DNA of 64,000 nucleotides, from the IMG/VR virus record IMGVR_UViG_3300037400_002076, positions 7,717-71,716 of that record; one strand, written 5' to 3'. A program made the translations under genes and the position numbers. Below the pieces are notes generated by a model. The model did not search any database and was not told where the DNA came from. It saw only the letters and a program-made list of their open reading frames with translations. Positions 1-64,000 of this stretch are shown piece after piece (positions within the stretch are counted from its first letter, which is position 1; each line of letters begins with the position of its first letter). This stretch comes from a virus. Its lineage: Duplodnaviria > Caudoviricetes.

Positions 1-110
1 ATCTTTAGTGCAAAACCATTTCTCAATAATTCCACCTGCTTATATTTACACTGTATTTCTCTCACAATCTGCTCTAATTTTTCAACTCTATTTTCTAGCT
101 TTTCTTCCAT
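1..110 (-). CDS. Partial hypothetical protein (runs off window start)
   Basis: ATG at 110 after an AGAGG RBS; open frame MEEKLENRVEKLEQIVRE... to the window edge. Confidence 0.5.
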   Translation of the reverse strand, partial: MEEKLENRVEKLEQIVREIQCKYKQVELLRNGFALK

Positions 111-121
111 ATCAACCTCTT

Positions 122-328
122 TTAAGACGGCTTTCTCTTGTAAACAATCTTAAACCACTGCTCGTAATCTTCGCCTTTTTCATAGATAGCGTTTGACGGC
201 AAAACCTCTACCCTGTTTATCTCTATGCCTTTATCGGATAGCTGTTCTACTCGCTCTTCGATCTGTGATTCAACCCATTCACCTATGGTACTCATTACCA
301 TTTCTTTGTCTTTCTTTTTCTTACCCAT
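122..328 (-). CDS. Hypothetical protein
   Basis: 68-aa ORF, co-oriented with neighbours. Confidence 0.6.
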   Translation of the reverse strand: MGKKKKDKEMVMSTIGEWVESQIEERVEQLSDKGIEINRVEVLPSNAIYEKGEDYEQWFKIVYKRKPS

Positions 329-405
329 AAAAAACCTCGCTTAAACAAAGCTAATACTAGCTCAATTCTAAACGAGGTTCAATAAACAATTGCAAAAATT
401 TTGAT

Positions 406-597
406 TTACTTATCACTCACAGATCGCTCAACTACTCCCTCTAACTTGCATTTGTCTAACGGCATTATCTCTATCGGCTTTACTGCTATCGGCTCTCGCT
501 TCTCTAATATGCTAACTACCGCATGTCTGAATATACTATACTCACTCCTGTACTTATCTTTCTTCCCGTTCATCTCGCACCTCAATATAATTTGCAT
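406..597 (-). CDS. Hypothetical protein
   Basis: 63-aa ORF, co-oriented with neighbours. Confidence 0.5.
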   Translation of the reverse strand: MQIILRCEMNGKKDKYRSEYSIFRHAVVSILEKREPIAVKPIEIMPLDKCKLEGVVERSVSDK

Positions 598-700
598 TTA
601 ACTTGAAAAATTTGTCATTTCATATTACGTATAATTTTTATACTCTCGTTCTCGGTGGTACTATATCATCACGTTTTAATCAGACACAGGAGAAACGCAA

Positions 701-1429
701 ATGGATGAAGTAACTCACACTATTGTAGAACAACCTAACAATCCTTGGGGCGGCACAGCCCTCGGTGCAGGTTTTGGCGGTTTAATCGGTAGCTGGCTCG
801 GCAACGGCTTCGGCGGTTTCGGTTGGGGTAATCGTGGCAACGCAAATGTAGGCTATGACACTGGCGCTATCAACGGCATCTCTCAACAGGTTAACGCTGT
901 TCAGCAACAGATCGCTAATGCAGATCGTGACTTCCTTATGCAGACTAGTCAGCAAAACCAATTTTTAGGCAACCTCGTTAATGATACCACAGACGCTATC
1001 GTTAGTGCCGTTAACATGGGAGCTAACTCAACTCAATCCGCTTTATTCCAGAATACTTTAACACAGGTTCAGGGTCAGGCTGCAACCAACCTCGGCATTT
1101 GCAGTGGTGTTAACACTCTGTCTAATGCAATCGGTAGTGTAAACAACAACATCACTGAACAGGGTTATGAATCAAGATTACAGGCTCAACAGCTTGCATC
1201 TCAACAGCAACAATGCTGCTGTCAAGTAATTAAGACTGTAACTGATGAGGGTTGTGCTAATAGAGAATTACAACGTGCAATTCAGTACGAAAACACTCGT
1301 GATGAACTCGCACAGTCTCGTGCTAGAGAAGCCGCCCTTGCTAATCAGTTATTTACAGTGACAGCTATTGCAAATCAGACACAGGCAATTATTTCAGCAC
1401 TGAAACCAACTACAAGCTCAGGCAGCTAA
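701..1429 (+). CDS. Glycine-zipper, Gln/Asn-rich protein with CCC motif (function unknown)
   Basis: AGGAG RBS; N-terminal GGTALGAGFGGLIGSWLGNGFGGFGWG; Q/N-rich coiled-coil body; QQQQCCC motif. Confidence 0.85.
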   Translation: MDEVTHTIVEQPNNPWGGTALGAGFGGLIGSWLGNGFGGFGWGNRGNANVGYDTGAINGISQQVNAVQQQIANADRDFLMQTSQQNQFLGNLVNDTTDAIVSAVNMGANSTQSALFQNTLTQVQGQAATNLGICSGVNTLSNAIGSVNNNITEQGYESRLQAQQLASQQQQCCCQVIKTVTDEGCANRELQRAIQYENTRDELAQSRAREAALANQLFTVTAIANQTQAIISALKPTTSSGS

Positions 1430-1452
1430 AGTTTTAGTATTCTATCACGTTC

Positions 1453-1481
1453 AAAGCGACAGCGCAATCTGTCGCTTTTTT
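1453..1481 (+). terminator. Intrinsic terminator
   Basis: AAAGCGACAG-cgcaat-CTGTCGCTTTTTT. Confidence 0.8.
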
Positions 1482-1496
1482 GCTAGGAGAACCACT

Positions 1497-1844
1497 ATGA
1501 TTAAAACTCACATCTATACTATCAAAGACGGCGAACACGACGAAACTCACCACGAAGCAAAGGATCAGCTTGTAACTAAATCTGATAAATCTATCATTGA
1601 TAACTATAAAGGCTCTTCCGATTACATGTTCATGGATAACTGCCGTAAAGTAGACGAAAAACGCCCTGTTACATGGGCTAAATATCCAAACACTATATCA
1701 GGTGCTAACGAAATCATCTCTATGGAGTATAATGAACTCATGGCTAACGCTAAAGCAGGTGATTTAAAATCCTGGGAGACTAATCTTTACCACCTTTCCG
1801 TAGCCCTGTTACATGCTTGGAGAATCTACAATGGCAACAAGTAA
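1497..1844 (+). CDS. Hypothetical protein
   Basis: AGGAG RBS, 115 aa. Confidence 0.8.
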   Translation: MIKTHIYTIKDGEHDETHHEAKDQLVTKSDKSIIDNYKGSSDYMFMDNCRKVDEKRPVTWAKYPNTISGANEIISMEYNELMANAKAGDLKSWETNLYHLSVALLHAWRIYNGNK

Positions 1845-2430
1845 TATCGCTTTTGATTATCTGTCAAACCCTCTGTATAACAACTTTGGCGTCGGTCAGA
1901 ATAATCAGACTATACAACCTAACCCACAGGGTAATATCCCTTTTAACAAAAACGAGGTACAGTCTCTCGGCTTACGTCAGCTAATGAATTTCAACGTTAT
2001 CCCTAGCTTTACCGATAGTGACGGCAAAACTTGGCGATTAGTTAAATCTGCAAATGACTCAAGCGTTGAGATCCCGGACCCTCGATTTGTGCAAGTCAGC
2101 GACTATTGGGTACATGAATTTCCTAACACTTCTGGCAAGGTGTTTCTCTATGTTGTTGAGGGGATCAAACAACCTCGCAATACAGGCGAACGACCTGTGA
2201 GAGTGCTGTATCAATGGTTTTCAACAAAGTGCGTTATGACGTTTAATCCACAGCTTATCACTCAAAATGAATGGTTGAGAGCAAACGTTTATACCGCACC
2301 GATAACTGATAGCAGATTGAGTAAACTCTCTGCATTATGTGGTATAGAAATGCCAACCGATGATACCACTAATACTGCCGTTCCGTCTGATAACAACGAG
2401 CCAGACATAGATCTTGATAGCTTGAGGTAA
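1831..2430 (+). CDS. Hypothetical protein with N/Q/P-rich N-terminus
   Basis: GGAG RBS favours ATG 1831 over 1813; overlaps the upstream stop. Confidence 0.8.
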   Translation: MATSNIAFDYLSNPLYNNFGVGQNNQTIQPNPQGNIPFNKNEVQSLGLRQLMNFNVIPSFTDSDGKTWRLVKSANDSSVEIPDPRFVQVSDYWVHEFPNTSGKVFLYVVEGIKQPRNTGERPVRVLYQWFSTKCVMTFNPQLITQNEWLRANVYTAPITDSRLSKLSALCGIEMPTDDTTNTAVPSDNNEPDIDLDSLR

Positions 2431-2433
2431 AGT

Positions 2434-2676
2434 ATGGAAGATGATATTGAATTGCCAAAGGGTAAAATAACCGACGAGGTAACGCCTTATACGAACGTAA
2501 TTAAGCGTAACGTAAAGCAGTTATTGCAGTCAGACCTGAATCAAAATAATCTCTTTAATGCAATAATGGCAAAAGGTGTAAAGTTAATGAGCGGTGATCA
2601 TTCAGACCAAACTCTTGTTGATTTTGCCTCTCTGTTGATTACCTATAAAATTAAGTTTGCCAAAGATAAAAAGTGA
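2434..2676 (+). CDS. Hypothetical protein
   Basis: 80 aa, GAGG RBS, translationally coupled. Confidence 0.75.
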   Translation: MEDDIELPKGKITDEVTPYTNVIKRNVKQLLQSDLNQNNLFNAIMAKGVKLMSGDHSDQTLVDFASLLITYKIKFAKDKK

Positions 2677-2685
2677 TGATAAAAT
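2657..2685 (+). promoter_or_regulatory. Sigma70-type promoter with extended -10
   Basis: TTGCCA-N17-TAAAAT with TG at -15/-14. Confidence 0.65.
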
Positions 2686-2726
2686 GCTGTTTTCGTTGAT
2701 TGGTTATTTTCAAGGAGAACAGCATT

Positions 2727-3374
2727 ATGTTCATGGCTTTTGAGGGTGGTGACGGCTGTGGTAAAACATCAGCTATCGCTTATATAAAGAAAAAGTTAGA
2801 CACGGTTCAAAAAGACTCCGCAATTGTCCTTAACGATTGGCATGGTGAATACGGCAATCACTGTAAACGCACTCTGACTACTCACCCTTATCTCGACGAC
2901 ATCACACGCCTGCAACTCGTGGAGAACTGTCGCTCTCACTCTATAAACAACGTCAATGATAAGCTATCACAGGGTAAAATCGTTCTCTATGATCGCTTCG
3001 TTCTGTCTACTTATGCGTATCAGTCAAGCCTCGGTATCGGCTCGCTAGATCCGACCGTTATCACAAAATTCGCCGATAAGGATATAAGAACGTTGAGAGA
3101 AAAACCTGTTTACGTTATCCTTAAAGGTGTTGATTATGACACTCAACAAGAGCGTATAAAGACTCGCAATTCTTCTGTAATCGATGTGTTTGACTTCATG
3201 GGTAGAGATAAGTACGAAAAGATACAAAACTTTTATGACAACGCAACTCAATTGCTTTTGCTGTTTCATAACAGACCTAATGTTATCTTTATCGACAACT
3301 CTCAGGATGTAGAACATCTGCATAAGCAACTCGACAGAATTGTTAATCTTATTTTAGATAGACAAAAGGACTAG
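2727..3374 (+). CDS. tmk: Thymidylate (dTMP) kinase
   Basis: P-loop FEGGDGCGKT and the YDRF motif; AAGGAG RBS before ATG 2727. Confidence 0.9.
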   Translation: MFMAFEGGDGCGKTSAIAYIKKKLDTVQKDSAIVLNDWHGEYGNHCKRTLTTHPYLDDITRLQLVENCRSHSINNVNDKLSQGKIVLYDRFVLSTYAYQSSLGIGSLDPTVITKFADKDIRTLREKPVYVILKGVDYDTQQERIKTRNSSVIDVFDFMGRDKYEKIQNFYDNATQLLLLFHNRPNVIFIDNSQDVEHLHKQLDRIVNLILDRQKD

Positions 3375-3379
3375 TTATT

Positions 3380-3838
3380 ATGAAAATGAATCTTGATGTT
3401 GATTTGGCTCAGGAACTTAAAGAACCTCTGCCAAAAGGTACTTACATTCTCGAATATTCACGAGACGGCTTCTCAAACTCCGATACGATTATCGACATCT
3501 ACTGCACCGTACTGCAAGCAGACGATCCTAAACTTGTCGGCGAGACATGTAAGATACAAACCTGTTTCAGCAACGAAAATAAGCGTATCGTGGCTATAGG
3601 CAACTCTATCCGTAACCAAATCTTTAAGGCTTGTATCGGCAAGGATCTGTTTGAAGCTGAACAAAAGAAAGGAGGTATCGCAACCTCTAAACTTTACGGC
3701 TGTAAATTTCAGTGCAATGTAGATCTCAAACAGACTGAATATGGACTGTCTCCATACAAGAATGTCTTTAATGGTTTTAAATGTATCTTAACCGAAGAAG
3801 AACAGGCTGAATTAGCCAAGACAAAATTCGTTGATTAA
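3380..3838 (+). CDS. Hypothetical protein, possibly DUF669-like ssDNA-binding
   Basis: N-terminal EPLPKGTY resembles DUF669-type phage SSB starts (recall only). Confidence 0.5.
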   Translation: MKMNLDVDLAQELKEPLPKGTYILEYSRDGFSNSDTIIDIYCTVLQADDPKLVGETCKIQTCFSNENKRIVAIGNSIRNQIFKACIGKDLFEAEQKKGGIATSKLYGCKFQCNVDLKQTEYGLSPYKNVFNGFKCILTEEEQAELAKTKFVD

Positions 3839-3858
3839 GACCTGCAATAATTTTTGAC

Positions 3859-3900
3859 AAAGCCTGTACTCTGTTATAATGAGTGCGGGCTTTTTCTTTT
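3859..3900 (+). terminator. Intrinsic terminator whose loop contains an extended -10 box
   Basis: AAAGCCTGTACTC-TGTTATAAT-GAGTGCGGGCTTTTTCTTTT. Confidence 0.7.
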
Positions 3901-3914
3901 GAGGAGAAATACAA

Positions 3915-4472
3915 ATGAATTTTATTATCGAAGATGGGTCAAACGTGCCTAATGCAAATGCTTATACCTCTGTCGAATTTGCTGATATGTATTTCGACGA
4001 CAGGGGTATTACAGCATGGAGTGATTTCACTACCGAACAAAAACAACAAAGAATTGTCATAGCTACTCAATACATTGATACACGTTGGTTTAATCAGTTT
4101 AAGGGCGAACAGTTTTACGAAGATCAGTCGCTTCAATTCCCGCGTGATTTCTGGACTACAAAAGTTACTGACCCTGTTACTGAAGAAGTGATAGTAGTTC
4201 CTATCATGCCAACAGTCTTACTGCAAGCCTGTTGTGAATATGCCTTTGCCGTAAATGGCGAAACAATGTCTCTTGCAGGTAATTTTGAAACCTCCGAAAC
4301 AGGCGATAGAATCAAGCGTAAAAAGGAACAGGTTGGTACTCTGCAAACCGATACTGAATATTTTTCACCTGGCAACGCACAGGGTAGCGTATGGGCGACT
4401 TACACTATCGCTGATAACCTTATGAACCCATTACTTGCACAAAGGGTTGTATGGCGTTGTATTCGTAATTAG
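3915..4472 (+). CDS. Head-tail adaptor (DnaT-like/DnaT_2 family)
   Basis: MNFIIEDGSNVPNANAYTSVEFADMYF...QSLQFPR...ACCEYA pattern; first gene of the neck module. Confidence 0.8.
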   Translation: MNFIIEDGSNVPNANAYTSVEFADMYFDDRGITAWSDFTTEQKQQRIVIATQYIDTRWFNQFKGEQFYEDQSLQFPRDFWTTKVTDPVTEEVIVVPIMPTVLLQACCEYAFAVNGETMSLAGNFETSETGDRIKRKKEQVGTLQTDTEYFSPGNAQGSVWATYTIADNLMNPLLAQRVVWRCIRN

Positions 4473-4482
4473 GAGTAATGCC

Positions 4483-4914
4483 ATGCAAAAAGAAAATTAT
4501 ATAAAATACGTTGAAATGGCGAAAAAACTCATCGGTAAATATGGCACAACGTTAGAGGTAATCTGCGGTGCTAATATCCACGATGATGATGAGCCTTTTG
4601 AGGTTGATACCGATCAGGAAGTAACATACACTACAACAGGTATTATCATGCCACCTGTTCGTGGTATTTATTTCCAGGGTACTCGTTTCGGTCTACACAA
4701 TGTAATGGAGAACGGTTTGTTTGATGATAAGTTCTCCTGCTTCCTGCTTCCTGTGTATGACAGTGAGGGTAAAATTATCGACATTTCAACCGCCACTCAT
4801 ATAAAGCGTAAGTCGGTTGACGGTGTTGACGAAAGCAGGTTTAAAGTTTATTTCTGCGATACCATGAAACCTGCGGATAAGGTTATCCTTTTCTCTTATG
4901 GTTTAGGCAGATAA
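4483..4914 (+). CDS. Head closure protein (putative)
   Basis: Position after the adaptor; AKKLIGKYG start; AGGAG RBS before ATG 4483. Confidence 0.6.
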   Translation: MQKENYIKYVEMAKKLIGKYGTTLEVICGANIHDDDEPFEVDTDQEVTYTTTGIIMPPVRGIYFQGTRFGLHNVMENGLFDDKFSCFLLPVYDSEGKIIDISTATHIKRKSVDGVDESRFKVYFCDTMKPADKVILFSYGLGR

Positions 4915-4925
4915 CGAGGTGAATC

Positions 4926-5357
4926 ATGCTACTTGAAAACACTATCGATAATGTGAACTACATGAAAAAACTTTTTGCTGATTGGTGGAAAGAAAAAGGG
5001 TATAACCCAAAATACGTCGTATATCAGAATGTGTTAAGCACTACCCCTACAGAGAATGTGCCGTTCGCTGTATTTGACATTGTTCACACAGGTGCGGACC
5101 GATGTGCCTTAACAGGTATCTCTCATGCTCGTTTCAGACAATCTGGCTTTGTAACTGTTCAGCTTTTAGTACCTACCAACACAGGTATGAAAGAACTGTA
5201 TAATCTTACGCAGGAGATACTTAACCTGTATCGCAAACCACCTGCCGATTGTCCTATCAATTTCGGCGGCTTTTCGTTCAGAGAAAGTGATATACGCTAT
5301 AAAGATTTTTTTAAATGCACAATTACTATAGGTTTTAATTACGACTTTTTACTCTGA
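4926..5357 (+). CDS. Tail terminator protein (putative)
   Basis: Immediately upstream of the tail tube; RQSGFVTVQLLVPTNTG motif. Confidence 0.65.
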   Translation: MLLENTIDNVNYMKKLFADWWKEKGYNPKYVVYQNVLSTTPTENVPFAVFDIVHTGADRCALTGISHARFRQSGFVTVQLLVPTNTGMKELYNLTQEILNLYRKPPADCPINFGGFSFRESDIRYKDFFKCTITIGFNYDFLL

Positions 5358-5388
5358 TATGCACAAAATCTATATTTGCTTGAAACAG

Positions 5389-5397
5389 TGATATAAT
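5389..5397 (+). promoter_or_regulatory. Extended -10 promoter
   Basis: TGATATAAT about 40 nt upstream of the tail-tube ATG. Confidence 0.55.
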
Positions 5398-5438
5398 ACG
5401 CATGTCATAAGTTTGTTTTAGCTAAAAGGAATTTAACC

Positions 5439-6968
5439 ATGACTAAAGTATTAAAAATTGACTCAGCTTCCGTCGGTATTTATATAGCCAAGGAACAATC
5501 TATCAATGTCCTGCCACAGAACCCAGTTTGGCAACAGCTCGAACCAAGTGAAGTAGGCGACATCGGTGGCGAAACAACTCAAACCCCTCGTACTATCATC
5601 AGACCTGACCGCCAGAACAACAGAGGTGCTATCACCGATTTGTCTGCTTCTGCTGATTTTACACAGGAACTTTCTCAATCAAATGCTAATGAGCTGTTTC
5701 AAGGCTTCTGCTTCGCACAGGCTCACGAACCATTTACCACAAAGCCTCTTAACACAGCAGGTACTACCGTAACAGCAGGTGACGGCACTTTTACCCTCAC
5801 CGATACTACTTACGATACTTCCTCTGTTATCGCAGGCAATTTGGTTAAGGCTAGTGGCTTTGAAACCGCAGCTAATAACGGCGTGTTTGAAGTAGCTTCC
5901 GTTTCCGACAATGTAATCACTCTCGCATCAGATAGTGGCGTTACCGCCGAAGCTGTAGGTGATGGTGTGGTTGAAGTTGTTGGTTATCGTACTTCTGCAA
6001 GCATTACTGTTAGTGGTAAGGTTAAGCTCGTGTTTGACGATGCTGACAACCTCGGTCTTGAGCTCGGTCAGTGGATCTTCGTTGGTGGTGATACTAACAA
6101 GTTTACTACTAACGGCACTTTCTTCGCTCGTATCTCTGCAATTGAATCAAGTGGTTTAACTCTTGACTTTACTACAGGTGAATCCGCTATCGTTGCCGAA
6201 GAATCAACCAATATCGATATTTTCTATGGTGTAACTATCCATAACGAAAAGGACATCGACAAGATCAAGCGTACTACCTACACTATCGAAGAACGTCTTG
6301 ACTACGCCGACCAGGAACGTACTATCCCACAGGCTTCTTATGTTTCAGGTTGTGTTCCGTCAGAAATGACCATCACCATCGAAAACTCCGCTCTGTCAAA
6401 GATTCAGTACACTTTCACTGGCTGTAGATTCTACACTCGTAAGGGTAGTCTCATGGATGGTACTCGCCTTGAGCCTTGGGATGAAAAGGGTTATAACGAC
6501 GCTAACGAAGTTTATCTCTCTTGCCTGTCTACTGTCTCAAACGACCCTACCGAAACTGCACCTACCGCTATGTTCGCTTTTATGAGCAGCGGTAATATCT
6601 CAATCAACAACAATACCTCTGAAAATAAGGCTGTTGGTTGTCTCGGTGCTTTCGATATTTCGGTCGGCAAGTTTGATGTAACAGCTAGCCCGAATGTATA
6701 TTTTACCGACGTTGACTCAATTACGGCATTACAAAACAATACCGACGTAGGTATGCAGATTATACTTTCTCGTAACAACGAGGGTATTATCTTTGATATT
6801 CCTATGATGGGTATGGGTGCGTCAATTCCTAGCGTAAGTGAGGGAGAACCTATCACTATGGATCTGACTGCCAATGGTGCGAAGAGTAAGTACGGCTATA
6901 CATTTGCGTTCTTAAACTTCCATTATCTGCCTGATGTAGCGATGGCGAGTGAACACAACGCATTTTAG
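5439..6968 (+). CDS. Major tail tube protein (Phage_tube_2-like) with inserted beta-rich domain
   Basis: WQQLEPSEVGDIGGETTQTPRTIIRPDRQNNRGAITDLSASADF; synteny before the chaperone and tape measure. Confidence 0.85.
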   Translation: MTKVLKIDSASVGIYIAKEQSINVLPQNPVWQQLEPSEVGDIGGETTQTPRTIIRPDRQNNRGAITDLSASADFTQELSQSNANELFQGFCFAQAHEPFTTKPLNTAGTTVTAGDGTFTLTDTTYDTSSVIAGNLVKASGFETAANNGVFEVASVSDNVITLASDSGVTAEAVGDGVVEVVGYRTSASITVSGKVKLVFDDADNLGLELGQWIFVGGDTNKFTTNGTFFARISAIESSGLTLDFTTGESAIVAEESTNIDIFYGVTIHNEKDIDKIKRTTYTIEERLDYADQERTIPQASYVSGCVPSEMTITIENSALSKIQYTFTGCRFYTRKGSLMDGTRLEPWDEKGYNDANEVYLSCLSTVSNDPTETAPTAMFAFMSSGNISINNNTSENKAVGCLGAFDISVGKFDVTASPNVYFTDVDSITALQNNTDVGMQIILSRNNEGIIFDIPMMGMGASIPSVSEGEPITMDLTANGAKSKYGYTFAFLNFHYLPDVAMASEHNAF

Positions 6969-6988
6969 TCGTTAGAGTAAAGTAAAAC

Positions 6989-7019
6989 AAAGGCTAGGTA
7001 GAAATATCTAGCCTTTTTT
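6989..7019 (+). terminator. Intrinsic terminator
   Basis: AAAGGCTAGG-tagaaata-TCTAGCCTTTTTT. Confidence 0.8.
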
Positions 7020-7020
7020 A

Positions 7021-7048
7021 TTGACTCTTTTGTTTTTGGTAGTATGAT
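7021..7048 (+). promoter_or_regulatory. Sigma70-type promoter for the Hef-like gene
   Basis: TTGACT-N16-TATGAT directly after the terminator. Confidence 0.6.
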
Positions 7049-7078
7049 ATGTTTATCTAGGTAATTTAGAGGTGAACA

Positions 7079-8902
7079 ATGAGTAACAAAAGGCAAACTA
7101 CTTTAACAGAAATGTTAAACAAAACAAAAGAGCTTATCGACAATGGTAAAGATGTAAAATCAGCATGTAAGGAAGTGCTGTTAAACACGCCTAATGTAGA
7201 GCGTTACAGAGCGTATTACTTTCAGTTGGTTGACAATGTTTTTCCTGAATTAAAAGCGAGTTTAGATCAAAAGTATTTCAAAAACTTTAAACACGGCAAT
7301 AAATTTCTGTGGGAGTTTATAACTGATACATGTCATACCTGTAAGATGTGCGGAAAGATTATTCCATCTGTACATGAATACTGTTCAAAAACATGTATGG
7401 AAAGCGACAGAGAAGTTATCAATAAGCGTGTTAAACAGACACTTGTTGAAAAATTTGGCGAAGATGGATTACGCTGTAAAGAAATAGCAGAAAAGAAAAA
7501 GCGTACAAATCTTGCTAAATACGGTTGCGAATACGCTAGTCAGAACGAAGATGTTAAACGTAAAGCGTTAGAGACAAATAAGCGTAATCATGGTGGTATA
7601 TTAGCCATGCACAATCCGTTGATTAAAGCAAAAATAGTCGAAACAAATTTGCAGAAGTATGGTGTTAGGTGTGCAAGTCAAGCACAGGAGGTTAAAGACA
7701 AAATCAGACAGACAAACATGGATAGATATGGTTATATATGTAACTTTGCAGATCCTCAAAAACGTGCTGAATATGAGCAAATCTGCATCGAAAAACACGG
7801 AGAAAATTATAAGCAACTGAGCAGAGAAAAAGCCAAAAAAACTTTCTTTAAAAAGCATGGTGTTGAGAACTTTCAGCAGTTAAACAGACCGCATGTAGAG
7901 ATGTACAATCGTGAAGATGTGCTTGAAAACTTTATTGATGAAAACAACGAGTTTATGATACACGAGTTTTGCGTTTTTTTTAAAGTCGGCAGATGTATGG
8001 CTGATAGATTTAAACGAGAAAACAACATAACCAACAGAAACAACGATTGGCATCGTGGCAGGAGTAGTATAGCCGAAGAAGAATTGTTTAAATCTATCCC
8101 TTGCGAGAACAAATATCAGAACGACAAAAACATCTTAAACGGTTTAGAGTTAGACATGGTTTTACCTGATATAAAACTAGCGATTGAGTTTGACGGTATT
8201 TACTGGCACTCGTTACAGAATGGCAAGGACATGAATTATCATTTAAACAAAACCAAAGGTTGTGCTGATAAAGGCTATCAGTTATTTCATGTGTTTGAAG
8301 ATGATGATATGGAAATATGGAAGTCTATGATTAACAACAAACTTGGTTTAAACCAGCGTATTTATGCTCGTAAGTGCGAAATAAGAGAGGTTGATTTTGA
8401 AGAAAGTTTGAATTTTCTCGACAATAACCATTTGCAAGGTTCATGCCCTAGCAGTATCAGATATGGTCTGTATTACAATAACGAGCTAGTACAGCTTATT
8501 ACTTTTGGCAAATCTCGTTTTGATAAAAAGTATGATTATGAGTTGTTACGCTTGTGTACGCTAAAAGGTTGTTGTGTTGTGGGTGGTGCTAGTAAGTTGT
8601 TCAAGCATTTTATTCGCAACCATCAAGGAACAATAATTAGTTATGCCAACAGACGATTTAGCAAAGGTGATGTTTATAAGCAACTTGGCTTTGAGTTTAA
8701 AGGCGAAACAAAACCTAATTATTATTATGTTAAAGGGGATCAGACTTATTCTCGCTTAAAATTCCAAAAGCATAAGTTAGCACAAGTGTTAGATAATTAT
8801 GATCCTAATTTAACAGAATATGAAAACATGCTGAATAATGGTTACGACAAGATTTATGACTGTGGCAATCTTGTATTTGAGTATCTCAAACAAAATTTTT
8901 AA
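7079..8902 (+). CDS. Hef-like free-standing endonuclease (Zn finger, T..KYG repeats, Vsr/DUF559-like nuclease, GNAT-like C-terminus), paralog 1
   Basis: CHTCKMCG..YCSKTC; repeats TNLAKYG/TNLQKYG/TNMDRYG; ELDMVLPDIKLAIEFDGIYWHS; ARKCEIREV..FLDNNHLQG..VVGGASKLF..ISYANRRFS. Confidence 0.7.
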   Translation: MSNKRQTTLTEMLNKTKELIDNGKDVKSACKEVLLNTPNVERYRAYYFQLVDNVFPELKASLDQKYFKNFKHGNKFLWEFITDTCHTCKMCGKIIPSVHEYCSKTCMESDREVINKRVKQTLVEKFGEDGLRCKEIAEKKKRTNLAKYGCEYASQNEDVKRKALETNKRNHGGILAMHNPLIKAKIVETNLQKYGVRCASQAQEVKDKIRQTNMDRYGYICNFADPQKRAEYEQICIEKHGENYKQLSREKAKKTFFKKHGVENFQQLNRPHVEMYNREDVLENFIDENNEFMIHEFCVFFKVGRCMADRFKRENNITNRNNDWHRGRSSIAEEELFKSIPCENKYQNDKNILNGLELDMVLPDIKLAIEFDGIYWHSLQNGKDMNYHLNKTKGCADKGYQLFHVFEDDDMEIWKSMINNKLGLNQRIYARKCEIREVDFEESLNFLDNNHLQGSCPSSIRYGLYYNNELVQLITFGKSRFDKKYDYELLRLCTLKGCCVVGGASKLFKHFIRNHQGTIISYANRRFSKGDVYKQLGFEFKGETKPNYYYVKGDQTYSRLKFQKHKLAQVLDNYDPNLTEYENMLNNGYDKIYDCGNLVFEYLKQNF

Positions 8903-8906
8903 TTTG

Positions 8907-8915
8907 TGTTATAAT
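8907..8915 (+). promoter_or_regulatory. Extended -10 promoter
   Basis: TGTTATAAT about 40 nt upstream of the chaperone ATG. Confidence 0.55.
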
Positions 8916-8957
8916 CTTATTCGCTTTTGTATTTCTCTTTATATAAGGATTAAAACT

Positions 8958-9458
8958 ATGGCTAGTTTTGTTTCAAGTATCCGAGCTGATAAAAATTTAG
9001 AAAACTCTGGCGTTTGGGTTAGTTATACCGACAAGCCTAACGACGACGGCACTGTTCCTGAATTTAAGATCAAGCGTGTTTCTATCACTAATACTGCTTA
9101 TCAGGCAAAGATTAACCCTATCTTAAAGCGTATCGAAAATCTTAACGCTTCAAAGAATGATGATAATATCATTTCAGAAGTGGTGTCTCTTAACATCGAA
9201 CTGATTAGGGTTTACCTCGATGAAATGCTTGTGGATTGGCGTAACGTTAAAGATGATGTGTACGATCCAAAGACAGGTGAACGTGTGTACGACAATGACG
9301 GCAGACTTATGTTCGAGGAAATTCCTTACTCAAAGGAAATGGCTAGAGAACTGTTAGCTAATGCAGACGCTATCAACGACGCTAAATGGTTAATGGAACA
9401 AAGCGGTAATATCTCTAACTTCCTCACAAGTAACAGAAAAGCCAATTTAAAACACTAA
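8958..9458 (+). CDS. Tail assembly chaperone (gpG-like)
   Basis: AAGGA RBS before ATG 8958; position upstream of the tape measure; slippery site near its end. Confidence 0.8.
   Translation: MASFVSSIRADKNLENSGVWVSYTDKPNDDGTVPEFKIKRVSITNTAYQAKINPILKRIENLNASKNDDNIISEVVSLNIELIRVYLDEMLVDWRNVKDDVYDPKTGERVYDNDGRLMFEEIPYSKEMARELLANADAINDAKWLMEQSGNISNFLTSNRKANLKH
9446..9452 (+). other. Programmed -1 ribosomal frameshift site T TTA AAA
   Basis: X XXY YYZ heptamer in the 0 frame just before stop 9456-9458; the -1 frame is open from 9446 to 9856. Confidence 0.8.
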
Positions 9459-9856
9459 CCGAGTTTTTTGACTATTGTTACAATCAAGGCTCTGCGGAAC
9501 ATAAAGGGTTGCAAAGAGCCGTTGCTATGGCAAAACGCTTTGGCAAAAAGATCGGCAAATCCACCGAGGAAAAGGCTAATCAAGCTGAACCAACTTTGCC
9601 TGAACATCTGCTACTGCATTTCAATGCGTTTAAAGATTTAAGCAGGCAACGCAGTATGGGTGGATTTGCATTAGGTAATATTCCGTATTTAGACATTGTT
9701 CAATACGCACAGATTTACCGCATGGATGAAGAGACCACAGAAGATCTTATATATTTTGTTACAGGTCTTGACGATCATTATCTGAGCCGACTGAACAAAG
9801 AACATAAATCTAAAATGGATAAGCAAAAAACTCGTAACAACATTGGTAAAAGGTAG
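9446..9856 (+). CDS. Tail chaperone frameshift extension (gpT part of gpGT)
   Basis: -1 frame FKTLTEFFDYCYNQGSAEHKGLQRAV... continuous with ORF 9509..9856; LSRQRSMGGFALGNIPYLDIVQYA typical of gpT-like proteins. Confidence 0.75.
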   Translation, partial: FKTLTEFFDYCYNQGSAEHKGLQRAVAMAKRFGKKIGKSTEEKANQAEPTLPEHLLLHFNAFKDLSRQRSMGGFALGNIPYLDIVQYAQIYRMDEETTEDLIYFVTGLDDHYLSRLNKEHKSKMDKQKTRNNIGKR

Positions 9857-9877
9857 TATCGAAAGGTGCTACCTTTT
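9848..9877 (+). terminator. Intrinsic terminator (GAAA tetraloop)
   Basis: AGGTAGTATC-GAAA-GGTGCTACCT-TTT. Confidence 0.75.
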
Positions 9878-9942
9878 AATTTTGCGTACGCATGGTTTTC
9901 AATTATAATCTTTGTAAATCACTTGTTTAATAGAGAACGATC

Positions 9943-10620
9943 ATGTCAAGTATAATTTTTTCATTCAAAATAGATATAACAGACGACGGGTATAAACGTG
10001 CGTTTGAGCAGGTTAATAGAAAACTACGTTCGCTCTATAAAACAAGAAATAAAAAAATACAGAACCTTAATGTTAATATAGAAAAATTTAAAAAAGAAGT
10101 ATCAGAGCTGATGATACGAATTGCTGTAGAAGCAACGCAGGAGCTTATAATGGCTACACGAGGTACAACAGGTAATCTCGCAAGTGGTTGGCATGTTACT
10201 TTTAACAAACGAGACAGATCAGAACAGGGTGTGTATGGCGGAGACTTTGACGCCTGGTATTCAGATACATATCTAATTAAAAGCACTCGCAATCGTGCTA
10301 TATACGACGAGTATAAAAACGAAGCAATAGCAAGAGAAAGAAATAAATTACCAGGTTTATTAGACAGAGCCAAAACCTCTTATACTGTGTATATAATAAA
10401 CAGTGCGTATATGGAAAAGGTCAACGACATAGGTGACACTGATTATACTTATGGGTATTATGCAGAAGAGGGTATTAACTTTGGTTGGTTTGCTAATAAA
10501 GACGGTTACAGCATAAACTCGGAACAGTCAGCAGGAGAGTTTTTGGCTAATTATTTTAAAAATAATTTTACGCCTGCTATGAAACAGTTGAGACGTAAAT
10601 ACAAGATGAATAGAGGGTAG
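9943..10620 (+). CDS. HK97 gp10-like tail completion protein (putative)
   Basis: ATRGTTGNLASGWHV resembles the TPVDTGxLRxSW signature. Confidence 0.5.
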   Translation: MSSIIFSFKIDITDDGYKRAFEQVNRKLRSLYKTRNKKIQNLNVNIEKFKKEVSELMIRIAVEATQELIMATRGTTGNLASGWHVTFNKRDRSEQGVYGGDFDAWYSDTYLIKSTRNRAIYDEYKNEAIARERNKLPGLLDRAKTSYTVYIINSAYMEKVNDIGDTDYTYGYYAEEGINFGWFANKDGYSINSEQSAGEFLANYFKNNFTPAMKQLRRKYKMNRG

Positions 10621-10625
10621 ACAAA

Positions 10626-13600
10626 ATGAGTGATAATAATCAGATTATAATCGAGTTTGACGGCGATACCACGCAATTTAACAAGAAGTTTGACGCCGTT
10701 AGAAAACGCTTGGAACGTCTTAGAGACAAAGAACATACTGCCACAATAAATCTTGAGTTTAAAGGTAGACAGACTCTCACAAACGTAAAAAACGAAGTTA
10801 AAAAACTAGAGAGTGAAACTCATACTATCAATGTTGATATTCAGATTCCGCATTTGAATAACATTACGTCTCTGCAAAATCAATTCGCAAATATAGCAAG
10901 CACAGTTAACTCTTTTAAGGTTGACGATAGTATCGTTCGTTCATTAACCGGGGTAACGTCAGCGTTGCAGGGAATTACAAACTTTGATGCAACCTCTTTA
11001 CGTGATACACGTAACGCTATAAGCGATATATCATCTTCGTTACAAAACTTAAAAAATTTAAACACAGCCCCGGTTAACAACATTCAAAATGTGTTGACAA
11101 ACTTATCTGTTGCTTTACGTGGTGTCAACAGAACAGGCTCTACCGGGATTCGTGATTTAGCATCATCTCTCTCTACCTTATCATCAGCTTTACAGGCTGT
11201 AACTCGCATTGACGCTACGTATATTCAAGATTTGGCGAACTCTGTTTCATCTTTGCATATAGATCCTGCTTTAGCCGATCAAATGAAAACCTTGGGTAGT
11301 GCTATGTCAAGATTGGGTAAAGGTCTTGATGATTTGAGTTTGACTAAAAGATTTTCGGCTGTAAACAATACCGTCGACCTTATCAACGATCTTGGCAGGA
11401 TAAGAGTTACAGGTGATTTTTCTGGTCTTGAACATGTATCAAAGATAGTATCAGGTATCGGCAGAGGTTTGACTCAGTTAGAAAAAATCAATAATGTTAA
11501 CTTAACTCCTGTCAAAGTTTTAATTAACATGTTGAATAGTGCTCATGTTGATATATCATCAGCAGCAGGCTTTGAAGCTATCGGTACCGGGCTTGGCAAA
11601 ATCGTCACTGCACTCAATCGTTTGGACAGTGTAACAGTTAATTCTATGAGCAACCTGCAAAGAATGTTAGGTGTGCTAGGCACTTTCATACAACAGTTAA
11701 CCGCATTAGGCAATAACACTAAAGCTATTACCACTGTTGCTGAACTTATAAGAGAGTTAAAAAACCTGACCACTGCATTAGGGGGCACTCAAAGCGGCAT
11801 GAGACGTGTGCAAACCTCTACCCAACAAACTACTAGCTCGCTCTCTGTATTCTCTCGTCAGGTTGTATCTAATATAGCTGACTTGCGACGTGTTGCTGCT
11901 TCTATCTATATATTTAAAAATGCAACAACTTGGATTAAGCAAACCTCAGAAGAATTAGATAGATATACTGTTGTGCAAAACAAGTTACGTGGGTTATACG
12001 ACGGCGACGAGAACAAGGTTTCCAAAGTTAGCGAAATGATTTTCCAATCAGCACAAGATGCACGTACTAGTATGGAAGCATTTTCTACTACATTCCTGAA
12101 AGTACAGCTCGCAACTGAAAAGTACGGCTTCTCTGCTCAACAGGCTGTACAGGTTACTAACACTCTCGCTAAAGCTATGGTTATCGGTGGTGCTACCGCA
12201 AGCGAAACTGCTTCTGTAATGTTGCAGTTCTCACAGGCTTTGTCCAAGGGTAAACTCGACGGCGATGAATTTAGATCCGTAATGGAAAACTCTCCTGTAC
12301 TTATGCGAGCTTTAGCTAGAGAAGCAGGTAAAGCTATGGGTGTAATGAACGCAGGTCAGAAAGAGTTAATGAAGTGGTCTAAAGAGGGTAAACTCACTAT
12401 TGACATTCTCATCAAAGCATTGTTAAACCTGCATAATGAAATTGACGAAAAGTTTAGCAATACCACTGAAACTGTAGGTCAGGCTTTCCAAAAACTTGAA
12501 AATGTATCTATTAAGACAATGGGGCAGTTTGCAAGTGAAACAGGATTGCTTGACGGAGTAAAGAATGTTGTAAACGGCATAGGTAATCTTGTAAAACTGT
12601 TGAACGGTGGGTTAGGTAAAACTGTTATATCTTTAGGCAAGGCGGTACTGTTTCTTGGTCAGATATATGTGTATTACAAGGCGTTACGTGGTGTTGAATG
12701 GATCTTGGGTATCTTATCATCAGCTCGTGGTTCGTTGGTTAACATGGTTGGTCTGCAATACTCATTAGTTAGACTTAATCGTGAAAACGTAGCTTTAAGA
12801 ACCGAAGATAATATTCTTACTGCTCGTATAGCTATGGCTGACAAGGCTAGAGAAGCTATAGACCAACGTATCCTGATGATTCAGCGTCAGATAAACCTCA
12901 ATGCACAGGCTTATACCCGCGAACAGATGAAGCAGTTACAAAACGACCTGGACCACGCAAAAGCGCTTAGAGATAACATGGGGGTACAAGGAACTGTAAT
13001 GTCAGCAAGCGACACTGGAAAAAGCGGTATAGGTGCGTTTGTCAAAGGCTTTTTTGGTTTGTTCGCAAAGGTTGCAGTTATATCAGCAGCAATGTATGGA
13101 ATACAAAAACTCACAGACGCTTTAATGTCTATGAGTCAGGCAGGTCAAACTCTTAAACATGCTTTAGAGGGTGACATATCCGCAATTAAAGATTTGCAAG
13201 ATGAGGATTTACAATCATGGCTTAACTTTGCTGATATTCTTGGTCGTATATCAGGCATTGATTTCGGTAACGTTCAGCAGTTAAAGCAGGAAATGATCAA
13301 GGCTCGTAACGAAGTCGCAGGTATAGATCCGCAAACTTCCGCAGCTATGGCAAAAGACGAAAGAGGTTTTTGGACAAAATGGTGGGAAGAAACAAAGCGT
13401 GGTGCTTCCGATCTGACAAAAAGTATCACAACATCTTTTGACAGACCTTTAGAAGCTATTGATTCTAAATTCAAAGCGTTTAGAAACTTAACTCTGGCCA
13501 CAGTGCAAGTAAATGATCGTGTATTAGAAATCGTTTCTGAAAAAGTGAGTGCTCTTGGTGAAAACGAAAAACTGAGAATTAGTGAGAATAAGGAACTCAT

Positions 13601-16100
13601 TTCATTGGTCAATGGCTCTAAAGACTTGGTTGGAAGATTGGCTATTGCTTATGAACACATGGGCGAAGTTCACCTGGCTAACAAATCTTATGATCTTGTT
13701 GAAAAATTGAACCTTATCTTAAAGCAAGACGCTTTAACAAAACAAGATTTAAACGCTATAACAAGACTTATGTCTGAAAACGTGGAATTAATACAGGCTT
13801 ATAACAATGGTAGCGAGGTAGTTAGAAATACCGCAGGATATACACGTGCTGACGGTACAACTGTAACTCTTTTGCATGAGCATGAGTATAGACAGCAATT
13901 GTTAAAAGAAATGCAGGATGAAGTTATTAAGGCTAAAGAAAGATCACAAAAATTAAACGAACTCACCGAAGCATATCCAGTGTTAAAAGATGCCACTTTT
14001 GATGTTAAAAGCGAACTTGTTGACACGGTTAAATTCGTACAGGAGTTAAACGGTGGGTTTGAAAAGAATGTTGGATTGCTTGATAGTTTTGCAAAGAGCT
14101 TAGCTGATATTATTAAGGTTCAACAGGGTCTTGAGGGATATGTAAACCCTTACGAATTAGCTAAAAAACAAGCGTTTTCTACCGAAAGCGACACTATGAA
14201 ACGATATGCAGAAACAGGTAATCAGTATCTGAAATCAAAGACAGGTTCTAAAGGCTTTGGTGTTTTTTCCGAGGGCAATAAATTGTATTTCGGTAAGAGT
14301 GCTGATGATGAAAATAGAATACCTGTTAAAACCAGAGATTACAACGAACATACTATAACCACTGCTCTTGACAACGCACAAAACGCTTACGAAAGAGCAG
14401 AAAAAGAACGCAAGGAAAAAACAAAAAGCAAACCGAAAGCTACAGGTGGTGGCGGTCATAAGAAAGAGTTTAAGATCGATTGGCTTGACATGCGAGATCT
14501 TGGTGGAAATCTGTATGACAGTTTAAACCCGGAAAACATCCTTGATACGTTTACCAACATGGTCGGTGCAAACAAGAACCTGTTGTTCTTAAACGAGGAA
14601 ATGACCGCTTGGTATGAGGAACAGGCTAAACTCCTTGAAGAAGCTAAAGAATGTGGCGTTGTATTATCTCAACAGGATTTATCACGTCTGCAATCTTTAT
14701 TCATGCAACGCAGACATATGGAAGAGGTTGCAAAGGCTGAACAAGGTTTTGTATCTGATGTTACTAAAGAAGCACATCAGCGTGAGATAAACATCGAAGC
14801 CTTAAACGACCTTATCAAAAAACAGGAAGCATTAGGTAAATCCGCACAGGCTTATAAAGAATTGCTGACCGAGCAGAGAACCGAGTTAGAAAAAATGACC
14901 CATGAGTTTGAAAAGCAACTTAAACTCAAACAACAGGGTGATTTTATCGGCGGTATAACATCTCGTTATGAAGATCTTTATAAGGCTTTAAGACAAGATA
15001 AGAGCGATAAAGAAATCACTGATAAGGAGAAAGACCAACTGCTTAATCAGGCTGTTAGAGAACGCTTTACAGAGGTGTTCACTGATAAGTACAATGAAAT
15101 TATCGGTAACGGCAAAGGCATGTTTGGTTACGAGGATATAATCAATAATATCGCCGCAGGTCAGGCTTGGGCTTCTGGCAATATAAGTGATTATGGAATG
15201 GCTGAAAATATGCGTGGTGGACTTGATACTATTCGTGAATATTTAGGTCAATTCGGCAGAACAGGTCAGTCTGATAGCTTTTTACGTAGCATGGGGTTAA
15301 ACCCAGAAGAATGGGATGAATGGTCTCTCGCAGGTCTGAACGCTATAGCTCAATTGACAGACGGCTTTAAGGGCTTGACATACACTCTATCAGAAGAGCT
15401 TTCAGGTGCTATGACTAAATTTACAGATGGCATCGCTAATGGCTTGGCTAATGCTATCGTTAAGGGCGAAGATCTGAAATCTACTCTGCATAGTCTCGCT
15501 CAAACTATTTTGGTCGATCTTATATCTGCATTGATCAAAATGGGTATTCAATACGTTGCTACTAAATTCTTAATGGCAACCGTTGACAAAGGTATGCAGG
15601 CACAGGAAGCTGTTGCGTCAGTCGCTCACGCTAAAGTTGTTGCAGCCGCTTGGTTGCCTGCTGCAACGTTGGTATCAACCGCTACCGAGGGTGAAGCACC
15701 TATTACAGGTAAAATTATGATGGACCTCATGTATGAACTGAACAAGATTAAATATCTTGGTGCAGGATTCGCAGAGGGTGGTTATACAGGTGTAGGTGGT
15801 AAATATCAACCTGCGGGCATCGTTCACAAAGGCGAGTATGTATTTACACAGGCAGACGTAGATCGAATTGGTTTAACCAACCTTGAAAGCCTGCACAATG
15901 GTGAATACAACATTACAAACAACAACGTGAGCAACTACAACTCTCAAGCAGGTGTAGGTGGTAACAATGTTTCTATCGTGAACGTTGTAGACCCTGCCAT
16001 GGTTAAGGCTTATCTGAATACAAGCGACGGACAGCAGGTGATTCTGAATACGATAAAGCAGAATCCAAAAGCTGTAAAACAGATAGTCGCAACGGCATAA
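10626..16100 (+). CDS. Tape measure protein
   Basis: 1824 aa, helical; QFSQALSKGKLDGDEFRSVMENSP tape-measure domain; lambda-H-like C-terminus GFAEGGYTG..PAGIVHKGEYV. Confidence 0.95.
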   Translation: MSDNNQIIIEFDGDTTQFNKKFDAVRKRLERLRDKEHTATINLEFKGRQTLTNVKNEVKKLESETHTINVDIQIPHLNNITSLQNQFANIASTVNSFKVDDSIVRSLTGVTSALQGITNFDATSLRDTRNAISDISSSLQNLKNLNTAPVNNIQNVLTNLSVALRGVNRTGSTGIRDLASSLSTLSSALQAVTRIDATYIQDLANSVSSLHIDPALADQMKTLGSAMSRLGKGLDDLSLTKRFSAVNNTVDLINDLGRIRVTGDFSGLEHVSKIVSGIGRGLTQLEKINNVNLTPVKVLINMLNSAHVDISSAAGFEAIGTGLGKIVTALNRLDSVTVNSMSNLQRMLGVLGTFIQQLTALGNNTKAITTVAELIRELKNLTTALGGTQSGMRRVQTSTQQTTSSLSVFSRQVVSNIADLRRVAASIYIFKNATTWIKQTSEELDRYTVVQNKLRGLYDGDENKVSKVSEMIFQSAQDARTSMEAFSTTFLKVQLATEKYGFSAQQAVQVTNTLAKAMVIGGATASETASVMLQFSQALSKGKLDGDEFRSVMENSPVLMRALAREAGKAMGVMNAGQKELMKWSKEGKLTIDILIKALLNLHNEIDEKFSNTTETVGQAFQKLENVSIKTMGQFASETGLLDGVKNVVNGIGNLVKLLNGGLGKTVISLGKAVLFLGQIYVYYKALRGVEWILGILSSARGSLVNMVGLQYSLVRLNRENVALRTEDNILTARIAMADKAREAIDQRILMIQRQINLNAQAYTREQMKQLQNDLDHAKALRDNMGVQGTVMSASDTGKSGIGAFVKGFFGLFAKVAVISAAMYGIQKLTDALMSMSQAGQTLKHALEGDISAIKDLQDEDLQSWLNFADILGRISGIDFGNVQQLKQEMIKARNEVAGIDPQTSAAMAKDERGFWTKWWEETKRGASDLTKSITTSFDRPLEAIDSKFKAFRNLTLATVQVNDRVLEIVSEKVSALGENEKLRISENKELISLVNGSKDLVGRLAIAYEHMGEVHLANKSYDLVEKLNLILKQDALTKQDLNAITRLMSENVELIQAYNNGSEVVRNTAGYTRADGTTVTLLHEHEYRQQLLKEMQDEVIKAKERSQKLNELTEAYPVLKDATFDVKSELVDTVKFVQELNGGFEKNVGLLDSFAKSLADIIKVQQGLEGYVNPYELAKKQAFSTESDTMKRYAETGNQYLKSKTGSKGFGVFSEGNKLYFGKSADDENRIPVKTRDYNEHTITTALDNAQNAYERAEKERKEKTKSKPKATGGGGHKKEFKIDWLDMRDLGGNLYDSLNPENILDTFTNMVGANKNLLFLNEEMTAWYEEQAKLLEEAKECGVVLSQQDLSRLQSLFMQRRHMEEVAKAEQGFVSDVTKEAHQREINIEALNDLIKKQEALGKSAQAYKELLTEQRTELEKMTHEFEKQLKLKQQGDFIGGITSRYEDLYKALRQDKSDKEITDKEKDQLLNQAVRERFTEVFTDKYNEIIGNGKGMFGYEDIINNIAAGQAWASGNISDYGMAENMRGGLDTIREYLGQFGRTGQSDSFLRSMGLNPEEWDEWSLAGLNAIAQLTDGFKGLTYTLSEELSGAMTKFTDGIANGLANAIVKGEDLKSTLHSLAQTILVDLISALIKMGIQYVATKFLMATVDKGMQAQEAVASVAHAKVVAAAWLPAATLVSTATEGEAPITGKIMMDLMYELNKIKYLGAGFAEGGYTGVGGKYQPAGIVHKGEYVFTQADVDRIGLTNLESLHNGEYNITNNNVSNYNSQAGVGGNNVSIVNVVDPAMVKAYLNTSDGQQVILNTIKQNPKAVKQIVATA

Positions 16101-16118
16101 GACTTATCTAGTGTAATC

Positions 16119-16145
16119 AAAGCGAGCGTAACGGCTCGCTTTTTT
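16119..16145 (+). terminator. Intrinsic terminator
   Basis: AAAGCGAGC-gtaacg-GCTCGCTTTTTT. Confidence 0.8.
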
Positions 16146-16149
16146 GTTG

Positions 16150-16158
16150 TGGTATAAT
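16150..16158 (+). promoter_or_regulatory. Extended -10 promoter
   Basis: TGGTATAAT immediately after the terminator. Confidence 0.55.
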
Positions 16159-16191
16159 TGACATCAGTTATCTAACACAGGATTTACCGCC

Positions 16192-19100
16192 ATGACTATG
16201 AATTGCTTTTATAGACCTCGCTCTAATGCAAAGGTCGAATATGAATATAAAACCAATGTTCTTAAAACTTATACTAACTACGAAGATCGTGTTGCTCAAC
16301 GTGATATTCCTCGTATATCATTTGAGTACAATTTTAATTTTTCTTCAAACAAAGAGATGTGTGCATTTGATAATGAGCTACGTAACAATGGTTTGACAGG
16401 TGGAATCTTTATCCCTGATTGGTTCAGTATGATCCCTGCTAAAGACATTATCGTAGGTAACAACACTGTTACTGTAGATAATCTGATCAATTTTGCCAAA
16501 GGTCAGTATATTCTTATTCAGTCTATAGATAGTCCTGATTATGAAGTGACTTTAGTTACAAACGTTGCATACGCTCAAACAGGTATCACCTCATACTCAC
16601 AGTCATTAAGTTTTGAAAGCGGTAAATCTTTTTCAGACTGTATAATTATGCCGTTATACAACTGCAATTCAGAAAAGACAAACAACCTTTCCAGCTCAAA
16701 TGTAATGAATAACTCTGTCGGTATCGTAGGTATCGTTAAAGACCATATATACGTACCTATCAGGGATTACAGCATTACGTTTTTAGGACACGACGTTTTA
16801 TCAGATGATTTTATTCGCCAAAACTCCGACATACAATTCAAATCTCAACAGGAAATTATGGAAAATGACTACGACATCGGCGTTGTAGATAGATTTACTT
16901 TTTATTCTCGTATGTACGATGAGTTTGGCGTTAAACTTAAAGTAGCTCAAGATAAACTTGAGTATACAAGAAACTTTATCAGACGTCGTTGGGGTCAGAC
17001 CTACGGTTGTTTTGTCGCAAGCGGTACTAACGATTTTACTCGGTTAAACAATAATGGTTTTACCGACACTCTCACCATAAAGCAGACCACTCACGATTTT
17101 GATGCAAGACCTTACATCGCTATCAGTTATTATAATGGTGGTAGCAGGTATTGTGTTCTCTGCGAAGTAACCGCTCATAACGACGTTGATGATACCACTG
17201 TACTAACCCTTGATACTTCAACTGCGGTAACAATCGTTTATGATTTTGACGGCAATATAATTGATTATATATCTGACGGAGGTATCAATATCCCTGGCGG
17301 TTGCACTACCGATATTCAATCGCTGTTGTTTGCTCGTTTAGATTCAGATAAAATCACTTTTAGTTATGCAGGTACTAGTGCTGATAATTCAGGATTATAC
17401 TCAATTGACTTAAACTTTGTTGAGTGCGACATGTACGATTCCGCACTTATAGACTATAACACTTATGCGTACGACTACGAAGATCGTAACACGTTACTGC
17501 TCATCAATGCTTATACAGAAAATACTTCATCAGCAGATGATGTGCGGGTTACAAACAAAGCTAATCCTATAACTTTTGGTGATTTCCCTAATGTTGCTTT
17601 TTATGTTAGCGGCGTTAAAACAACCGACGGCGAGTTTGATAATCCACCGACTGTCAAACAGCAACGCTTTTATGGCAGTATCAAAGTAACTACTGGCGAT
17701 CATTCAGAATACCTTATCGATTATGACGATGATTTCGTATTACAGGTAACAGGTTCATTCAAATCTCCTGTACCTCCTTATTCTGATTGTGTAATAGGCT
17801 ATAGTAACCTGTATATAGGAGGGATATACTCATCTTTATTCAGTTTGAACCAATGTTGTCTGATAAACTGCATTATCATAAATCAAACTCCTTATATTGT
17901 AATTAGCGTTGGTGACACTTATAACTCAAACACTATCTATAGTCGCTACTACTCGGTTTTCGTTAAAAAGTGTAACGGCAATCTTTTTGATGATACGCAC
18001 GAATTTGCTATTCAGCGTAAAAAAGGCATCGTCACAGTTTGGTGCGATGGTTGGTTACAAGGCGAGATCAGAAACCTTAAACACACTCGTATGGGGTTTT
18101 TTACCCGCGATAATCTTGGTTGTGTTTGCTTTGGTTGGGCTCCTGTAGAGAATACTCATACTGACTATAATTTAGTTAATTTTGAACAGTTCAGAATTGC
18201 GTTGAACAAAACCCCTTATGATGATACCTACATGCGTTACAGTGCTACAAATCGTATCTACAGATTAGATGATTATAGATTGACTAATTATGAGGTGTTT
18301 AACGATACCGCAACAATCTTTAGTTCTGATATGATTCTGCAATCAAGAGACGGAGTGTATGGATTTAATACTCACCATCTTTTAACATCCACTTTTGCCA
18401 GTGTGTTTGTAAAGCATCCGTATTCAAATTACCTTTGTACACTTGCAGATAATAATACAACTTCCTATCGTAATGTAAATGTAACCACAAGTGTTGTATG
18501 TAATCGAAATCATGCAGGATATTGCCTACAAAATCAGAACTCAAATGATTGTTTCGGTTTAATTCCTAATCGTTACAAAATGCCGTTTAAATGGTACAAA
18601 GATTTTTGGCTTGAATTTGAGTTAAGTAACCCTGATGATGTAGAATTACCTGAAAATTATCTGCTCGCCGATCTTGATACAATAATGCCAACTGTATATG
18701 CTGATTCTGTTAACAAGCAATGGAAAGTAGGAGCGTTTGGTCTTGTACCTAGCGGTTGGTACTCATGGGAGAACAACGCAAGACTTAAAGTAGCATTGTC
18801 TTTGGACTGTCGTAACAATCGTGTTAGTGTTTACATAAACAACAACCGAGTGGCTTATACTGCTTTGACTACTTTGCTTACTACCGCAAGACAACCTTAT
18901 ATAAACCTTTATCCGTTAGTATTCAGTAGAAGTTATGCTATATTTCTTAATCGGTTTAGACTGTTAGACTGCTGTCCTTATTCAGACGATTCTTATACCG
19001 ATGATGATTGGTATCGTGGGTTTTATACCACTTGGTTTGATATTGAGTTTGGTCGATTTAACGATGATAACTTTACTACTTTACGAGTAAAGCCTATCCA

Positions 19101-20385
19101 CAATACTCACACTTTCGCTGATGTCTATGGTCAGTTAAAAGACGATAACTCTTTATCATTCTGCAAGGTGGAATGGTCAGACGGCACTCGTAATCGTGAG
19201 ATCCGTAATCCACAGGGTAATACTCTATACACTGTTAAGGTTACTGATTATCGCACGAATAAAAGCGGTTATGGTTGGTTCTTTGTTCATTCAGGCTATA
19301 CAGGTACAATGTGCAAGAGCAAATTTAACGATCATGAAGAGCCTGATTATCAGGGGGGTATTGTGCATGTAAGTGACTTTACCTGCGAGCGTTACAATTG
19401 GCAAAGTCAGCAGTATGAAGATTATCAGCCTGCGATGTTAAACAACTCTGACGTACGGGTCTATGATAAGTATGTAAAATTCCTGTCTGGTAATGATCGC
19501 TTTATCGACATGACAAGTGATACTGGTAAATCTATAACAAGTCTCTACTCTGTCGCACAGCAACAGTCTCATCGATTGTTTAATCATATGTTCATTAAAC
19601 AGGTTGAGTTCACGTTAAGTAAATTTGTAAAACCACAAACTTACATCTCTGACGGCAGAGGGTACTATAACTGTAATGATCATATGCTGTTGCTAAATAC
19701 CCGTTTTTATTCAGACTCTAGTCCGTCTAGTGGCTTTGCATCAGCAAGTAAAGAGTATGCAAATATTCTTTGTGACTTCCGCTATGACAGCGGTGATATT
19801 GACGGAAGCCATGTGTTAGATATTATCAGAGGTTATCAGTATGAAAACGATGTGTACGCACAAAATATAACCACTTATCTGCGTATGACTAAATCTACTA
19901 TTGTCAACGATCAACAATTTGCTTTCTCACAAGGAATTTTAACAGATACATATAGTACCGCTTTTGAAGCCAAACAAGGTTTATTACTTAAAGATGTTAA
20001 TGTGGAAAAAATCCATGTTGTTATAGAGTTTGATTATGATATGGTAAAAACATTTAAATCATCTTCTCAAACAAATAAAAATTGTTGGGTTCTCATTGCA
20101 ACTAAATATTGGATTAACGGCAAGATGTATAAGACTTCTGATACCTTAAAATCTGTGTCAGGATTGGCAAGTTCTTATAAGGATTTTAATTGGGATGATT
20201 TTCCTTATGGTGTAGGATGTAAACAATTTGCTGAAAATGAAGATTTTTTACGCAAAACAATGGCTCACATCGGTTGCTTTGGTCGTACGTATGCTAACTC
20301 TGATCTTGATGCAAGCACTGGGGTTGGCGATATAAAGATATACGACTACGCCAAGTATAACAAAGATTTTAAAGTAAAATTATAA
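16192..20385 (+). CDS. Distal tail protein with long C-terminal lectin (ConA/LamG-like) extension
   Basis: First gene after the tape measure; YKTNVLKTYTNYEDRVAQRDIPRISFEY and ARLDSD motifs of Chi/YuA-type Dit; three segments ending in hydrophobic strand + WCDG/YINN/WING. Confidence 0.7.
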   Translation: MTMNCFYRPRSNAKVEYEYKTNVLKTYTNYEDRVAQRDIPRISFEYNFNFSSNKEMCAFDNELRNNGLTGGIFIPDWFSMIPAKDIIVGNNTVTVDNLINFAKGQYILIQSIDSPDYEVTLVTNVAYAQTGITSYSQSLSFESGKSFSDCIIMPLYNCNSEKTNNLSSSNVMNNSVGIVGIVKDHIYVPIRDYSITFLGHDVLSDDFIRQNSDIQFKSQQEIMENDYDIGVVDRFTFYSRMYDEFGVKLKVAQDKLEYTRNFIRRRWGQTYGCFVASGTNDFTRLNNNGFTDTLTIKQTTHDFDARPYIAISYYNGGSRYCVLCEVTAHNDVDDTTVLTLDTSTAVTIVYDFDGNIIDYISDGGINIPGGCTTDIQSLLFARLDSDKITFSYAGTSADNSGLYSIDLNFVECDMYDSALIDYNTYAYDYEDRNTLLLINAYTENTSSADDVRVTNKANPITFGDFPNVAFYVSGVKTTDGEFDNPPTVKQQRFYGSIKVTTGDHSEYLIDYDDDFVLQVTGSFKSPVPPYSDCVIGYSNLYIGGIYSSLFSLNQCCLINCIIINQTPYIVISVGDTYNSNTIYSRYYSVFVKKCNGNLFDDTHEFAIQRKKGIVTVWCDGWLQGEIRNLKHTRMGFFTRDNLGCVCFGWAPVENTHTDYNLVNFEQFRIALNKTPYDDTYMRYSATNRIYRLDDYRLTNYEVFNDTATIFSSDMILQSRDGVYGFNTHHLLTSTFASVFVKHPYSNYLCTLADNNTTSYRNVNVTTSVVCNRNHAGYCLQNQNSNDCFGLIPNRYKMPFKWYKDFWLEFELSNPDDVELPENYLLADLDTIMPTVYADSVNKQWKVGAFGLVPSGWYSWENNARLKVALSLDCRNNRVSVYINNNRVAYTALTTLLTTARQPYINLYPLVFSRSYAIFLNRFRLLDCCPYSDDSYTDDDWYRGFYTTWFDIEFGRFNDDNFTTLRVKPIHNTHTFADVYGQLKDDNSLSFCKVEWSDGTRNREIRNPQGNTLYTVKVTDYRTNKSGYGWFFVHSGYTGTMCKSKFNDHEEPDYQGGIVHVSDFTCERYNWQSQQYEDYQPAMLNNSDVRVYDKYVKFLSGNDRFIDMTSDTGKSITSLYSVAQQQSHRLFNHMFIKQVEFTLSKFVKPQTYISDGRGYYNCNDHMLLLNTRFYSDSSPSSGFASASKEYANILCDFRYDSGDIDGSHVLDIIRGYQYENDVYAQNITTYLRMTKSTIVNDQQFAFSQGILTDTYSTAFEAKQGLLLKDVNVEKIHVVIEFDYDMVKTFKSSSQTNKNCWVLIATKYWINGKMYKTSDTLKSVSGLASSYKDFNWDDFPYGVGCKQFAENEDFLRKTMAHIGCFGRTYANSDLDASTGVGDIKIYDYAKYNKDFKVKL

Positions 20386-20390
20386 GGAGA

Positions 20391-21245
20391 TTGCTCATGT
20401 TTACTCGTATTGTTTTTCTGTATCATATAAAGGTCAATGACGACAATTATTATTACACTAATTCGAACCGCAATCTCATTTTTAACGAAAATGAATATAT
20501 TGCGATTCCGATAAAACATGCTAGTATCGAGAGTGATAGTGATGAGGTGACTAAATCTAAAATTGACGTCAATATGACTAATCAGTGTGATTTTATCAAC
20601 GCTATGATGAGCCAGTATGACGCTTTTATAACCGAGCTGACTATCTACCGCTATTACACTTCTACAGGCGATGTCGAAACAGAGTTTAAAGGTACTATGA
20701 GTACAATTGAGTTTTCCGTTAAAGACGCAAAAGTATCGTTCGCTAACGTGCTTTATGATACTCAACGTATGGCTATGAGAATGGTATTTCAGCGTCAGTG
20801 TCCTTTCGCTTTGTACGGAAGCCAATGCAGAGTAAATAAACTTGATTACGCTCAACAGACCGATGTCGCTGATTGGACTAAAGTAGATGATTATCACTTG
20901 CATTACTCTGGAAGTGTGGAATTATCATCTCGTTTAACAGGCGGTATCCTGCAATTCCCTAACGGTGCTTATTTCTTTATACGTTACTTTAATACGGAAG
21001 AAAACACTATAACAGTGTCTCGCCCTATCTATACCGCATACTTCCCTAACAGCGGTTCGATAACTCTGTACGAGGGGTGCGACCGAACTATCGAAACATG
21101 TGAAAAGCACTTTCATAATTCAGAAAACTATGGGGGTTTTGTTATGCTACCATTAGATACCCCTGTAAATAGGAATCATCTCGCAAATGCAGTGAAAAAA
21201 GATATTGAAGCGTTTAGAGATTACGTCGAGGGTCAGTTAAGATAA
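20391..21245 (+). CDS. Tail tip protein, DUF2163/BR0599-type (Fe-S-like Cys motifs)
   Basis: CPFALYGSQCRVN and GCDRTIETCEKHFHNSENYGGF. Confidence 0.85.
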   Translation: MLMFTRIVFLYHIKVNDDNYYYTNSNRNLIFNENEYIAIPIKHASIESDSDEVTKSKIDVNMTNQCDFINAMMSQYDAFITELTIYRYYTSTGDVETEFKGTMSTIEFSVKDAKVSFANVLYDTQRMAMRMVFQRQCPFALYGSQCRVNKLDYAQQTDVADWTKVDDYHLHYSGSVELSSRLTGGILQFPNGAYFFIRYFNTEENTITVSRPIYTAYFPNSGSITLYEGCDRTIETCEKHFHNSENYGGFVMLPLDTPVNRNHLANAVKKDIEAFRDYVEGQLR

Positions 21246-21255
21246 GGAGTTTGAA

Positions 21256-21471
21256 ATGACTGTTTCAGCAGTATTAGCTATCATAGCTTTAATCGTCGCT
21301 TTGGTTGCGATCTGTGTTGCGTTAAACACAAACATGGATTCTGGCAATCAGGCAGAAAGCAATGCGCCTACTTCCGAGGAGGGTAGAAAAATCGCTGTAG
21401 TACGTGGTACTGCATGGGTATCATCTACTCAAATTACTGTATGGACAAATAACTATACCACGGGCGGTTAA
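21256..21471 (+). CDS. Small tail assembly protein (hydrophobic N-terminus)
   Basis: APTSEEGRKIAVVRGTAWV motif; Chi/YuA-like synteny. Confidence 0.7.
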   Translation: MTVSAVLAIIALIVALVAICVALNTNMDSGNQAESNAPTSEEGRKIAVVRGTAWVSSTQITVWTNNYTTGG

Positions 21472-21472
21472 A

Positions 21473-21697
21473 ATGCTGATAACTCTCAACGATGTACGGC
21501 AAATGGGGTGGTGTATGCAGGGCGTTCGTGATTACTGTATCGCTCATAACATAGACTACAATAAACTGCGTACTACAGGCATCGATAGCACTGAATTGTC
21601 TCACGATAAAATGGCACAGCGAATTATAAGTTTTAAATACCAATGTGGTATCATAGACAACAGTTTGAAAGTAACGGAGAATAAGCAAAATGGGTAG
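21473..21697 (+). CDS. Small tail assembly protein 2
   Basis: MLITLNDVRQMGWCMQGVRDYCIAHNIDY pattern of Chi/YuA-like phages; start coupled to the upstream stop. Confidence 0.7.
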   Translation: MLITLNDVRQMGWCMQGVRDYCIAHNIDYNKLRTTGIDSTELSHDKMAQRIISFKYQCGIIDNSLKVTENKQNG

Positions 21698-24600
21698 TAA
21701 ACCAAAGGGCGCAAAGCCAATTAAGTATCATGCTACGGTTGAACAGGTTATCTGCATGGCCCCTGCTGATGCAATCGTTGAGATCGAGATCAATGACGAA
21801 AAAGCATGGCAAAGGCCTATAACTGAAAACACAGAGTTTTACATTGACGCTCCTGATCTGTTCGGTGGTGACAAATCAGAGGGTGGTGTGCAGGGTTGGT
21901 GCGAGGCTCGTTTTGGCGAAATCGGACAGGCAAAAAGTAACTTCCTTGCACAAAAAGTATCTGATATTTTAAGTGCTACAAGAGGTGTGTTATCCGTCGT
22001 TGCTAAAGATTTTTATCTCGGCATTTCTCCGTATGCAAAATCATGGCACTTTCGTGTTAAATCAACTTTAAAAAACTTTGACTATACTGATATATGGTAT
22101 CAGGAAAAATCAACTATTGCCTATGATGTTGAGGGATTAACATCTCGCTTAGCTTATGCTAAATACGGACTTGACAGCTATCCTCATTACACTTCAAACG
22201 CTACTAACGACCGACTTTTCGGCTTTAGAACCGATACTTCTGTTACTCCATTAGAATTATCTTACGGCGAATCTACTGAATATCATTACCTTTCTCCTGT
22301 TGATTTTGGTGTTACCGATGTGGTAAAAGTTACAAACCAAAAACAATCTTTGATAACCACAAATGACATCAGTTATCTCGCACCTGATACAACGCCTGCA
22401 CTTATAGTATTCCCGTTTGATAATAACGGCTATTACGACGCTAATCGTTACATACAAAACTACGCAGATAGCCTTACTCAGACATCTACTAATGTGTTTC
22501 CAACCAGTCTTGGCGGTTGTCCTTGGGCTTCTCGTAATAAAGGCAAGTGGATCGTTCGTGTACCTACAAATAACGGCGTTGAATACATGTATTCCGTTGG
22601 TTCATATGAAATCCCTAACGCAGGTCATTATGGATACACTTCTATACTTATAAATCTTGGCGGTTCGCTCGGCACTGCAACTGCATATAACAACGTGTTT
22701 ATCTTTTCCGACGGCACTGCTATCTACAAGGCGACTAGAAATTCATCCACGTTTACTGTTGAGGGTTATACTCACCCTAATAATTCTACAAAAAAACAAA
22801 ACACTTATGGTCATACTCTGAAACAGAATACAAACTATTATCCTGGCGATACAATCTATGCTTTTGGTTCAGACAGTCAATACAACATGACCTATCTGCT
22901 CTGTAAAGACAGTAACAATAAATGGTTTATACGTGTTAATAATGCAAAGACTTTGGCAAAGATTGAAGATCTGCAAATCTATCCAACAGGTAGTTTTGTT
23001 CAAGACGATTGTTATTTCCTGCTTACTCAAACCTACATGGTCTGCATATGCGGGCAAAACATTATAACCATGTATAGAACTGTAAACAGTTTAGATGATT
23101 ACGACGGCTCTCAATTAGACTACAACCCTGCTCACGCTATCCGTGAAGCTATTACGTCAAAAGTATGGGGTTTAGGTAAAGACGAAAGTGTTATCGACGA
23201 TGATAACTTCCGTATGGTCGCAGATACTTTATACAACGAAAAGTTAGGTATTAGTTTTGTTTTTGAATCTGATGATAAAGTATCCGACTTTATAGACGAG
23301 GTGTTAAAAACAATTAACGGTACTCTGCGTATCGACAGACGTACGGGGTTAGTGCAGATTAAACTTTTTCGTGCTGATTACGATGTTAACGATCTGCCTG
23401 TTCTCGACATCTCTAATATACTATCCATCGCTGATGTAAAGCGTACAGCTTTGAGTGAGTGCGTTAATCAGGTAACGGTTAAATATAAGAATTACCTTAC
23501 AGGTGAACAGGCTAGTTTGGTATATCAAGACATCGCTCTTATTCAGGCTCAAGGTGAGATAATCAACGCTGATTTCTCTTATGACTACGTTTATTGGCAA
23601 CCTACCGCAGCAAAACTCGCTCAAAAAGATCTGTATGAAGCGTCTAGTCAATTCTTTAGCTGTACTGTTACCATCGGTTTGAGCGGTAGAATGTTAAACA
23701 TTGGCGACTGCGTTGTTTTGAACTTCCCTCATCTTGGTATCGAAAATCTTGTGTTCCGTATCGTAAAAATTTCATACGGCGGTAGCTCCACAAATGAAAT
23801 CAAAATGGAGCTTACACAGGATAAGTTTTTCATGCCAAACACTTTAGGTTACGCAGGCGAGGTTAAACCTATTCAGGAAGAACCGCAGACGCCTACTAAC
23901 ATTGAGTATGCAAAGATATTTGAATTGCCGTTCTACCTCATTTACAAGAACGGCTTGTACAACACTAGTATAACTGACATACCTAACAGTTATGCAACTT
24001 TAGGTGTAATGATCAGTGCATATAATACCTTACGTGTTGACGGCGTTTATCACTACTCTTCTACCGATAGTGCTACATGGACTAATTTAGGTCAGACTGT
24101 AAAGGCTGATTTTGTTCCATCTTGCGTTACTACACAGGCTCTTGATTTATTGACTGATACTGTTACCTTTACACGTGGCAGTTACATGGAATCCGTTGAC
24201 AGAACCTATTTAGGTTTTATCGACGATGAAATCATTGGCATTGGCTCGGTAGATACTCACACTAATACAGTATCTATCGCAAGAGGTCTGTTCGATACTG
24301 TTCCTCAAAAGCATGACGCGGGTGCGGTTATATTCTTTACCGAACCTCAAAACACAGGTATATACAGTTCAAAGGCTGTTATGGTAGCAGGGTATAACTT
24401 CGTGTTCAAAATTCCATACTACAATTCCGACGGTATGCAACCTGTTTCAGAAGCACAGGCTTATTATCTCGTGGATTTAGAAAACGTATTGCGAATGAAA
24501 CGACCTTATCCTATCGCCCGTTTAACCTTTGACGGCAATCTGTTCCCTGAAATGTCTACAATTGATTGGCATTATAGTTCAGCAGTTACCTTTAAACATC

Positions 24601-25079
24601 GCAATAAGTTCGCTCAAATTGATGATAGTTACCTGCCATGGATCAGTGCCACTGACACGTCAGAAGAGGGGGATGTTATCGAGGGTTATACAAGCAAGTA
24701 TGTGTTTACAATGAGCAACAGAAGCGGTAGTGTAACTCACGATTATATAACCACGTCAAATCAGTTTAATCTCTCTCTGCCTTGCGATATTGAAGAGTAT
24801 GCAAAAATTGAATGTAGAAGCAGATTAGAAAATGACAACGATCCTAGTGATTATATAGACAGTTATCAGCCTGTTGTGTTAGAGGGTGAAATTCGAGATA
24901 TAGTAATGTCATTCGCAATAAACAGTTCTGGCACTCTGCAAATCATCGCAAACTACAATTATCCATTAGTCGGTAGCATAGACGAAAATGACAATCTGTT
25001 GATAACTGTGCCAAACGACTTCGATGTTGAGTTTAGCGGTGATAATGAATACAATATGTATAGAACGTTCAAACTGTAA
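21690..25079 (+). CDS. Central tail hub/tip protein (Phage-tail_3 domain)
   Basis: DYNPAHAIREAITSKVWGLG..IDDDNF..ADTLYNEKLGISF; VSIARGLFDTVPQKHDAG. Confidence 0.85.
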   Translation: MGSKPKGAKPIKYHATVEQVICMAPADAIVEIEINDEKAWQRPITENTEFYIDAPDLFGGDKSEGGVQGWCEARFGEIGQAKSNFLAQKVSDILSATRGVLSVVAKDFYLGISPYAKSWHFRVKSTLKNFDYTDIWYQEKSTIAYDVEGLTSRLAYAKYGLDSYPHYTSNATNDRLFGFRTDTSVTPLELSYGESTEYHYLSPVDFGVTDVVKVTNQKQSLITTNDISYLAPDTTPALIVFPFDNNGYYDANRYIQNYADSLTQTSTNVFPTSLGGCPWASRNKGKWIVRVPTNNGVEYMYSVGSYEIPNAGHYGYTSILINLGGSLGTATAYNNVFIFSDGTAIYKATRNSSTFTVEGYTHPNNSTKKQNTYGHTLKQNTNYYPGDTIYAFGSDSQYNMTYLLCKDSNNKWFIRVNNAKTLAKIEDLQIYPTGSFVQDDCYFLLTQTYMVCICGQNIITMYRTVNSLDDYDGSQLDYNPAHAIREAITSKVWGLGKDESVIDDDNFRMVADTLYNEKLGISFVFESDDKVSDFIDEVLKTINGTLRIDRRTGLVQIKLFRADYDVNDLPVLDISNILSIADVKRTALSECVNQVTVKYKNYLTGEQASLVYQDIALIQAQGEIINADFSYDYVYWQPTAAKLAQKDLYEASSQFFSCTVTIGLSGRMLNIGDCVVLNFPHLGIENLVFRIVKISYGGSSTNEIKMELTQDKFFMPNTLGYAGEVKPIQEEPQTPTNIEYAKIFELPFYLIYKNGLYNTSITDIPNSYATLGVMISAYNTLRVDGVYHYSSTDSATWTNLGQTVKADFVPSCVTTQALDLLTDTVTFTRGSYMESVDRTYLGFIDDEIIGIGSVDTHTNTVSIARGLFDTVPQKHDAGAVIFFTEPQNTGIYSSKAVMVAGYNFVFKIPYYNSDGMQPVSEAQAYYLVDLENVLRMKRPYPIARLTFDGNLFPEMSTIDWHYSSAVTFKHRNKFAQIDDSYLPWISATDTSEEGDVIEGYTSKYVFTMSNRSGSVTHDYITTSNQFNLSLPCDIEEYAKIECRSRLENDNDPSDYIDSYQPVVLEGEIRDIVMSFAINSSGTLQIIANYNYPLVGSIDENDNLLITVPNDFDVEFSGDNEYNMYRTFKL

Positions 25080-25092
25080 AAGGAGATTTATC

Positions 25093-25179
25093 ATGTGTAT
25101 TACGGCTTTTATGATCGGTTTGATGATTGGTATTATCGGCAATCTTATGGCAGAGGTGTTACATGACAGGAACAACTAA
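25093..25179 (+). CDS. 28-aa hydrophobic peptide (not in ORF track)
   Basis: AGGAG RBS; MCITAFMIGLMIGIIGNLMAEVLHDRNN*. Confidence 0.5.
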   Translation: MCITAFMIGLMIGIIGNLMAEVLHDRNN

Positions 25180-25522
25180 AACAGTGTTGATCGGTAGCTA
25201 TGTACCTGTGTTTAGAGGTGAATATCGTAGTAACTACGGCACTTACGCAGGGTTTGACAGAGTTACTTTTGACAATGGACTGTACGTATGCTTCAACAGC
25301 GTGGCATCTACAAATAATGTCAAATCTTCAACATCTAATTGGCTGAAAAACTACATCGGCTTTTCTGGCTATGATTATGCTAACAACAGCTCTAATCTGT
25401 ACTTCGGTGATTTTCAGATATACGCAGGTTCAGTGTATGTGATTACAAGTAATTCTACAAACCGAAAGTATGTAGATAGTAACGCTATAAATCTATTTGC
25501 TGACTTATCAAAGGGATATTAA
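25163..25522 (+). CDS. Small tail fibre-associated protein
   Basis: GAGGTG RBS before ATG 25163; Y-rich CBM5/12-like repeats (Y...DRVTFDNGLYVC). Confidence 0.6.
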   Translation: MTGTTKTVLIGSYVPVFRGEYRSNYGTYAGFDRVTFDNGLYVCFNSVASTNNVKSSTSNWLKNYIGFSGYDYANNSSNLYFGDFQIYAGSVYVITSNSTNRKYVDSNAINLFADLSKGY

Positions 25523-25523
25523 A

Positions 25524-26651
25524 ATGACTACCACAAAAACATTTACAATCGGCAGGGCAATCGCTAAAACAGAAAAGTTTGCTCTCGGCACATACTATAT
25601 AAAAGGCGATGTTGTGATTTATGGCAACAGCTTATACTTATGCACTGCGTCTACAAACGGCACTCAATTACCAACTGATACTGACTACTTTACTGTTGCA
25701 TGTAAAGGTATCATTGCTAAAGGCAGTTACGACAGCAATTCGTCTTATGACATTAACGATCTCGTTATCTACAACGGCTCTGCTTATATAAGTGTGGTTA
25801 ACGCCAATTCCAATTTACCTACCGATAATACAAAGTGGATGGCTTTACCTGTATTTAACCTTAATGCAGGCTTCGGTGTCGGCGGTAGATATGCTTTAGT
25901 TAATCCTGACAACGATCTTGTTAGTTTGTGGAATTTGTTTGACAGCGGTTCTATCACGGGTAATATGACTTGGTATGGCGGTTTAACTGCGTTAACTCAA
26001 ACCTACAGACCTATAATTGCTTTCCAAACAGCTTGCCCTTATATCGACTGTGCAGCAGCATATTCTCAATATCATGGTGTTGACAGCACAGTGAAAAATT
26101 ATCAAACAGGTGTTGATTGTAATTGGTCTGACATCGCCTTATCTGACGGCGATAGTATAACCATGAGTTTTTTAGTCTTTCTTAATGCTACTCAAAAATC
26201 CCCTTATATAACACTGTACTCTTCAAGTTGGGAAGCGTCAGACTATGCTACGGCAGACGATAGAGGTTTGACAGTTAGAATGACTAATAATACTTTGTTT
26301 ATTCAGCATCAGCGTGTATCTAACGGTAGTGTCACTTCTGATGTAACTTTAGCAAGCGTTAGTATAAGCAGCTATCTCGTTGCAGGTGCTATGAATGATA
26401 TAACTGTCGTCTTAACACGTACAAGCACTGGCTATACTATCAAATCGTTTGTGAACGGCAATCTGATCTCTACCACAAGCCCTAGCCAAAACTACGATAT
26501 TACTGTAACAAAAGGCTATTTAGGATATGCCTATAACAGCTACATGGAATCGTATCCTAGAGGCTTGGCACAGGTTGCCGTGTACTCAGGCGAAAAGTAT
26601 TCAGCCACTTATACCCCTCAATATGTGTTGTTAAACAAACCTGGCGTTTAG
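25524..26651 (+). CDS. Tail fibre / receptor-binding protein (CBM-like repeats + LamG-like C-terminus)
   Basis: YIKGDVVIYGNSLYLC and YDINDLVIYNGSAYIS repeats; IKSFVNGNL and LAQVAVYSG LamG-like end. Confidence 0.65.
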   Translation: MTTTKTFTIGRAIAKTEKFALGTYYIKGDVVIYGNSLYLCTASTNGTQLPTDTDYFTVACKGIIAKGSYDSNSSYDINDLVIYNGSAYISVVNANSNLPTDNTKWMALPVFNLNAGFGVGGRYALVNPDNDLVSLWNLFDSGSITGNMTWYGGLTALTQTYRPIIAFQTACPYIDCAAAYSQYHGVDSTVKNYQTGVDCNWSDIALSDGDSITMSFLVFLNATQKSPYITLYSSSWEASDYATADDRGLTVRMTNNTLFIQHQRVSNGSVTSDVTLASVSISSYLVAGAMNDITVVLTRTSTGYTIKSFVNGNLISTTSPSQNYDITVTKGYLGYAYNSYMESYPRGLAQVAVYSGEKYSATYTPQYVLLNKPGV

Positions 26652-26659
26652 GAGGTAAT

Positions 26660-26950
26660 ATGAAAGTTTTTATTTCGCAAGGAATGAGAGGAAAAACCAC
26701 TGAACAAATCAAGGCAGAACGACAGGAACTTATCAAATCTTTAAATGAAAGAATAAAAGATGTTGAAATTATAGATTCTTTCATTCCTGATGGCGATAAA
26801 AAAGACCCTGTATATTGTTTAGGTACTTCCATACAGAAACTATCAGAAGCCTACATTGTTGTTTTTACTAGCGATTGGTATAGATTTCGTGGGTGTAAAA
26901 TTGAAATGTCTGTTGCTGTTGAATATGGAAAAATAATTTGGGTTTTGTGA
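26660..26950 (+). CDS. DUF4406 / nucleoside 2-deoxyribosyltransferase-like protein
   Basis: KVFISQGMRG...SDWYRFRGCKIEMSVA. Confidence 0.7.
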   Translation: MKVFISQGMRGKTTEQIKAERQELIKSLNERIKDVEIIDSFIPDGDKKDPVYCLGTSIQKLSEAYIVVFTSDWYRFRGCKIEMSVAVEYGKIIWVL

Positions 26951-27126
26951 TGAAAAGATTTTATTTGTATCTCGCACGTTGGATTTTTAGTGGCTTTGTT
27001 ATGTTGCCCTTTATGATGTTTTTTGAAAGCCTCGGTGCGGACCTTTGGCTTAACATCATTCTAGGGCAATTAATAGGTGCTTGTATATTCTACAAACTAG
27101 ATTCGCTGATTTTTAAACAGTCTTAA
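26950..27126 (+). CDS. Small two-TM membrane protein (GtrA-like or holin-like)
   Basis: TGATG overlap; two hydrophobic helices. Confidence 0.6.
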   Translation: MKRFYLYLARWIFSGFVMLPFMMFFESLGADLWLNIILGQLIGACIFYKLDSLIFKQS

Positions 27127-28698
27127 ATAATTCCTTTCTAATAACGGCTTTATCGTTGTCAATAGCGATAGAGCCGATTCTTTATACCATTCATAGTCAA
27201 TATCATCTGCAATCGCTCGTAACGGCTTAAAATCGCTCGCTATTGCACAGCAGATAGATGTCGGTACTTTTCTACCATTTTTAAACTGCAACGCATTGTC
27301 GCTCGTTTTTGAGTGGTAGAATCGTATCGTCTCCTGCGTACCATTACAGCTTGCTATCGCACAATAATCAGCCAAAGGAATGTCTGATATATAATCATCT
27401 ACGCTTCCACCTTTTGTCAGCATTTGGCATACCAGGTAGTTTACCGCTAAATTCTTGCTCGCTTTGGCTATCTCTCTTTTGTATCCGTAACAGCCTTTGC
27501 CTTTGATACCATGCGGTTTTATCGCAATGTAATTGTTCACATCTTTTCCGTAGTATTTCGTGTAAACAGTCTTTTCAAACTCTAACCCTGATATTGAGGT
27601 GACATAATCAAAAATTGTTTTAGCGTCGCCTGTCTCATTGTCTACAAGCGTGATACCATCAGTGTTCAGTGATAACGCAGGTTTGTCTAACTGTAAACAC
27701 ATGTCTACAATCATCAGAAGATATAACTGACCTGTTAAAGTGATCTGAACGTATGCCTGCGGATTGTATAATTTAGAGTACGGATAGTTCATCTTGCCTG
27801 TCGCTGAATTTAGTACGAGCTTTAACGCTTTTGCCAACGCAGGATTGCTACTCTTAATCGCCAATCTCTTTTGCCGTACTTCGTTATACATACGTACAAA
27901 CTTCTCTCCTAATATCTCTCTTAATACAGGATCGTAGCAAATCAGACTAGGATAATACGAGGTTACATCATAATCGTTTAACTCGGCGTTCGGTTCGGAT
28001 CTGCCGTTTATATCTGCTGAGAAACCATGTAAACCACCTACCCCTATCGTGATCTCTATGTTGTTTAGGGTGAATGTTTGTGGTAACTTCTCATGAGTTA
28101 TCTTACCATCTTGTACGATAAATTCACATGAAAGTACATCGTCTAATATCTTTTTTAATACAGGATTGTGAAACCTTAAATTCTTCGGCGGTTGATAGAA
28201 AAAACGTAATGTTGGCTTATTGTACGCTACCTCAAGATTCGGCAACTTTTCTATAAGCTCCGTTATCGGCGTGTTTAAGAAATCAGTCTTATATTCCCTT
28301 GAAATTGAGAACATCATCTCAACATCTTGCTTTAAAAAATTCTGATATATGTATAAGATATTCTGTGCCTCTAATGCACAGTCGTTTTTGTAATTGTCTT
28401 GAACATGAATCTGCTCTACCCCACACTGACAACATGCTAACTCATATCCGATCTTCTTAACAAGAATACTCATGTTCATTGTTGCCGGGGTCAAACCAAA
28501 ACTCTTGCGTATAAAATTCAATACGTCGTTTCCCCATACAAGAAAACAATTCCTGCTCGCTATAAATCGCTGCAAAACCTCTCTGCTGTCTACGATAAAA
28601 AATTCCCTGCTCTCGTTTATAGCAAAGACAAAACCATTCCTAACAGCACAACACCAACGCTCGTACTGATTAAAATCTCGTTCTAATTTATAGATCAT
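27097..28698 (-). CDS. Family-B DNA polymerase, no recognisable proofreading motifs
   Basis: DYDVTSYYPSLI (motif A), KLVLNSATGK (motif B), NTDGI (motif C). Confidence 0.85.
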   Translation of the reverse strand: MIYKLERDFNQYERWCCAVRNGFVFAINESREFFIVDSREVLQRFIASRNCFLVWGNDVLNFIRKSFGLTPATMNMSILVKKIGYELACCQCGVEQIHVQDNYKNDCALEAQNILYIYQNFLKQDVEMMFSISREYKTDFLNTPITELIEKLPNLEVAYNKPTLRFFYQPPKNLRFHNPVLKKILDDVLSCEFIVQDGKITHEKLPQTFTLNNIEITIGVGGLHGFSADINGRSEPNAELNDYDVTSYYPSLICYDPVLREILGEKFVRMYNEVRQKRLAIKSSNPALAKALKLVLNSATGKMNYPYSKLYNPQAYVQITLTGQLYLLMIVDMCLQLDKPALSLNTDGITLVDNETGDAKTIFDYVTSISGLEFEKTVYTKYYGKDVNNYIAIKPHGIKGKGCYGYKREIAKASKNLAVNYLVCQMLTKGGSVDDYISDIPLADYCAIASCNGTQETIRFYHSKTSDNALQFKNGRKVPTSICCAIASDFKPLRAIADDIDYEWYKESALSLLTTIKPLLERNYLRLFKNQRI

Positions 28699-28709
28699 GA
28701 TAACTAACT

Positions 28710-28952
28710 CTACTTTGAATATCTATAAATCAAAAATCTATCATGCCAAACTATAAACGTCAAGTACATTTTTAATGTCGGCTTTCTATTTGGGTAGTAT
28801 ACCTTATAAAATAATCGTTCCCATTCCTTAAAACTCTTGATAAGATTATTGTCAGGAATAGCATCGTCTAACGTTTCATAATAATCGTGAGAGTGAGCTG
28901 TGCATAGCTCTAACTCTTCTTCAGTAAGTGGTTTGTGTTTCGGTTTTGCCAT
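28710..28952 (-). CDS. Hypothetical protein
   Basis: 80 aa, AAGGA RBS. Confidence 0.7.
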   Translation of the reverse strand: MAKPKHKPLTEEELELCTAHSHDYYETLDDAIPDNNLIKSFKEWERLFYKVYYPNRKPTLKMYLTFIVWHDRFLIYRYSK

Positions 28953-28981
28953 AATCAGAATCCTTTAAAATAAATATCTGT

Positions 28982-28990
28982 ATTATAGCA
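28982..28990 (-). promoter_or_regulatory. Extended -10 promoter for the polymerase operon
   Basis: TGCTATAAT on the - strand directly after a terminator. Confidence 0.55.
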
Positions 28991-29020
28991 AAAACAGAAA
29001 GGGTAGTTTGCACCACCCTC
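28990..29020 (-). terminator. Intrinsic terminator
   Basis: - strand GAGGGTGGT-GCAA-ACTACCCTT-TCTGTTTTT. Confidence 0.7.
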
Positions 29021-29180
29021 TGCTTCTCTTTGTTCATAACCACTACCTTAAAAAATCATAGTAGTTAGAACGTACATAGTTAAAATGATATGCCTTTGTC
29101 ACAGGCTTGAATTTCCTAGTCCTAAACATTTTATACCTCACTGTATTGTTATCTATCAATATGTGAAGTATATCACAAAA

Positions 29181-29699
29181 TTAGTCTTGGTTCAAAACTT
29201 GTGCTTCAATCTTTTCCAATGCTTCGTCTCGCTTCTGCTTCTTGTTTACATAGTAATCTATTGCCTGTTCTAACTCACACTTATGATATGCTTTGTAACT
29301 ATACACGTCTACCTGCTGTATGCCTAAATCAAAACACAATGACCTTACTGATGAATATGATTTTCCTCTGTAGGTTATCTTTTTCTTTGACGGATTAACA
29401 GGGGTTGTTAACGCTTTTTTTGTTTCCCAACCTATCGACAGTCTTTCTTTTAATGTCGTATATGGAATACCCCAGGCGGCCGCCATGTCTTTTAGGCGTC
29501 TGTACTCAATGTTGTTATGATCCGTATATCCATTACTCTTGTATTCCTCCATAAACTCGGTCAGACCTGTTTTAGCATCCACGCCACCATGCCTGTGAGA
29601 CCACATGTACAGGATGTTTGGTAAAATGTCGTATGTATCGCAGAATGATTTGAGCGATGAAAATTCCATTCCGTCATACTTGTAAATTGTCCTTGCCAT
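29181..29699 (-). CDS. Repeat DNA-binding protein (3 NUMOD1/IENR1-like modules)
   Basis: YDGMEFSSLKSFCDTYDI / DHNNIEYRRLKDMAAAWGI / YRGKSYSSVRSLCFDLGI. Confidence 0.65.
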   Translation of the reverse strand: MARTIYKYDGMEFSSLKSFCDTYDILPNILYMWSHRHGGVDAKTGLTEFMEEYKSNGYTDHNNIEYRRLKDMAAAWGIPYTTLKERLSIGWETKKALTTPVNPSKKKITYRGKSYSSVRSLCFDLGIQQVDVYSYKAYHKCELEQAIDYYVNKKQKRDEALEKIEAQVLNQD

Positions 29700-29702
29700 G
29701 TC

Positions 29703-30509
29703 TTATACCCTCTTCTTTTTCCCTCTGTTTGTTAATTCGCCTTTCAGTTTTTTGTCTAACACAATGTCAAACGCCCATTGTCCGTCTAGGTTATGCACAA
29801 ACTGCTGATACTGTACTCGGTGATACTCTATTCCTGCTACCTGACACATCTTTTGCAGGCTAGTATATGTCTCGCCGTTGTATGTGTAGGTTTTCTTTTT
29901 GTGCGATTTTAAAAACTCACATGCCTGTACTGTATCGTATTCATATTTGTGCAAACAACTGTAAAATGTGTTAAGGTTAAAATTGTTTGCCTTGCACAAC
30001 GCTGAATATGACCTGTATTTCACACCGTTATCATCTACAATGTTGCTCTTGTATTCAGCACATTTCTTTAGGTCATAACCTCTATTCATTCTCGCCAGAT
30101 ATGTAGCATAATCGACATTGTGATACGCAGCCATTTCTTTGAATGTCTTGAATTGATTACCTAAATGATCTACCTTTTTCAGCGATGCTACCTCAATTGC
30201 CTGCTCAACACTTAATCCGTACTGCTTCTGCTTACATCGTACTGTAGCTCGTTTGATTCCGAGCTTTTCACACGCTTCCTTAATTGTCTTGTATCGAACT
30301 CCGTATACAGTTACAGGAACACATCTTGAATCAGTATGCCGTTTGTATTTTTTTGGAGGTTTGTTGACGAAATACAAGCATGTTTCCTCGCAAGTGAAAT
30401 TACGTCTGTGCTTTACTCGGATAAAGTTTTGATACGCCCAACCTCTTGCTTTGCACAATTCCTTAACGTTTGGATAACCAACACCCTGCTCGTCAAAAAC
30501 TTTAATCAT
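29703..30509 (-). CDS. Repeat DNA-binding protein (5 NUMOD1/IENR1-like modules)
   Basis: DEQGVGYPNVKELC / VYGVRYKTIKEAC / DHLGNQFKTFKEMA / DDNGVKYRSYSALC / YNGETYTSLQKMC. Confidence 0.65.
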   Translation of the reverse strand: MIKVFDEQGVGYPNVKELCKARGWAYQNFIRVKHRRNFTCEETCLYFVNKPPKKYKRHTDSRCVPVTVYGVRYKTIKEACEKLGIKRATVRCKQKQYGLSVEQAIEVASLKKVDHLGNQFKTFKEMAAYHNVDYATYLARMNRGYDLKKCAEYKSNIVDDNGVKYRSYSALCKANNFNLNTFYSCLHKYEYDTVQACEFLKSHKKKTYTYNGETYTSLQKMCQVAGIEYHRVQYQQFVHNLDGQWAFDIVLDKKLKGELTNRGKKKRV

Positions 30510-31971
30510 GATCTACCTCTAACAGATTTGCAAAGATTGCCTGTAATACGTTAACCACGATGGAATTACCTGCCATTTTATAAAGCTGTGTGTTACTGAT
30601 TCCCTTTACGCTATCAAAATCTTCGTCGTTAAATCCCATTAAACGCCAACATTCTCTAGGGGTTAATTTCCTTATTCTTAATTCTGGATTGCATTCCGTA
30701 ACCTTTAATCCGTATCGTTCAGCACGTAAGGTAGGCACAGTTTCGTCATAAATTCTAAGTTCATCACAAAACCCAAGAGTATCATCAACTATTTTAGGCT
30801 CAACAACATAATTGTCTTTGCCAACAGTTGTCAGAGTATTGCTTATTCCCTGAGTATTAACCTCTAATCTCTGTTCGGTAGGTAAACCTGTTGTTCTATC
30901 GCTAGGGTTGTCAGGATTACGACCTCTGCTTGCTGCGATGATAGGTTCAGTTATCAACGGCATACGATTACCACCCTGTGCCGTCTGTAAAGTAGGTGAT
31001 AAACCACTCGCATTGTATACGTTACCTGCCCTGGCGCCGCCTGCGTTCTCGTCATATAGATTGCCTAATCTGTCTACATGAGGTTCTTCAATTTTCTTTG
31101 GTAATTCTTCACTGCTGTTTATACCCGGTGGAACAAGCATAACCTTTGTCGGATCTTTATAATCGGTTGCGGCTAAACATCTCGATATGCCGTTTACATC
31201 AAAAACCCAACCTTTCTGACCGCCAACACCTAAATGACCTAGTGCCATGATCTTATTCTCACCACTGATGTTAGGTGAATACGTCTGCACTAAAGATTCG
31301 ATAAGTTTATCAGCACGTTCACTCTTGAGATAAAACTTCTCATCAACTTTCTGTTCTAACACGTCTTTTAATCTAATCAGTAATGGCATAGGCTGTGGAA
31401 AGAAAAAGTTATGATCGTCTACATCCTTGCGAATTGATACTATAAACACTCTTTCTCGATTCTGCGGAACGCCAAAATCTTTTGCGTTTAATATTTCAAC
31501 GTAATTGTTGTACCCGGCTTTCGATAACTCGTTTAATACTGTCATGTACTCTTTGACGAACTTCTTTGAGGTCAAAGCCTTTACATTTTCAACTATTGAA
31601 TATTTAGGTTGAACATCTTGTAATATCCTTAACCCCTCAAAGAACAATCCTGAACGTGTGCGATTTCCCTCGGAATCTTCAAAACCTTTCTGCTTTCCTG
31701 CAACGGAAATATCAGTACATGGAAATCCCCATGTCATTAAATCAATATCGTGCAGTTTAGAAGTATCGATAGTGGTTACATCTCGCAGGTTTAAATCTTC
31801 TGATACCTTGTGAATCATCGAATACGCCTTGCTTGCATACGGATCAATCTCACAATAATTCACTAATTCATAATCAACGTGCAAATTGCTTAACGCCTTT
31901 TCAAATGCACCAATTCCACTGAACAAACTTAATACTCTTAACATGTGCTTTTCCTTTAGTTTGTAAAACAT
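30502..31971 (-). CDS. DNA (cytosine-5) methyltransferase with expanded variable region
   Basis: LSLFSGIG, GFPCTD, ENV, QNRERVF, RKLTPRECWRLMGF, GNSIVV; start may be ATG 31944. Confidence 0.95.
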   Translation of the reverse strand: MFYKLKEKHMLRVLSLFSGIGAFEKALSNLHVDYELVNYCEIDPYASKAYSMIHKVSEDLNLRDVTTIDTSKLHDIDLMTWGFPCTDISVAGKQKGFEDSEGNRTRSGLFFEGLRILQDVQPKYSIVENVKALTSKKFVKEYMTVLNELSKAGYNNYVEILNAKDFGVPQNRERVFIVSIRKDVDDHNFFFPQPMPLLIRLKDVLEQKVDEKFYLKSERADKLIESLVQTYSPNISGENKIMALGHLGVGGQKGWVFDVNGISRCLAATDYKDPTKVMLVPPGINSSEELPKKIEEPHVDRLGNLYDENAGGARAGNVYNASGLSPTLQTAQGGNRMPLITEPIIAASRGRNPDNPSDRTTGLPTEQRLEVNTQGISNTLTTVGKDNYVVEPKIVDDTLGFCDELRIYDETVPTLRAERYGLKVTECNPELRIRKLTPRECWRLMGFNDEDFDSVKGISNTQLYKMAGNSIVVNVLQAIFANLLEVDHD

Positions 31972-31986
31972 AATGGTATTCTACTT

Positions 31987-32448
31987 TTAATTATATAGAG
32001 CGTCAAGCCATTCTTTTAATTCGTCGCTCAAATTTGATACAAAAATGTTATGTATGTAACAATTCCTAATCACGTTAAACTGCGATGTCTTATTCTTGTT
32101 CTCCTGCGGTAAAATGTTTATCACATGCCGTTCTATACCATCGTTAGCATTGTCGTGATTCTTCGCGAGTCGCCAAACGAAAAAATTTCTATAACCCCAG
32201 AATTTCAAATAGTCATAACAAGGGCTGATAACGTATATCTTCTTACCTGCTGTGGATATAACAAAGCCTGCGATACCCTCACCTTTTTGAGATCTCACTG
32301 CTATCACATCATTCTGAAACTTGTCGCCCTTTAAATTATCCAGGTCTTTTAATACGTCTATTTCAGTAGCGTTTAAAAAAGCTCTCATGCACTCTTCGTT
32401 GGCTAAAAAATTGTCTATAATATCTGTAAAATCAAACTGTATCTTCAT
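31987..32448 (-). CDS. Hypothetical protein
   Basis: 153 aa, coupled to the upstream gene. Confidence 0.75.
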   Translation of the reverse strand: MKIQFDFTDIIDNFLANEECMRAFLNATEIDVLKDLDNLKGDKFQNDVIAVRSQKGEGIAGFVISTAGKKIYVISPCYDYLKFWGYRNFFVWRLAKNHDNANDGIERHVINILPQENKNKTSQFNVIRNCYIHNIFVSNLSDELKEWLDALYN

Positions 32449-33520
32449 CTCTTAAATTCACCGCAATTGCGTTGTATAACAATTCGTATCTAACGTCGTT
32501 GTCAGTGATCCTCTCTCTATCTTTTAATAAACTCTCTATCCTTGCTAAACCTTTAATCTTATCCTTGAATACAAACACCTCACTCGGTATATTGTCAATG
32601 TAATAATTCATAATGTCTTTTTCAGGTATCAATGGCGAGTCTATTTCCTGTATAGCTGTAAATCCTGTATCTTTCGCAGATTCGTATCTGATCTCTATAT
32701 CAGTGTTCATACAACAGTATTCGCAAAACTCACTGACAGGATATTGCTTGAATTTGTTTTGAGATATGACACCACAAAATACCTTTGTATCATCTACGAT
32801 ATTATACGTCATGGCATACATGAACGCACCTAATAGCTCGTATATGCTGATAAAATTCCTCTGATATACGGTGTCTCTCTTACCTGTCTCTGTCGTGGTG
32901 ATTCTCATCGGACAACCTGTACTTAACGATAACTTGATGTTGTTCTGCAAACCTCGACAGTTATGATAGTATGGTAATGATCCTATAGGATTTGTAATTA
33001 TCATGTCAATAAACACAGTGTCAGCAAACAGCGATGATGATTGTATGATCTTCCTGCTGGCTAATTTACTCCATGAGTACGGATTCCAATCTTGCCCCTC
33101 ACATCTGTATGTACATGAATTTGCGTTTATAACTCGCTGTGGATTTAGCTTACTTGTCATTAACAACAGGTTGTACGTTATAAGCAGGTTAGTGCCTACA
33201 GTAGTAACAGGATCTAATATCGATTCGCTTATCTGGGTTAAGCCTGCAAGATTTATGATAAAACTTATCGTAATCCTCTGCTGTTTAATCCTAGACAACA
33301 GATAGCAAACTTCGTCTCGGTGAGTAAGGTCAACGATGTAATTATCCCATACGTTGTCGTGCTTGTGCTTTAAACTTCCCCATTCCTTTGGTCGCTTAAA
33401 TTCCTGCTTGTCTACTCCTATAACATTATAACCACATTGATACAGCATTTCACATATACTGCTGCCTAAATACCCTGCTGAACCTGTTACCAATACAGCG
33501 TTTTTATAGCCTTTACTCAT
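32432..33520 (-). CDS. NAD-dependent epimerase/dehydratase (GalE-like extended SDR)
   Basis: VLVTGSAGYLGS, INLAG, YSWSK (YxxxK), YQRNFISI. Confidence 0.85.
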   Translation of the reverse strand: MSKGYKNAVLVTGSAGYLGSSICEMLYQCGYNVIGVDKQEFKRPKEWGSLKHKHDNVWDNYIVDLTHRDEVCYLLSRIKQQRITISFIINLAGLTQISESILDPVTTVGTNLLITYNLLLMTSKLNPQRVINANSCTYRCEGQDWNPYSWSKLASRKIIQSSSLFADTVFIDMIITNPIGSLPYYHNCRGLQNNIKLSLSTGCPMRITTTETGKRDTVYQRNFISIYELLGAFMYAMTYNIVDDTKVFCGVISQNKFKQYPVSEFCEYCCMNTDIEIRYESAKDTGFTAIQEIDSPLIPEKDIMNYYIDNIPSEVFVFKDKIKGLARIESLLKDRERITDNDVRYELLYNAIAVNLRDEDTV

Positions 33521-33634
33521 ACTCTCACCTTTACTATAAAAAGAAAATTATCCTCAATCTTAACACATTTTCTGATGATAATTAAATTTTGATTCTTATC
33601 AACGTGATGTGCCTAGCAAAACACCTCAAAACTA

Positions 33635-33663
33635 TTGATTACTCAAGGGGTTTATGATACTAT
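33635..33663 (+). promoter_or_regulatory. Sigma70-type promoter with extended -10
   Basis: TTGATT-N17-TACTAT with TG at -15/-14. Confidence 0.6.
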
Positions 33664-33699
33664 TTCGATAATTTTATATTCATTTTATAAGGAAATTTT

Positions 33700-34134
33700 A
33701 TGAACGAAAATATTGCTGAAACAGGTGAAATTAACGACCCTACTCTCGATTACGAGGAACGTATAACCGAGGGCGTTACTATCAAAAAAGACAAAACATT
33801 AACCATCGAACAAAAGGTAGAACTCATCAAAGAAAAATCAGATGTCGCTGTTCGTCGTGTTTCTCGTAGATTAGACGAAATCAATACTTATCTGAATCAA
33901 ATTGACATCAGTCTTGAAAGCGTATGCGAATTGTTTTGCGATGTGCAGCATTTAGAAGATCCTATCGCTCTTATAACCTTACATCGTATCTGCAAGAAAT
34001 ACAAAAAACTGTTTGATAATTGGGAACAATTCTTCAAAGAGGATATTCACATGTGCCAGGAGCTTTCTAATCGATATGCAGATTTTAACGAAGCTGAAAC
34101 CGATAAGATAATTACGAAAAACCTTGAGCCATAA
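33700..34134 (+). CDS. Hypothetical helical protein, lone counter-oriented gene
   Basis: AAGGAA RBS, own promoter and terminator. Confidence 0.75.
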   Translation: MNENIAETGEINDPTLDYEERITEGVTIKKDKTLTIEQKVELIKEKSDVAVRRVSRRLDEINTYLNQIDISLESVCELFCDVQHLEDPIALITLHRICKKYKKLFDNWEQFFKEDIHMCQELSNRYADFNEAETDKIITKNLEP

Positions 34135-34162
34135 AAAATACCCCTCATAAAGAGGGGTAAAA
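34133..34162. terminator. Terminator hairpin between ORF 33700 and the RNA cluster
   Basis: AAAAAAT-ACCCCTC-ataaa-GAGGGGT-AAAA; best U-tract on the - strand. Confidence 0.65.
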
Positions 34163-34191
34163 CTTTGGAGCATATATATATGAAACAAAAA

Positions 34192-34265
34192 TGGATGCGA
34201 GAGATGGAGTCGAACCACCAACAGTAGCGTATGAGACTACCATGATACCTTTTCACTATCTCGCT
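34192..34265 (-). tRNA. tRNA with CAT anticodon (Met or Ile2)
   Basis: Cloverleaf: GTAGT-CTCATAC-GCTAC anticodon arm; GGTGG-TTCGACT-CCATC T arm; encoded CCA; A1:A72 mismatch. Confidence 0.85.
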
Positions 34266-34272
34266 GTGAACT

Positions 34273-34409
34273 TGGTTAGTGTGGATTCTATCGGCTGTAC
34301 CTTTCCGATCCTACCACTGTAATATTCATTACCCTATATCACGTGATTCAAGCGTTTAGATATATTACATTATCTTATCCACCGCAATTTTCTACGGTGG
34401 CTCTAACCA
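34273..34409 (-). ncRNA. 137-nt multibranch structured RNA (unknown)
   Basis: Closing stem TGGTTAG/CTAACCA; CCACCGTAG/TTGCGGTGG (G-U only on -); AGATA/TATCT; GTAAT/ATTAC; GTGG..ATCGG/CCGAT..CCAC. Confidence 0.55.
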
Positions 34410-34443
34410 TTAGTATATGCTATCAAACAATAACACATAGTAA

Positions 34444-34519
34444 TGGTGCTGATAGTAAGAATCGAACTCACAACCTTTTCATTACAAATGAACGGCTCTG
34501 CCTATTGAGCTATATCAGC
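34444..34519 (-). tRNA. tRNA-Thr(TGT)
   Basis: GCTGATA/TATCAGC acceptor; loop TT-TGT-AA; TTCGATT T loop; ACCA end. Confidence 0.95.
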
Positions 34520-34563
34520 AAATAATCAAAGTACACTAACGCCCTAAAATTGTGTATTTTAAT

Positions 34564-34572
34564 ATTATAACA
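34564..34572 (-). promoter_or_regulatory. Extended -10 promoter upstream of tRNA-Thr
   Basis: TGTTATAAT on the - strand. Confidence 0.5.
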
Positions 34573-34582
34573 TGTCAATGTA

Positions 34583-34656
34583 CTTTCCAAAACGCACTCG
34601 CTGAATACGCTTTGGAAAGAAGATCTTACGGATAATCGGGGGCGGGTAAGATCTTC
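34583..34656 (-). other. Tandem long hairpins
   Basis: GAAGATCTTAC/GTAAGATCTTC (11 bp) abutting CTTTCCAAAGCG/CGTTTTGGAAAG. Confidence 0.6.
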
Positions 34657-34693
34657 GTTCCTCACTTCCATGTGATTCTAAACAAAGCGTGAT

Positions 34694-34793
34694 CCTGCAC
34701 CTACAGGAAGAACTAACACATAATTAGTATACGTGGTTCTGTATCACACGCTTTGTCAAGTTTTATTTACCCACGAACTTGATAACGTGCAGG
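34694..34793 (-). ncRNA. 100-nt four-way-junction RNA (unknown)
   Basis: CCTGCAC/GTGCAGG closes three hairpins: TCAAGTT/AACTTGA, GCGTG/CACGT, ACTAA/TTAGT. Confidence 0.5.
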
Positions 34794-34843
34794 GGCGATT
34801 AACTGGTCCGCATTGTTAAGAGGCGCATAACCGCTCTATTATT

Positions 34844-34948
34844 TGGGGTGGGGCGTACAGGAATTGAACCTGTTATTACCTCCCTCTCTTTGTACTTAAA
34901 CAAAGAGAAGATAACGGAGATGATGATAACCATTGTCACTAACGCCCC
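34844..34948 (-). ncRNA. tRNA-like RNA with a hairpin-extended anticodon arm
   Basis: GGGGCGT/ACGCCCC acceptor; GTGA/TCAT D stem; ACAGG-TTCAATT-CCTGT T arm; 34 nt between ATCTC and GAGGT instead of 7. Confidence 0.7.
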
Positions 34949-35024
34949 CTAAAATGCCCGTTGATTAGCTGGCTCAACGGAAAGCCTTGATAACTTCCAA
35001 GCAATAAGCAAGGAGTCTAGGTAA

Positions 35025-35101
35025 TGGTGGGAGCATGTGGACTCGAACCACAACTTCAAACGATGATCACCCCGTTCCATCTACCAATTGTGTATACTCC
35101 C
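35025..35101 (-). ncRNA. tRNA-like RNA with an 8-nt anticodon loop
   Basis: GGGAGTA/TGCTCCC acceptor; TGTGG-TTCGAGT-CCACA T arm; ACCA end; AACGG-GGTGATCA-TCGTT. Confidence 0.7.
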
Positions 35102-35107
35102 TTTGTT

Positions 35108-35212
35108 TGGCATCCTCAGTCGGAATCAAACCGACAACACTAGAGATTTTAAGGATATAACCTAAAAATTATAACTCATTTATAAACTCTCATGTCGCAA
35201 ATCTGCGAGGAT
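35108..35212 (-). ncRNA. tRNA-like RNA with reduced D arm and 40-nt anticodon loop
   Basis: ATCCTCG/TGAGGAT acceptor; GCCA end; GTCGG-TTTGATT-CCGAC T arm; GAGA/TCTC stem around an AT-rich insert. Confidence 0.65.
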
Positions 35213-35405
35213 TTGGCTCGTGTAGCTAAACATTAAAGCGTAGCCATAAAAACTCTACACAGGATTACAGTGTTCACATCACTGCTCTCGTTTTACATGG
35301 TTTTCAGAAGATATATGTGAACGTATCTTCCTGCATTTAAATGTCTCTAGTCGCGCCTTTGTTGTCAAAGTGGTAAGAGATCTATTAGCCTTATTATATC
35401 ATAAG

Positions 35406-35480
35406 TGGCTGGGGTAGGTAGATTCGAACTACCGATGCAGGAATCAAAATCCTGTGTCTTAACCGCTTGACGATACCCCA
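35406..35480 (-). tRNA. tRNA-Gln(TTG)
   Basis: TGGGGTA/TACCCCA; CAGGA-TT-TTG-AT-TCCTG; TTCGAAT; GCCA end. Confidence 0.95.
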
Positions 35481-35486
35481 ATCATG

Positions 35487-35548
35487 TAGAAGCACTGACG
35501 GCGAAAAGTTTAAATTAGTCAGATATACCAAACCAATCAGCACTTCTA
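35487..35548 (-). ncRNA. Stem-closed RNA element in the cluster leader
   Basis: TAGAAGTGCTGA/TCAGTGCTTCTA forms 12 bp only on the - strand (two G-U pairs). Confidence 0.4.
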
Positions 35549-35662
35549 AATGATTTCTAGTTTTTTGTGCGAGAAACTAGAAAAACTCGTCGGAGTACAT
35601 ATATGAAAAATACAGATCACTTATATTTAGCCTGAGAATGATCAGCTCAGAGAACGTCTTTT

Positions 35663-35691
35663 ATTGTATCAACAATGATACTCGTTGTCAA
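35663..35691 (-). promoter_or_regulatory. Near-consensus sigma70 promoter driving the RNA cluster
   Basis: TTGACA-N17-TACAAT with extended TG. Confidence 0.75.
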
Positions 35692-35723
35692 AATTTTTTT
35701 ATTAAGATTTTGTGATGTAAATC

Positions 35724-35770
35724 AAAAAGCCTATCGCAAAGAATATTTACGTATTCTGGCGATAGGCTTT
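35724..35770 (-). terminator. Terminator after nrdD
   Basis: AAAGCCTATCGC...GCGATAGGCTTTTT long hairpin. Confidence 0.75.
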
Positions 35771-35809
35771 GTCTTTTTGACTGAATTACAGAAACATTAT
35801 ATCACACTT

Positions 35810-37930
35810 TTAACAATGCTTAACTCGCTTGCTAAACTCGTCAAGTTTACCCTTGTTTACAGGTCTTGAATTAACTTCTCCGAGGTAGCCACATATGCGG
35901 CGAATTGCATGTAACTTCTGCGGATCGCTTGTTCCACACTTCGGACATACAAACTTATCATCCTTAAATTCACTTTCACCCATGAAACCACATGTGCAGG
36001 AATCAATCGGAGAATTTATCGCAAAGTATGGCACTCGGTCATAAGCGTAATCCCATAGCTGCTCAAGAGCCTGTAAATTATGTATCATGTTTGGCGTTTC
36101 CACATAAGAGATAAAACCACCACTCGCCCACTGAGGATAAGGAGACTCAAAATCAATCTTGCTGAATGGGTCTGTCTTAACTCTCACGTCAAGGTGAAAA
36201 CTGTTGGTGTAATATTCCTTATCCGTGACGTTCTTCACTATACCAAACTCTGCTCTATCCTTTTTCTCGAAAGTGTGAGATAAGGATTCGCTAGGAGTGG
36301 AATACAAACTGTAGCCCAAACCCTCGGCCTGTTTCCATTCCTTACACCTTTCTGATAAAAACCTCACAATACACTGAGCAAACTTCGCCATTTCAGCATT
36401 ATCAATTAAAGAATCATCTGAATTAAAAACCTGATGCACAGCTTCGTTTACACCTACATAACCTAAAGACACACTCGCCCTACCATCGGCAATATACGGA
36501 TAAATATAATCATCAGGTTGTAATCTCAGCAACGCACCGTATTGCCAACAGATAGGAGCTTGCTTTGCCTGCACAGTCTTTAATCTCTTTAGGCGAACCT
36601 GTAACGCTTTGTGAGCTAATTCGCAAACACGGTCAAGCTCGTACCAATATTCAACGCAACGTTCTTTTGTGGTTTTACCCTTGAGCTTTAGAGCAATACG
36701 AGGTAAATTAACGCTTACAACGCCACAGTTCCAACGTCCGTCATATACACGTTCGCCTTTTTCATTTTCCCATTCACCGAGGAACGACCTACAGCCCATT
36801 GGCGCTTTGAATCCACCTGTTACCTCAACAACTTTATCATACGATAAAATATCAGGGTACATTCGCCTTGCACTACACTCAAGTGCAAGTTGCTTTATAT
36901 CATAGTTCGGATCTTGCGGTTCAAGATTAAGCCCACGCTTTAACGCAAATACTAACTTTGGGAAAATTGCTGTCTTACGTTCAACTCCCAAGCCCTTGAT
37001 TCGTGTTTTCAGAATCCATTTCTGAATCAGCCTTGCCCATTCGCTTTCACCCAATCCAAAACCTAATGTCACGAATGGAACTTGAGCATGACTGTTGTGA
37101 GAGCAGTTGATGGAATATTCTAGCTGTTGAAACGCATCCTCACACTCTTTTTCGGTGCGTTTCATAGCAATGTTTTTAATATCTTCGGCAGTTGCATAAT
37201 CGTAATCTTCTTCGACTTCCTTACAATACTTTTCGTAAGTCTTTTCAACGTATGGTGCTAAAACCTCGTCAATACGATTTACAGTTGTACCACCATAATT
37301 CTGTGAAGATACTGCCGTGATGATTTGTGAGACAACGTTTGTTGCTACTCTGATTGACTTCGGTGTAGTGATATGAGCGGTACCCATTACAAACCCGTTT
37401 TCGAGCATATCCTTGATGTTTACAAGACAACAGTTAATGTAACCACCAGCAGGAGAAAAGCCTAAATCGTGCATGTAGATGTCACCACGAACATGAGCAT
37501 CTGCAATTTCTTTCGGCAGATAATGCGTTAACGCCCACTGTTTGCAGATTTCACTGGCAATAAAATCACGCTTTGCACAGTTTGTCTCACCGTCAATATT
37601 GGCGTTTTCATTCAGAATAGAACTATCTTGTTTTTGGTAAATGTCAGATAAGATGGCATTAACATCTCTGACATTGGCTCTATGTTCTCTGTAATGAGCG
37701 TAATTACGTAATGTGTTAGTACAGTTAGCATGACCGAGTGCAATCTCAACCATATCCTGAATACGTTCAACACTTAAATCGCCTATGCGATACTCACATT
37801 GGCACATAGCAACTACATCGTTGATTGCATCACGTACTGGTTCATCAGCGACAGATGCTTTTAGAACAGCCTGTTCTATTTTAACAGGATCAAAGTCAAC
37901 CTTTGAGCCGTCTCTTTTAATCACTTTCAT
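35810..37930 (-). CDS. nrdD: Anaerobic ribonucleoside-triphosphate reductase (class III) with ATP cone
   Basis: VIKRDGSKVDFDPVKI ATP cone; IFPKLVF; PMGCRSFL; C-terminal CPKCG and RRICGYLG glycyl-radical loop. Confidence 0.97.
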   Translation of the reverse strand: MKVIKRDGSKVDFDPVKIEQAVLKASVADEPVRDAINDVVAMCQCEYRIGDLSVERIQDMVEIALGHANCTNTLRNYAHYREHRANVRDVNAILSDIYQKQDSSILNENANIDGETNCAKRDFIASEICKQWALTHYLPKEIADAHVRGDIYMHDLGFSPAGGYINCCLVNIKDMLENGFVMGTAHITTPKSIRVATNVVSQIITAVSSQNYGGTTVNRIDEVLAPYVEKTYEKYCKEVEEDYDYATAEDIKNIAMKRTEKECEDAFQQLEYSINCSHNSHAQVPFVTLGFGLGESEWARLIQKWILKTRIKGLGVERKTAIFPKLVFALKRGLNLEPQDPNYDIKQLALECSARRMYPDILSYDKVVEVTGGFKAPMGCRSFLGEWENEKGERVYDGRWNCGVVSVNLPRIALKLKGKTTKERCVEYWYELDRVCELAHKALQVRLKRLKTVQAKQAPICWQYGALLRLQPDDYIYPYIADGRASVSLGYVGVNEAVHQVFNSDDSLIDNAEMAKFAQCIVRFLSERCKEWKQAEGLGYSLYSTPSESLSHTFEKKDRAEFGIVKNVTDKEYYTNSFHLDVRVKTDPFSKIDFESPYPQWASGGFISYVETPNMIHNLQALEQLWDYAYDRVPYFAINSPIDSCTCGFMGESEFKDDKFVCPKCGTSDPQKLHAIRRICGYLGEVNSRPVNKGKLDEFSKRVKHC

Positions 37931-39633
37931 TTCTTATCCTTATATGTAAATACATAATTACCACAATCATACACAACTAAAAACTTGTTGTTAAGCATGT
38001 TTTCACGTTCAGTCAAATTTTTGTCATAACCGTCACCTAATAGTTCAGGTAATTTGTGCTTTTGAGTTTGATAACGTGAATAAACTTCCCCATGCTTACA
38101 ATAAAAATAATTAGGCTTTGTTGTATCATTCAATTCAAAGCCTAATGCTTTATAAATATTACCCATGCTAAAACGTCTATTGGCATAACTTATTATACTA
38201 GCCCCTCGATGTTTTGTAACAAAATATTTAAAAAGTTTACTAGCACCACCTATGACAGATGTAAACTTTTTAGTACACAGTCTAATCAGTTCATAGTCAT
38301 AGTTCTTGTTAAATCTAGGTTTAGCAAAAGTCATAACCTGTATTAACTCATTGTTAAAAAACAAGCCATAATTTATAGAACTTTTTGCTTCTCCTTGAAC
38401 ATGATTCTCGTTTAAAAATTCTTTAATATCAGAATATTCCAGTTCTCTTAATTCGGTTTTTCTAGCAAAAATTCTTTGGCTTAAACCTAGTTTATTAACT
38501 ATTATACTTTTCCATATTTCAATGTTCTCATTTTCAAATATGTGTAACAACTGATAACCTTGTTCTTCACATTTGTTTGTTTTGTCTAAATGATAATTAT
38601 TTCCTTTTCCTTGTTGTTCACTATGCCAAAACAATCCGTTATACTCAATGCCTAATTTTATAGACGGAATGAGTAAGTCTATTTCTTTTGGTTTTACCAA
38701 CACTCTATCATGCTCAACCACATCGGTATATTGTTTGATAAAATCTCTTAATTCACTTTCAACCACGGTTGCGTGATTTATATTGTTTGGTTCTGTAATA
38801 CCCATAACATGCTTGTGATGTATTGCACCTGTATAGGACTTGTTAAAATATTCCATGTATTCAGTAATGTAATACACACCGTCTCTAATAAAATGTTTTC
38901 TTACAAAATCCTCGTTATAATCTTCAAAATGAGTGATGTGTTCTTGCATGTGATATATGTAATTATTGCCCTTTTTGTCTTTCCATTCTTGAGATTGACA
39001 GTAATAATCAGTTCCAAACTTTTCTCTGCAAGTTTGTCTAGCTTTTTCAAAAACCTGTCTATTACCAAAAGGACACTCGCACCCATATTTATCTAAACAT
39101 GCTTGTTTTGCTTTTTCTTTTACTTCTGGTAAGCAAAACACGTTCTTCACACCGTATCGGTCTTTTGTGGTTTTTTTAATTTTCTCAACATGTTCTTTAG
39201 TGGGTGTATATTTATGCCCATGAATTTGAAAATAAGTAAGAACAATTTTATGTGGCTTGTTTTTTTTGGTTTCTGCTGTTTTAATCGTACGTTTTTTAAT
39301 ACTGGTTATATTTCTGCATGAACATTCTTTGCAACAATTTTTACTGATATGGGGAGTTAGTTCTCCACACACAGGACATGGATGCAAATTGTCAGTAAAA
39401 TAATCAACCAAAAAAGCATTTCTGAAATCTTTTTGCATACTTAAAAAACGAGATTCCATCGTCCATACAACACCATATTCTTTTTCTAATATGTTTAAGA
39501 TATACGCTTTTTTAACTGTATGTTTTAATATTTCTCTGATTGCAGAATAATCATCTACACCTTGATTTCGCAATTCAACAAACATGTTTAATATTTTCGC
39601 AACATGTTTTTCGCTCGAACTTGGCATTGTCAT
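37927..39633 (-). CDS. Hef-like free-standing endonuclease, paralog 2
   Basis: CPVCGE..CCKEC; TTKDRYG/ACLDKYG/TCREKFG repeats; EIDLLIPSIKLGIEYNGLFWHS; same C-terminal domain as 7079..8902; stop overlaps the nrdD start. Confidence 0.7.
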   Translation of the reverse strand: MTMPSSSEKHVAKILNMFVELRNQGVDDYSAIREILKHTVKKAYILNILEKEYGVVWTMESRFLSMQKDFRNAFLVDYFTDNLHPCPVCGELTPHISKNCCKECSCRNITSIKKRTIKTAETKKNKPHKIVLTYFQIHGHKYTPTKEHVEKIKKTTKDRYGVKNVFCLPEVKEKAKQACLDKYGCECPFGNRQVFEKARQTCREKFGTDYYCQSQEWKDKKGNNYIYHMQEHITHFEDYNEDFVRKHFIRDGVYYITEYMEYFNKSYTGAIHHKHVMGITEPNNINHATVVESELRDFIKQYTDVVEHDRVLVKPKEIDLLIPSIKLGIEYNGLFWHSEQQGKGNNYHLDKTNKCEEQGYQLLHIFENENIEIWKSIIVNKLGLSQRIFARKTELRELEYSDIKEFLNENHVQGEAKSSINYGLFFNNELIQVMTFAKPRFNKNYDYELIRLCTKKFTSVIGGASKLFKYFVTKHRGASIISYANRRFSMGNIYKALGFELNDTTKPNYFYCKHGEVYSRYQTQKHKLPELLGDGYDKNLTERENMLNNKFLVVYDCGNYVFTYKDKK

Positions 39634-39643
39634 TCTCCTTTAG

Positions 39644-39670
39644 AAAAATAAAGGTTGCGACTGCAACCTT
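39644..39670 (-). terminator. Intrinsic terminator
   Basis: AAGGTTGC-agtc-GCAACCTT-TATTTTT. Confidence 0.7.
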
Positions 39671-39709
39671 AAAAATATCGTGTTGGTAACTACTTATCTT
39701 ACCACAGTT

Positions 39710-39973
39710 TTACTCTTTATCAACGACAAAAACCGTTAAGACCATTTCAACATTGACGCTATTCACATCTTCATCGCAACAGTTGTTCTGTATAAGAGGT
39801 TTAACCTCTAACATATTACACCATGTCCTGATTGTTTTGTTTTTTAAACCGCCAGGAATATCTGATACCATTCCTGTAAACACAAGTTCGTCATAAAGAT
39901 AGATTTCTACCTTTCTTCGACTTGCCATAGCTATGTCAAACTCTTTAAACAACTTTTTTACTTTCATTTTCAC
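39710..39973 (-). CDS. Hypothetical protein
   Basis: 87 aa. Confidence 0.7.
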   Translation of the reverse strand: MKMKVKKLFKEFDIAMASRRKVEIYLYDELVFTGMVSDIPGGLKNKTIRTWCNMLEVKPLIQNNCCDEDVNSVNVEMVLTVFVVDKE

Positions 39974-40116
39974 TCCTCATAGAAAAGTGTTATATACAGA
40001 TATTGTTTTGATGCATCTGCAACACGAGGGTCTAAACATATCCTGTCAAGTTCTTTGCATAACATGGCGTAATACACATGCTTGTTCGGTAAATCACACG
40101 GTCTAATAATAAACAT
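39970..40116 (-). CDS. 48-aa hypothetical protein (not in ORF track)
   Basis: MFIIRPCDLPNKHVYYAMLCKELDRICLDPRVADASKQYLYITLFYEE*; fills the gap and is coupled at both ends. Confidence 0.5.
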   Translation of the reverse strand: MFIIRPCDLPNKHVYYAMLCKELDRICLDPRVADASKQYLYITLFYEE

Positions 40117-40119
40117 GAT

Positions 40120-40404
40120 TTACTCCTTGTAAACAGTTATAAATCTATCACTAACAATCGCAACGTAAAACCCAAGACCCACTAAATCTCGTAAATGCCT
40201 ATCGACCTTTTCAGCCAAAACAGACTTAACGTGTTGCTGTTCAAATTCTGATTTAAGCATACCAGTAAGCAGACCTAGACTGCCACCACCCATTTCAGAC
40301 AGCTTTTCAAAAGGTTTAAACTCCGCTTCGTTTATGAATAGCACTTCATCACTTGCCATTGGCACTATGTCCATTACACAAACAATTTCAGAAAACTCAC
40401 TCAT
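40120..40404 (-). CDS. Hypothetical protein
   Basis: AAGGGA RBS favours ATG 40404. Confidence 0.65.
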   Translation of the reverse strand: MSEFSEIVCVMDIVPMASDEVLFINEAEFKPFEKLSEMGGGSLGLLTGMLKSEFEQQHVKSVLAEKVDRHLRDLVGLGFYVAIVSDRFITVYKE

Positions 40405-40504
40405 TTTTAATCCCTTGTAAGTCTTTACCTTACATACCACTCTGTATTAAAACCTCTTTCAGCAATTTCAATATTTGGCTTCATACCACTTACGGACGAG
40501 TCAG

Positions 40505-40660
40505 CTACAAATTCTGTTTCATCCGTAACTGTTTCTTTTGTATCTCGTAAAAAACTTGTGGATCACTCGGTATCTCACACAATCGCTTTCCATTTATTGC
40601 ATTTATAAGGTTTTTCTCGTTCTCTATTCCATCATTAGTGCCTAGAACTTTCTCACTCAT
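40505..40660 (-). pseudogene. 51-aa ORF coupled to the methyltransferase stop; possible truncated restriction endonuclease
   Basis: ATG overlaps the MTase stop (ATGAGTGA); MSEKVLGTNDGIENEKNLINAINGKRLCEIP...; identity is inference. Confidence 0.35.
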
Positions 40661-41630
40661 CTAAAACCTCAACCATCCTTTTTGCCAATTCACTAATAAC
40701 TGACACAACAACACTGTTGCCTATCTGTTTATATGAATGCATAGAATTTTTCTCGATAACATACCATTCAGGAAATCCCATCAATCGTAAGCATTCTTTT
40801 TCAGTAAGTTTTCTCATTTGCTCAACAACAACAGGAACATTATTCCCTCCTGTACCCATCTTTGCTGTTAAACATTGTGAAATACCATCACACCTAAAAT
40901 TGCATCTTGATGGTCTTATTTCATTTGCTAATAAAGTATTAGTCGTATCATATCTCTTTGTATTTTTGAAATCCCCAAAGAATGCCAATATGTTCTGCTT
41001 ACAAGTATCTGTAACAGCATATTCGCTAGATACATTCGTATCTATTATGTCTTTAACCTTGACAAATAATTCTTTCGGCTGTGGAAATGCATAAATTTTT
41101 TTATATTTGCCATCTTGACCATCAAAGCCAATTTTCAAATTATTTCTAAAACCAACACAGTACCACCTTTTTCTGTTTTGTGGCACACCATAATCAGATG
41201 CATTCATTACTTTCCATTGGAAATTATAACCTAGCCCTTTCAAAGTATCTTCAATAACACTAATAGTCTTGCCACCATCATGATTTACAATTCCCTCAAC
41301 ATTTTCTAAAAAGAAGGCTTTTGGTTTTCTTGCCTTTATAAGCCTTGCTACTTCAAAAAATAGAGTTCCCCTTGTATCCTCAAATCCCTTACGCAATCCA
41401 CCTAATGAGAACGGCTGGCAAGGAAATCCAGCGGCTATAATATCGAACTCAGGCAAGTCTTTTGGTTTAATCAAAGTAATATCACCCAACGGCATTTCAT
41501 TAAAGTTTTTAAAATATGTATCACACGCATATTTATCAATTTCTGAACTCATCACGCACTTAACCCCATTGCTCTCAAAGGCTATTCTTATTCCACCTAT
41601 GCCAGCAAATAGGTCAATCATTTTAAGCAT
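40653..41630 (-). CDS. DNA (cytosine-5) methyltransferase (second of a tandem pair)
   Basis: IDLFAGIGG, GFPCQPFS, ENV, QNRKRWY, TRD CLTAKMGTGGNNVP, GNSVVV; GGAG RBS before ATG 41630. Confidence 0.95.
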   Translation of the reverse strand: MLKMIDLFAGIGGIRIAFESNGVKCVMSSEIDKYACDTYFKNFNEMPLGDITLIKPKDLPEFDIIAAGFPCQPFSLGGLRKGFEDTRGTLFFEVARLIKARKPKAFFLENVEGIVNHDGGKTISVIEDTLKGLGYNFQWKVMNASDYGVPQNRKRWYCVGFRNNLKIGFDGQDGKYKKIYAFPQPKELFVKVKDIIDTNVSSEYAVTDTCKQNILAFFGDFKNTKRYDTTNTLLANEIRPSRCNFRCDGISQCLTAKMGTGGNNVPVVVEQMRKLTEKECLRLMGFPEWYVIEKNSMHSYKQIGNSVVVSVISELAKRMVEVLDE

Positions 41631-41643
41631 AATAGTCACTCCA

Positions 41644-42735
41644 TCATTTTTCACAACTAATATATTGGCTCTCCAGATAATTCAAAATACCTGTGATAAC
41701 AGGTGGACTAACAGCATTCCCAGATTGTTTATACATTTGTGCCATACTCATTCCAATATTTCTAATTTTCTCAACGAATTTAGGATCAAATCCTTGAATA
41801 TAAAAATTTTCAATAGCTGTCACTTTTCTAATCTTTTTAGTACCACCATCATCAACCAATATCTTTGTTGTATCTGCTCTTGCTAATACAGTTGGCGAGA
41901 TACCTTTGGTAGAATAAACCCTTCTTTGCCTTTCAAGATCGTTGTGAACATCTCGTGGCAAATCAAATAATTTTATTATTCTACTTTCCTTTTTAGCACT
42001 ATCCAAAATATCTAATGCACTTAAATAATTTCTGATTTTATCAGTATCAAAATAGAATGAAGCATCTACATTAGTTTCAAGAATATCCTCTATGTACTTC
42101 TTTTTATTCTTGAATACAACATGATTAAAAAAGTTAAACCCCTTAAAATCGGTATCATTAAACTTTTTCTTTAATGCATTAACTTTTGTACTTCTAATAT
42201 CATCCTCATATTTTTCTGCTAACAATCCATATATGCCCAAAATATAGGTTCTGTCTCTATTCTGTGGTACTCCAGCTTCACATGAATTTATTACAGTAAA
42301 ATCAACTGTATAGCCTATATCATTCAATGTTTTTAAGATTTTTCTTATAGTCTCGGTTTTGTCATGACTTATAAGATTTTTAACATTTTCAAGCAATATA
42401 TATCTTGGTTTCTTTTCATTAAGAATTCTTGCAACATCAAAAAACAATGTACCTCTAGTATCTTCAAATCCCTTTTGTTTTCCAGCAATACTAAACGATT
42501 GACAAGGAAACCCCGCCAATAATAAATCATGTGTTGGAACATCCTTTTCATTTACCTTTGTAATGTCGCCCTCAAAATTTTCACCACCCCAATTTGCAAT
42601 ATATGATTTTCTTGCATTTTCATCAATTTCAGATGCAAACACAACTTTACCTTTTATCTTTGATTTTTTAAGACCAACTTCAAAGCCACCAATTCCAGAA
42701 AATAAGGAGACAACTTTTATGTTATCTTTACTCAT
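41644..42735 (-). CDS. DNA (cytosine-5) methyltransferase (first of a tandem pair)
   Basis: VSLFSGIGG, GFPCQSFS, ENVKNL, QNRDRTY, GISPTVLAR, GNAVSPP. Confidence 0.95.
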   Translation of the reverse strand: MSKDNIKVVSLFSGIGGFEVGLKKSKIKGKVVFASEIDENARKSYIANWGGENFEGDITKVNEKDVPTHDLLLAGFPCQSFSIAGKQKGFEDTRGTLFFDVARILNEKKPRYILLENVKNLISHDKTETIRKILKTLNDIGYTVDFTVINSCEAGVPQNRDRTYILGIYGLLAEKYEDDIRSTKVNALKKKFNDTDFKGFNFFNHVVFKNKKKYIEDILETNVDASFYFDTDKIRNYLSALDILDSAKKESRIIKLFDLPRDVHNDLERQRRVYSTKGISPTVLARADTTKILVDDGGTKKIRKVTAIENFYIQGFDPKFVEKIRNIGMSMAQMYKQSGNAVSPPVITGILNYLESQYISCEK

Positions 42736-42842
42736 ACGGCTAATTCACTCCTTTATAGTTGAATACTTATTCATAAATCCAATAATGTAAATGTGTGTGC
42801 TGTCTGTAAAAATTACAAACAGCTTGTTTAAATTTGTTAAAC

Positions 42843-43166
42843 TCAACCACTCTTTTTCTCCGATAAAATCTTGGCAAATTCATCGTCAAGTTTGTTTATC
42901 AGTGTTTTATAAAGTTCAAGATCGGTTTCTTCTTCGCCATACGGATTATAAACACTATCTATCATCGTATTGAACCCCACTTGCTCTTTTCCGTTTGGTG
43001 CTGTAAAACATACAGTTACCACCTTTACAAAATGATTATGAGGTAATCCACTTGAGCAAATCTTATGCTTAAATTCAGGATATTGTCTCGCAAACATTCC
43101 TACTTTTGCCACAAATTCTTCTACTCTACTTAATTCACTGTCAGAATCATTCCCAATCATCGTCAT
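42843..43166 (-). CDS. Hypothetical protein
   Basis: 107 aa, coupled operon gene. Confidence 0.7.
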   Translation of the reverse strand: MTMIGNDSDSELSRVEEFVAKVGMFARQYPEFKHKICSSGLPHNHFVKVVTVCFTAPNGKEQVGFNTMIDSVYNPYGEEETDLELYKTLINKLDDEFAKILSEKKSG

Positions 43167-43539
43167 CCTCTACACAATAATTTCCTTTACCCCACAAGAA
43201 TTCAGAAACCATTTTCTTGTTGTACTTCTTTGGAAAAGTTCTAGGTAAGGTGATGTATTCCCATCCCTCAGAACCATCATATTCCCAGCGGTGCATCACT
43301 GTGTTGTCCTTAAACAAGATTGTCGTACTCGTATTAACCTCGCTAGAGCCGTAGCCATTGTTATACACATGGTTAGCAACAGAAGCAAAAGTGTTAAAAT
43401 CAACAAGAATTTCATCAGGATAACTGTCGTTAAGTTCATGCCAAAACCCAGTGTGTTTAGTCATTTTGACATACAACACATCATCAGGGGTTTTACCTAA
43501 TTCTTTCATGTAATCAATCGTTTCAGTCAATAAATTCAT
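43147..43539 (-). CDS. Hypothetical phage protein
   Basis: YNNGYG..EVN....I.F.D...M.R.EYDGSEGWEY pattern common in phage hypothetical proteins. Confidence 0.75.
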   Translation of the reverse strand: MNLLTETIDYMKELGKTPDDVLYVKMTKHTGFWHELNDSYPDEILVDFNTFASVANHVYNNGYGSSEVNTSTTILFKDNTVMHRWEYDGSEGWEYITLPRTFPKKYNKKMVSEFLWGKGNYCVEDDDDWE

Positions 43540-43789
43540 ATTTCACTCCTAATATTTCTTCTAACTCAGTTTTCAGCAGGCTTGCCAGCTTGTATGCGGT
43601 CATTTCCTGCGTTGGTTCTAGCACCACAGTGTATGTCATTGTTGTGCTAATTTCATCCTTATAGAAATTAACAGATACCGACCAGTGTGTATCACTGTAA
43701 CATTCTTCATATGTTGTGATCCATACATCGTAATCTAAATGTTTATAGTGATATTCAAGCACTTGGTCTTTAAAGTCGGTAAAGCTCAT
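43523..43789 (-). CDS. Hypothetical protein
   Basis: 88 aa, AGGAG RBS. Confidence 0.7.
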   Translation of the reverse strand: MSFTDFKDQVLEYHYKHLDYDVWITTYEECYSDTHWSVSVNFYKDEISTTMTYTVVLEPTQEMTAYKLASLLKTELEEILGVKYEFID

Positions 43790-43797
43790 GTTGTCTC

Positions 43798-44739
43798 CTA
43801 GACCGCCATAGGATATTTTAATGGTGCATCATGCTCATAATTCAGTAGCTTAAAGTCGCTGGTCTTTACAGACTTTAAAAACGAATCAATGTCACTGTAA
43901 TCAGCGTTCGCTGGCAACTCTAATTGTGGTAATTTGTGAGGTGTGCGAGTTAATTGCTCTTTCACCTGCTCGATGTGATTTTTATAAATATGAGTGTTAC
44001 CTAAACTTCCTATCAATTCGTGAGGAATTTTACCTGTCATTCTTGCTACAATGTGCAACAGCAGAGCATAACTAGCAATATTGAACGGAAGCCCTGTTCC
44101 GCAGTCCACTGATCTTTGACTCCACATCAGACTTAATTTATCCCCATCCACATCAAACTGAAATGAGTAATGGCAGGGTGCTAAAGCCATAGTTGGCAAG
44201 TCAACAGGATTCCACGCTGAAACAACGAGTCTGCGTGAGTTCGGATTGTTTTTAATTTCGTTGATAATATTCTTTATTTGGTTTACTTCAACAGTCTGAT
44301 AATAAACATTATACCCATGTATAGAACCATCTTGTTTATACATCGGATCTTTAATTTCTTTAACACCTCTAAAGTTACACCATTGACTTCCATAAATTCT
44401 CCCAAGTTCACCATCAGTATAGCCTAACGCCTTTCCCTGATTTTCATAGTTAGCAGTCCAAATTGTCTTACGTTCTTTTTCGGTTAATTCTGCGTAGGGC
44501 TTGTTGTCATTCTTAATCTCAGCAAGTCTATGTTCATTTGTAGAACCCTCTAAAAACCAGAGTAACTCGCTACACATAGCACGAAAAGCGAGAGCCTTTG
44601 TAGTTACCGCAGGAAAACCGTCTTGCATATTAAAACGAATTTGTCTGCCGAATGTCGCAATAGTGCCTACTCCTGTTCTATCATCACGAACTGTACCATT
44701 GTCTAAAACATCTTGTAATAAATCTAAATATTGTTTCAT
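43798..44739 (-). CDS. thyA: Thymidylate synthase
   Basis: DRTGVGT, ELLWFLEG, MALAPCH, QRSVD, PFNIASY, HIYKNH. Confidence 0.97.
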   Translation of the reverse strand: MKQYLDLLQDVLDNGTVRDDRTGVGTIATFGRQIRFNMQDGFPAVTTKALAFRAMCSELLWFLEGSTNEHRLAEIKNDNKPYAELTEKERKTIWTANYENQGKALGYTDGELGRIYGSQWCNFRGVKEIKDPMYKQDGSIHGYNVYYQTVEVNQIKNIINEIKNNPNSRRLVVSAWNPVDLPTMALAPCHYSFQFDVDGDKLSLMWSQRSVDCGTGLPFNIASYALLLHIVARMTGKIPHELIGSLGNTHIYKNHIEQVKEQLTRTPHKLPQLELPANADYSDIDSFLKSVKTSDFKLLNYEHDAPLKYPMAV

Positions 44740-45051
44740 TTAATCTTCCTTTTTTGGATTGTACCATTCAATTACTGTGTTCTTTTTATCAGATAAATCT
44801 CGCCTCACTCTGATAAAAGGTGAGTCATAACTTCCAAAACCACCACCTCTATAATACTCATGTTCAATATCCATTCTATGCTCAAGCATTAAATCGTTAA
44901 ACTTTTGCAGAATTGATGGGGTTAGTTTTTTCTTGTCTGTCGCCAGATCCCGTAACAACGTGTTTAATAATTCAGTGTAAACATTTACACCACACCTAAA
45001 ACCATCGTTCCAAAACGGATGAGGCATTTTTAATCGGCTGACATTATCCAT
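44740..45051 (-). CDS. Hypothetical protein
   Basis: 103 aa, coupled. Confidence 0.7.
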   Translation of the reverse strand: MDNVSRLKMPHPFWNDGFRCGVNVYTELLNTLLRDLATDKKKLTPSILQKFNDLMLEHRMDIEHEYYRGGGFGSYDSPFIRVRRDLSDKKNTVIEWYNPKKED

Positions 45052-45308
45052 TATTCAGATACCCCTACCAACTTCGTGATTACCCACCATTCGCTTACTG
45101 CAAAACAAATTAAAAATAAGGTCATTCTGAAAAATATGAATTTACTCATGATCTTGATAAACAATTCACCTGCGTTCTCTTCCTTTGAATCAGTCAGGTC
45201 TTTTACAACAGCCTGTGAAAAAGCTAAAAACCTTATCGGCATGGTCATAAACAAGTGTAACGCATACAACGCTACAAGTAACATGATTATTCCTACAAAT
45301 ATGTTCAT
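45051..45308 (-). CDS. Small two-TM membrane protein
   Basis: Two hydrophobic segments. Confidence 0.65.
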   Translation of the reverse strand: MNIFVGIIMLLVALYALHLFMTMPIRFLAFSQAVVKDLTDSKEENAGELFIKIMSKFIFFRMTLFLICFAVSEWWVITKLVGVSE

Positions 45309-45320
45309 CGGCCCTACCCC

Positions 45321-46490
45321 TTACACGATAATTCTACTGATTAAAAACTTCTGCTGCTCTGCACCCTGTTCCTCTTCTTTACTTACGAACGGAACAATCA
45401 TACAGTTATTACACTTGTCTGCAAACATTAAACTCATCTGTTCAGTGTCAATTGTGTTGCATACCTGAATGATGTATTCAGCGTTTAACGCAATTGAAAA
45501 TCCGTCTTTACCTGAATATGTACCTGCTTCGATACTGTCGATACAATCTTCATGCTTTGAGTTTTTCGCTTGAATATCGCAAGAGGTCGAACTGAATACT
45601 AATTCAACCGCTTTGTTCAAATTGTTACTCATTATAGATACACGAGCTACTGTTTCAGCCAGGATTTTCTTGTTGACTGTGTAGATGTGGTTAGGATTGC
45701 TAAACAGCATATTGCTAACATTCGGATATGCACAATCGATTTTAACGCTTAATAAATCCACTTCATTCACTGTTGTAGAGATAGCGTTACTACTTACACT
45801 GATTGTAACTTCCTCGTTATCCTCAATCGTTTTTTTCGCTGAATTTAACAGGTTGTATAACTGTTCGGTAGCTTTCTTTGGCAGGATAAAACCATTGTCG
45901 GTATTTTCTGTAGGATACTTTACCTCTTCAATTTCACATGCGTTTATCGCTAATCTATGTCCGTCGGCAGCAATCACTGTCAGTTTTTTACCCTCAGTCT
46001 GAAAACGCAACCCCTTTAAAAACAATCTGTAACTGTCATTAGCAATGCAGAATTTGGTTGTTTTTATAAGCTGTAATAACTCGTTTGCGTTGATCTTGTA
46101 CTCAAATAACGGCTTTACAGATATTACCTCCGGGAACAAGTCAGCGTTAATTGCCACCATAGATGATCTGAATTTACCACAGGAAGCACTCAATTTTTCA
46201 CCATCTTCTGCAATGCTAAACTTGAATATACCGCTAGGTGCTTTCTTTAACAGTTCTAACAATGTCTTTGCATTTACTGTTGTCTTACCTGCTTCCATGA
46301 CTGTTACCCCATACGCATAAGTAGATAACTGTACTTCGCAGTCGGTACATGTAAGTAACATCTTGTCGCTTTCGCTGTCAACGCTTAATAATACGTTTGC
46401 GGTTACTGGGTTTGCTGAATTTGTACTTGCCACGTTTGAAATCTTTGATAACTTTTCAAGCAGCTCTTCTTTTACAATTGTAAACTTCAT
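45321..46490 (-). CDS. dnaN: DNA polymerase III beta sliding clamp homolog
   Basis: MKFTIVKEELL; TCTDCEVQL; GKTTVNAKTL; AADGHRLA; FILPKKA; IALNAEYI; 389 aa three-domain length. Confidence 0.9.
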   Translation of the reverse strand: MKFTIVKEELLEKLSKISNVASTNSANPVTANVLLSVDSESDKMLLTCTDCEVQLSTYAYGVTVMEAGKTTVNAKTLLELLKKAPSGIFKFSIAEDGEKLSASCGKFRSSMVAINADLFPEVISVKPLFEYKINANELLQLIKTTKFCIANDSYRLFLKGLRFQTEGKKLTVIAADGHRLAINACEIEEVKYPTENTDNGFILPKKATEQLYNLLNSAKKTIEDNEEVTISVSSNAISTTVNEVDLLSVKIDCAYPNVSNMLFSNPNHIYTVNKKILAETVARVSIMSNNLNKAVELVFSSTSCDIQAKNSKHEDCIDSIEAGTYSGKDGFSIALNAEYIIQVCNTIDTEQMSLMFADKCNNCMIVPFVSKEEEQGAEQQKFLISRIIV

Positions 46491-46494
46491 TCTC

Positions 46495-47877
46495 TTATCC
46501 TTTAAAATTCTTTGCCATATCGATCAACGCTTTCACCTTGTTCAAATCATCAGTCTCGTTCTTATCGTTTCGCCATTCTATAAAACGAGGATGCGATAAT
46601 GCACAAAAACCTTTGTTCTGATTGTCGTCGAGCAGGTCATTAAATTGTAACGTAAATACCTTACCTTTGTAAAGCTCTGATTTTTCCGTTACTTCTCTCA
46701 CTTGTGGATCTGTTAAACCGCTCACAGTACCTCGTATACTGCGGTCGTCATTCTCATATACGATAACTTTGTTCATGTTTTCATATTTCGTACCTGGCTG
46801 TCCTTTTTCAAATCCAACACATCTCATTTCACAATCTACTGCAAGTTTGAATTTTAATTGCATCTTGCTCGTTCCGTTCTTAAATTCCTGTGCATAGTCC
46901 TTTACCACTGTTCCCTCTAACCCTTTTTTCATAACCCTTGAGGTGATCTGCACCACGTCTCTCTTATCGTATGCTGTGTAGGTCGGTACTACCTCGAATA
47001 GTGGACATCTCATTTCGGATACAACCTTGTTCAGATTATAGAATCTCAATTTATACGGCGATTTTGTCTTTAACGCATAGTCGCTATCGGTTAGATAATC
47101 CCATACTGTAAAATGTATCCTTTCGTACGGCGGATTGTCTGAATTGATCAACCCATTACCTTTTGCTCGATTCTCATCAGGTTCGTCTGCTTTGCCTATC
47201 GTAAACTCGCCTAGATAATATCCATCTGGCAGGTTAACAAGCGAACGCTCTAAAATAGGGTGTGTACTCGGTTCTCCTGAACGTGTCTTAAAACTAACCA
47301 CGTGATTTTCTACTCTGCACTCTCTGTACGTGCCGTCGCACTTTAACTGAACGTAACAAGGGAATATAATCTTGCTTAAATTCTTATCGTTGCAAACGTC
47401 GCACCTGCAATAATGAGGTTTTGGAATTAAGTCTTTCCATACTGAAAGAATTGATTTAACTGATAAACCTATTTTTAAATCCCTGTCTAATATCTTACAG
47501 AATGTATCAAACATCAATTGATCGTTGTAATAACAGTAATCTAAAAACTCCTTGCAAGCACCTAATCGTGATGTATGATGAATTATGACATCGGATAAGG
47601 CGTCTAACAGCTCAAATACATCTGTATATCCGAATTGTGCTACGTATACAGGAGGTTTGATCTTCGTAAAGTATATCTTGTTCTTGCTGGTTATATGTGT
47701 TCTTAACAACGCTCCGCTGATTCGGAACGAATAATCCACTTTGTTATAAGTGTAGTTAAACAGCTTTTTTAATTCCGCATTGTCTTTGTTTGCTCGCAGA
47801 ATGTCTAGCTTTTCATTTAAACCTTTTGCATTTTCGATCTGTTTAACTATCAGTAATGCTGTATGTATATCACTCAT
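46495..47877 (-). CDS. ATP-dependent DNA ligase
   Basis: QLKCDG (motif I), LGEF, VWDYL, EGTVVKD (IV), LKFK (V), HPRFIEWRNDK (VI). Confidence 0.9.
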   Translation of the reverse strand: MSDIHTALLIVKQIENAKGLNEKLDILRANKDNAELKKLFNYTYNKVDYSFRISGALLRTHITSKNKIYFTKIKPPVYVAQFGYTDVFELLDALSDVIIHHTSRLGACKEFLDYCYYNDQLMFDTFCKILDRDLKIGLSVKSILSVWKDLIPKPHYCRCDVCNDKNLSKIIFPCYVQLKCDGTYRECRVENHVVSFKTRSGEPSTHPILERSLVNLPDGYYLGEFTIGKADEPDENRAKGNGLINSDNPPYERIHFTVWDYLTDSDYALKTKSPYKLRFYNLNKVVSEMRCPLFEVVPTYTAYDKRDVVQITSRVMKKGLEGTVVKDYAQEFKNGTSKMQLKFKLAVDCEMRCVGFEKGQPGTKYENMNKVIVYENDDRSIRGTVSGLTDPQVREVTEKSELYKGKVFTLQFNDLLDDNQNKGFCALSHPRFIEWRNDKNETDDLNKVKALIDMAKNFKG

Positions 47878-48758
47878 TATGCGTACCTCTCCTGTGCTGA
47901 TACTAACTTACATTCTACAAGTTCAAACTTCTTGCAACGCTGTGAAATGATTTCTTTCTCTCGCTTCCATTCGTCAAGTGTGCGATAATTTTTACCCCAG
48001 GTCTTTGTCTCACCTTGCCAACGAAACCCAAAACCTTTAACAACTTCTTTACTGTCGTATGCAACGCTTATCACTATATCCAAACTCTGTCTGTTTGCAG
48101 ATATAATCAGCTCTTCAAAACTATTCGATTTGACAATCGCATAAAATAAAGCCAAAACATCGTTTATCGCCCTATGTGCCGTGTAAAAATAGCCAAGTGT
48201 GTGCATTATCATCTCAAGCGAGTGCTTCTTGAATCCTTTGCCAGCCCAATTTATCTCAGTCAAACTATCCGCCCATGGTTTTTTGACTAAATCAGGAAAA
48301 CGCTTGTCTACAAATTTACGATCAAAGCCAGCGTTGTGAGCAACAAACGTGTACTCGTGTGGTAAATGCAATTCTATATCATCTATGCTTAACCTCTGAC
48401 CTGCAACCATTTCCTGCGTTATCCCTGTAAGCTGTGTTGTCTTTTCAGTAATCGGTTTTGACGGCTCTTCAAACTTGTCGTACATATCGTCTATACTAAC
48501 GATCTTAAAACTCTCACTGTTGTACGTTACCACTATAAATGCCAATTCTATAATCTCGTCTACCGCAGGATTTGTACCTGTAGTCTCCGTATCTAAAATG
48601 ACTAAATGTTTGTTGCTCGGATGTCCTACAAGGCTTTGATCAAATACGTATGATTTTTCGTCTCTGTCAAGCAGTCTCTCTAACGGATTCTGCTCAATTA
48701 TCTGATAACGTTCTGGATACTTTTCTATCTTTTCTAATAACTCTTTTGTTGGCTTCAT
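47877..48758 (-). CDS. DEDDh 3'-5' exonuclease (Pol III epsilon-like)
   Basis: LDTETTG, AHNAGFD, HRAIND. Confidence 0.9.
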   Translation of the reverse strand: MKPTKELLEKIEKYPERYQIIEQNPLERLLDRDEKSYVFDQSLVGHPSNKHLVILDTETTGTNPAVDEIIELAFIVVTYNSESFKIVSIDDMYDKFEEPSKPITEKTTQLTGITQEMVAGQRLSIDDIELHLPHEYTFVAHNAGFDRKFVDKRFPDLVKKPWADSLTEINWAGKGFKKHSLEMIMHTLGYFYTAHRAINDVLALFYAIVKSNSFEELIISANRQSLDIVISVAYDSKEVVKGFGFRWQGETKTWGKNYRTLDEWKREKEIISQRCKKFELVECKLVSAQERYA

Positions 48759-49246
48759 GGTAAGATCTCCTCACAATTTTTTAAATCATAAACCTTTTGA
48801 TTTCCTGAACCTCGGTATGGCTTCTTTTCACACTTGTACTGCACCTCAAATTTGCCGTCAACCAAATGATCCGCAACCTCTCGTAAGTCGTTCACAAATG
48901 CAGGTGATTGCGAAAATAACTGTTCCAAAGTATATCCCGTATAAATCCATATGTCGATGCTCGGCTTTGCTTTTTTGATCTCTTTACAGATTTCAATCAC
49001 ACTCATGCGGTTATACAAACTCAACGGATCTCCACCGCTTATCGTTAATCTGCTTATAAACGGCTTGCTTATACACTGAATCAGATAACGTGTCGTTTCT
49101 CTCGTGTACGCCTCACCTTTGTTCTTATCCCACGTCTGCTTATTGAAACACTCTTTACAATGATGCTGACATCCGCTGACATACAACGTCGTGCCAAAAC
49201 CAAAACCGTTATTACACTCTACACTTTCTATCGCAAAATATTTCAT
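48755..49246 (-). CDS. nrdG: Anaerobic RNR activating enzyme (radical SAM)
   Basis: TLYVSGCQHHCKECFN; LTISGGDPL; IWIYTGY; LVDGKF; YRGSGNQ. Confidence 0.95.
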   Translation of the reverse strand: MKYFAIESVECNNGFGFGTTLYVSGCQHHCKECFNKQTWDKNKGEAYTRETTRYLIQCISKPFISRLTISGGDPLSLYNRMSVIEICKEIKKAKPSIDIWIYTGYTLEQLFSQSPAFVNDLREVADHLVDGKFEVQYKCEKKPYRGSGNQKVYDLKNCEEILP

Positions 49247-49260
49247 TTCTTTTCCTTAAC

Positions 49261-49287
49261 AAAAAAGGCCAGGCTCTTCGCCTAGCC
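49261..49287 (-). terminator. Intrinsic terminator
   Basis: GGCTAGGC-GAAGA-GCCTGGCC-TTTTTT. Confidence 0.8.
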
Positions 49288-49309
49288 AAAACACAACGTC
49301 GGAGGATCG

Positions 49310-49750
49310 TTAATCTTCTGCGTTCGCTACAAATTCAAGGGTTGGTGCTTTTTCTTTTACAACCAACATCTTGTCCACAATCGCCTTATCCTCTGCACTC
49401 AATTCGTTGTAAGCCTTTGCTTTCAGTCCATGAGTTACCTTGACTAAACTGCCAATGTTAATGAAGTTCTTTTCACATTCACGTGCCACTACATCAAACA
49501 GCTCTTCGTCAATTGAGGTTGAATAGCCTTTAGTGTATACAAGTTTTCCGCCTTTTACTTCAACAGTGTTCTTCCCCTTATGTGATTCGGTGAAATTCTT
49601 TTCAATCAATTCCTTGCGAATCTTCATCTCAAGTTCTTTTACGCTTGACAATACTTCCTGTGCTTGTCTCCATGCGTTCAAAAGATCGCCCTGCTCAATT
49701 CTGCTGCCAAGTTCTTCCATTACTAACTTATTCAAAGTACACATAATCAT
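49310..49750 (-). CDS. Hypothetical phage protein
   Basis: 146 aa, coiled-coil N-terminus. Confidence 0.75.
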   Translation of the reverse strand: MIMCTLNKLVMEELGSRIEQGDLLNAWRQAQEVLSSVKELEMKIRKELIEKNFTESHKGKNTVEVKGGKLVYTKGYSTSIDEELFDVVARECEKNFINIGSLVKVTHGLKAKAYNELSAEDKAIVDKMLVVKEKAPTLEFVANAED

Positions 49751-49819
49751 ACCCTCTCTAATATCAAATCCTGTTTACTGCCTAACAATTCCCACCCTGC
49801 CACCACTATAACGTTTCTA

Positions 49820-50173
49820 TTAATGGAATCTCCTTTCTACACGATCCTCGTATAAATCATCTTCTAACTCCTGCTTGCACACGTAATCTATGTAATCACT
49901 TAACCAATTGCCAAACTTTGTCCTGGCATTGTCACTGTCAAACACATAACACCAGCAAGGTTCGTAATCATGATCGGCACAGCACTCAAATACCTTGTCA
50001 AACATATCGCCTTTATATAATTCTACGTCAAAGCCATTATTGATTAAATAAGCGTACAGGTCGCCTACAAATTCAGTGTCCTTGTATCTGTCGTTCAGAT
50101 AATCGCACAATACTTCAAGATCTTCACCACATTCGATAAGGTCAAACTCATATTCAAAATCTCTGTATCTCAT
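49820..50173 (-). CDS. Hypothetical acidic protein
   Basis: 117 aa, D/E/Y/C-rich. Confidence 0.7.
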   Translation of the reverse strand: MRYRDFEYEFDLIECGEDLEVLCDYLNDRYKDTEFVGDLYAYLINNGFDVELYKGDMFDKVFECCADHDYEPCWCYVFDSDNARTKFGNWLSDYIDYVCKQELEDDLYEDRVERRFH

Positions 50174-50648
50174 ATTCTATACTCCTACGTTGTACTCTTT
50201 TTCTTTTCTTGAGCTTCGGTCTTACAACCTCTTGCTCTATGTTTTTATTGTACAAACTTTTATTTCGTAATTCAATATATGTTTTTAAATTTGTGACACA
50301 TTTCTCAAATTTGGCTTTAACTACCTCGTGCTGCCATAGGTTAAACTCCTCAATTTTCATGTTTCTCTGAATCTTGATTACTCGTGTTTTGCGTTCCCAC
50401 TCGTCGTTTTTCGGTAGTTTTGCGAGGTTTCCTGTATACACTTTTAGAGTTATGCCGTAAATGCTCTGCACGTCTTTGTATCGCATTGCGTTCAGCAAGG
50501 CGTCTTTTATAGTCGGCGAGCTGGCGTAAAAATTAGCAACAAATCGTGTGTTAAGACCATATGCCGTACACACTTCTGTTAAACTGTTAAACTGCTCGCC
50601 TCGTAACAACATCGGAAATTCGATAAGTTTATTTGCATCGTCATTCAT
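50154..50648 (-). CDS. Hypothetical protein with one NUMOD1-like module
   Basis: LRGEQFNSLTEVCTAYGL resembles the repeats of 29181-30509. Confidence 0.6.
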   Translation of the reverse strand: MNDDANKLIEFPMLLRGEQFNSLTEVCTAYGLNTRFVANFYASSPTIKDALLNAMRYKDVQSIYGITLKVYTGNLAKLPKNDEWERKTRVIKIQRNMKIEEFNLWQHEVVKAKFEKCVTNLKTYIELRNKSLYNKNIEQEVVRPKLKKRKRVQRRSIEYEIQRF

Positions 50649-51141
50649 ATTGCTTCACCATCAGCTTATCTTCAACAAGTTTTAACATATCTGGGTTTAT
50701 AAATGTATCGCCGTCTACATCGTTGTTTATCAAACTGATTTGCACCTCGTCTATCAGCTTTGCATACTGTCTGATAACGCTGTGAATCAGCATAGCTCCG
50801 CCTATGAAATAAACATCTTTATCCGCTAAATCTCGCATGAGATACAGAACACTATGCTCTACATCAACTATTGGGGTAAGTGATGATAGGAAAATTACAT
50901 TGTCAGCTTTGCAATTCTTATTCTGAAAATCTACATAATCCTCATCTAAACTCACCACAATATTAAATCGCTTTGGCAACGGTCCGTTTAAACTTTCATA
51001 CGTTTTTCTACCCATTACCACAATGTTGCCTACTGTCTCTTTTTTGAAGTCTTGAAGATCTTGCGAACAATGCCATGGAATTGTGCCGTTTAAACCGATT
51101 ACGTGCTTGTTATTCATTGCAAATTTTATTATAAATTTCAT
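50641..51141 (-). CDS. folA: Dihydrofolate reductase
   Basis: VIGLNGTIPWHCSQDLQDFKKET; VMGRKTYES; LPKRFNIVVS; IGGA; GDTF. Confidence 0.95.
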   Translation of the reverse strand: MKFIIKFAMNNKHVIGLNGTIPWHCSQDLQDFKKETVGNIVVMGRKTYESLNGPLPKRFNIVVSLDEDYVDFQNKNCKADNVIFLSSLTPIVDVEHSVLYLMRDLADKDVYFIGGAMLIHSVIRQYAKLIDEVQISLINNDVDGDTFINPDMLKLVEDKLMVKQYE

Positions 51142-51159
51142 TTCATTTTCCTCTTTCTC

Positions 51160-51681
51160 TTATGCCACAGGGTATATCTGAATTACCACTTTTCCTACCT
51201 TTTCTAATGGGGTTGCGTTCCACTCTTCGTGAATCACATAATCGATATTATCATCAGGAATTATGTGATATTCAACCAACGCATCTAAAAAGAATTTACT
51301 TGTTACTGAACAAACATTCATTCCGTCGTGTCTACGCTTCATTTCACTCGTGAACGTCAGCATGTAATTCACACTGATTTTGTTCATATGAGGCAGCGTG
51401 CATATAGCGTCTCGCATAATTGACGTGTATATCTTTTTCGCATCTCCTAATGTTGACCAATGCGCATTACGATAATGGTTCATGTTCATTGGGAATTTTT
51501 TATTACTCGTTACCTGAATGAACAACGGTGATTCGATTTTAAAACACTGCAATTCCTCGTCATACTCACAGCTCGTCTTGAGATCTACAGGTATCACAAT
51601 TTTAGGCTCTCTGCGTTTTCTCGGCTTCTTTACAGGTACTTCTTCTTCGTCTGTTATGTCAATTCTTCTTACTCTTGCCAT
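51160..51681 (-). CDS. rusA: RusA-like Holliday junction resolvase
   Basis: RRHDGMN...SKFFLDALVEYHIIPDDN. Confidence 0.75.
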   Translation of the reverse strand: MARVRRIDITDEEEVPVKKPRKRREPKIVIPVDLKTSCEYDEELQCFKIESPLFIQVTSNKKFPMNMNHYRNAHWSTLGDAKKIYTSIMRDAICTLPHMNKISVNYMLTFTSEMKRRHDGMNVCSVTSKFFLDALVEYHIIPDDNIDYVIHEEWNATPLEKVGKVVIQIYPVA

Positions 51682-54671
51682 TTGTCTTTTAACCCCTTAA
51701 AATCCAACAGTTTATAACACAACCCGGTTGTCTTGAACATTGTTGCCACAGTCTGTTTTGCTACAGGTTCTATCGCACCCTCAATAACCAATCTTTGTAA
51801 TGCCTGATCCACCGATCTGTTAAACCCTATCTTTGTGTTTATAAAAGATTTGTTTGCACTTAACATCGTTGTTATATATTTAATCGGTACTACAGCTTTT
51901 GCCTGCATTGCTTTTATCGTTTCTACATTACAGTTTGACCGGGTAGCTAATGTGATTTGATTGCTTGAGATCACAAAGCCTTTAAATACATCTAACATTG
52001 TTTCAACCTGTGTAGTCTCACTGTTTCCTGTTAAGTTTGTATCGCCGTTAGCAATCATCTCGTACATCGTTGCTATATCTAACATCACAAGGCGAGTAGC
52101 CCAACCCATATGCTGTAATGTTATTTTTGGCGACCCAGGGTTTTGGCATACCGCACATATACCTGCGAGCTTCATAATCTTCAACTGAAATCTTACCCAG
52201 GCTTGTCTAAAATGTTCTTTATCCCCTGCCTGATCAAGCATATCTATTGATAACTGTTCCAACAAATCATTGTACTCAAACGCAGGCTCGGTAAAATCCA
52301 CATTCACAAATCTAGGCTTTATCCCCTCTGCTAATCCCTCTTCCTGAATACATAAGTCTTTGATAGCCGATAAAACGTGTGTAGGTATCCTTTGATTTAA
52401 CCGCAGTTTATTCTGTAATACAGCTCTGCCTTTGTAGGTCACAGTTATAAATCGGCTTAAAAAACCGTCTTGCGCCATTTGTGGTGAAAGTGCATCAGCA
52501 TAACCTGCAATAGTCGTTTCACCGACAACTGAAAACGCAGGTGCGGTAGCTTCTGAAATACTCTCATCTGCATTACTGTATGTCATTGCACTTAACATCG
52601 CTGTTTTTCCTGAACCTGTATACAGCTTTAAATACTGACCCTTTAAAGTATCCGCAGGTGAACCTACTCTGCAATCTCCCATCTGTGCTAATGCTTTACC
52701 AAATTCTGACTGAAAATTGCAAAAACTTACGTAGCGTCTCGCAGGTTGACTGCCTAATGCTGCACTCCCCGCTGTCATTGACATTCGCTTGGCTGTTGAT
52801 ACTGACCCTGCTTCTGCCAAACATCGCTTTACAAGTGCCTGACCTGATACGAAATCATCATCTACTATATGACGGCGTAGTTTTCCGATTTCCGTCGGAT
52901 AAGCCTCAGTAAATTCCCATACAAGATCGTTTTTGGTAGTATGCAAACCCTCTTTACCTATACCGCTTCTCGCAGAAAGGATAATATAATTGTTCAAACC
53001 TGTGCCAGTTGGTAACTGCCACATTTTTCCTACGATACCACTAGCAATGGCTAATGCGCTTACTACTGATACTTCCAAGATAGGTTTAATTCTTGTCTGA
53101 TATGACCATTTGGTTAAATCGTACAGCCACCCAGAGCTAACAGGAGGTACAATCATGGCGTTAGTATCAGAGATTGAAAATCCCTTTGAGGTTATATACC
53201 CCTTGTCTAACAAACGCTTAAACGAAATGTCATTGTCTGATTTGAATGATACTATCTCATTGCTTGGAACAACCCCCACTCTTTTTAATTGAGCGACCAA
53301 ACCTGTGGCGTACATGCAGTCAGCCAACAATTCAGCCGGGGTATAAGTCGGATCGGTATCCTCATTCTGCCAACGTGAATTTACCAACACTGTTTCAGGA
53401 GCAATATCGAGATACTTCTTGTTGATAAACTCATCTATAAGAGCTTTCTTTTCCGCTTCTTCCTCGGTTTTTCTCTGCTCGTTAATGTCATTTACAATAT
53501 TTGTAACCTGCTCATCGATTTCAGTGTTAAACTGTGGAATTGCGTAGGTATTAGCCTCGCTTTCTCTCACGCTGGCTATCATGCGATTAAGATAATCTAC
53601 TCGTGTTGCTTTAGGTCTTTTTGCCAACTCTGACTGTGCAAAAATAGCTTTTACCACTGAATCAATTTTGCAATAACGACAAATCAAACTTATCAATGCA
53701 AAGTCGGCTTCTGACTGTGACGGATAACTTAATGTGTACTCTGAATTGTAAACGCTCTTTGTAGGATCATTGTCGTAGTTCAGATTACAATGCGCTTCAA
53801 ATAATTGCAAAAACGTCTCACGATCCGTTGATTGCAGAATTTCACAAACATGAAAGTTTATATCCACAACCAACACATCAGTGTCATATGTGTATGCGGT
53901 ATCAACATCAACACTTTCCACCGATTGCTGCTGTGCAGGCTCTTTTAACGCTGCACATAATTCGTCAAGTTCTTTTTGTCTTGATTCTATTGTGGTAACT
54001 TCTTTTTCAACAACATCTTCTGTTACAACAGCAAATCTGTCTTGAGAATAGACTTCAAAACCGACAATTCCTTGGGCTTTGTGTTTAGCCCCACTACGAA
54101 TACCACTAGCACCTGTTTTGCTTGAATTTGGATATTTTGTCTCATCGATCTTGCCTTTGATGATAACGTGATAACCTGTGCCACTGACGGATCTCTCCGT
54201 ATATGAATTTAACTTTTCAATCCATAAGTCTTGAAAACCAATTTCCTGCTGAGATAACTGCTCTTTTCGATCAAGGTCAATTATCGCAAACGGACAATCT
54301 TTTGTGAACACAAATCCCATAGCGAGCTGACATTCACGATTTACGGGGTAGAGCATCAACGAATTACGACACAGCTTGTCTACCGCAGCATATGTGAGCC
54401 AACCTGCTTTGAATTTGATTGTAGCACCTGTGTTAGCTAAATCTCCTGAGTAACTTTTGTTGCCACTCTTATCAACAGAAAATGTGTACTGCAACCATAA
54501 GTTATCACCCTGTTGGATGTAATCTTCGTTGCCATCCTCAAAATACTGAGGATATACTGCCTTTACCTTGTCAATCCAACTTTGTGTTACAACGAGCGGT
54601 TGTTTTTCACCTGTCTTACCAAAACACAACGCCCACTGCTTCAATTCCTTTAATTCTTCTAAACTATCCAC
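51669..54671 (-). CDS. Primase-polymerase / helicase fusion
   Basis: AEP motifs FAIIDLD and TERSVSGTGYH; SQSEADFAL helical domain; C-terminal Walker-A-like ARSGIGKE and DGFLSRF. Confidence 0.8.
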   Translation of the reverse strand: MDSLEELKELKQWALCFGKTGEKQPLVVTQSWIDKVKAVYPQYFEDGNEDYIQQGDNLWLQYTFSVDKSGNKSYSGDLANTGATIKFKAGWLTYAAVDKLCRNSLMLYPVNRECQLAMGFVFTKDCPFAIIDLDRKEQLSQQEIGFQDLWIEKLNSYTERSVSGTGYHVIIKGKIDETKYPNSSKTGASGIRSGAKHKAQGIVGFEVYSQDRFAVVTEDVVEKEVTTIESRQKELDELCAALKEPAQQQSVESVDVDTAYTYDTDVLVVDINFHVCEILQSTDRETFLQLFEAHCNLNYDNDPTKSVYNSEYTLSYPSQSEADFALISLICRYCKIDSVVKAIFAQSELAKRPKATRVDYLNRMIASVRESEANTYAIPQFNTEIDEQVTNIVNDINEQRKTEEEAEKKALIDEFINKKYLDIAPETVLVNSRWQNEDTDPTYTPAELLADCMYATGLVAQLKRVGVVPSNEIVSFKSDNDISFKRLLDKGYITSKGFSISDTNAMIVPPVSSGWLYDLTKWSYQTRIKPILEVSVVSALAIASGIVGKMWQLPTGTGLNNYIILSARSGIGKEGLHTTKNDLVWEFTEAYPTEIGKLRRHIVDDDFVSGQALVKRCLAEAGSVSTAKRMSMTAGSAALGSQPARRYVSFCNFQSEFGKALAQMGDCRVGSPADTLKGQYLKLYTGSGKTAMLSAMTYSNADESISEATAPAFSVVGETTIAGYADALSPQMAQDGFLSRFITVTYKGRAVLQNKLRLNQRIPTHVLSAIKDLCIQEEGLAEGIKPRFVNVDFTEPAFEYNDLLEQLSIDMLDQAGDKEHFRQAWVRFQLKIMKLAGICAVCQNPGSPKITLQHMGWATRLVMLDIATMYEMIANGDTNLTGNSETTQVETMLDVFKGFVISSNQITLATRSNCNVETIKAMQAKAVVPIKYITTMLSANKSFINTKIGFNRSVDQALQRLVIEGAIEPVAKQTVATMFKTTGLCYKLLDFKGLKDKWQE

Positions 54672-56311
54672 TATAACTCTTCCTCACCGAAGTCATATTT
54701 CACTATTCTGTTGTATCCATTCTGCGCCTTTACACAGATTTTTTTCGGTTCTTTCATTTTACCTTGTAAGCACATAACTAGCAACTCTTGAGCTGTTTTA
54801 GGTGTGTAGTCCGTCAAATTTCTGTATTTAACCCATGCAAGTGCGTTGGTCTTGACAAACGGAGTTTTGCTTTCGATGTTAATCCAATCCTTTGCAACTT
54901 CCTGCACCCCTGCAAAATACGTAACCAACACTTGCAATCCATTCTTGGTCTGAACCTTTGCATATTTGATCCTGCTTACCTCAAACGTCTTTTCTGTCTC
55001 TTTCGCCCTCTTCTTTATAATCTCTTGTAAACTTGCATGAGCTGTGAGTTTTGTTTCAGTCGGAAATTCATAATTACAGCAAGGACAGAATTTTGCCGAT
55101 GCAGGTGCGTACGTATGACATTTCGGACAAACCTTAACAGGTGCTTGCCCTAACGTTTCACCTCGCTTTTTCTTATCTGATTTTGATTTTGGTTTAACAG
55201 GATCGTTTATACAACCTAATCGAGCAACATTCCCTGCAAAATCAAGAATCAAACAGTTTTCTTTGTTCGGGCTGTATCTAATTCCTCTTCCGCAAGCCTG
55301 GATGTAAAGTGATACCGATTGTGTTGGTCGTAGCATAATCAAACAGTCAATATCAGGATAATTAAACCCTGTAGACAATACGTTTACATTCGCTACACAT
55401 CTGTATTTACCTGCTTTGTAATCGTTTATCCTTTCGGTTCTTGTCGTTATATCTAAATCACCGCTGATAACTGTAGTCGGTACGCCATGTGCGTTCAGGT
55501 AATCACATACATGTTTCGCATGTTCTACCCCTGTACAGAATACTAACCAATGTTTACGATCCCTTGCAAGTTCTATCGCTTCGGATAAAGCTCGCTGAGT
55601 GATCTCATCCTTATCTACGGCTAACTGCAATTCCTTTTCAATAAACTCGCCACCTCTTGTTTTAACATCGGAGACATCTATCTGATAACTAGGCTGTCTC
55701 GGAATTGCATCACATAGATAGTGATTTTCAATTAACCACTCAAACGCTTCTACTGTACACATGTTATAGGTGATAGCGTCAAAAATGCCGTTTTCCGTAA
55801 TATAACCGCAATCTAATCGATATGGAGTACCTGTAAAACCCACTACTTTAAGTTTCGGATTCACACACTTCAAACCTGCAATCAAACGTCTATATGTAGT
55901 TTCCTGCTTCACAGGTACAAGGTGACATTCGTCGATAACTATACAGTTAACTTTGCCAAACTGTTCGTACACTTTTGAAATACTCTGTACTCCGCAGCAG
56001 ATAACTTTATTTTTCGTCTGTTTACTCTTCAAACTCGCAGAATAGATACCGATGTCGCAACCCTGCCAATAGTCGATAACCCCCTCGTAATCCTGTTCTA
56101 TCAATTCTTTAACGTGAGTAACAATAAGAATTTTACTCATGTAATTACCAAATTTGTCATAACAGGTGCGAACAAAGTGTGCCATCGTTAACGTCTTGCC
56201 TGATCCAACAGGCATTACCACCACAGGATTGCCTTTGTTTTCATTAGTCGCCCAGTATTTAAAAATCGATTCAACAGCATCGATCTGATACTGCCGAGGT
56301 TGAATTGCCAT
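54671..56311 (-). CDS. SF2 DEAD/DEAH helicase with C-terminal Zn finger
   Basis: MPVGSGKT, IDECH, GFTGTPYR, QACGRGIR, CPKC..CPCC. Confidence 0.92.
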   Translation of the reverse strand: MAIQPRQYQIDAVESIFKYWATNENKGNPVVVMPVGSGKTLTMAHFVRTCYDKFGNYMSKILIVTHVKELIEQDYEGVIDYWQGCDIGIYSASLKSKQTKNKVICCGVQSISKVYEQFGKVNCIVIDECHLVPVKQETTYRRLIAGLKCVNPKLKVVGFTGTPYRLDCGYITENGIFDAITYNMCTVEAFEWLIENHYLCDAIPRQPSYQIDVSDVKTRGGEFIEKELQLAVDKDEITQRALSEAIELARDRKHWLVFCTGVEHAKHVCDYLNAHGVPTTVISGDLDITTRTERINDYKAGKYRCVANVNVLSTGFNYPDIDCLIMLRPTQSVSLYIQACGRGIRYSPNKENCLILDFAGNVARLGCINDPVKPKSKSDKKKRGETLGQAPVKVCPKCHTYAPASAKFCPCCNYEFPTETKLTAHASLQEIIKKRAKETEKTFEVSRIKYAKVQTKNGLQVLVTYFAGVQEVAKDWINIESKTPFVKTNALAWVKYRNLTDYTPKTAQELLVMCLQGKMKEPKKICVKAQNGYNRIVKYDFGEEEL

Positions 56312-56328
56312 AGATAACTCCTCTTTTG

Positions 56329-57267
56329 TTACTCAACTAAACTAAATTTTATCTGGCTTGCAAACGGAATAAAACATTTTTCTGTACATTCTTTGAAATC
56401 GAACACGCAAGAATCGCTATCATCAGTGTATGAGTGCGCCTGACACAACCTGCAATTCTGCGGAAAAACCGCTTCTTCAAAGCAATATTTCTTGAACGAA
56501 CAAAGTTTACAATCAAAGTATTTAGGCGATTCATGCAACGGAGCAGGTATCTCGTTGTCTAGTATCTCCGCAATCGTTTGTATAAACCTTTGTGCTACAT
56601 CATCATCTCTCTGAATAAGTACCGCATGTATTTCGTCAGTGTTTTTGTTGACCGCTACAAATAACGTGTGATTTACTTCCGCGGGAATTGTATCGCTTTG
56701 TATCACAGATTCTAACTGCTCTTTCGCAAGCTCGTTCATGCACTTCATATTGATCAAACACTGATTGTAATATCCCTGAAAATTGTCTAAACCTCTCGAT
56801 AAGAATTGCTTGAATCTGCTGTCGTTCATTGTCTTAAATTCGAGCATAACAAGTTCATTAGGAAATTCAGAAACGTTCAGAGCTAATCCGTCAATGCTGC
56901 CTGCAAACATTCCTTGCCTGTATCCGTACTGCCTGCCGTTATGTTCCCAAAAGGTCCGTATACCACTAGCCTGCAAAACCGCATGAAAACGTGCTTCTTC
57001 AAGATGTCCTCTGTTGAATAAACGGATCATTCTGGCGTCAATATTTGACTGATTAAAACCTCTAAAATTAAACCACACTTTACGCTTGCAAGGTTCTCCC
57101 AATATACTCGCACCTAGATGATCTCGTAATTTCTGTACTGGGTCTGCCTTATACGCATCGTGCATGGTAGGTAAAATCTGCTGTTCTAATTCTTTAAATC
57201 TTTTGCCGTTATCCTCACAAATCGATTTTTCAATTAGAGCCAATGTCTTATCTGCTGTAATTTCCAT
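56329..57267 (-). CDS. PD-(D/E)XK Cas4/YqaJ-like exonuclease
   Basis: HLGASILGEPCKRKVWF; GSIDG; LEFKT; CKLCSFKKYC; AAGGA RBS favours ATG 57267. Confidence 0.8.
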   Translation of the reverse strand: MEITADKTLALIEKSICEDNGKRFKELEQQILPTMHDAYKADPVQKLRDHLGASILGEPCKRKVWFNFRGFNQSNIDARMIRLFNRGHLEEARFHAVLQASGIRTFWEHNGRQYGYRQGMFAGSIDGLALNVSEFPNELVMLEFKTMNDSRFKQFLSRGLDNFQGYYNQCLINMKCMNELAKEQLESVIQSDTIPAEVNHTLFVAVNKNTDEIHAVLIQRDDDVAQRFIQTIAEILDNEIPAPLHESPKYFDCKLCSFKKYCFEEAVFPQNCRLCQAHSYTDDSDSCVFDFKECTEKCFIPFASQIKFSLVE

Positions 57268-57282
57268 AAAATTTCCTTTTAC

Positions 57283-57307
57283 AAAAAAGGGAGGTGTATA
57301 ACCTCCC
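57283..57307 (-). terminator. Intrinsic terminator
   Basis: GGGAGGT-tatac-ACCTCCC-TTTTTT. Confidence 0.8.
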
Positions 57308-57332
57308 AAAAATGACTAAGAATAACTGCTAA

Positions 57333-58076
57333 TTAGAATGGTAAATTATCTAACGGATTAGGCTGACTAGGCTCTGGCATTGCCTGTGGTTTAGCCTGTG
57401 GTTGAGGCTTTGGCACATTGTACGCCTCCTGCATACTTCCGCCTACATTTGCTAACAATGCCGCCTGTTCCTTATCTTCCTTGATCTTCTTCTGTAAAAA
57501 AGCGTATGTCTTGCCGATACTTGTTGCAGGCAGATTACCTCTCACTTCTCTTGTCTCACGCTTATCCATGCCGTACAGACCGTAGACAGTGTAATTTGCC
57601 TTTGCAGTGCCGTCTGGCATAATGTAGTCTTTTGGCTTTCTGTACACGCAGGCGATCAGCTTCTTGCCTTTCAGTGCAGGATAGTGCATAACTACAGTGT
57701 TATCACGCTTGCTTACAACATCCTCGCCATTCTTGTTCTTTAACGGCTCTTCTGAAATGCCATGAGGATTGCCTGTTAAAAAACACAGTTCGTAGGTCTT
57801 GGCAAAGAAGTCACTGTTCACATCGCAAGTGAAATTGTTTGTGAACTTACCGACAGGTGTTACTCCATCCTTGTCAAAAGCGATAAACGTAACATTGATT
57901 CGCTCTTCTACCTTTCCGCCTACATTTGCAGTACCAGCAAAAGCTGATGAGATCTCGCACTGATACAAACCTGAATCCACATATGGCAAATCCTTGTCAG
58001 AAATGAAATCACCACCATTGTTTGCCAGCATGTCCTCGTAACGCTTGGTATCTTCCGCATTGAAATTAAGATTCAT
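57333..58076 (-). CDS. Single-stranded DNA-binding protein (putative)
   Basis: Pro/Gln-rich linker and LDNLPF tip like SSB tails; next to RecT. Confidence 0.65.
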   Translation of the reverse strand: MNLNFNAEDTKRYEDMLANNGGDFISDKDLPYVDSGLYQCEISSAFAGTANVGGKVEERINVTFIAFDKDGVTPVGKFTNNFTCDVNSDFFAKTYELCFLTGNPHGISEEPLKNKNGEDVVSKRDNTVVMHYPALKGKKLIACVYRKPKDYIMPDGTAKANYTVYGLYGMDKRETREVRGNLPATSIGKTYAFLQKKIKEDKEQAALLANVGGSMQEAYNVPKPQPQAKPQAMPEPSQPNPLDNLPF

Positions 58077-58169
58077 AACTATTTCCTTTTAGTTTTACAT
58101 GTAAAAAACAATTTGATTTTAGAGCGTAAACGGATTTTTGTCAACGCTCTTGAACGGATTTTATTTCAG

Positions 58170-59045
58170 TTATTGAGCTTTCTCTAACTCTTCCTTTTTC
58201 TGCTTAAACAACTCAATTATCCTGCTTGATTCAGTCGGATTGATCAGCTTTTTGTTTTCTGAAAAAACGGATACTAATTCTTCTACGTTTTGTGCCCTGC
58301 TTATCATGTCCGAAAAAACCTCAAACGGCTTGTACTCAAGTGCAGGTGTTATATCCTCTACAGCTACATCTATGTTCTTCTTTACCACAGGTGTAGATAA
58401 AACTTCCGTGTACGAGTGCGTTGCATCCTGCTGCTGAATCTCATACGCTTCCTCGGTGGTCGTCATACCTGCTAACACATCAGGAAACACGTCTCTTAAA
58501 GCATAGGTTCTTGCTCTTGCCATCAACATTCTTACAGGGTACTTCGCCCACACGTTTCTGCCCCATAAGCCTGCAATTTTTGCATCTTCAATCGAAAAAG
58601 TACGTGTTTCAGGGCGAGTCATGTCTTTACGCTTAACGGTACAGATAGCCGTATGTGTTGTTGCATCGTAACTCTCTTCCTTGTACTCCATTAAACCGCT
58701 CATGTACACGATTGAAGCCAGAGCTTCACCCCATATCGTCATTTCGCCGTTTACAACCATAGTCTTGCTTAACGCCATTTTCGGAGATAAGTTTAGCGAT
58801 CTGCCGAAAGCAATTTGCGCTACTGCCTGGGTTAAACTCTTTTCAGAAATGCGATCTAACGGACACTTCGGATCGTCAGGATCGGATTTTAAATCGAGAA
58901 ATCTTTTTGGCAAAATGCCTGTCTCAAACATGTAACGGAGCTTCTCACGATACTCCTTAACCTCCTGTGTAGACCAATCACTCATTTCAATCGGATGCCC
59001 GTCATTACGTACATCGTCTGATACAATCATATCTTTTTCACTCAT
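58170..59045 (-). CDS. RecT-like single-strand annealing protein
   Basis: VVNGEMTIWG; WAKYPVRMLMARARTYALRDVFPDVLAG. Confidence 0.8.
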   Translation of the reverse strand: MSEKDMIVSDDVRNDGHPIEMSDWSTQEVKEYREKLRYMFETGILPKRFLDLKSDPDDPKCPLDRISEKSLTQAVAQIAFGRSLNLSPKMALSKTMVVNGEMTIWGEALASIVYMSGLMEYKEESYDATTHTAICTVKRKDMTRPETRTFSIEDAKIAGLWGRNVWAKYPVRMLMARARTYALRDVFPDVLAGMTTTEEAYEIQQQDATHSYTEVLSTPVVKKNIDVAVEDITPALEYKPFEVFSDMISRAQNVEELVSVFSENKKLINPTESSRIIELFKQKKEELEKAQ

Positions 59046-59062
59046 TGAATAAATCTCCTATC

Positions 59063-59812
59063 TTAATTAAATTCTAAAATTTCCACTTGCTCATCCATAT
59101 CTACTTTTCCTGTTGTTATCAGTTTTTCTTCACCTCCCTCCATTAACAGTAATGAAATAATGTTGACTATCTTGGTTATACGTCTGCATACGTTATAATG
59201 ATTAAAACTAATCATCATCGCTAAAAAACAGCGCAGTCGTAACTTCGACGAAAATGTTTTTGTAAATTTGTATACGTCAGATTTAAACCCTCGATCTGAA
59301 TACATCGCACTTCTTGACAGTAATGAGATAAACTCATTCACGTGTGATTCGGTGTACAGCTTGTTTGCATCCATGTCGCATATAATCTCGGACACTTCCG
59401 GGGTAACACGCTCTAAATCGATAATCTGATTTAAACGCTCGATAGAGGTGATGCCGTCTGGAACTGTATAATTCATACTTGACAATAACTCTTCACAAAC
59501 GGATTTTGAATTTAAACCTAAAATCTGATTGTCTAAGCAGCAGTATAATCTGTGAGAAAATATATTAGACCCCGCTTCGTCAAACATTTCAAAATCAACG
59601 TTCTGCAATGGTTTAGATAAAAACGTGTTCAGATTGTCTGACAGCTTTTGCAATACACTCTTGTTTGAAATCAACGTAAACACTTTCTTTGCGTTCTTCC
59701 CTGTGTATTTCACAAAAAATCTACCCATTGTATATGCAAAATGCACTCGTACTATTCGATTGTTTTTCTTAATATCACTTATAACAACATGCGCTGGCAT
59801 TGTTAATTTCAT
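59063..59812 (-). CDS. Hypothetical protein
   Basis: 249 aa, coupled. Confidence 0.75.
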   Translation of the reverse strand: MKLTMPAHVVISDIKKNNRIVRVHFAYTMGRFFVKYTGKNAKKVFTLISNKSVLQKLSDNLNTFLSKPLQNVDFEMFDEAGSNIFSHRLYCCLDNQILGLNSKSVCEELLSSMNYTVPDGITSIERLNQIIDLERVTPEVSEIICDMDANKLYTESHVNEFISLLSRSAMYSDRGFKSDVYKFTKTFSSKLRLRCFLAMMISFNHYNVCRRITKIVNIISLLLMEGGEEKLITTGKVDMDEQVEILEFN

Positions 59813-60294
59813 AATTCGATCTCCAAATCAGGTTCAAACTCTACCACTGTGTTGCTCATACAATCGTTTTCGTATCTCTTTTTGTAGTATTCGTACACTT
59901 TTTGATTAACTCTCTTTTCAACCATCGATTCAAACAACACTGGGTTTTTATCACAGTCCTGCCAATACTTGTAAATGGTTCTTGGATTTAGCCCGGTTAT
60001 CTTGCTCAACGCAGAAGCGGTGAATTTACAATCCCTAAACTCAATAGCTCCACAAACGGATTTTGTATTCTCTTCCGTTTCTCCCGTTGCCGTAACCATA
60101 CTCGGATATACGCTTTGTGTATACCATTTTTCCAAATCCTTATACACAGGAATTTCTTTGTAGCAACGTGAAAAACCAAGATCACTCTCAAAATCTTTCA
60201 TTTCAACCGCTTTGCTAATCATCGTGTTTAAACTCCAACTGTTTATCGTACCCATTTTCGATAATTCGTCGGTCAACACATCTTCATAACTCAT
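59809..60294 (-). CDS. Hypothetical protein with possible HTH
   Basis: TASALSKITGLNPRTIYKY. Confidence 0.6.
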   Translation of the reverse strand: MSYEDVLTDELSKMGTINSWSLNTMISKAVEMKDFESDLGFSRCYKEIPVYKDLEKWYTQSVYPSMVTATGETEENTKSVCGAIEFRDCKFTASALSKITGLNPRTIYKYWQDCDKNPVLFESMVEKRVNQKVYEYYKKRYENDCMSNTVVEFEPDLEIEL

Positions 60295-60794
60295 ACCTCA
60301 TAACTCCCATAATTCTGCTTCTGTTCTAAAGCGATTTTTAACTTTTCCATAATCAACGGATAATTTTCACATGTGCTTTTTAATTCCATTAAATACGAAT
60401 TGTATCTGTTAACCTTTTTGCAAAACCATGTTGGTCCGCTTTGAAAACCGCGCAGAGTAGCCTGTTGTGATTCAGGCACTCTCTTGTCTAAAATCTTTAA
60501 TTCAGACTGCTTAACCGCAAGGTAAAAACCGTAGTAATCTTTCGCTAATGCCAGGGATAAAATTGTATTCAGCTCATCTACTTTGTCTTTAAAGGTGGAA
60601 AAAACCTTTATTATCAAACGTAAATTACCCTCGGAAAACTGTTTATCACCTTTCGCAATCAGAGTGAGTGTTCCCTGATTCAACGCAATGTACTCAAAAA
60701 ACTTACCGATTTTCATTTCTCCAATCGTAATCAGATTATTCATATCTCGTCTTGATAAAAGTCCGTACGATTCATATTTATAAGCATTTGGCAT
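60291..60794 (-). CDS. Hypothetical protein
   Basis: 167 aa. Confidence 0.7.
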   Translation of the reverse strand: MPNAYKYESYGLLSRRDMNNLITIGEMKIGKFFEYIALNQGTLTLIAKGDKQFSEGNLRLIIKVFSTFKDKVDELNTILSLALAKDYYGFYLAVKQSELKILDKRVPESQQATLRGFQSGPTWFCKKVNRYNSYLMELKSTCENYPLIMEKLKIALEQKQNYGSYEV

Positions 60795-60950
60795 ATTATC
60801 ACCTGTTACAAACTATTCTAAAATCTCAGTCAAAACCAATTGACAAATCTAATTATACATCAGTTCTTTATTTTAGTAACTGTTTTATTATTTGATTGTG
60901 AAAATGATCACAACACTTTAGCAAGGGGGCTGGCTTGTTTTCAGGTAATA

Positions 60951-61107
60951 AAAACCGATTCACAAACGGATTTTTAAATTATATAGTAATTTAAGGGGGC
61001 TAAAAACGGATTTTCCGGGGATAACCGAGCAAAAAACGGATTTTTATCTGATAAATGGGGGTTAAAAACGAATCTGCCGTTTTTAACCAATCCAAAAACA
61101 GATTTTT
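60951..61107. repeat. Phased array of AAAC(G/A)GATTTT-like motifs
   Basis: Motif C positions 60967, 61007, 61037, 61069, 61099 (spacing 40/30/32/30); GGGGG(C/T)T precedes several copies. Confidence 0.7.
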
Positions 61108-61122
61108 CTGCAACCTGAAAAG

Positions 61123-61153
61123 AAAAGGCTCAAAACTTTCGTTAAGAGCCTTT
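61123..61153 (-). terminator. Terminator hairpin
   Basis: AAAGGCTC...GAGCCTTTTCTTTT on the - strand. Confidence 0.65.
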
Positions 61154-61180
61154 ATTGACGTGGAGTAGTTATCAGATAGT

Positions 61181-61189
61181 ATTATAACA
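61181..61189 (-). promoter_or_regulatory. Extended -10 promoter
   Basis: TGTTATAAT on -, firing toward the terminator and repeat array. Confidence 0.45.
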
Positions 61190-61213
61190 CAATTTTAATC
61201 GCTTTCAACAAAT

Positions 61214-61837
61214 TTATGCACCACTGTTTTCAAGAATCTTGGCTTCTCTCTTCGCCTGCATCTCGCACAATGTTTTGATAACTCTGTTCTTGTTCAGTTT
61301 GCCACAATTCTTATCGTTCAGGTATTTTTCCGTAAAATCTCTCACTTCTTTATGATGAAATGTAAAATCCACATCGACATTAGCCTGTAGTACAAACGTT
61401 CCATACTTATCTTTGCGCACAAACTTGTTTATCGTCAGAAAAACATCACTATCATCGCCGTCGTATGTAAAAAATTCAATTGATAGCAATTGCGGTGAAA
61501 TTACCCATCGTAAACACTCAACCATCGTGTTCAGATCTTCAAGCCACAACTCGAAATCACTGTAGAAATCGTTTGGCAGTGCTTCACGCTTTAGCAAATT
61601 GTGAATCGGACACCATAGAATCCGACATAATTCAGCGTAAGAACTGAGGTCATACATAGCAGTCTTGTCGCATATACCAAGTGATTCGATAAAACTGTAC
61701 TCATCATCAGTCAGAGTGTAATTCTCATTCATCTTAACAGGTGGACCGTAAATCACGCACTTGTTATCGCCTTTGAAATTGACATATAAGCCAGATGCGT
61801 AAACCATTATTTTTAACAACGTCTTGAAATCAGTCAT
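61214..61837 (-). CDS. Hypothetical protein
   Basis: GGAGG RBS, 207 aa. Confidence 0.8.
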   Translation of the reverse strand: MTDFKTLLKIMVYASGLYVNFKGDNKCVIYGPPVKMNENYTLTDDEYSFIESLGICDKTAMYDLSSYAELCRILWCPIHNLLKREALPNDFYSDFELWLEDLNTMVECLRWVISPQLLSIEFFTYDGDDSDVFLTINKFVRKDKYGTFVLQANVDVDFTFHHKEVRDFTEKYLNDKNCGKLNKNRVIKTLCEMQAKREAKILENSGA

Positions 61838-62262
61838 ATAATCCTCCGAAAATAAAACGAAATAATGTTAGTTACTGTATGTTTTATTATAATAGATTCA
61901 TATTTTAAAACAATGATGTATATCACAAAATAAAACATATATTGTTTGCTGCGCTTCCCGGTCCGATGCGGAGGCGAGCGCCAGGTGAGTGCCGGGATAA
62001 TATCTCTCCTGATATGATTCTCTCATCGTTACACTTTATTCAAACAATGTACATTACATTTACTTTGGAAGCTCGTATTGTTCAGATATATACCTGGGAT
62101 ATGGAGCATTTATCATCGGACCATAAATCGATTTTAAGCCTAAAAAAACGCTCGCTATTGTGTTTCAAAAACCTGGGTATACAAGATATAAAGAATTTTA
62201 AACCGATTCATAAATTCGATTTTTTTGCCCTGTTTATGACCACAATATCGAACCGGGAGTTG

Positions 62263-62295
62263 AAAAGAAAAACCCTCATCAAACGACGAGGGCTT
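62263..62295 (-). terminator. Intrinsic terminator
   Basis: GCCCTCGTCG-ttt-GATGAGGGT-TTTTCTTTT. Confidence 0.75.
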
Positions 62296-62314
62296 ACAGG
62301 AATACATGTGTATA

Positions 62315-62641
62315 TCACTTGATTAAATCAGCAAGTTTAGACGCTAGTTTAGAGTTTTTGCGAGTTAACTGTATAAACTCACCTTGCTTACCCCAGCGAG
62401 GCGCATCGTTACCCTTAACATATTTAATGTCTGTTTTTATCAGGATGATTCGCGCATTATCTGAATAGCGATCATTAGTTAAGGTTTTCCATTTTCCGCA
62501 TATGTTCCAACCGTATGGATGCAAATAAATTCGATCTCCGAGAAATAAACGGACCAGCTTCTTTAGAGTCTCCTGTGCAATCACTCCCTCGATATTGCGA
62601 GGGAGGTTAGCCTGAATTTTGTCATATATCGTCTTTTTCAT
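62315..62641 (-). CDS. Hypothetical protein
   Basis: GGAGG RBS, 108 aa. Confidence 0.75.
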   Translation of the reverse strand: MKKTIYDKIQANLPRNIEGVIAQETLKKLVRLFLGDRIYLHPYGWNICGKWKTLTNDRYSDNARIILIKTDIKYVKGNDAPRWGKQGEFIQLTRKNSKLASKLADLIK

Positions 62642-62657
62642 ACTAACCTCCGCAATC

Positions 62658-63128
62658 TTATAATTCGATTTTATTCAGCTTACAAAATCGAAGTATCGTA
62701 TACTGCACATCGTCAAACAGATCCTCATAACCGACAACAAAATCTGGCTTTAGTGCATCAGCTATGTTGTTTTCAGTCACGTAATCGATAAGAAAAGCGA
62801 TATACTCATCGTGATTCAGGAAGTACAATTCACATGACTCCTTATCGACAAAATAAAAACGTGACGGATAACTTCCATCTATTAAATACTGATAACCACG
62901 ATTCTGAAAATGGACATTCTCAATAATCATATCCATATAATTGTTCACAGCACTGTACAGATGCAAATTGTGAATACGATCTACAATATCATAACCGCAA
63001 ACAGCACCAAACAGAATTTTTGCAAAGAGTTCTAATAATTCAATACCATCAGGATTGTCAAACATAACCCCGGCTTTTTCATGCTTCAAAGCGCTTATAA
63101 TTACAGAAATACTTTCATTTACATTCAT
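62658..63128 (-). CDS. Hypothetical protein
   Basis: GGAG RBS, 156 aa. Confidence 0.75.
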   Translation of the reverse strand: MNVNESISVIISALKHEKAGVMFDNPDGIELLELFAKILFGAVCGYDIVDRIHNLHLYSAVNNYMDMIIENVHFQNRGYQYLIDGSYPSRFYFVDKESCELYFLNHDEYIAFLIDYVTENNIADALKPDFVVGYEDLFDDVQYTILRFCKLNKIEL

Positions 63129-63291
63129 AATGATACTCCAAACAGATTTTGATTAAACGGACTGCTCCTGGCGATCCGCAGTAAATACAGCTAATTGTTA
63201 ATTGTTAATAATCACACTACTTGCTCGTTTTCACGATGCAGTATATGCTTCAAACTTGTTAATTCTGTATAATTCATATTTTGCTCCTGTT

Positions 63292-63507
63292 TTATGCCAA
63301 GGTAACGATAATCTGATTCAGCACCCAATTTGCTGTAGATACTGCACTGTTCAGCTCGTGTATTGTATGATTAGTGAGAAAACGATCCTGAAAGTGACGA
63401 TTGTTCACAATTGACTGCACATCGATTGCGAGTTTTATTTCCGATTCATAAATGCTTCTATCTATAATTGCTAAAGCATCAGTCATTAGAATTTCTGATA
63501 ATTCCAT
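63292..63507 (-). CDS. Hypothetical protein
   Basis: AGGAGG RBS, 71 aa. Confidence 0.65.
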   Translation of the reverse strand: MELSEILMTDALAIIDRSIYESEIKLAIDVQSIVNNRHFQDRFLTNHTIHELNSAVSTANWVLNQIIVTLA

Positions 63508-63515
63508 ATCGCCTC

Positions 63516-63854
63516 CTATAATCGATCAATGGCTTCTGGCAGATCGTCAAACAGTGTTACATTCTCATACTCTAAAAAATACGCCGCGAACTTATCGATC
63601 TTATATTCTGCCAAAAGCTCGATTAACTCATCTAAACTTTCATATTGAACCATATCAACCTGGCGATAGTAAACGCTTGATTTAGTGTTATTACAATAAC
63701 GTTCGTCGGCTTCTGAAATTTCCGCCACATCAAAACTACATTCAAACACTGTTAAGAAGCACTGATTGTACATATCAGTAGATACACTAGCTACTATAAA
63801 CATATTAACTACTCCTATAATGTAGATAGTAAATAAATTACTATCTACTTGCAA
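63516..63854 (-). CDS. Hypothetical acidic protein
   Basis: Open frame; AGGAG inside suggests the true start is about 17 codons downstream. Confidence 0.65.
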   Translation of the reverse strand: MQVDSNLFTIYIIGVVNMFIVASVSTDMYNQCFLTVFECSFDVAEISEADERYCNNTKSSVYYRQVDMVQYESLDELIELLAEYKIDKFAAYFLEYENVTLFDDLPEAIDRL

Positions 63855-64000
63855 TTATAAACTCAAGATACTTATTTTATTTTGTGATAAAACCATAATC
63901 GGATTCTGCATTAAACGGATTTAATCCTCATCATCATCAGCAAAATAATCGGTATGGCTAAGAAAATCGATAAATCTGCCAATCAGTAAAAATACCCCAC

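Follow-up and report, generated by a model that had tools for sequence, protein, structure and literature searches.

In a 71.7-kb contig of an uncultured phage, all 20 copies of the tetranucleotide CCGG lie within CCCGG or CCGGG, and not one has the form DCCGGH. The window, that is, the 64-kb stretch of DNA that was analysed, holds all 20 copies, and the remaining 7.7 kb of the contig contributes none. We consider it fairly probable that the pattern results from the pressure of a CCGG-cutting nuclease combined with a phage-encoded shield of C5-methylation at CCSGG or CCNGG, most likely laid down by MT3, a four-module methyltransferase of the SPR type. A nuclease of the HpaII/MspI/BsuFI kind in an anaerobic host population, possibly in the rumen or gut, would select strongly on the phage, which would lose every CCGG through synonymous changes except for the copies inside CCCGG or CCGGG. 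These copies would be tolerated because the phage methyltransferase methylates CCSGG or CCNGG. If it modifies the second C, as the known CCNGG enzymes do, one strand of CCGG would be methylated at its outer C and the opposite strand at its inner C. Methylation of either C stops HpaII and that of the outer C stops MspI, so that second-C methylation would block cleavage of both types alike.

The initial annotation had listed 20 CCGG positions, every one in CCCGG or CCGGG and none in DCCGGH, and all of them were recovered by the exact count, with the CCCGG cases listed by the start of the 5-mer. Nine sites are CCCGG followed by A, C or T (2073..2077, 11069..11073, 14528..14532, 31124..31128, 31513..31517, 51723..51727, 59992..59996, 61957..61961 and 63069..63073), two of which, at 31124 and 31513, are within the MT3 gene. 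The other eleven are CCGGG preceded by A, G or T (10948..10952, 11143..11147, 11587..11591, 28485..28489, 46130..46134, 51939..51943, 53336..53340, 59398..59402, 61015..61019, 61992..61996 and 62253..62257); the site at 28485 reads CTGGG in L034, a 98%-identical relative. A 5' C or a 3' G is present at every site and both together at none, so that CCCGGG is also missing among the 20.

Over the whole contig, DCCGGH is expected 60.6 times from base composition, 48.5 times from a first-order and 49.3 times from a second-order Markov background, and it was observed 0 times. The initial annotation, which had suggested such a Markov count, estimated about 50 from a GC content of about 37% judged by eye; the computed range of 48-61 and the GC content of the window, 38.1%, are close to these estimates. 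When synonymous codons were shuffled 200 times with all proteins and the overall codon usage kept, DCCGGH occurred 56.0±6.6 times, with a minimum of 41. The absence is uniform along the sequence, with no DCCGGH in any of eight bins of 8 kb (4.3-6.2 expected per bin). Thus DCCGGH is far below composition, Markov and codon-preserving nulls, as in restriction-site avoidance. CCSGG, in contrast, is at expectation while DCCGGH is fully purged: it was observed 20 times, against 35.0 (base composition), 22.9 (first-order Markov) and 18.8 (second-order) for the whole contig and 14.8 CCGG within CCSGG in the codon shuffles. It had been called near expectation, at about 28, which agrees with the 15-23 expected from the Markov models and the shuffles. 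The null fraction of CCGG within CCSGG is 0.21, and the probability that 20 of 20 copies fall there is about 0.21^20 to 0.35^20, roughly 1e-14 to 1e-9. CCWGG, which had been reported as present, was counted 35 times (47 expected over the whole contig). Other words are depleted in this phage as well (observed/expected: GGCC 8/78, CGCG 10/102, GCGC 26/114, GGNNCC 7/70), including many 5-6-mers.

One flank, either the 5' C or the 3' G, is sufficient for rescue, as expected where a 5-bp duplex word overlaps the site; this points to a 5-bp methylation site rather than a flank preference of a symmetric nuclease. Without a shield, the host nuclease or nucleases would themselves have to spare CCGG flanked by C or G, either as one undescribed enzyme that is in effect specific for DCCGGH or as several 6-bp enzymes (RCCGGY, WCCGGW, TCCGGA and others) acting together. 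Dozens of 4-6-bp words are avoided by these phages, hence many enzymes act on them, which would suit such a set. However, a symmetric dimer would not yield rescue by a single flank, and RCCGGY and WCCGGW together miss GCCGGA/TCCGGC, a pair that occurs 0 times against 8.9 expected. We know of no enzyme with a DCCGGH site. CCGG cutters elsewhere do select against CCSGG contexts: eleven CCGG-purging loci contain CCSGG 0 times in aggregate (about 25 expected), and G010 and G014, which both purge all CCGG, have CCSGG at 0/5.4 and 0/5.2 observed/expected. Phages that purge CCGG and do not keep CCSGG therefore purge CCSGG too, which speaks against a nuclease that spares it. The relatives of this phage that have no C5-methyltransferase and share 44-49 of its 108 ORFs show the mirror image, with CCNGG purged and CCGG kept outside CCSGG. 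In G005, a complete 95-kb genome of this group, CCNGG is at 2/74 observed/expected and 29 of 30 CCGG are outside CCSGG; another member, G002, has no CCGG at all. This opposite context rule again disagrees with purging without a shield, which we regard as improbable. Because G005 has CCNGG at 2/74, the tolerance of CCNGG in this phage (55/70) is special to the lineage that bears the methyltransferase, and it is this tolerance that suggests methylation of the inner C of CCNGG.

The CCSGG rule persists through complete turnover of the sites in a diverged relative. L036, at about 70% nucleotide identity, has seven CCGG, all in CCSGG and none orthologous to a site of the present phage, with DCCGGH at 0 against 12.9 expected. 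In L034, one gain and one loss were found relative to the present phage, both of the CCSGG type. The rule also recurs in unrelated phages. Among complete or near-complete records, G006 has 36 of 37 CCGG in CCSGG (DCCGGH 1, 46.7 expected) and G008 has 26 of 27 (DCCGGH 1, 39.1 expected); the rule is weak in G009, a 12-kb fragment (DCCGGH 0/5.1, CCSGG 8/3.7 observed/expected). The sole thing that these three have in common with the present phage is a C5-methyltransferase of the SPR family, of which each carries one. The single methyltransferase of G008 has two modules, and the GC-rich words tolerated by that genome are exactly two, CCSGG at 26/26.7 and GCNGC at 123/75, whereas GGCC, CGCG, GGNCC, GGNNCC, CCWGG and GATC are each present 0-3 times. 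The tolerance of several GC-rich words in genomes that bear such enzymes is an indirect hint that one methyltransferase may have more than one target.

The initial annotation had counted three C5-methyltransferases in the window, and three genes matched PF00145 (240-326 bits, cut-off 22). Motifs I (FxGxG), IV (PC), VI (ENV), VIII (QxRxR) and X (GN) are in order in all of them, with motif IV of MT3 reading PCT instead of the usual PCQ. MT3 (30502..31971, minus strand; 489 aa) has a long variable region, and its PF00145 match is in two stretches separated by an insert of about 200 aa. It is a full-length homologue of the methyltransferases of Bacillus phages SPR, rho11s, H2, phi3T and SPbeta (tblastn, 97% coverage, 32-36% identity), and a copy that is 72% identical is carried by L036, a relative that follows the CCGG rule as well. 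The variable region (30682..31278, minus strand) contains four TRD-like modules, a (aa 241-280), b (aa 298-341), c (aa 342-392) and d (aa 393-430), located between motifs VIII and IX in tandem and exchangeable; modules of this type are shuffled in order and combination across 120 homologues. The architecture is that of the SPR/phi3T-type multispecific enzymes, and among the three methyltransferases MT3 is the strongest candidate for the CC(S/N)GG shield.

We tentatively assign the reading of CC(S/N)GG to module a of MT3 (31132..31251, minus strand; core NGISRCLAA...DYKDP). Its short core, G-[ILM]-[SA]-R-C-L-[AK]-A, is found in the present phage (G000), L034, L036, L078 and L110, which are IMG/VR or related loci that purge DCCGGH and keep CCSGG, and it is absent from all compared loci that purge both DCCGGH and CCSGG. 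Contigs with module a at about 80-100% identity show neither a CCGG purge nor CCSGG enrichment, so module a is not tied to the CCGG pattern. The core shared between module a and one module of G008 is only 9 aa, G006 has a b-like module, and the module comparison found no single clearly homologous TRD common to the three signature-bearing genomes. Such a putative CCSGG/CCNGG-reading module in SPR-family methylases may be so far uncharacterised.

Module b of MT3 is closest to SPR residues 253-286 (score 83, z 11) and also matches the phi3T/SPbeta block; alignment gave no clear counterpart of modules a, c and d in the Bacillus phage enzymes. CCGG is among the targets of the SPR methylase. The closeness of module b to this SPR segment raises the idea that MT3 methylates CCGG broadly and that a type IV host nuclease purges the methylated CCGG, with CCSGG methylated differently or not at all; abundant CCGG is also frequent in contigs with module a. 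This would require a methylase limited by context together with a type IV enzyme that ignores it. No known type IV specificity accounts for the rescue by a C on the 5' side or a G on the 3' side, and G002, G010 and G014 have purged CCGG altogether and do not show the pattern. We regard it as very improbable. We give equally little weight to self-purging, in which a CCGG-cutting nuclease of the phage itself, for example one that degrades host DNA, drove the loss and CCSGG was shielded by methylation in the same way. In favour of it, the contig lacks about 25% of the genome and contains two large genes of HNH or homing-endonuclease type, but these match homing-endonuclease families. A search of the contig for the HpaII, MspI and EcoRII-C nuclease families found none, and no PADLOC restriction or defence model was matched by the genes neighbouring MT3. 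Two genes next to MT3 gave weak PHROG matches to the HNH-endonuclease family phrog_3377.

The other two methyltransferases form a tandem pair on the minus strand, with MT2 (41644..42735; 363 aa) as the first gene and MT1 (40653..41654; 333 aa) as the second. MT2 is 71-92% identical to the first methyltransferase of bacterial C-M1-M2-R type II loci. MT1 resembles M.HhaI from end to end (E 5e-73, residues 9-325) and is 57% identical to the second methyltransferase at an Acetoanaerobium noterae locus. Complete bacterial C-M-M-R operons with close homologues of the pair were found at L005-L008, L039, L040, L130 and L131, and their full-length nuclease partners (518-522 or 779 aa) match the PADLOC REase_II model PDLC03402. 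In the phage, a frameshifted remnant of about 77 codons (40431..40660, minus strand) is matched in two frames by the partial nuclease of L039 (tblastn, 92% over aa 1-37 and 79% over aa 36-77). From these homologies, MT2-MT1 is identified as an orphan pair captured from a bacterial type II system, with the nuclease reduced to a stub. The nearest copies of the system in species genomes of bacteria are only 69-72% identical.

The captured pair could itself be the shield in place of MT3, for example if each enzyme methylated one strand of CCCGG/CCGGG. Tandem C5-methyltransferases are usual for sites whose strands differ, the pair comes from a real type II system of which the stub is retained, MT1 and M.SsoII share about 40% of their residues overall, and the contig of L036 stops before the MT2-MT1 region, so that this relative may have the pair too. 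Against this, G006, G008 and G009 follow the rule with a single SPR-type enzyme and no such pair, and the cognate nuclease, at 518-779 aa, is unlike BcnI and NciI, which are small known CCSGG enzymes. The TRDs of MT1 and MT2 also fail to align with that of M.SsoII. A shield made by the pair thus seems unlikely to us.

Within CCNGG, it is the inner C that M.SsoII, M.ScrFI and M.DsaV modify, and the initial annotation had proposed an enzyme of this type. As M.SsoII we took the 379-aa methyltransferase of a 4.2-kb Shigella sonnei plasmid, presumably this enzyme from its length and plasmid. BLASTP gave 31-40% identity between its catalytic domain and those of MT1, MT2 and MT3, and for its TRD (GFGYG...TISARYYKDG) only gapped, scattered matches and no convincing alignment with any of the three, that of MT1 being poor in spite of the overall identity. 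The N-terminal HTH of M.SsoII-type enzymes is absent from all three. Candidate C5-methyltransferases are present as proposed; their assignment to the SsoII/ScrFI/DsaV type was not supported by the comparison. The core of the proposal, a CCGG nuclease countered by CC(N/S)GG methylation, fits the comparative evidence better than its rivals.

Cross-protection may quite generally leave flank-conditional purging behind as a mark that is legible in the sequence, with at least three unrelated phage lineages carrying a CCSGG/CCNGG-reading module of the SPR family; we are evenly divided on this. If it is true, such a module also neutralises a separate CCGG cutter, each phage deleting only the unshielded sites. 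Genomes of uncultured phages could then reveal, without methylome data, the targets of individual methylase modules as well as the restriction enzymes with which unknown hosts are equipped. The sequence of an uncultured phage alone would hint at the marks on its DNA and at the cutting enzyme of its host.

Like the M.SPRI, M.Phi3TI, M.Rho11sI, M.H2I and M.SPBetaI enzymes, with which it aligns end to end (about 35% identity) and shares the conserved core, MT3 carries a series of TRD-like modules in tandem, and homologues differ in how these are arranged. It differs in that it belongs to an unrelated siphovirus-like phage of an anaerobe, in which GGCC, a target of the Bacillus phage enzymes, is not tolerated (8/78, as given above). 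To our knowledge, neither CCSGG nor CCNGG is a described target of the classical multispecific enzymes. M.SsoII, M.ScrFI, M.DsaV and M.Ecl18kI resemble the putative shield in the methylated word and in how they should affect CCGG enzymes with overlapping sites; the analogy is functional only, and MT1-MT3 have no recognisable M.SsoII TRD. As in restriction-site avoidance by other phages, a type II target word is strongly depleted through synonymous changes, but here the avoidance of one word hinges on the flanking base and copies that overlap a second, 5-bp word are spared, so that avoidance and methylation would meet on the same sites. Overlapping methylation can shift apparent restriction specificity and is used in vitro for this, nuclease sites becoming resistant where they overlap the longer or different site of a methylase. 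The same logic, a laboratory technique there, may here have left its trace in the evolution of natural phage genomes.

The 20 CCGG sites reported in the initial annotation are all present, and no further copy occurs in the window or in the remaining contig (G000). Of the survivors, 9 of 20 read CCCGG[A/C/T] and 11 of 20 read [A/G/T]CCGGG; CCCGGG has a count of 0, and DCCGGH, that is CCGG outside CCSGG (CCCGG or CCGGG), is absent from the window as had been claimed. Markov models of zero, first and second order predict 60.6, 48.5 and 49.3 DCCGGH, and 35.0, 22.9 and 18.8 CCSGG, respectively. When the 87 called genes were subjected to 200 synonymous-codon shuffles that kept the protein sequences and global codon usage, DCCGGH appeared 56.0±6.6 times (minimum 41 in 200) and CCGG inside CCSGG 14.8 times. 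Thus, the purge of DCCGGH is complete and is achieved via synonymous choice, and CCSGG stands at or slightly above expectation, in line with the near-expected frequency first proposed. These nulls rule out chance or composition as the cause. The purge is also uniform along the window, with no DCCGGH in any of the eight 8-kb bins, each of which expects 4.3-6.2.

The rescue is one-sided, since a single 5′ C or a single 3′ G suffices; both describe one duplex 5-mer, seen from either strand. A methylase site would be expected to behave in this way, whereas a symmetric nuclease with flank sensitivity would not. In the mechanism we propose, a methylated 5-bp site would decide which 4-bp copies must be deleted. 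M.SsoII, M.ScrFI and M.DsaV methylate the second C. On the CCCGG strand, a methyl group at this position of CC(S/N)GG would fall on the outer C of CCGG; on the CCGGG strand, it would fall on the inner one. Since HpaII cannot cut when either cytosine is methylated, nor MspI when the outer one is, both types of enzyme would be stopped. This blocking chemistry, already set out in the initial annotation, is sound as far as the generally known properties of these enzymes go.

The context rule flips with gene content. G005 (95,133 bp, complete) and G004 have 44-49 of 108 ORFs in common with G000, and no C5-methyltransferase (C5-MTase) was found in either of them. G005 has 30 CCGG, 29 of which are DCCGGH, the mirror image of G000, while the fragment G002 has no CCGG at all. 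Site avoidance is extreme in G005: GGCC, GCGC, CGCG and GCNGC are all missing (each expecting about 80-106), as are dozens of 5-6-mers, and CCNGG (2/74, observed/expected here and below), GGNCC (1/74) and GGNNCC (2/74) nearly so. Tolerance of CCNGG (55/70 in G000) is therefore peculiar to the MTase-bearing lineage. The locus L036 is syntenic with G000 at a nucleotide identity of about 70%; all seven of its CCGG lie in CCSGG and its DCCGGH count is 0/12.9. L036 and G000 have no orthologous CCGG site, which rules out inherited relic sites, and even L034 (98% identical) differs from G000 at two sites, one gained and one lost, each of the CCSGG type. Such turnover indicates that the rule is upheld by continuing selection, not by inheritance.

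The same rule recurs in unrelated phages. We compared 66 IMG/VR loci (9 kb or longer) that have a member of the MTase family to which MT3, one of the C5-MTases of the window, belongs. Three of these records follow the rule, each with one C5-MTase, which is the only thing they share with G000. In G006, CCGG lies in CCSGG in 36 of 37 cases (DCCGGH 1/46.7; CCWGG 73/72); in G008, in 26 of 27 (DCCGGH 1/39.1; CCWGG 0/47.6); and G009 has DCCGGH 0/5.1 and CCSGG 8/3.7. G008 is especially telling: its single MTase has two modules, and exactly two GC-rich words, CCSGG and GCNGC, are tolerated in a genome otherwise purged. CCWGG is purged in G008 but tolerated in G000 and G006, so the shield may vary among phages between CCSGG and CCNGG, or else G008 may face a CCWGG enzyme that is insensitive to 5mC. 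G007 (L118) appeared to be a fourth case from its first 12 kb, but its full record has 13 DCCGGH, which removes it from the set. CCWGG is absent, against 20-44 expected, from several unrelated phages (G007; L061, L102, L103, L105, L106, L119, L124), in which CCSGG reaches 4-8 times its expected count (74/9.6 in G007), a pattern that resembles conversion of CCWGG into CCSGG. In our translations, the SPR-family MTase genes of G006 (L117:9391-11106) and G007 (L118:780-1920) show stops or frameshifts in the variable region; errors of assembly, gene decay or the insertion of an element could account for them.

The rule could also arise with no shield, if the nuclease itself had an intrinsic flank preference. 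However, other phages purge both contexts: CCSGG is 0/5.4 in G010 and 0/5.2 in G014, and eleven further CCGG-purging loci jointly have none against about 25 expected. Natural CCGG-directed selection thus does reach CCSGG contexts, which speaks against such a preference. The proposal of the initial annotation, pressure from a CCGG nuclease combined with a CC(S/N)GG methylation shield, is largely supported by these genome comparisons, but no MTase or module could be assigned as the CC(S/N)GG reader.

The window does encode three C5-MTases, as stated initially (METHYLTRANSFERASES). MT3 (30502-31971, minus strand; 489 aa) is homologous along its whole length to the classical multispecific MTases of the Bacillus phages SPR, rho11s, H2, phi3T and SPbeta, and its homologue in L036 is 72% identical. 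Because its kind is the sole C5-MTase in G006, G008 and G009 and is common to L036, MT3 is the best candidate for the putative CC(S/N)GG shield. It has four TRD-like modules (a-d), whose orders and combinations differ among the 120 closest homologues. One SPR module reads CCGG and another CCWGG. Module b resembles an SPR module plus the phi3T/SPbeta block, a likeness that would fit partial GCNGC tolerance or some other target. The association of modules with tolerated words was examined in four Logan/ENA loci and seven metagenome contigs as well as in the 66 IMG/VR loci. The core of module a, G-[ILM]-[SA]-R-C-L-[AK]-A, was found only in loci that keep CCSGG and purge DCCGGH, and in none that purge both. 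The shared similarity is 9 residues only, G006 follows the rule though it has no such core, and module a is also found on contigs without any CCGG purge. The association across those loci is a weak lead to module a as a possible CC(S/N)GG reader. An alignment query of sequence collections with this core gave no confirmed locus, and its exact degenerate DNA pattern had no match in viral contigs. TRD homology to M.SsoII was found in none of MT1, MT2 and MT3. Among PDB relatives, M.HhaI was the best match for all three, but the TRD aligned only in MT1, which did not fix the target; source-given homologue names were uninformative.

A CCGG nuclease might instead be encoded by the phage. Two neighbours of MT3 have weak PHROG HNH-endonuclease matches; however, no MT3 neighbour matches a PADLOC restriction or defence model, and the contig has no match to the HpaII, MspI or EcoRII-C families. 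Two large paralogous genes elsewhere, at 7079-8902 (plus strand; 607 aa) and 37927-39633 (minus strand; 568 aa), match the phage homing/HNH endonuclease families phrog_3339 and phrog_559 (PADLOC HEase), and one of them sits between nrdD and the MT2-MT1 pair.

MT2 (41644-42735) and MT1 (40653-41654) are tandem C5-MTases on the minus strand. Bacterial homologues of the pair (identity up to 92%) lie in operons that comprise a controller protein, two MTases and a nuclease (518-522 or 779 aa) matching a PADLOC type II REase model; such operons were found on chromosomes, on a small Staphylococcus plasmid and on a mobilisable element. Directly downstream of MT1 lies a nuclease remnant of about 77 frameshifted codons (40431-40660, minus strand), 79-92% identical to the N-terminus of the REase that follows the homologous bacterial MTase pair. 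MT2-MT1 is therefore a captured, disarmed R-M system, an M1-M2-R operon that lost its nuclease. Its target is probably a site with two differing strands, and MT2-MT1 rather than MT3 may be the source of the shield in this phage. The host could not be identified through the captured system, since species genomes gave only 69-72% identity and the 88-92% copies were in other assemblies.

The phage is siphovirus-like and infects an anaerobe. Its linear IMG/VR contig (71,716 bp; the window is bases 7717-71716) has an estimated completeness of 75% and encodes a tape-measure protein (1824 aa) and other tail proteins, a DNA polymerase, primase, helicase, ligase, clamp-like protein, thymidylate synthase and anaerobic ribonucleotide reductase. 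No close DNA-level relative was found among INPHARED phage records, and the relatives located via the primase are metagenome-derived, from what we take to be rumen samples. A Dam-like adenine methyltransferase (PF02086) lies outside the window (G000:C1:1931-2677, minus strand); GATC is not avoided in G000 (194/221) but is avoided in several relatives (13/57 in G001, 96/256 in G005).

This phage family has to contend with many restriction enzymes. G000 avoids GGCC (8/78), CGCG (10/102), GCGC (26/114), GGNNCC (7/70), GGNCC (16/70), GCNGC (52/114) and many 5-6-mers including CCTTC, GGGAC, GAAGAC, AAGCTT, GAATTC and CTTAAG. GCGC avoidance is locally relaxed at 56001-64000 (11/15.2, against 0-5 per other 8-kb bin), where surviving CGCG and CCSGG also cluster while GGCC and DCCGGH are still zero; this region may be a module that came by recombination from a phage whose restriction history differed. 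One further degenerate word is divided in complementary fashion between G000 and G005: G000 purges CTWAG-containing hexamers (ACTAAG 3/42, ACTTAG 3/42, CCTAAG 2/22) and keeps CTSAG (39/95), and G005 does the opposite (CTSAG 5/93, CTWAG kept). CCGG outside CCSGG is strongly over-represented in G004 (L021-L024; 380/112) and 3-6 times in the small AT-rich contigs L224-L230. G004 has purged CGCG, GCGC and TCGA, other palindromes that contain CG, and the small contigs mostly have little GCGC/CGCG, so this excess probably follows from CpG being limited to the few permitted words.

Site avoidance and phage-encoded methylation are usually seen as alternative escapes from restriction, but in this phage the two seem to act jointly on one word. 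Because the rule is clean (0 against about 50), survives turnover and recurs, the specificities of 5mC, a mark that long-read methylome surveys detect poorly, could be read from sequence alone. The rule could also predict the restriction enzymes of unidentified hosts, and this case offers a way to assign a target to a module that is new in the classical family of multispecific methylases. Each ingredient is already known, namely site avoidance, phage multispecific methylases and cross-protection by overlapping methylation. Our literature search found no description of flank-conditional avoidance as the footprint of a phage's own methylation. To the known ingredients, the present case adds clean comparative controls and named candidate genes.

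Follow-up and report, generated by a model that had tools for sequence, protein, structure and literature searches.

The window, by which we mean the whole stretch of 64,000 nucleotides analysed here, is part of a 71.7-kb IMG/VR phage record with an estimated completeness of 75%. It encodes tail proteins, a DNA polymerase, NrdD, a primase, a helicase, HNH and homing endonucleases and three C5-methyltransferases, together with an NrdG-like radical SAM protein, a thymidylate synthase, a DHFR and a DNA polymerase III beta clamp. The clamp is a bacterial-type sliding clamp, which points to a bacterial host. A 568-aa homing-endonuclease-like ORF (phrog_3339; 37927-39633, minus strand) ends 4 nt inside the start of nrdD (35810-37930, minus strand), and more HNH-like ORFs lie at 29181-30509. 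The DNA methyltransferase genes all belong to phrog_116 (30502-31971, 40653-41654 and 41644-42735, minus strand); two of them form a tandem pair and one, at 489 aa, is enlarged.

The tRNA-shaped element sits within a 1.5-kb stretch without ORFs that forms an RNA operon, where tRNA-Gln, tRNA-Thr and a tRNA with the anticodon CAT are encoded on the same strand. The features of the operon and of the element, with numbers such as L014 designating individual loci, are:

35663-35691, minus strand: candidate sigma-70-type promoter, TTGACA-17-TACAAT with an upstream TG, 11/12 matches, a consensus match only
34949-35024, minus strand: conserved spacer of about 75 nt with the hairpin CCGTTGA...TCAACGG at 34958-34980, accompanying the element in 9/10 variants
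34844-34948, minus strand: whole tRNA-shaped RNA gene, recognized by its fold and by covariance model R1 (126.8 bits on the minus strand)
34942-34948, minus strand: acceptor 5' strand GGGGCGT, partner of 34850-34856; C5U in L014 keeps a G.U pair
34923-34939, minus strand: D arm GTGA / CAATGGTTA / TCAT with G18 G19 and C14; four invariant pairs, like the D arm of the same phage group's tRNA(CAT)
34916-34921, minus strand: 5' strand AUCUCC of the lower (anticodon-type) stem, corresponding to the first copy of a 9-nt tandem repeat
34910-34915, minus strand: 5' bulge GUUAUC (GUCAUC in L008 and L014), where the second repeat copy begins; possible relic of U33-(U/C)AU
34884-34909, minus strand: pyrimidine/purine hairpin of 10 bp with the 6-nt loop UUAAGU; its tip differs in length and sequence among relatives
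34878-34883, minus strand: 3' strand GGAGGU of the lower stem; G42A in L004 and L005 turns U.G into U-A
34857-34873, minus strand: T arm ACAGG-TTCAATT-CCTGT; its invariance across loci is a product of the search pattern and no evidence of constraint
34850-34856, minus strand: acceptor 3' strand ACGCCCC, from sequence and fold
34844-34849, minus strand: discriminator A followed by CCCCA; ACCA or GCCA in relatives
34139-34159, minus strand: strong intrinsic terminator at the operon end, an 8-bp stem followed by a T run

The element is read on the minus strand from 34948 to 34844 (105 nt, with G1 at 34948) and is present once in the contig. Its acceptor stem, GGGGCGT/ACGCCCC, comprises 7 bp including a G3-C70 pair, and is followed by U8 and A9. 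The D stem, GTGA/TCAT, has four pairs, with G10.U25 as a wobble. G18 and G19 are present in the D loop, CAATGGTTA, while position 14 is C in place of the near-universal tRNA base A. A variable loop, AATA, precedes the T arm, and exactly 34 nt separate ATCTC from GAGGT. The preliminary description of this locus had reported this acceptor, D stem and T arm, the 34-nt insert and the 3' end A-CCCCA, and all of these are borne out by the sequence and by ViennaRNA folding.

The cloverleaf is both the minimum free energy (MFE) structure and the centroid in ViennaRNA. The MFE is -38.9 kcal/mol, compared with -22.1 +/- 3.1 for shuffled sequences (z -5.46), and none of 200 shuffles folded as well. In the MFE structure, the lower stem spans 6 bp (AUCUCC/GGAGGU; 5 bp if counted as ATCTC/GAGGT) and leads through a 6-nt 5' bulge, GUUAUC, into the 10-bp hairpin closed by UUAAGU. 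An imperfect 9-nt tandem copy comes after the 5' strand of the lower stem (ATCATCTCC and next GTTATCTCC), and either copy can pair with GGAGGT. Pairing of copy 1 yields the tRNA-like fold with the 5' bulge, the register predicted to dominate in the window, L003, L009, L010 and L008. Pairing of copy 2 yields a single long hairpin with a linker of 9-10 nt after the D arm, and is predicted to dominate in L002, L004 and L012. The second copy is missing in L005. This 9-nt tandem duplicate with its two predicted pairing registers is a new anatomical point. Because the predicted register differs between variants, the geometry of the arm relative to the body does not appear to be conserved, which would be incompatible with decoding but compatible with a role that needs only the acceptor, T and D arms, the 'top half' of a tRNA.

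The element escaped detection by ARAGORN and gave no Rfam match at gathering score; in E-value mode, the sole Rfam match was tRNA-Sec (19.1 bits, E 1.4). Compared with the canonical tRNA (RF00005), it has the 7-bp acceptor stem, the discriminator and a CCA-type 3' end (A-CCCCA in the window, ACCA or GCCA in relatives), as well as a T arm of 5 bp with a 7-nt loop of the form TTCRANY and the D-loop G18 G19; position 14 is C, not A. A 5-bp stem with a 7-nt loop carrying U33 and an anticodon is absent from all 10 variants, where 26-38 nt are found instead.

Several other assignments were considered and rejected. The element is not a tmRNA because it lacks G3.U70, as the preliminary description had stated, and carries G3-C70; ARAGORN also finds no tmRNA. 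A group I intron would need a P1-P9 core and a length of at least some 200 nt, and the insert of 26-38 nt has no Rfam intron match. When introns were allowed, ARAGORN produced a forced tRNA-Leu(tag) along with artefacts fusing adjacent tRNAs, which we did not accept as evidence. The forced call arose for one variant only in the batch run (loci L004, L007 and L013), and a separate run on the window gave the same result. The hairpin tip does not qualify as an anticodon loop (TTGTTAA, Asn-like, in six variants), as it has no flanking stem pairs and is not conserved. Nor can the hairpin be the long variable arm of a class II tRNA, since no anticodon arm precedes it. Finally, GGAGGT was considered as the ribosome-binding site of a small ORF and discarded, as no start codon follows it.

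Homologs were found by exact or degenerate pattern scans of viral and metagenome contigs. The relatives comprise 13 loci with 10 distinct variants, all from a small group of related phages on Ga03265xx metagenome contigs; the scans otherwise yielded one unrelated tRNA-Phe (L006). The same kind of scan applied to genome contigs returned nothing, so that neither a copy in a host or prophage nor a normal-loop ancestor was found. A blastn search of GenBank phages gave matches only to the flanking tRNA-Gln and tRNA-Thr, and a literature search found no account of the element family, nor of phage tRNA genes with short introns. On the minus strand, the covariance model scored the loci at 108-127 bits, with 78.4 bits for the most divergent, L005; plus-strand scores were about 15-26 bits. 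The model found one copy per record and no copy in G002, a genome obtained through NrdD-chosen relatives (closest NrdD, 79% identity; record 88% complete). The occurrence of the same gene in 13 loci, together with minus-strand scores far above those of the plus strand, indicates that the fold is not a chance one.

Among the 10 variants, the insert measures 26, 29, 33, 34, 37 or 38 nt, and a 7-nt loop occurs in none. All ten variants carry the insert; normal-loop homologs beside an insert unique to the window were not encountered. The hairpin tip is hypervariable in both length and sequence. The bulge CGTTATC, in contrast, is kept in nine variants with a single T/C polymorphism and is deleted in L005. 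Every relative encodes ACCA or GCCA (nine relatives, NCCA), so the CCCCA tail, confirmed for the window, is private to its contig, in which a mosaic breakpoint falls inside the CCA.

The element is found in no fewer than five distinct array contexts, and breakpoints coincide with the borders of the module. The mosaic breakpoints in these arrays lie right at the CCA ends of tRNA genes. Between the element and tRNA-Thr, the window contains about 320 nt of non-coding sequence (34520-34843, minus strand) without counterpart, and relatives have tRNA-Ser or tRNA-Leu there. The upstream spacer is missing in L014, where the element directly abuts tRNA-Tyr at a distance of 3 nt. We considered the spacer (34949-35024) as a promoter and rejected it, as no promoter or terminator match was reported within it.

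Other tRNA-like sequences are found in the same arrays. A 77-nt sequence at 35025-35101 (minus strand) combines a good acceptor stem, a T arm and ACCA, and lacks a usable anticodon arm. Its fold has a z of -0.2, ARAGORN does not call the sequence, and its slot is occupied by a normal 85-nt tRNA-Tyr(GTA) in L002, L003, L004 and L014. A second tRNA-like element of about 105 nt lies at 35108-35212 (minus strand; fold z -2.8), with an AT-rich segment of about 40 nt in its anticodon arm that ends in CUUAAAA beside the 3' stem strand. An exact 24-mer scan of viral contigs found no relatives of this sequence. In L002 (1900-2040) and L003 (2195-2340), a tRNA-Phe-like sequence with a GAA triplet in a loop-like context lies between tRNA-Gln and tRNA-Tyr. 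With its broken acceptor stem and no ARAGORN call, it appears to be a further decayed tRNA.

The nearest paralog of the element in these phages is of the tRNA(CAT) type, with which it has in common the unusual D arm GTGA...TCAT. The bulge reads G-U-(U/C)-A-U, plausibly a relic of U33-CAU. From the shared D arm and this putative relic we infer descent from a tRNA(CAU/UAU) gene. The most likely origin would be a tRNA(CAU) type of the cluster, with a hairpin inserted 3' of the anticodon and a 9-nt tandem duplication.

A closed hairpin and a bulge replace the anticodon loop, and the hairpin is free to vary in length and at its tip; the RNA therefore cannot read codons. The statement in the preliminary description that the element cannot decode is thus well supported, with 26-38 nt in the place of a 7-nt loop in 10/10 variants and no excision scheme that restores a canonical loop across the family. 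We conclude, with a probability of about 90%, that the element is a tRNA-derived, non-decoding RNA gene.

Whether such a gene is under selection was assessed from the variation among loci. The T arm and the 3' acceptor strand belong to the search pattern, so their invariance carries no weight, and both were left out of the variability counts, as was L005. In the remaining body, 4 of 44 columns are variable, compared with 16 of 38 in the insert (Fisher p = 0.0007). The adjacent spacer has 18 variable columns of 75 (24%), a marginal difference from the body (p = 0.05). All three stem-internal substitutions, C5U, C29U and G42A, keep pairing through G.U or U-A, and do so on the minus strand only. 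L003 encodes an NrdD protein 74% identical to that of the window; its copy of the element has 96% identity to the window's, its tRNA-Gln 74% and its spacer 84%. This variability pattern speaks for constraint acting on the body of the tRNA. Much of the low variability would also be accounted for if the module had spread laterally in recent times: divergent phages are nearly identical even in the insert, which is supposedly free to vary (32/34 positions identical between the window and L003), so that lateral spread fits as well as selection.

The main alternative is that the element is an inert pseudogene, a gene of the tRNA(CAU/UAU) type inactivated by the insertion of a hairpin into the anticodon arm and by the 9-nt duplication. 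Its apparent conservation would then reflect recent spread among close phages, and excision from a transcript could occur without any effect. The high identity of the insert noted above, nearly that of the body, fits this account. So does the lack of covariation: the preliminary description had looked to homologs for it, and no two-sided compensatory change exists anywhere in the 10 variants, which we attribute to the shallowness of the family. Indels at the tip, the 9-nt indel and inconsistent pairing registers are all tolerated, and G002 has no copy of the gene. The CCCCA tail of the window is damaged, and the terminal 1-72 pair of L010 is mismatched. The neighbouring tRNA-like relics, such as that at 35025-35101, indicate that tRNA genes do decay in these arrays. 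Against inertness, variation in the body is significantly lower than in the insert and marginally lower than in the adjacent spacer, and substitutions within stems have consistently preserved pairing. The element has also been retained with an encoded CCA in several array contexts and is better conserved than a genuine tRNA-Gln. Weighing these points, we regard a pseudogene as a serious rival, though a less probable one. If correct, it would show how tRNA genes decay in phage arrays under the appearance of conservation.

We also considered that the element might be a tRNA gene with a short intron. Removal of the hairpin and joining of the halves would give a decoding tRNA whose loop, GU(U/C)AUAG, has UAU or CAU as anticodon (Ile/Met type) and sits on an anticodon stem of 6 bp. 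We enumerated all single excisions that would place U33 and R37 in a 7-nt loop on a 5-bp stem. One scheme yields U33, UAU or CAU, and A37 in 9/10 variants; moreover, the sole polymorphism of the bulge coincides with the would-be wobble base, and the D arm resembles that of the cluster's tRNA(CAT). With the canonical one-nucleotide linker after the D stem, however, no variant gives a loop with U33 and R37. The working scheme requires a shifted stem (TCTCC/GGAGG), and with it a 6-bp stem or a 2-nt linker, and G32. It gives no loop in L005, which is without the would-be anticodon, and some U33/R37 solution is expected by chance among the few stems tried.

The structure and the gene content likewise speak against splicing. 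The preliminary description had noted the lack of a bulge-helix-bulge, and this is confirmed: there is a single 5' bulge, and a 3' cut would fall inside a continuous helix. A group I intron would be far longer than the insert. Neither the tRNA splicing endonuclease (tRNA_int_endo, PF01974) nor RtcB (PF01139) is encoded in the record studied here (G000) or in the complete 95-kb relative G001, a comparison covering phage genomes only, and the only ligase found is a DNA ligase. The host, judged from the pol III beta clamp, is bacterial. Taken together, we consider a short-intron tRNA improbable. Quite improbable, too, is its more specific form, in which the hairpin would represent a new kind of short intron, without a bulge-helix-bulge, in a tRNA gene of a bacterial phage, its removal giving a UAU/CAU decoding tRNA with a 6-bp anticodon stem. 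Were this the case, the supply of an AUA/AUG-reading tRNA would depend on RNA cutting and joining during infection.

The least likely explanation is a DNA-level feature with the RNA fold as a leftover, whether a target of recombination or of a homing endonuclease or the relic of an attachment site; mosaic breakpoints exactly at module ends and nearby homing and HNH endonuclease genes fit such a feature, but nothing about a DNA site calls for a whole cloverleaf on the strand of the operon, with G.U pairs specific to that strand and a CCA that is encoded, and attachment-site relics do not look like a full-length tRNA shape.

Returning to the tRNA-derived, non-decoding RNA gene, its predicted expression can be outlined as follows. 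The element would be transcribed from the minus strand with the phage tRNA operon, from the promoter at 35691-35663 to the terminator at 34159-34139. Host tRNA enzymes probably excise it, since it still has an acceptor stem of 7 bp, a T arm, GG in the D loop and a tail of the CCA type. RNase P would cut at the 5' end and the 3' end would be produced by trimming or CCA repair, giving a stable, L-shaped RNA of about 100 nt. The tRNA elbow proposed in the preliminary description is consistent with the invariant D-loop GG and the T-loop TTCAA, as far as can be read from the sequence. Our best guess is a role that needs only the top half of the tRNA. The RNA might act as a processing or stability module within the polycistronic transcript; alternatively, it might compete as a decoy for a factor that binds the acceptor, T arm or elbow of tRNAs. 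Three features speak against a fixed identity for aminoacylation: the discriminator is A in some copies and G in others, G3.U70 is absent, and there is no long variable arm.

The evidence that the element has a function is moderate. For a mimic with a selected function, as the preliminary description had it, the lower variability of the body relative to insert and spacer counts in favour, and the lack of covariation and the absence of the gene from G002 count against. The cloverleaf fold, the position between promoter and terminator beside true tRNAs, the persistence in several array contexts and the precedent of T4 rnaC also count in favour. On balance, we lean slightly towards a selected, processed and functional RNA. 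If it is functional, phages would use the tRNA shape beyond decoding, for transcript processing, RNA stabilisation or competition for host factors that bind tRNAs, and the element family would offer a simple model for finding out which.

Several known systems share parts of this architecture. Bacillus cereus tRNA-Other and irregular allo-tRNA-like RNAs are bacterial tRNA-like small RNAs with suspected non-translational roles (PMC5389517). These RNAs retain an anticodon loop, which the element lacks, and the likeness is one of description. YrlA and the bacterial Y RNAs, partners of Ro60/Rsr, combine a tRNA-like body with a long helix, and Y RNAs occur in some phages too (PMC7824862). Y RNAs end in a long stem with a closed 'acceptor', whereas the element ends at its acceptor stem; because of this opposite topology and the absence of a TROVE/Ro60 gene from G000 and G001, we rejected an assignment to YrlA or the Y RNAs. 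In the t-elements of plant mitochondria and the tRNA punctuation model, tRNA-shaped, non-decoding elements attract RNase P or RNase Z, which then cleave a long transcript. The present element differs in that it is flanked by true tRNAs that could supply cleavage sites, and its processing is only predicted.

Chimeric RNAs built on tRNA scaffolds are processed like tRNAs and are stable in bacteria. Engineered scaffolds, in which a foreign RNA takes the place of the anticodon loop (PMC3753655), have the same architecture as the element, with an intact acceptor/D/T body and a foreign hairpin closing the anticodon stem. The scaffolds are man-made, whereas the element has no evident cargo function and the tip of its hairpin is unconserved.

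The closest counterparts are found in phage T4. Phage tRNA clusters have long been known for small stable RNAs, such as T4 species 1 and 2, and by annotation T4 species 1 RNA (rnaC) and species 2 RNA (rnaD) are, like the element, non-tRNA RNA genes in a phage tRNA cluster. A blastn search of GenBank phages found no sequence similarity between the element and rnaC or rnaD. The expression of the T4 RNAs has been shown, while the present element is known from sequence; to our knowledge, no function has been described for either T4 RNA. The fold of rnaC (L021, 2909-3047, minus strand) has a z of -4.6 and places a canonical T arm, CCGGG-UUCGAAU-CCCGG, beside a stem that joins the 5' and 3' ends. 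The element agrees with rnaC in being a non-decoding RNA gene within a phage tRNA operon, with a T arm and with its two ends paired in a stem. In rnaC, of 139 nt, two long hairpins replace the D and anticodon arms, whereas the element keeps the full cloverleaf with the anticodon loop alone altered. The element is a real tRNA-derived, non-decoding RNA gene that joins a known but unexplained kind, and a clean example of the small RNAs of phage tRNA clusters, with a complete tRNA body and a sealed anticodon arm as its only radical change.
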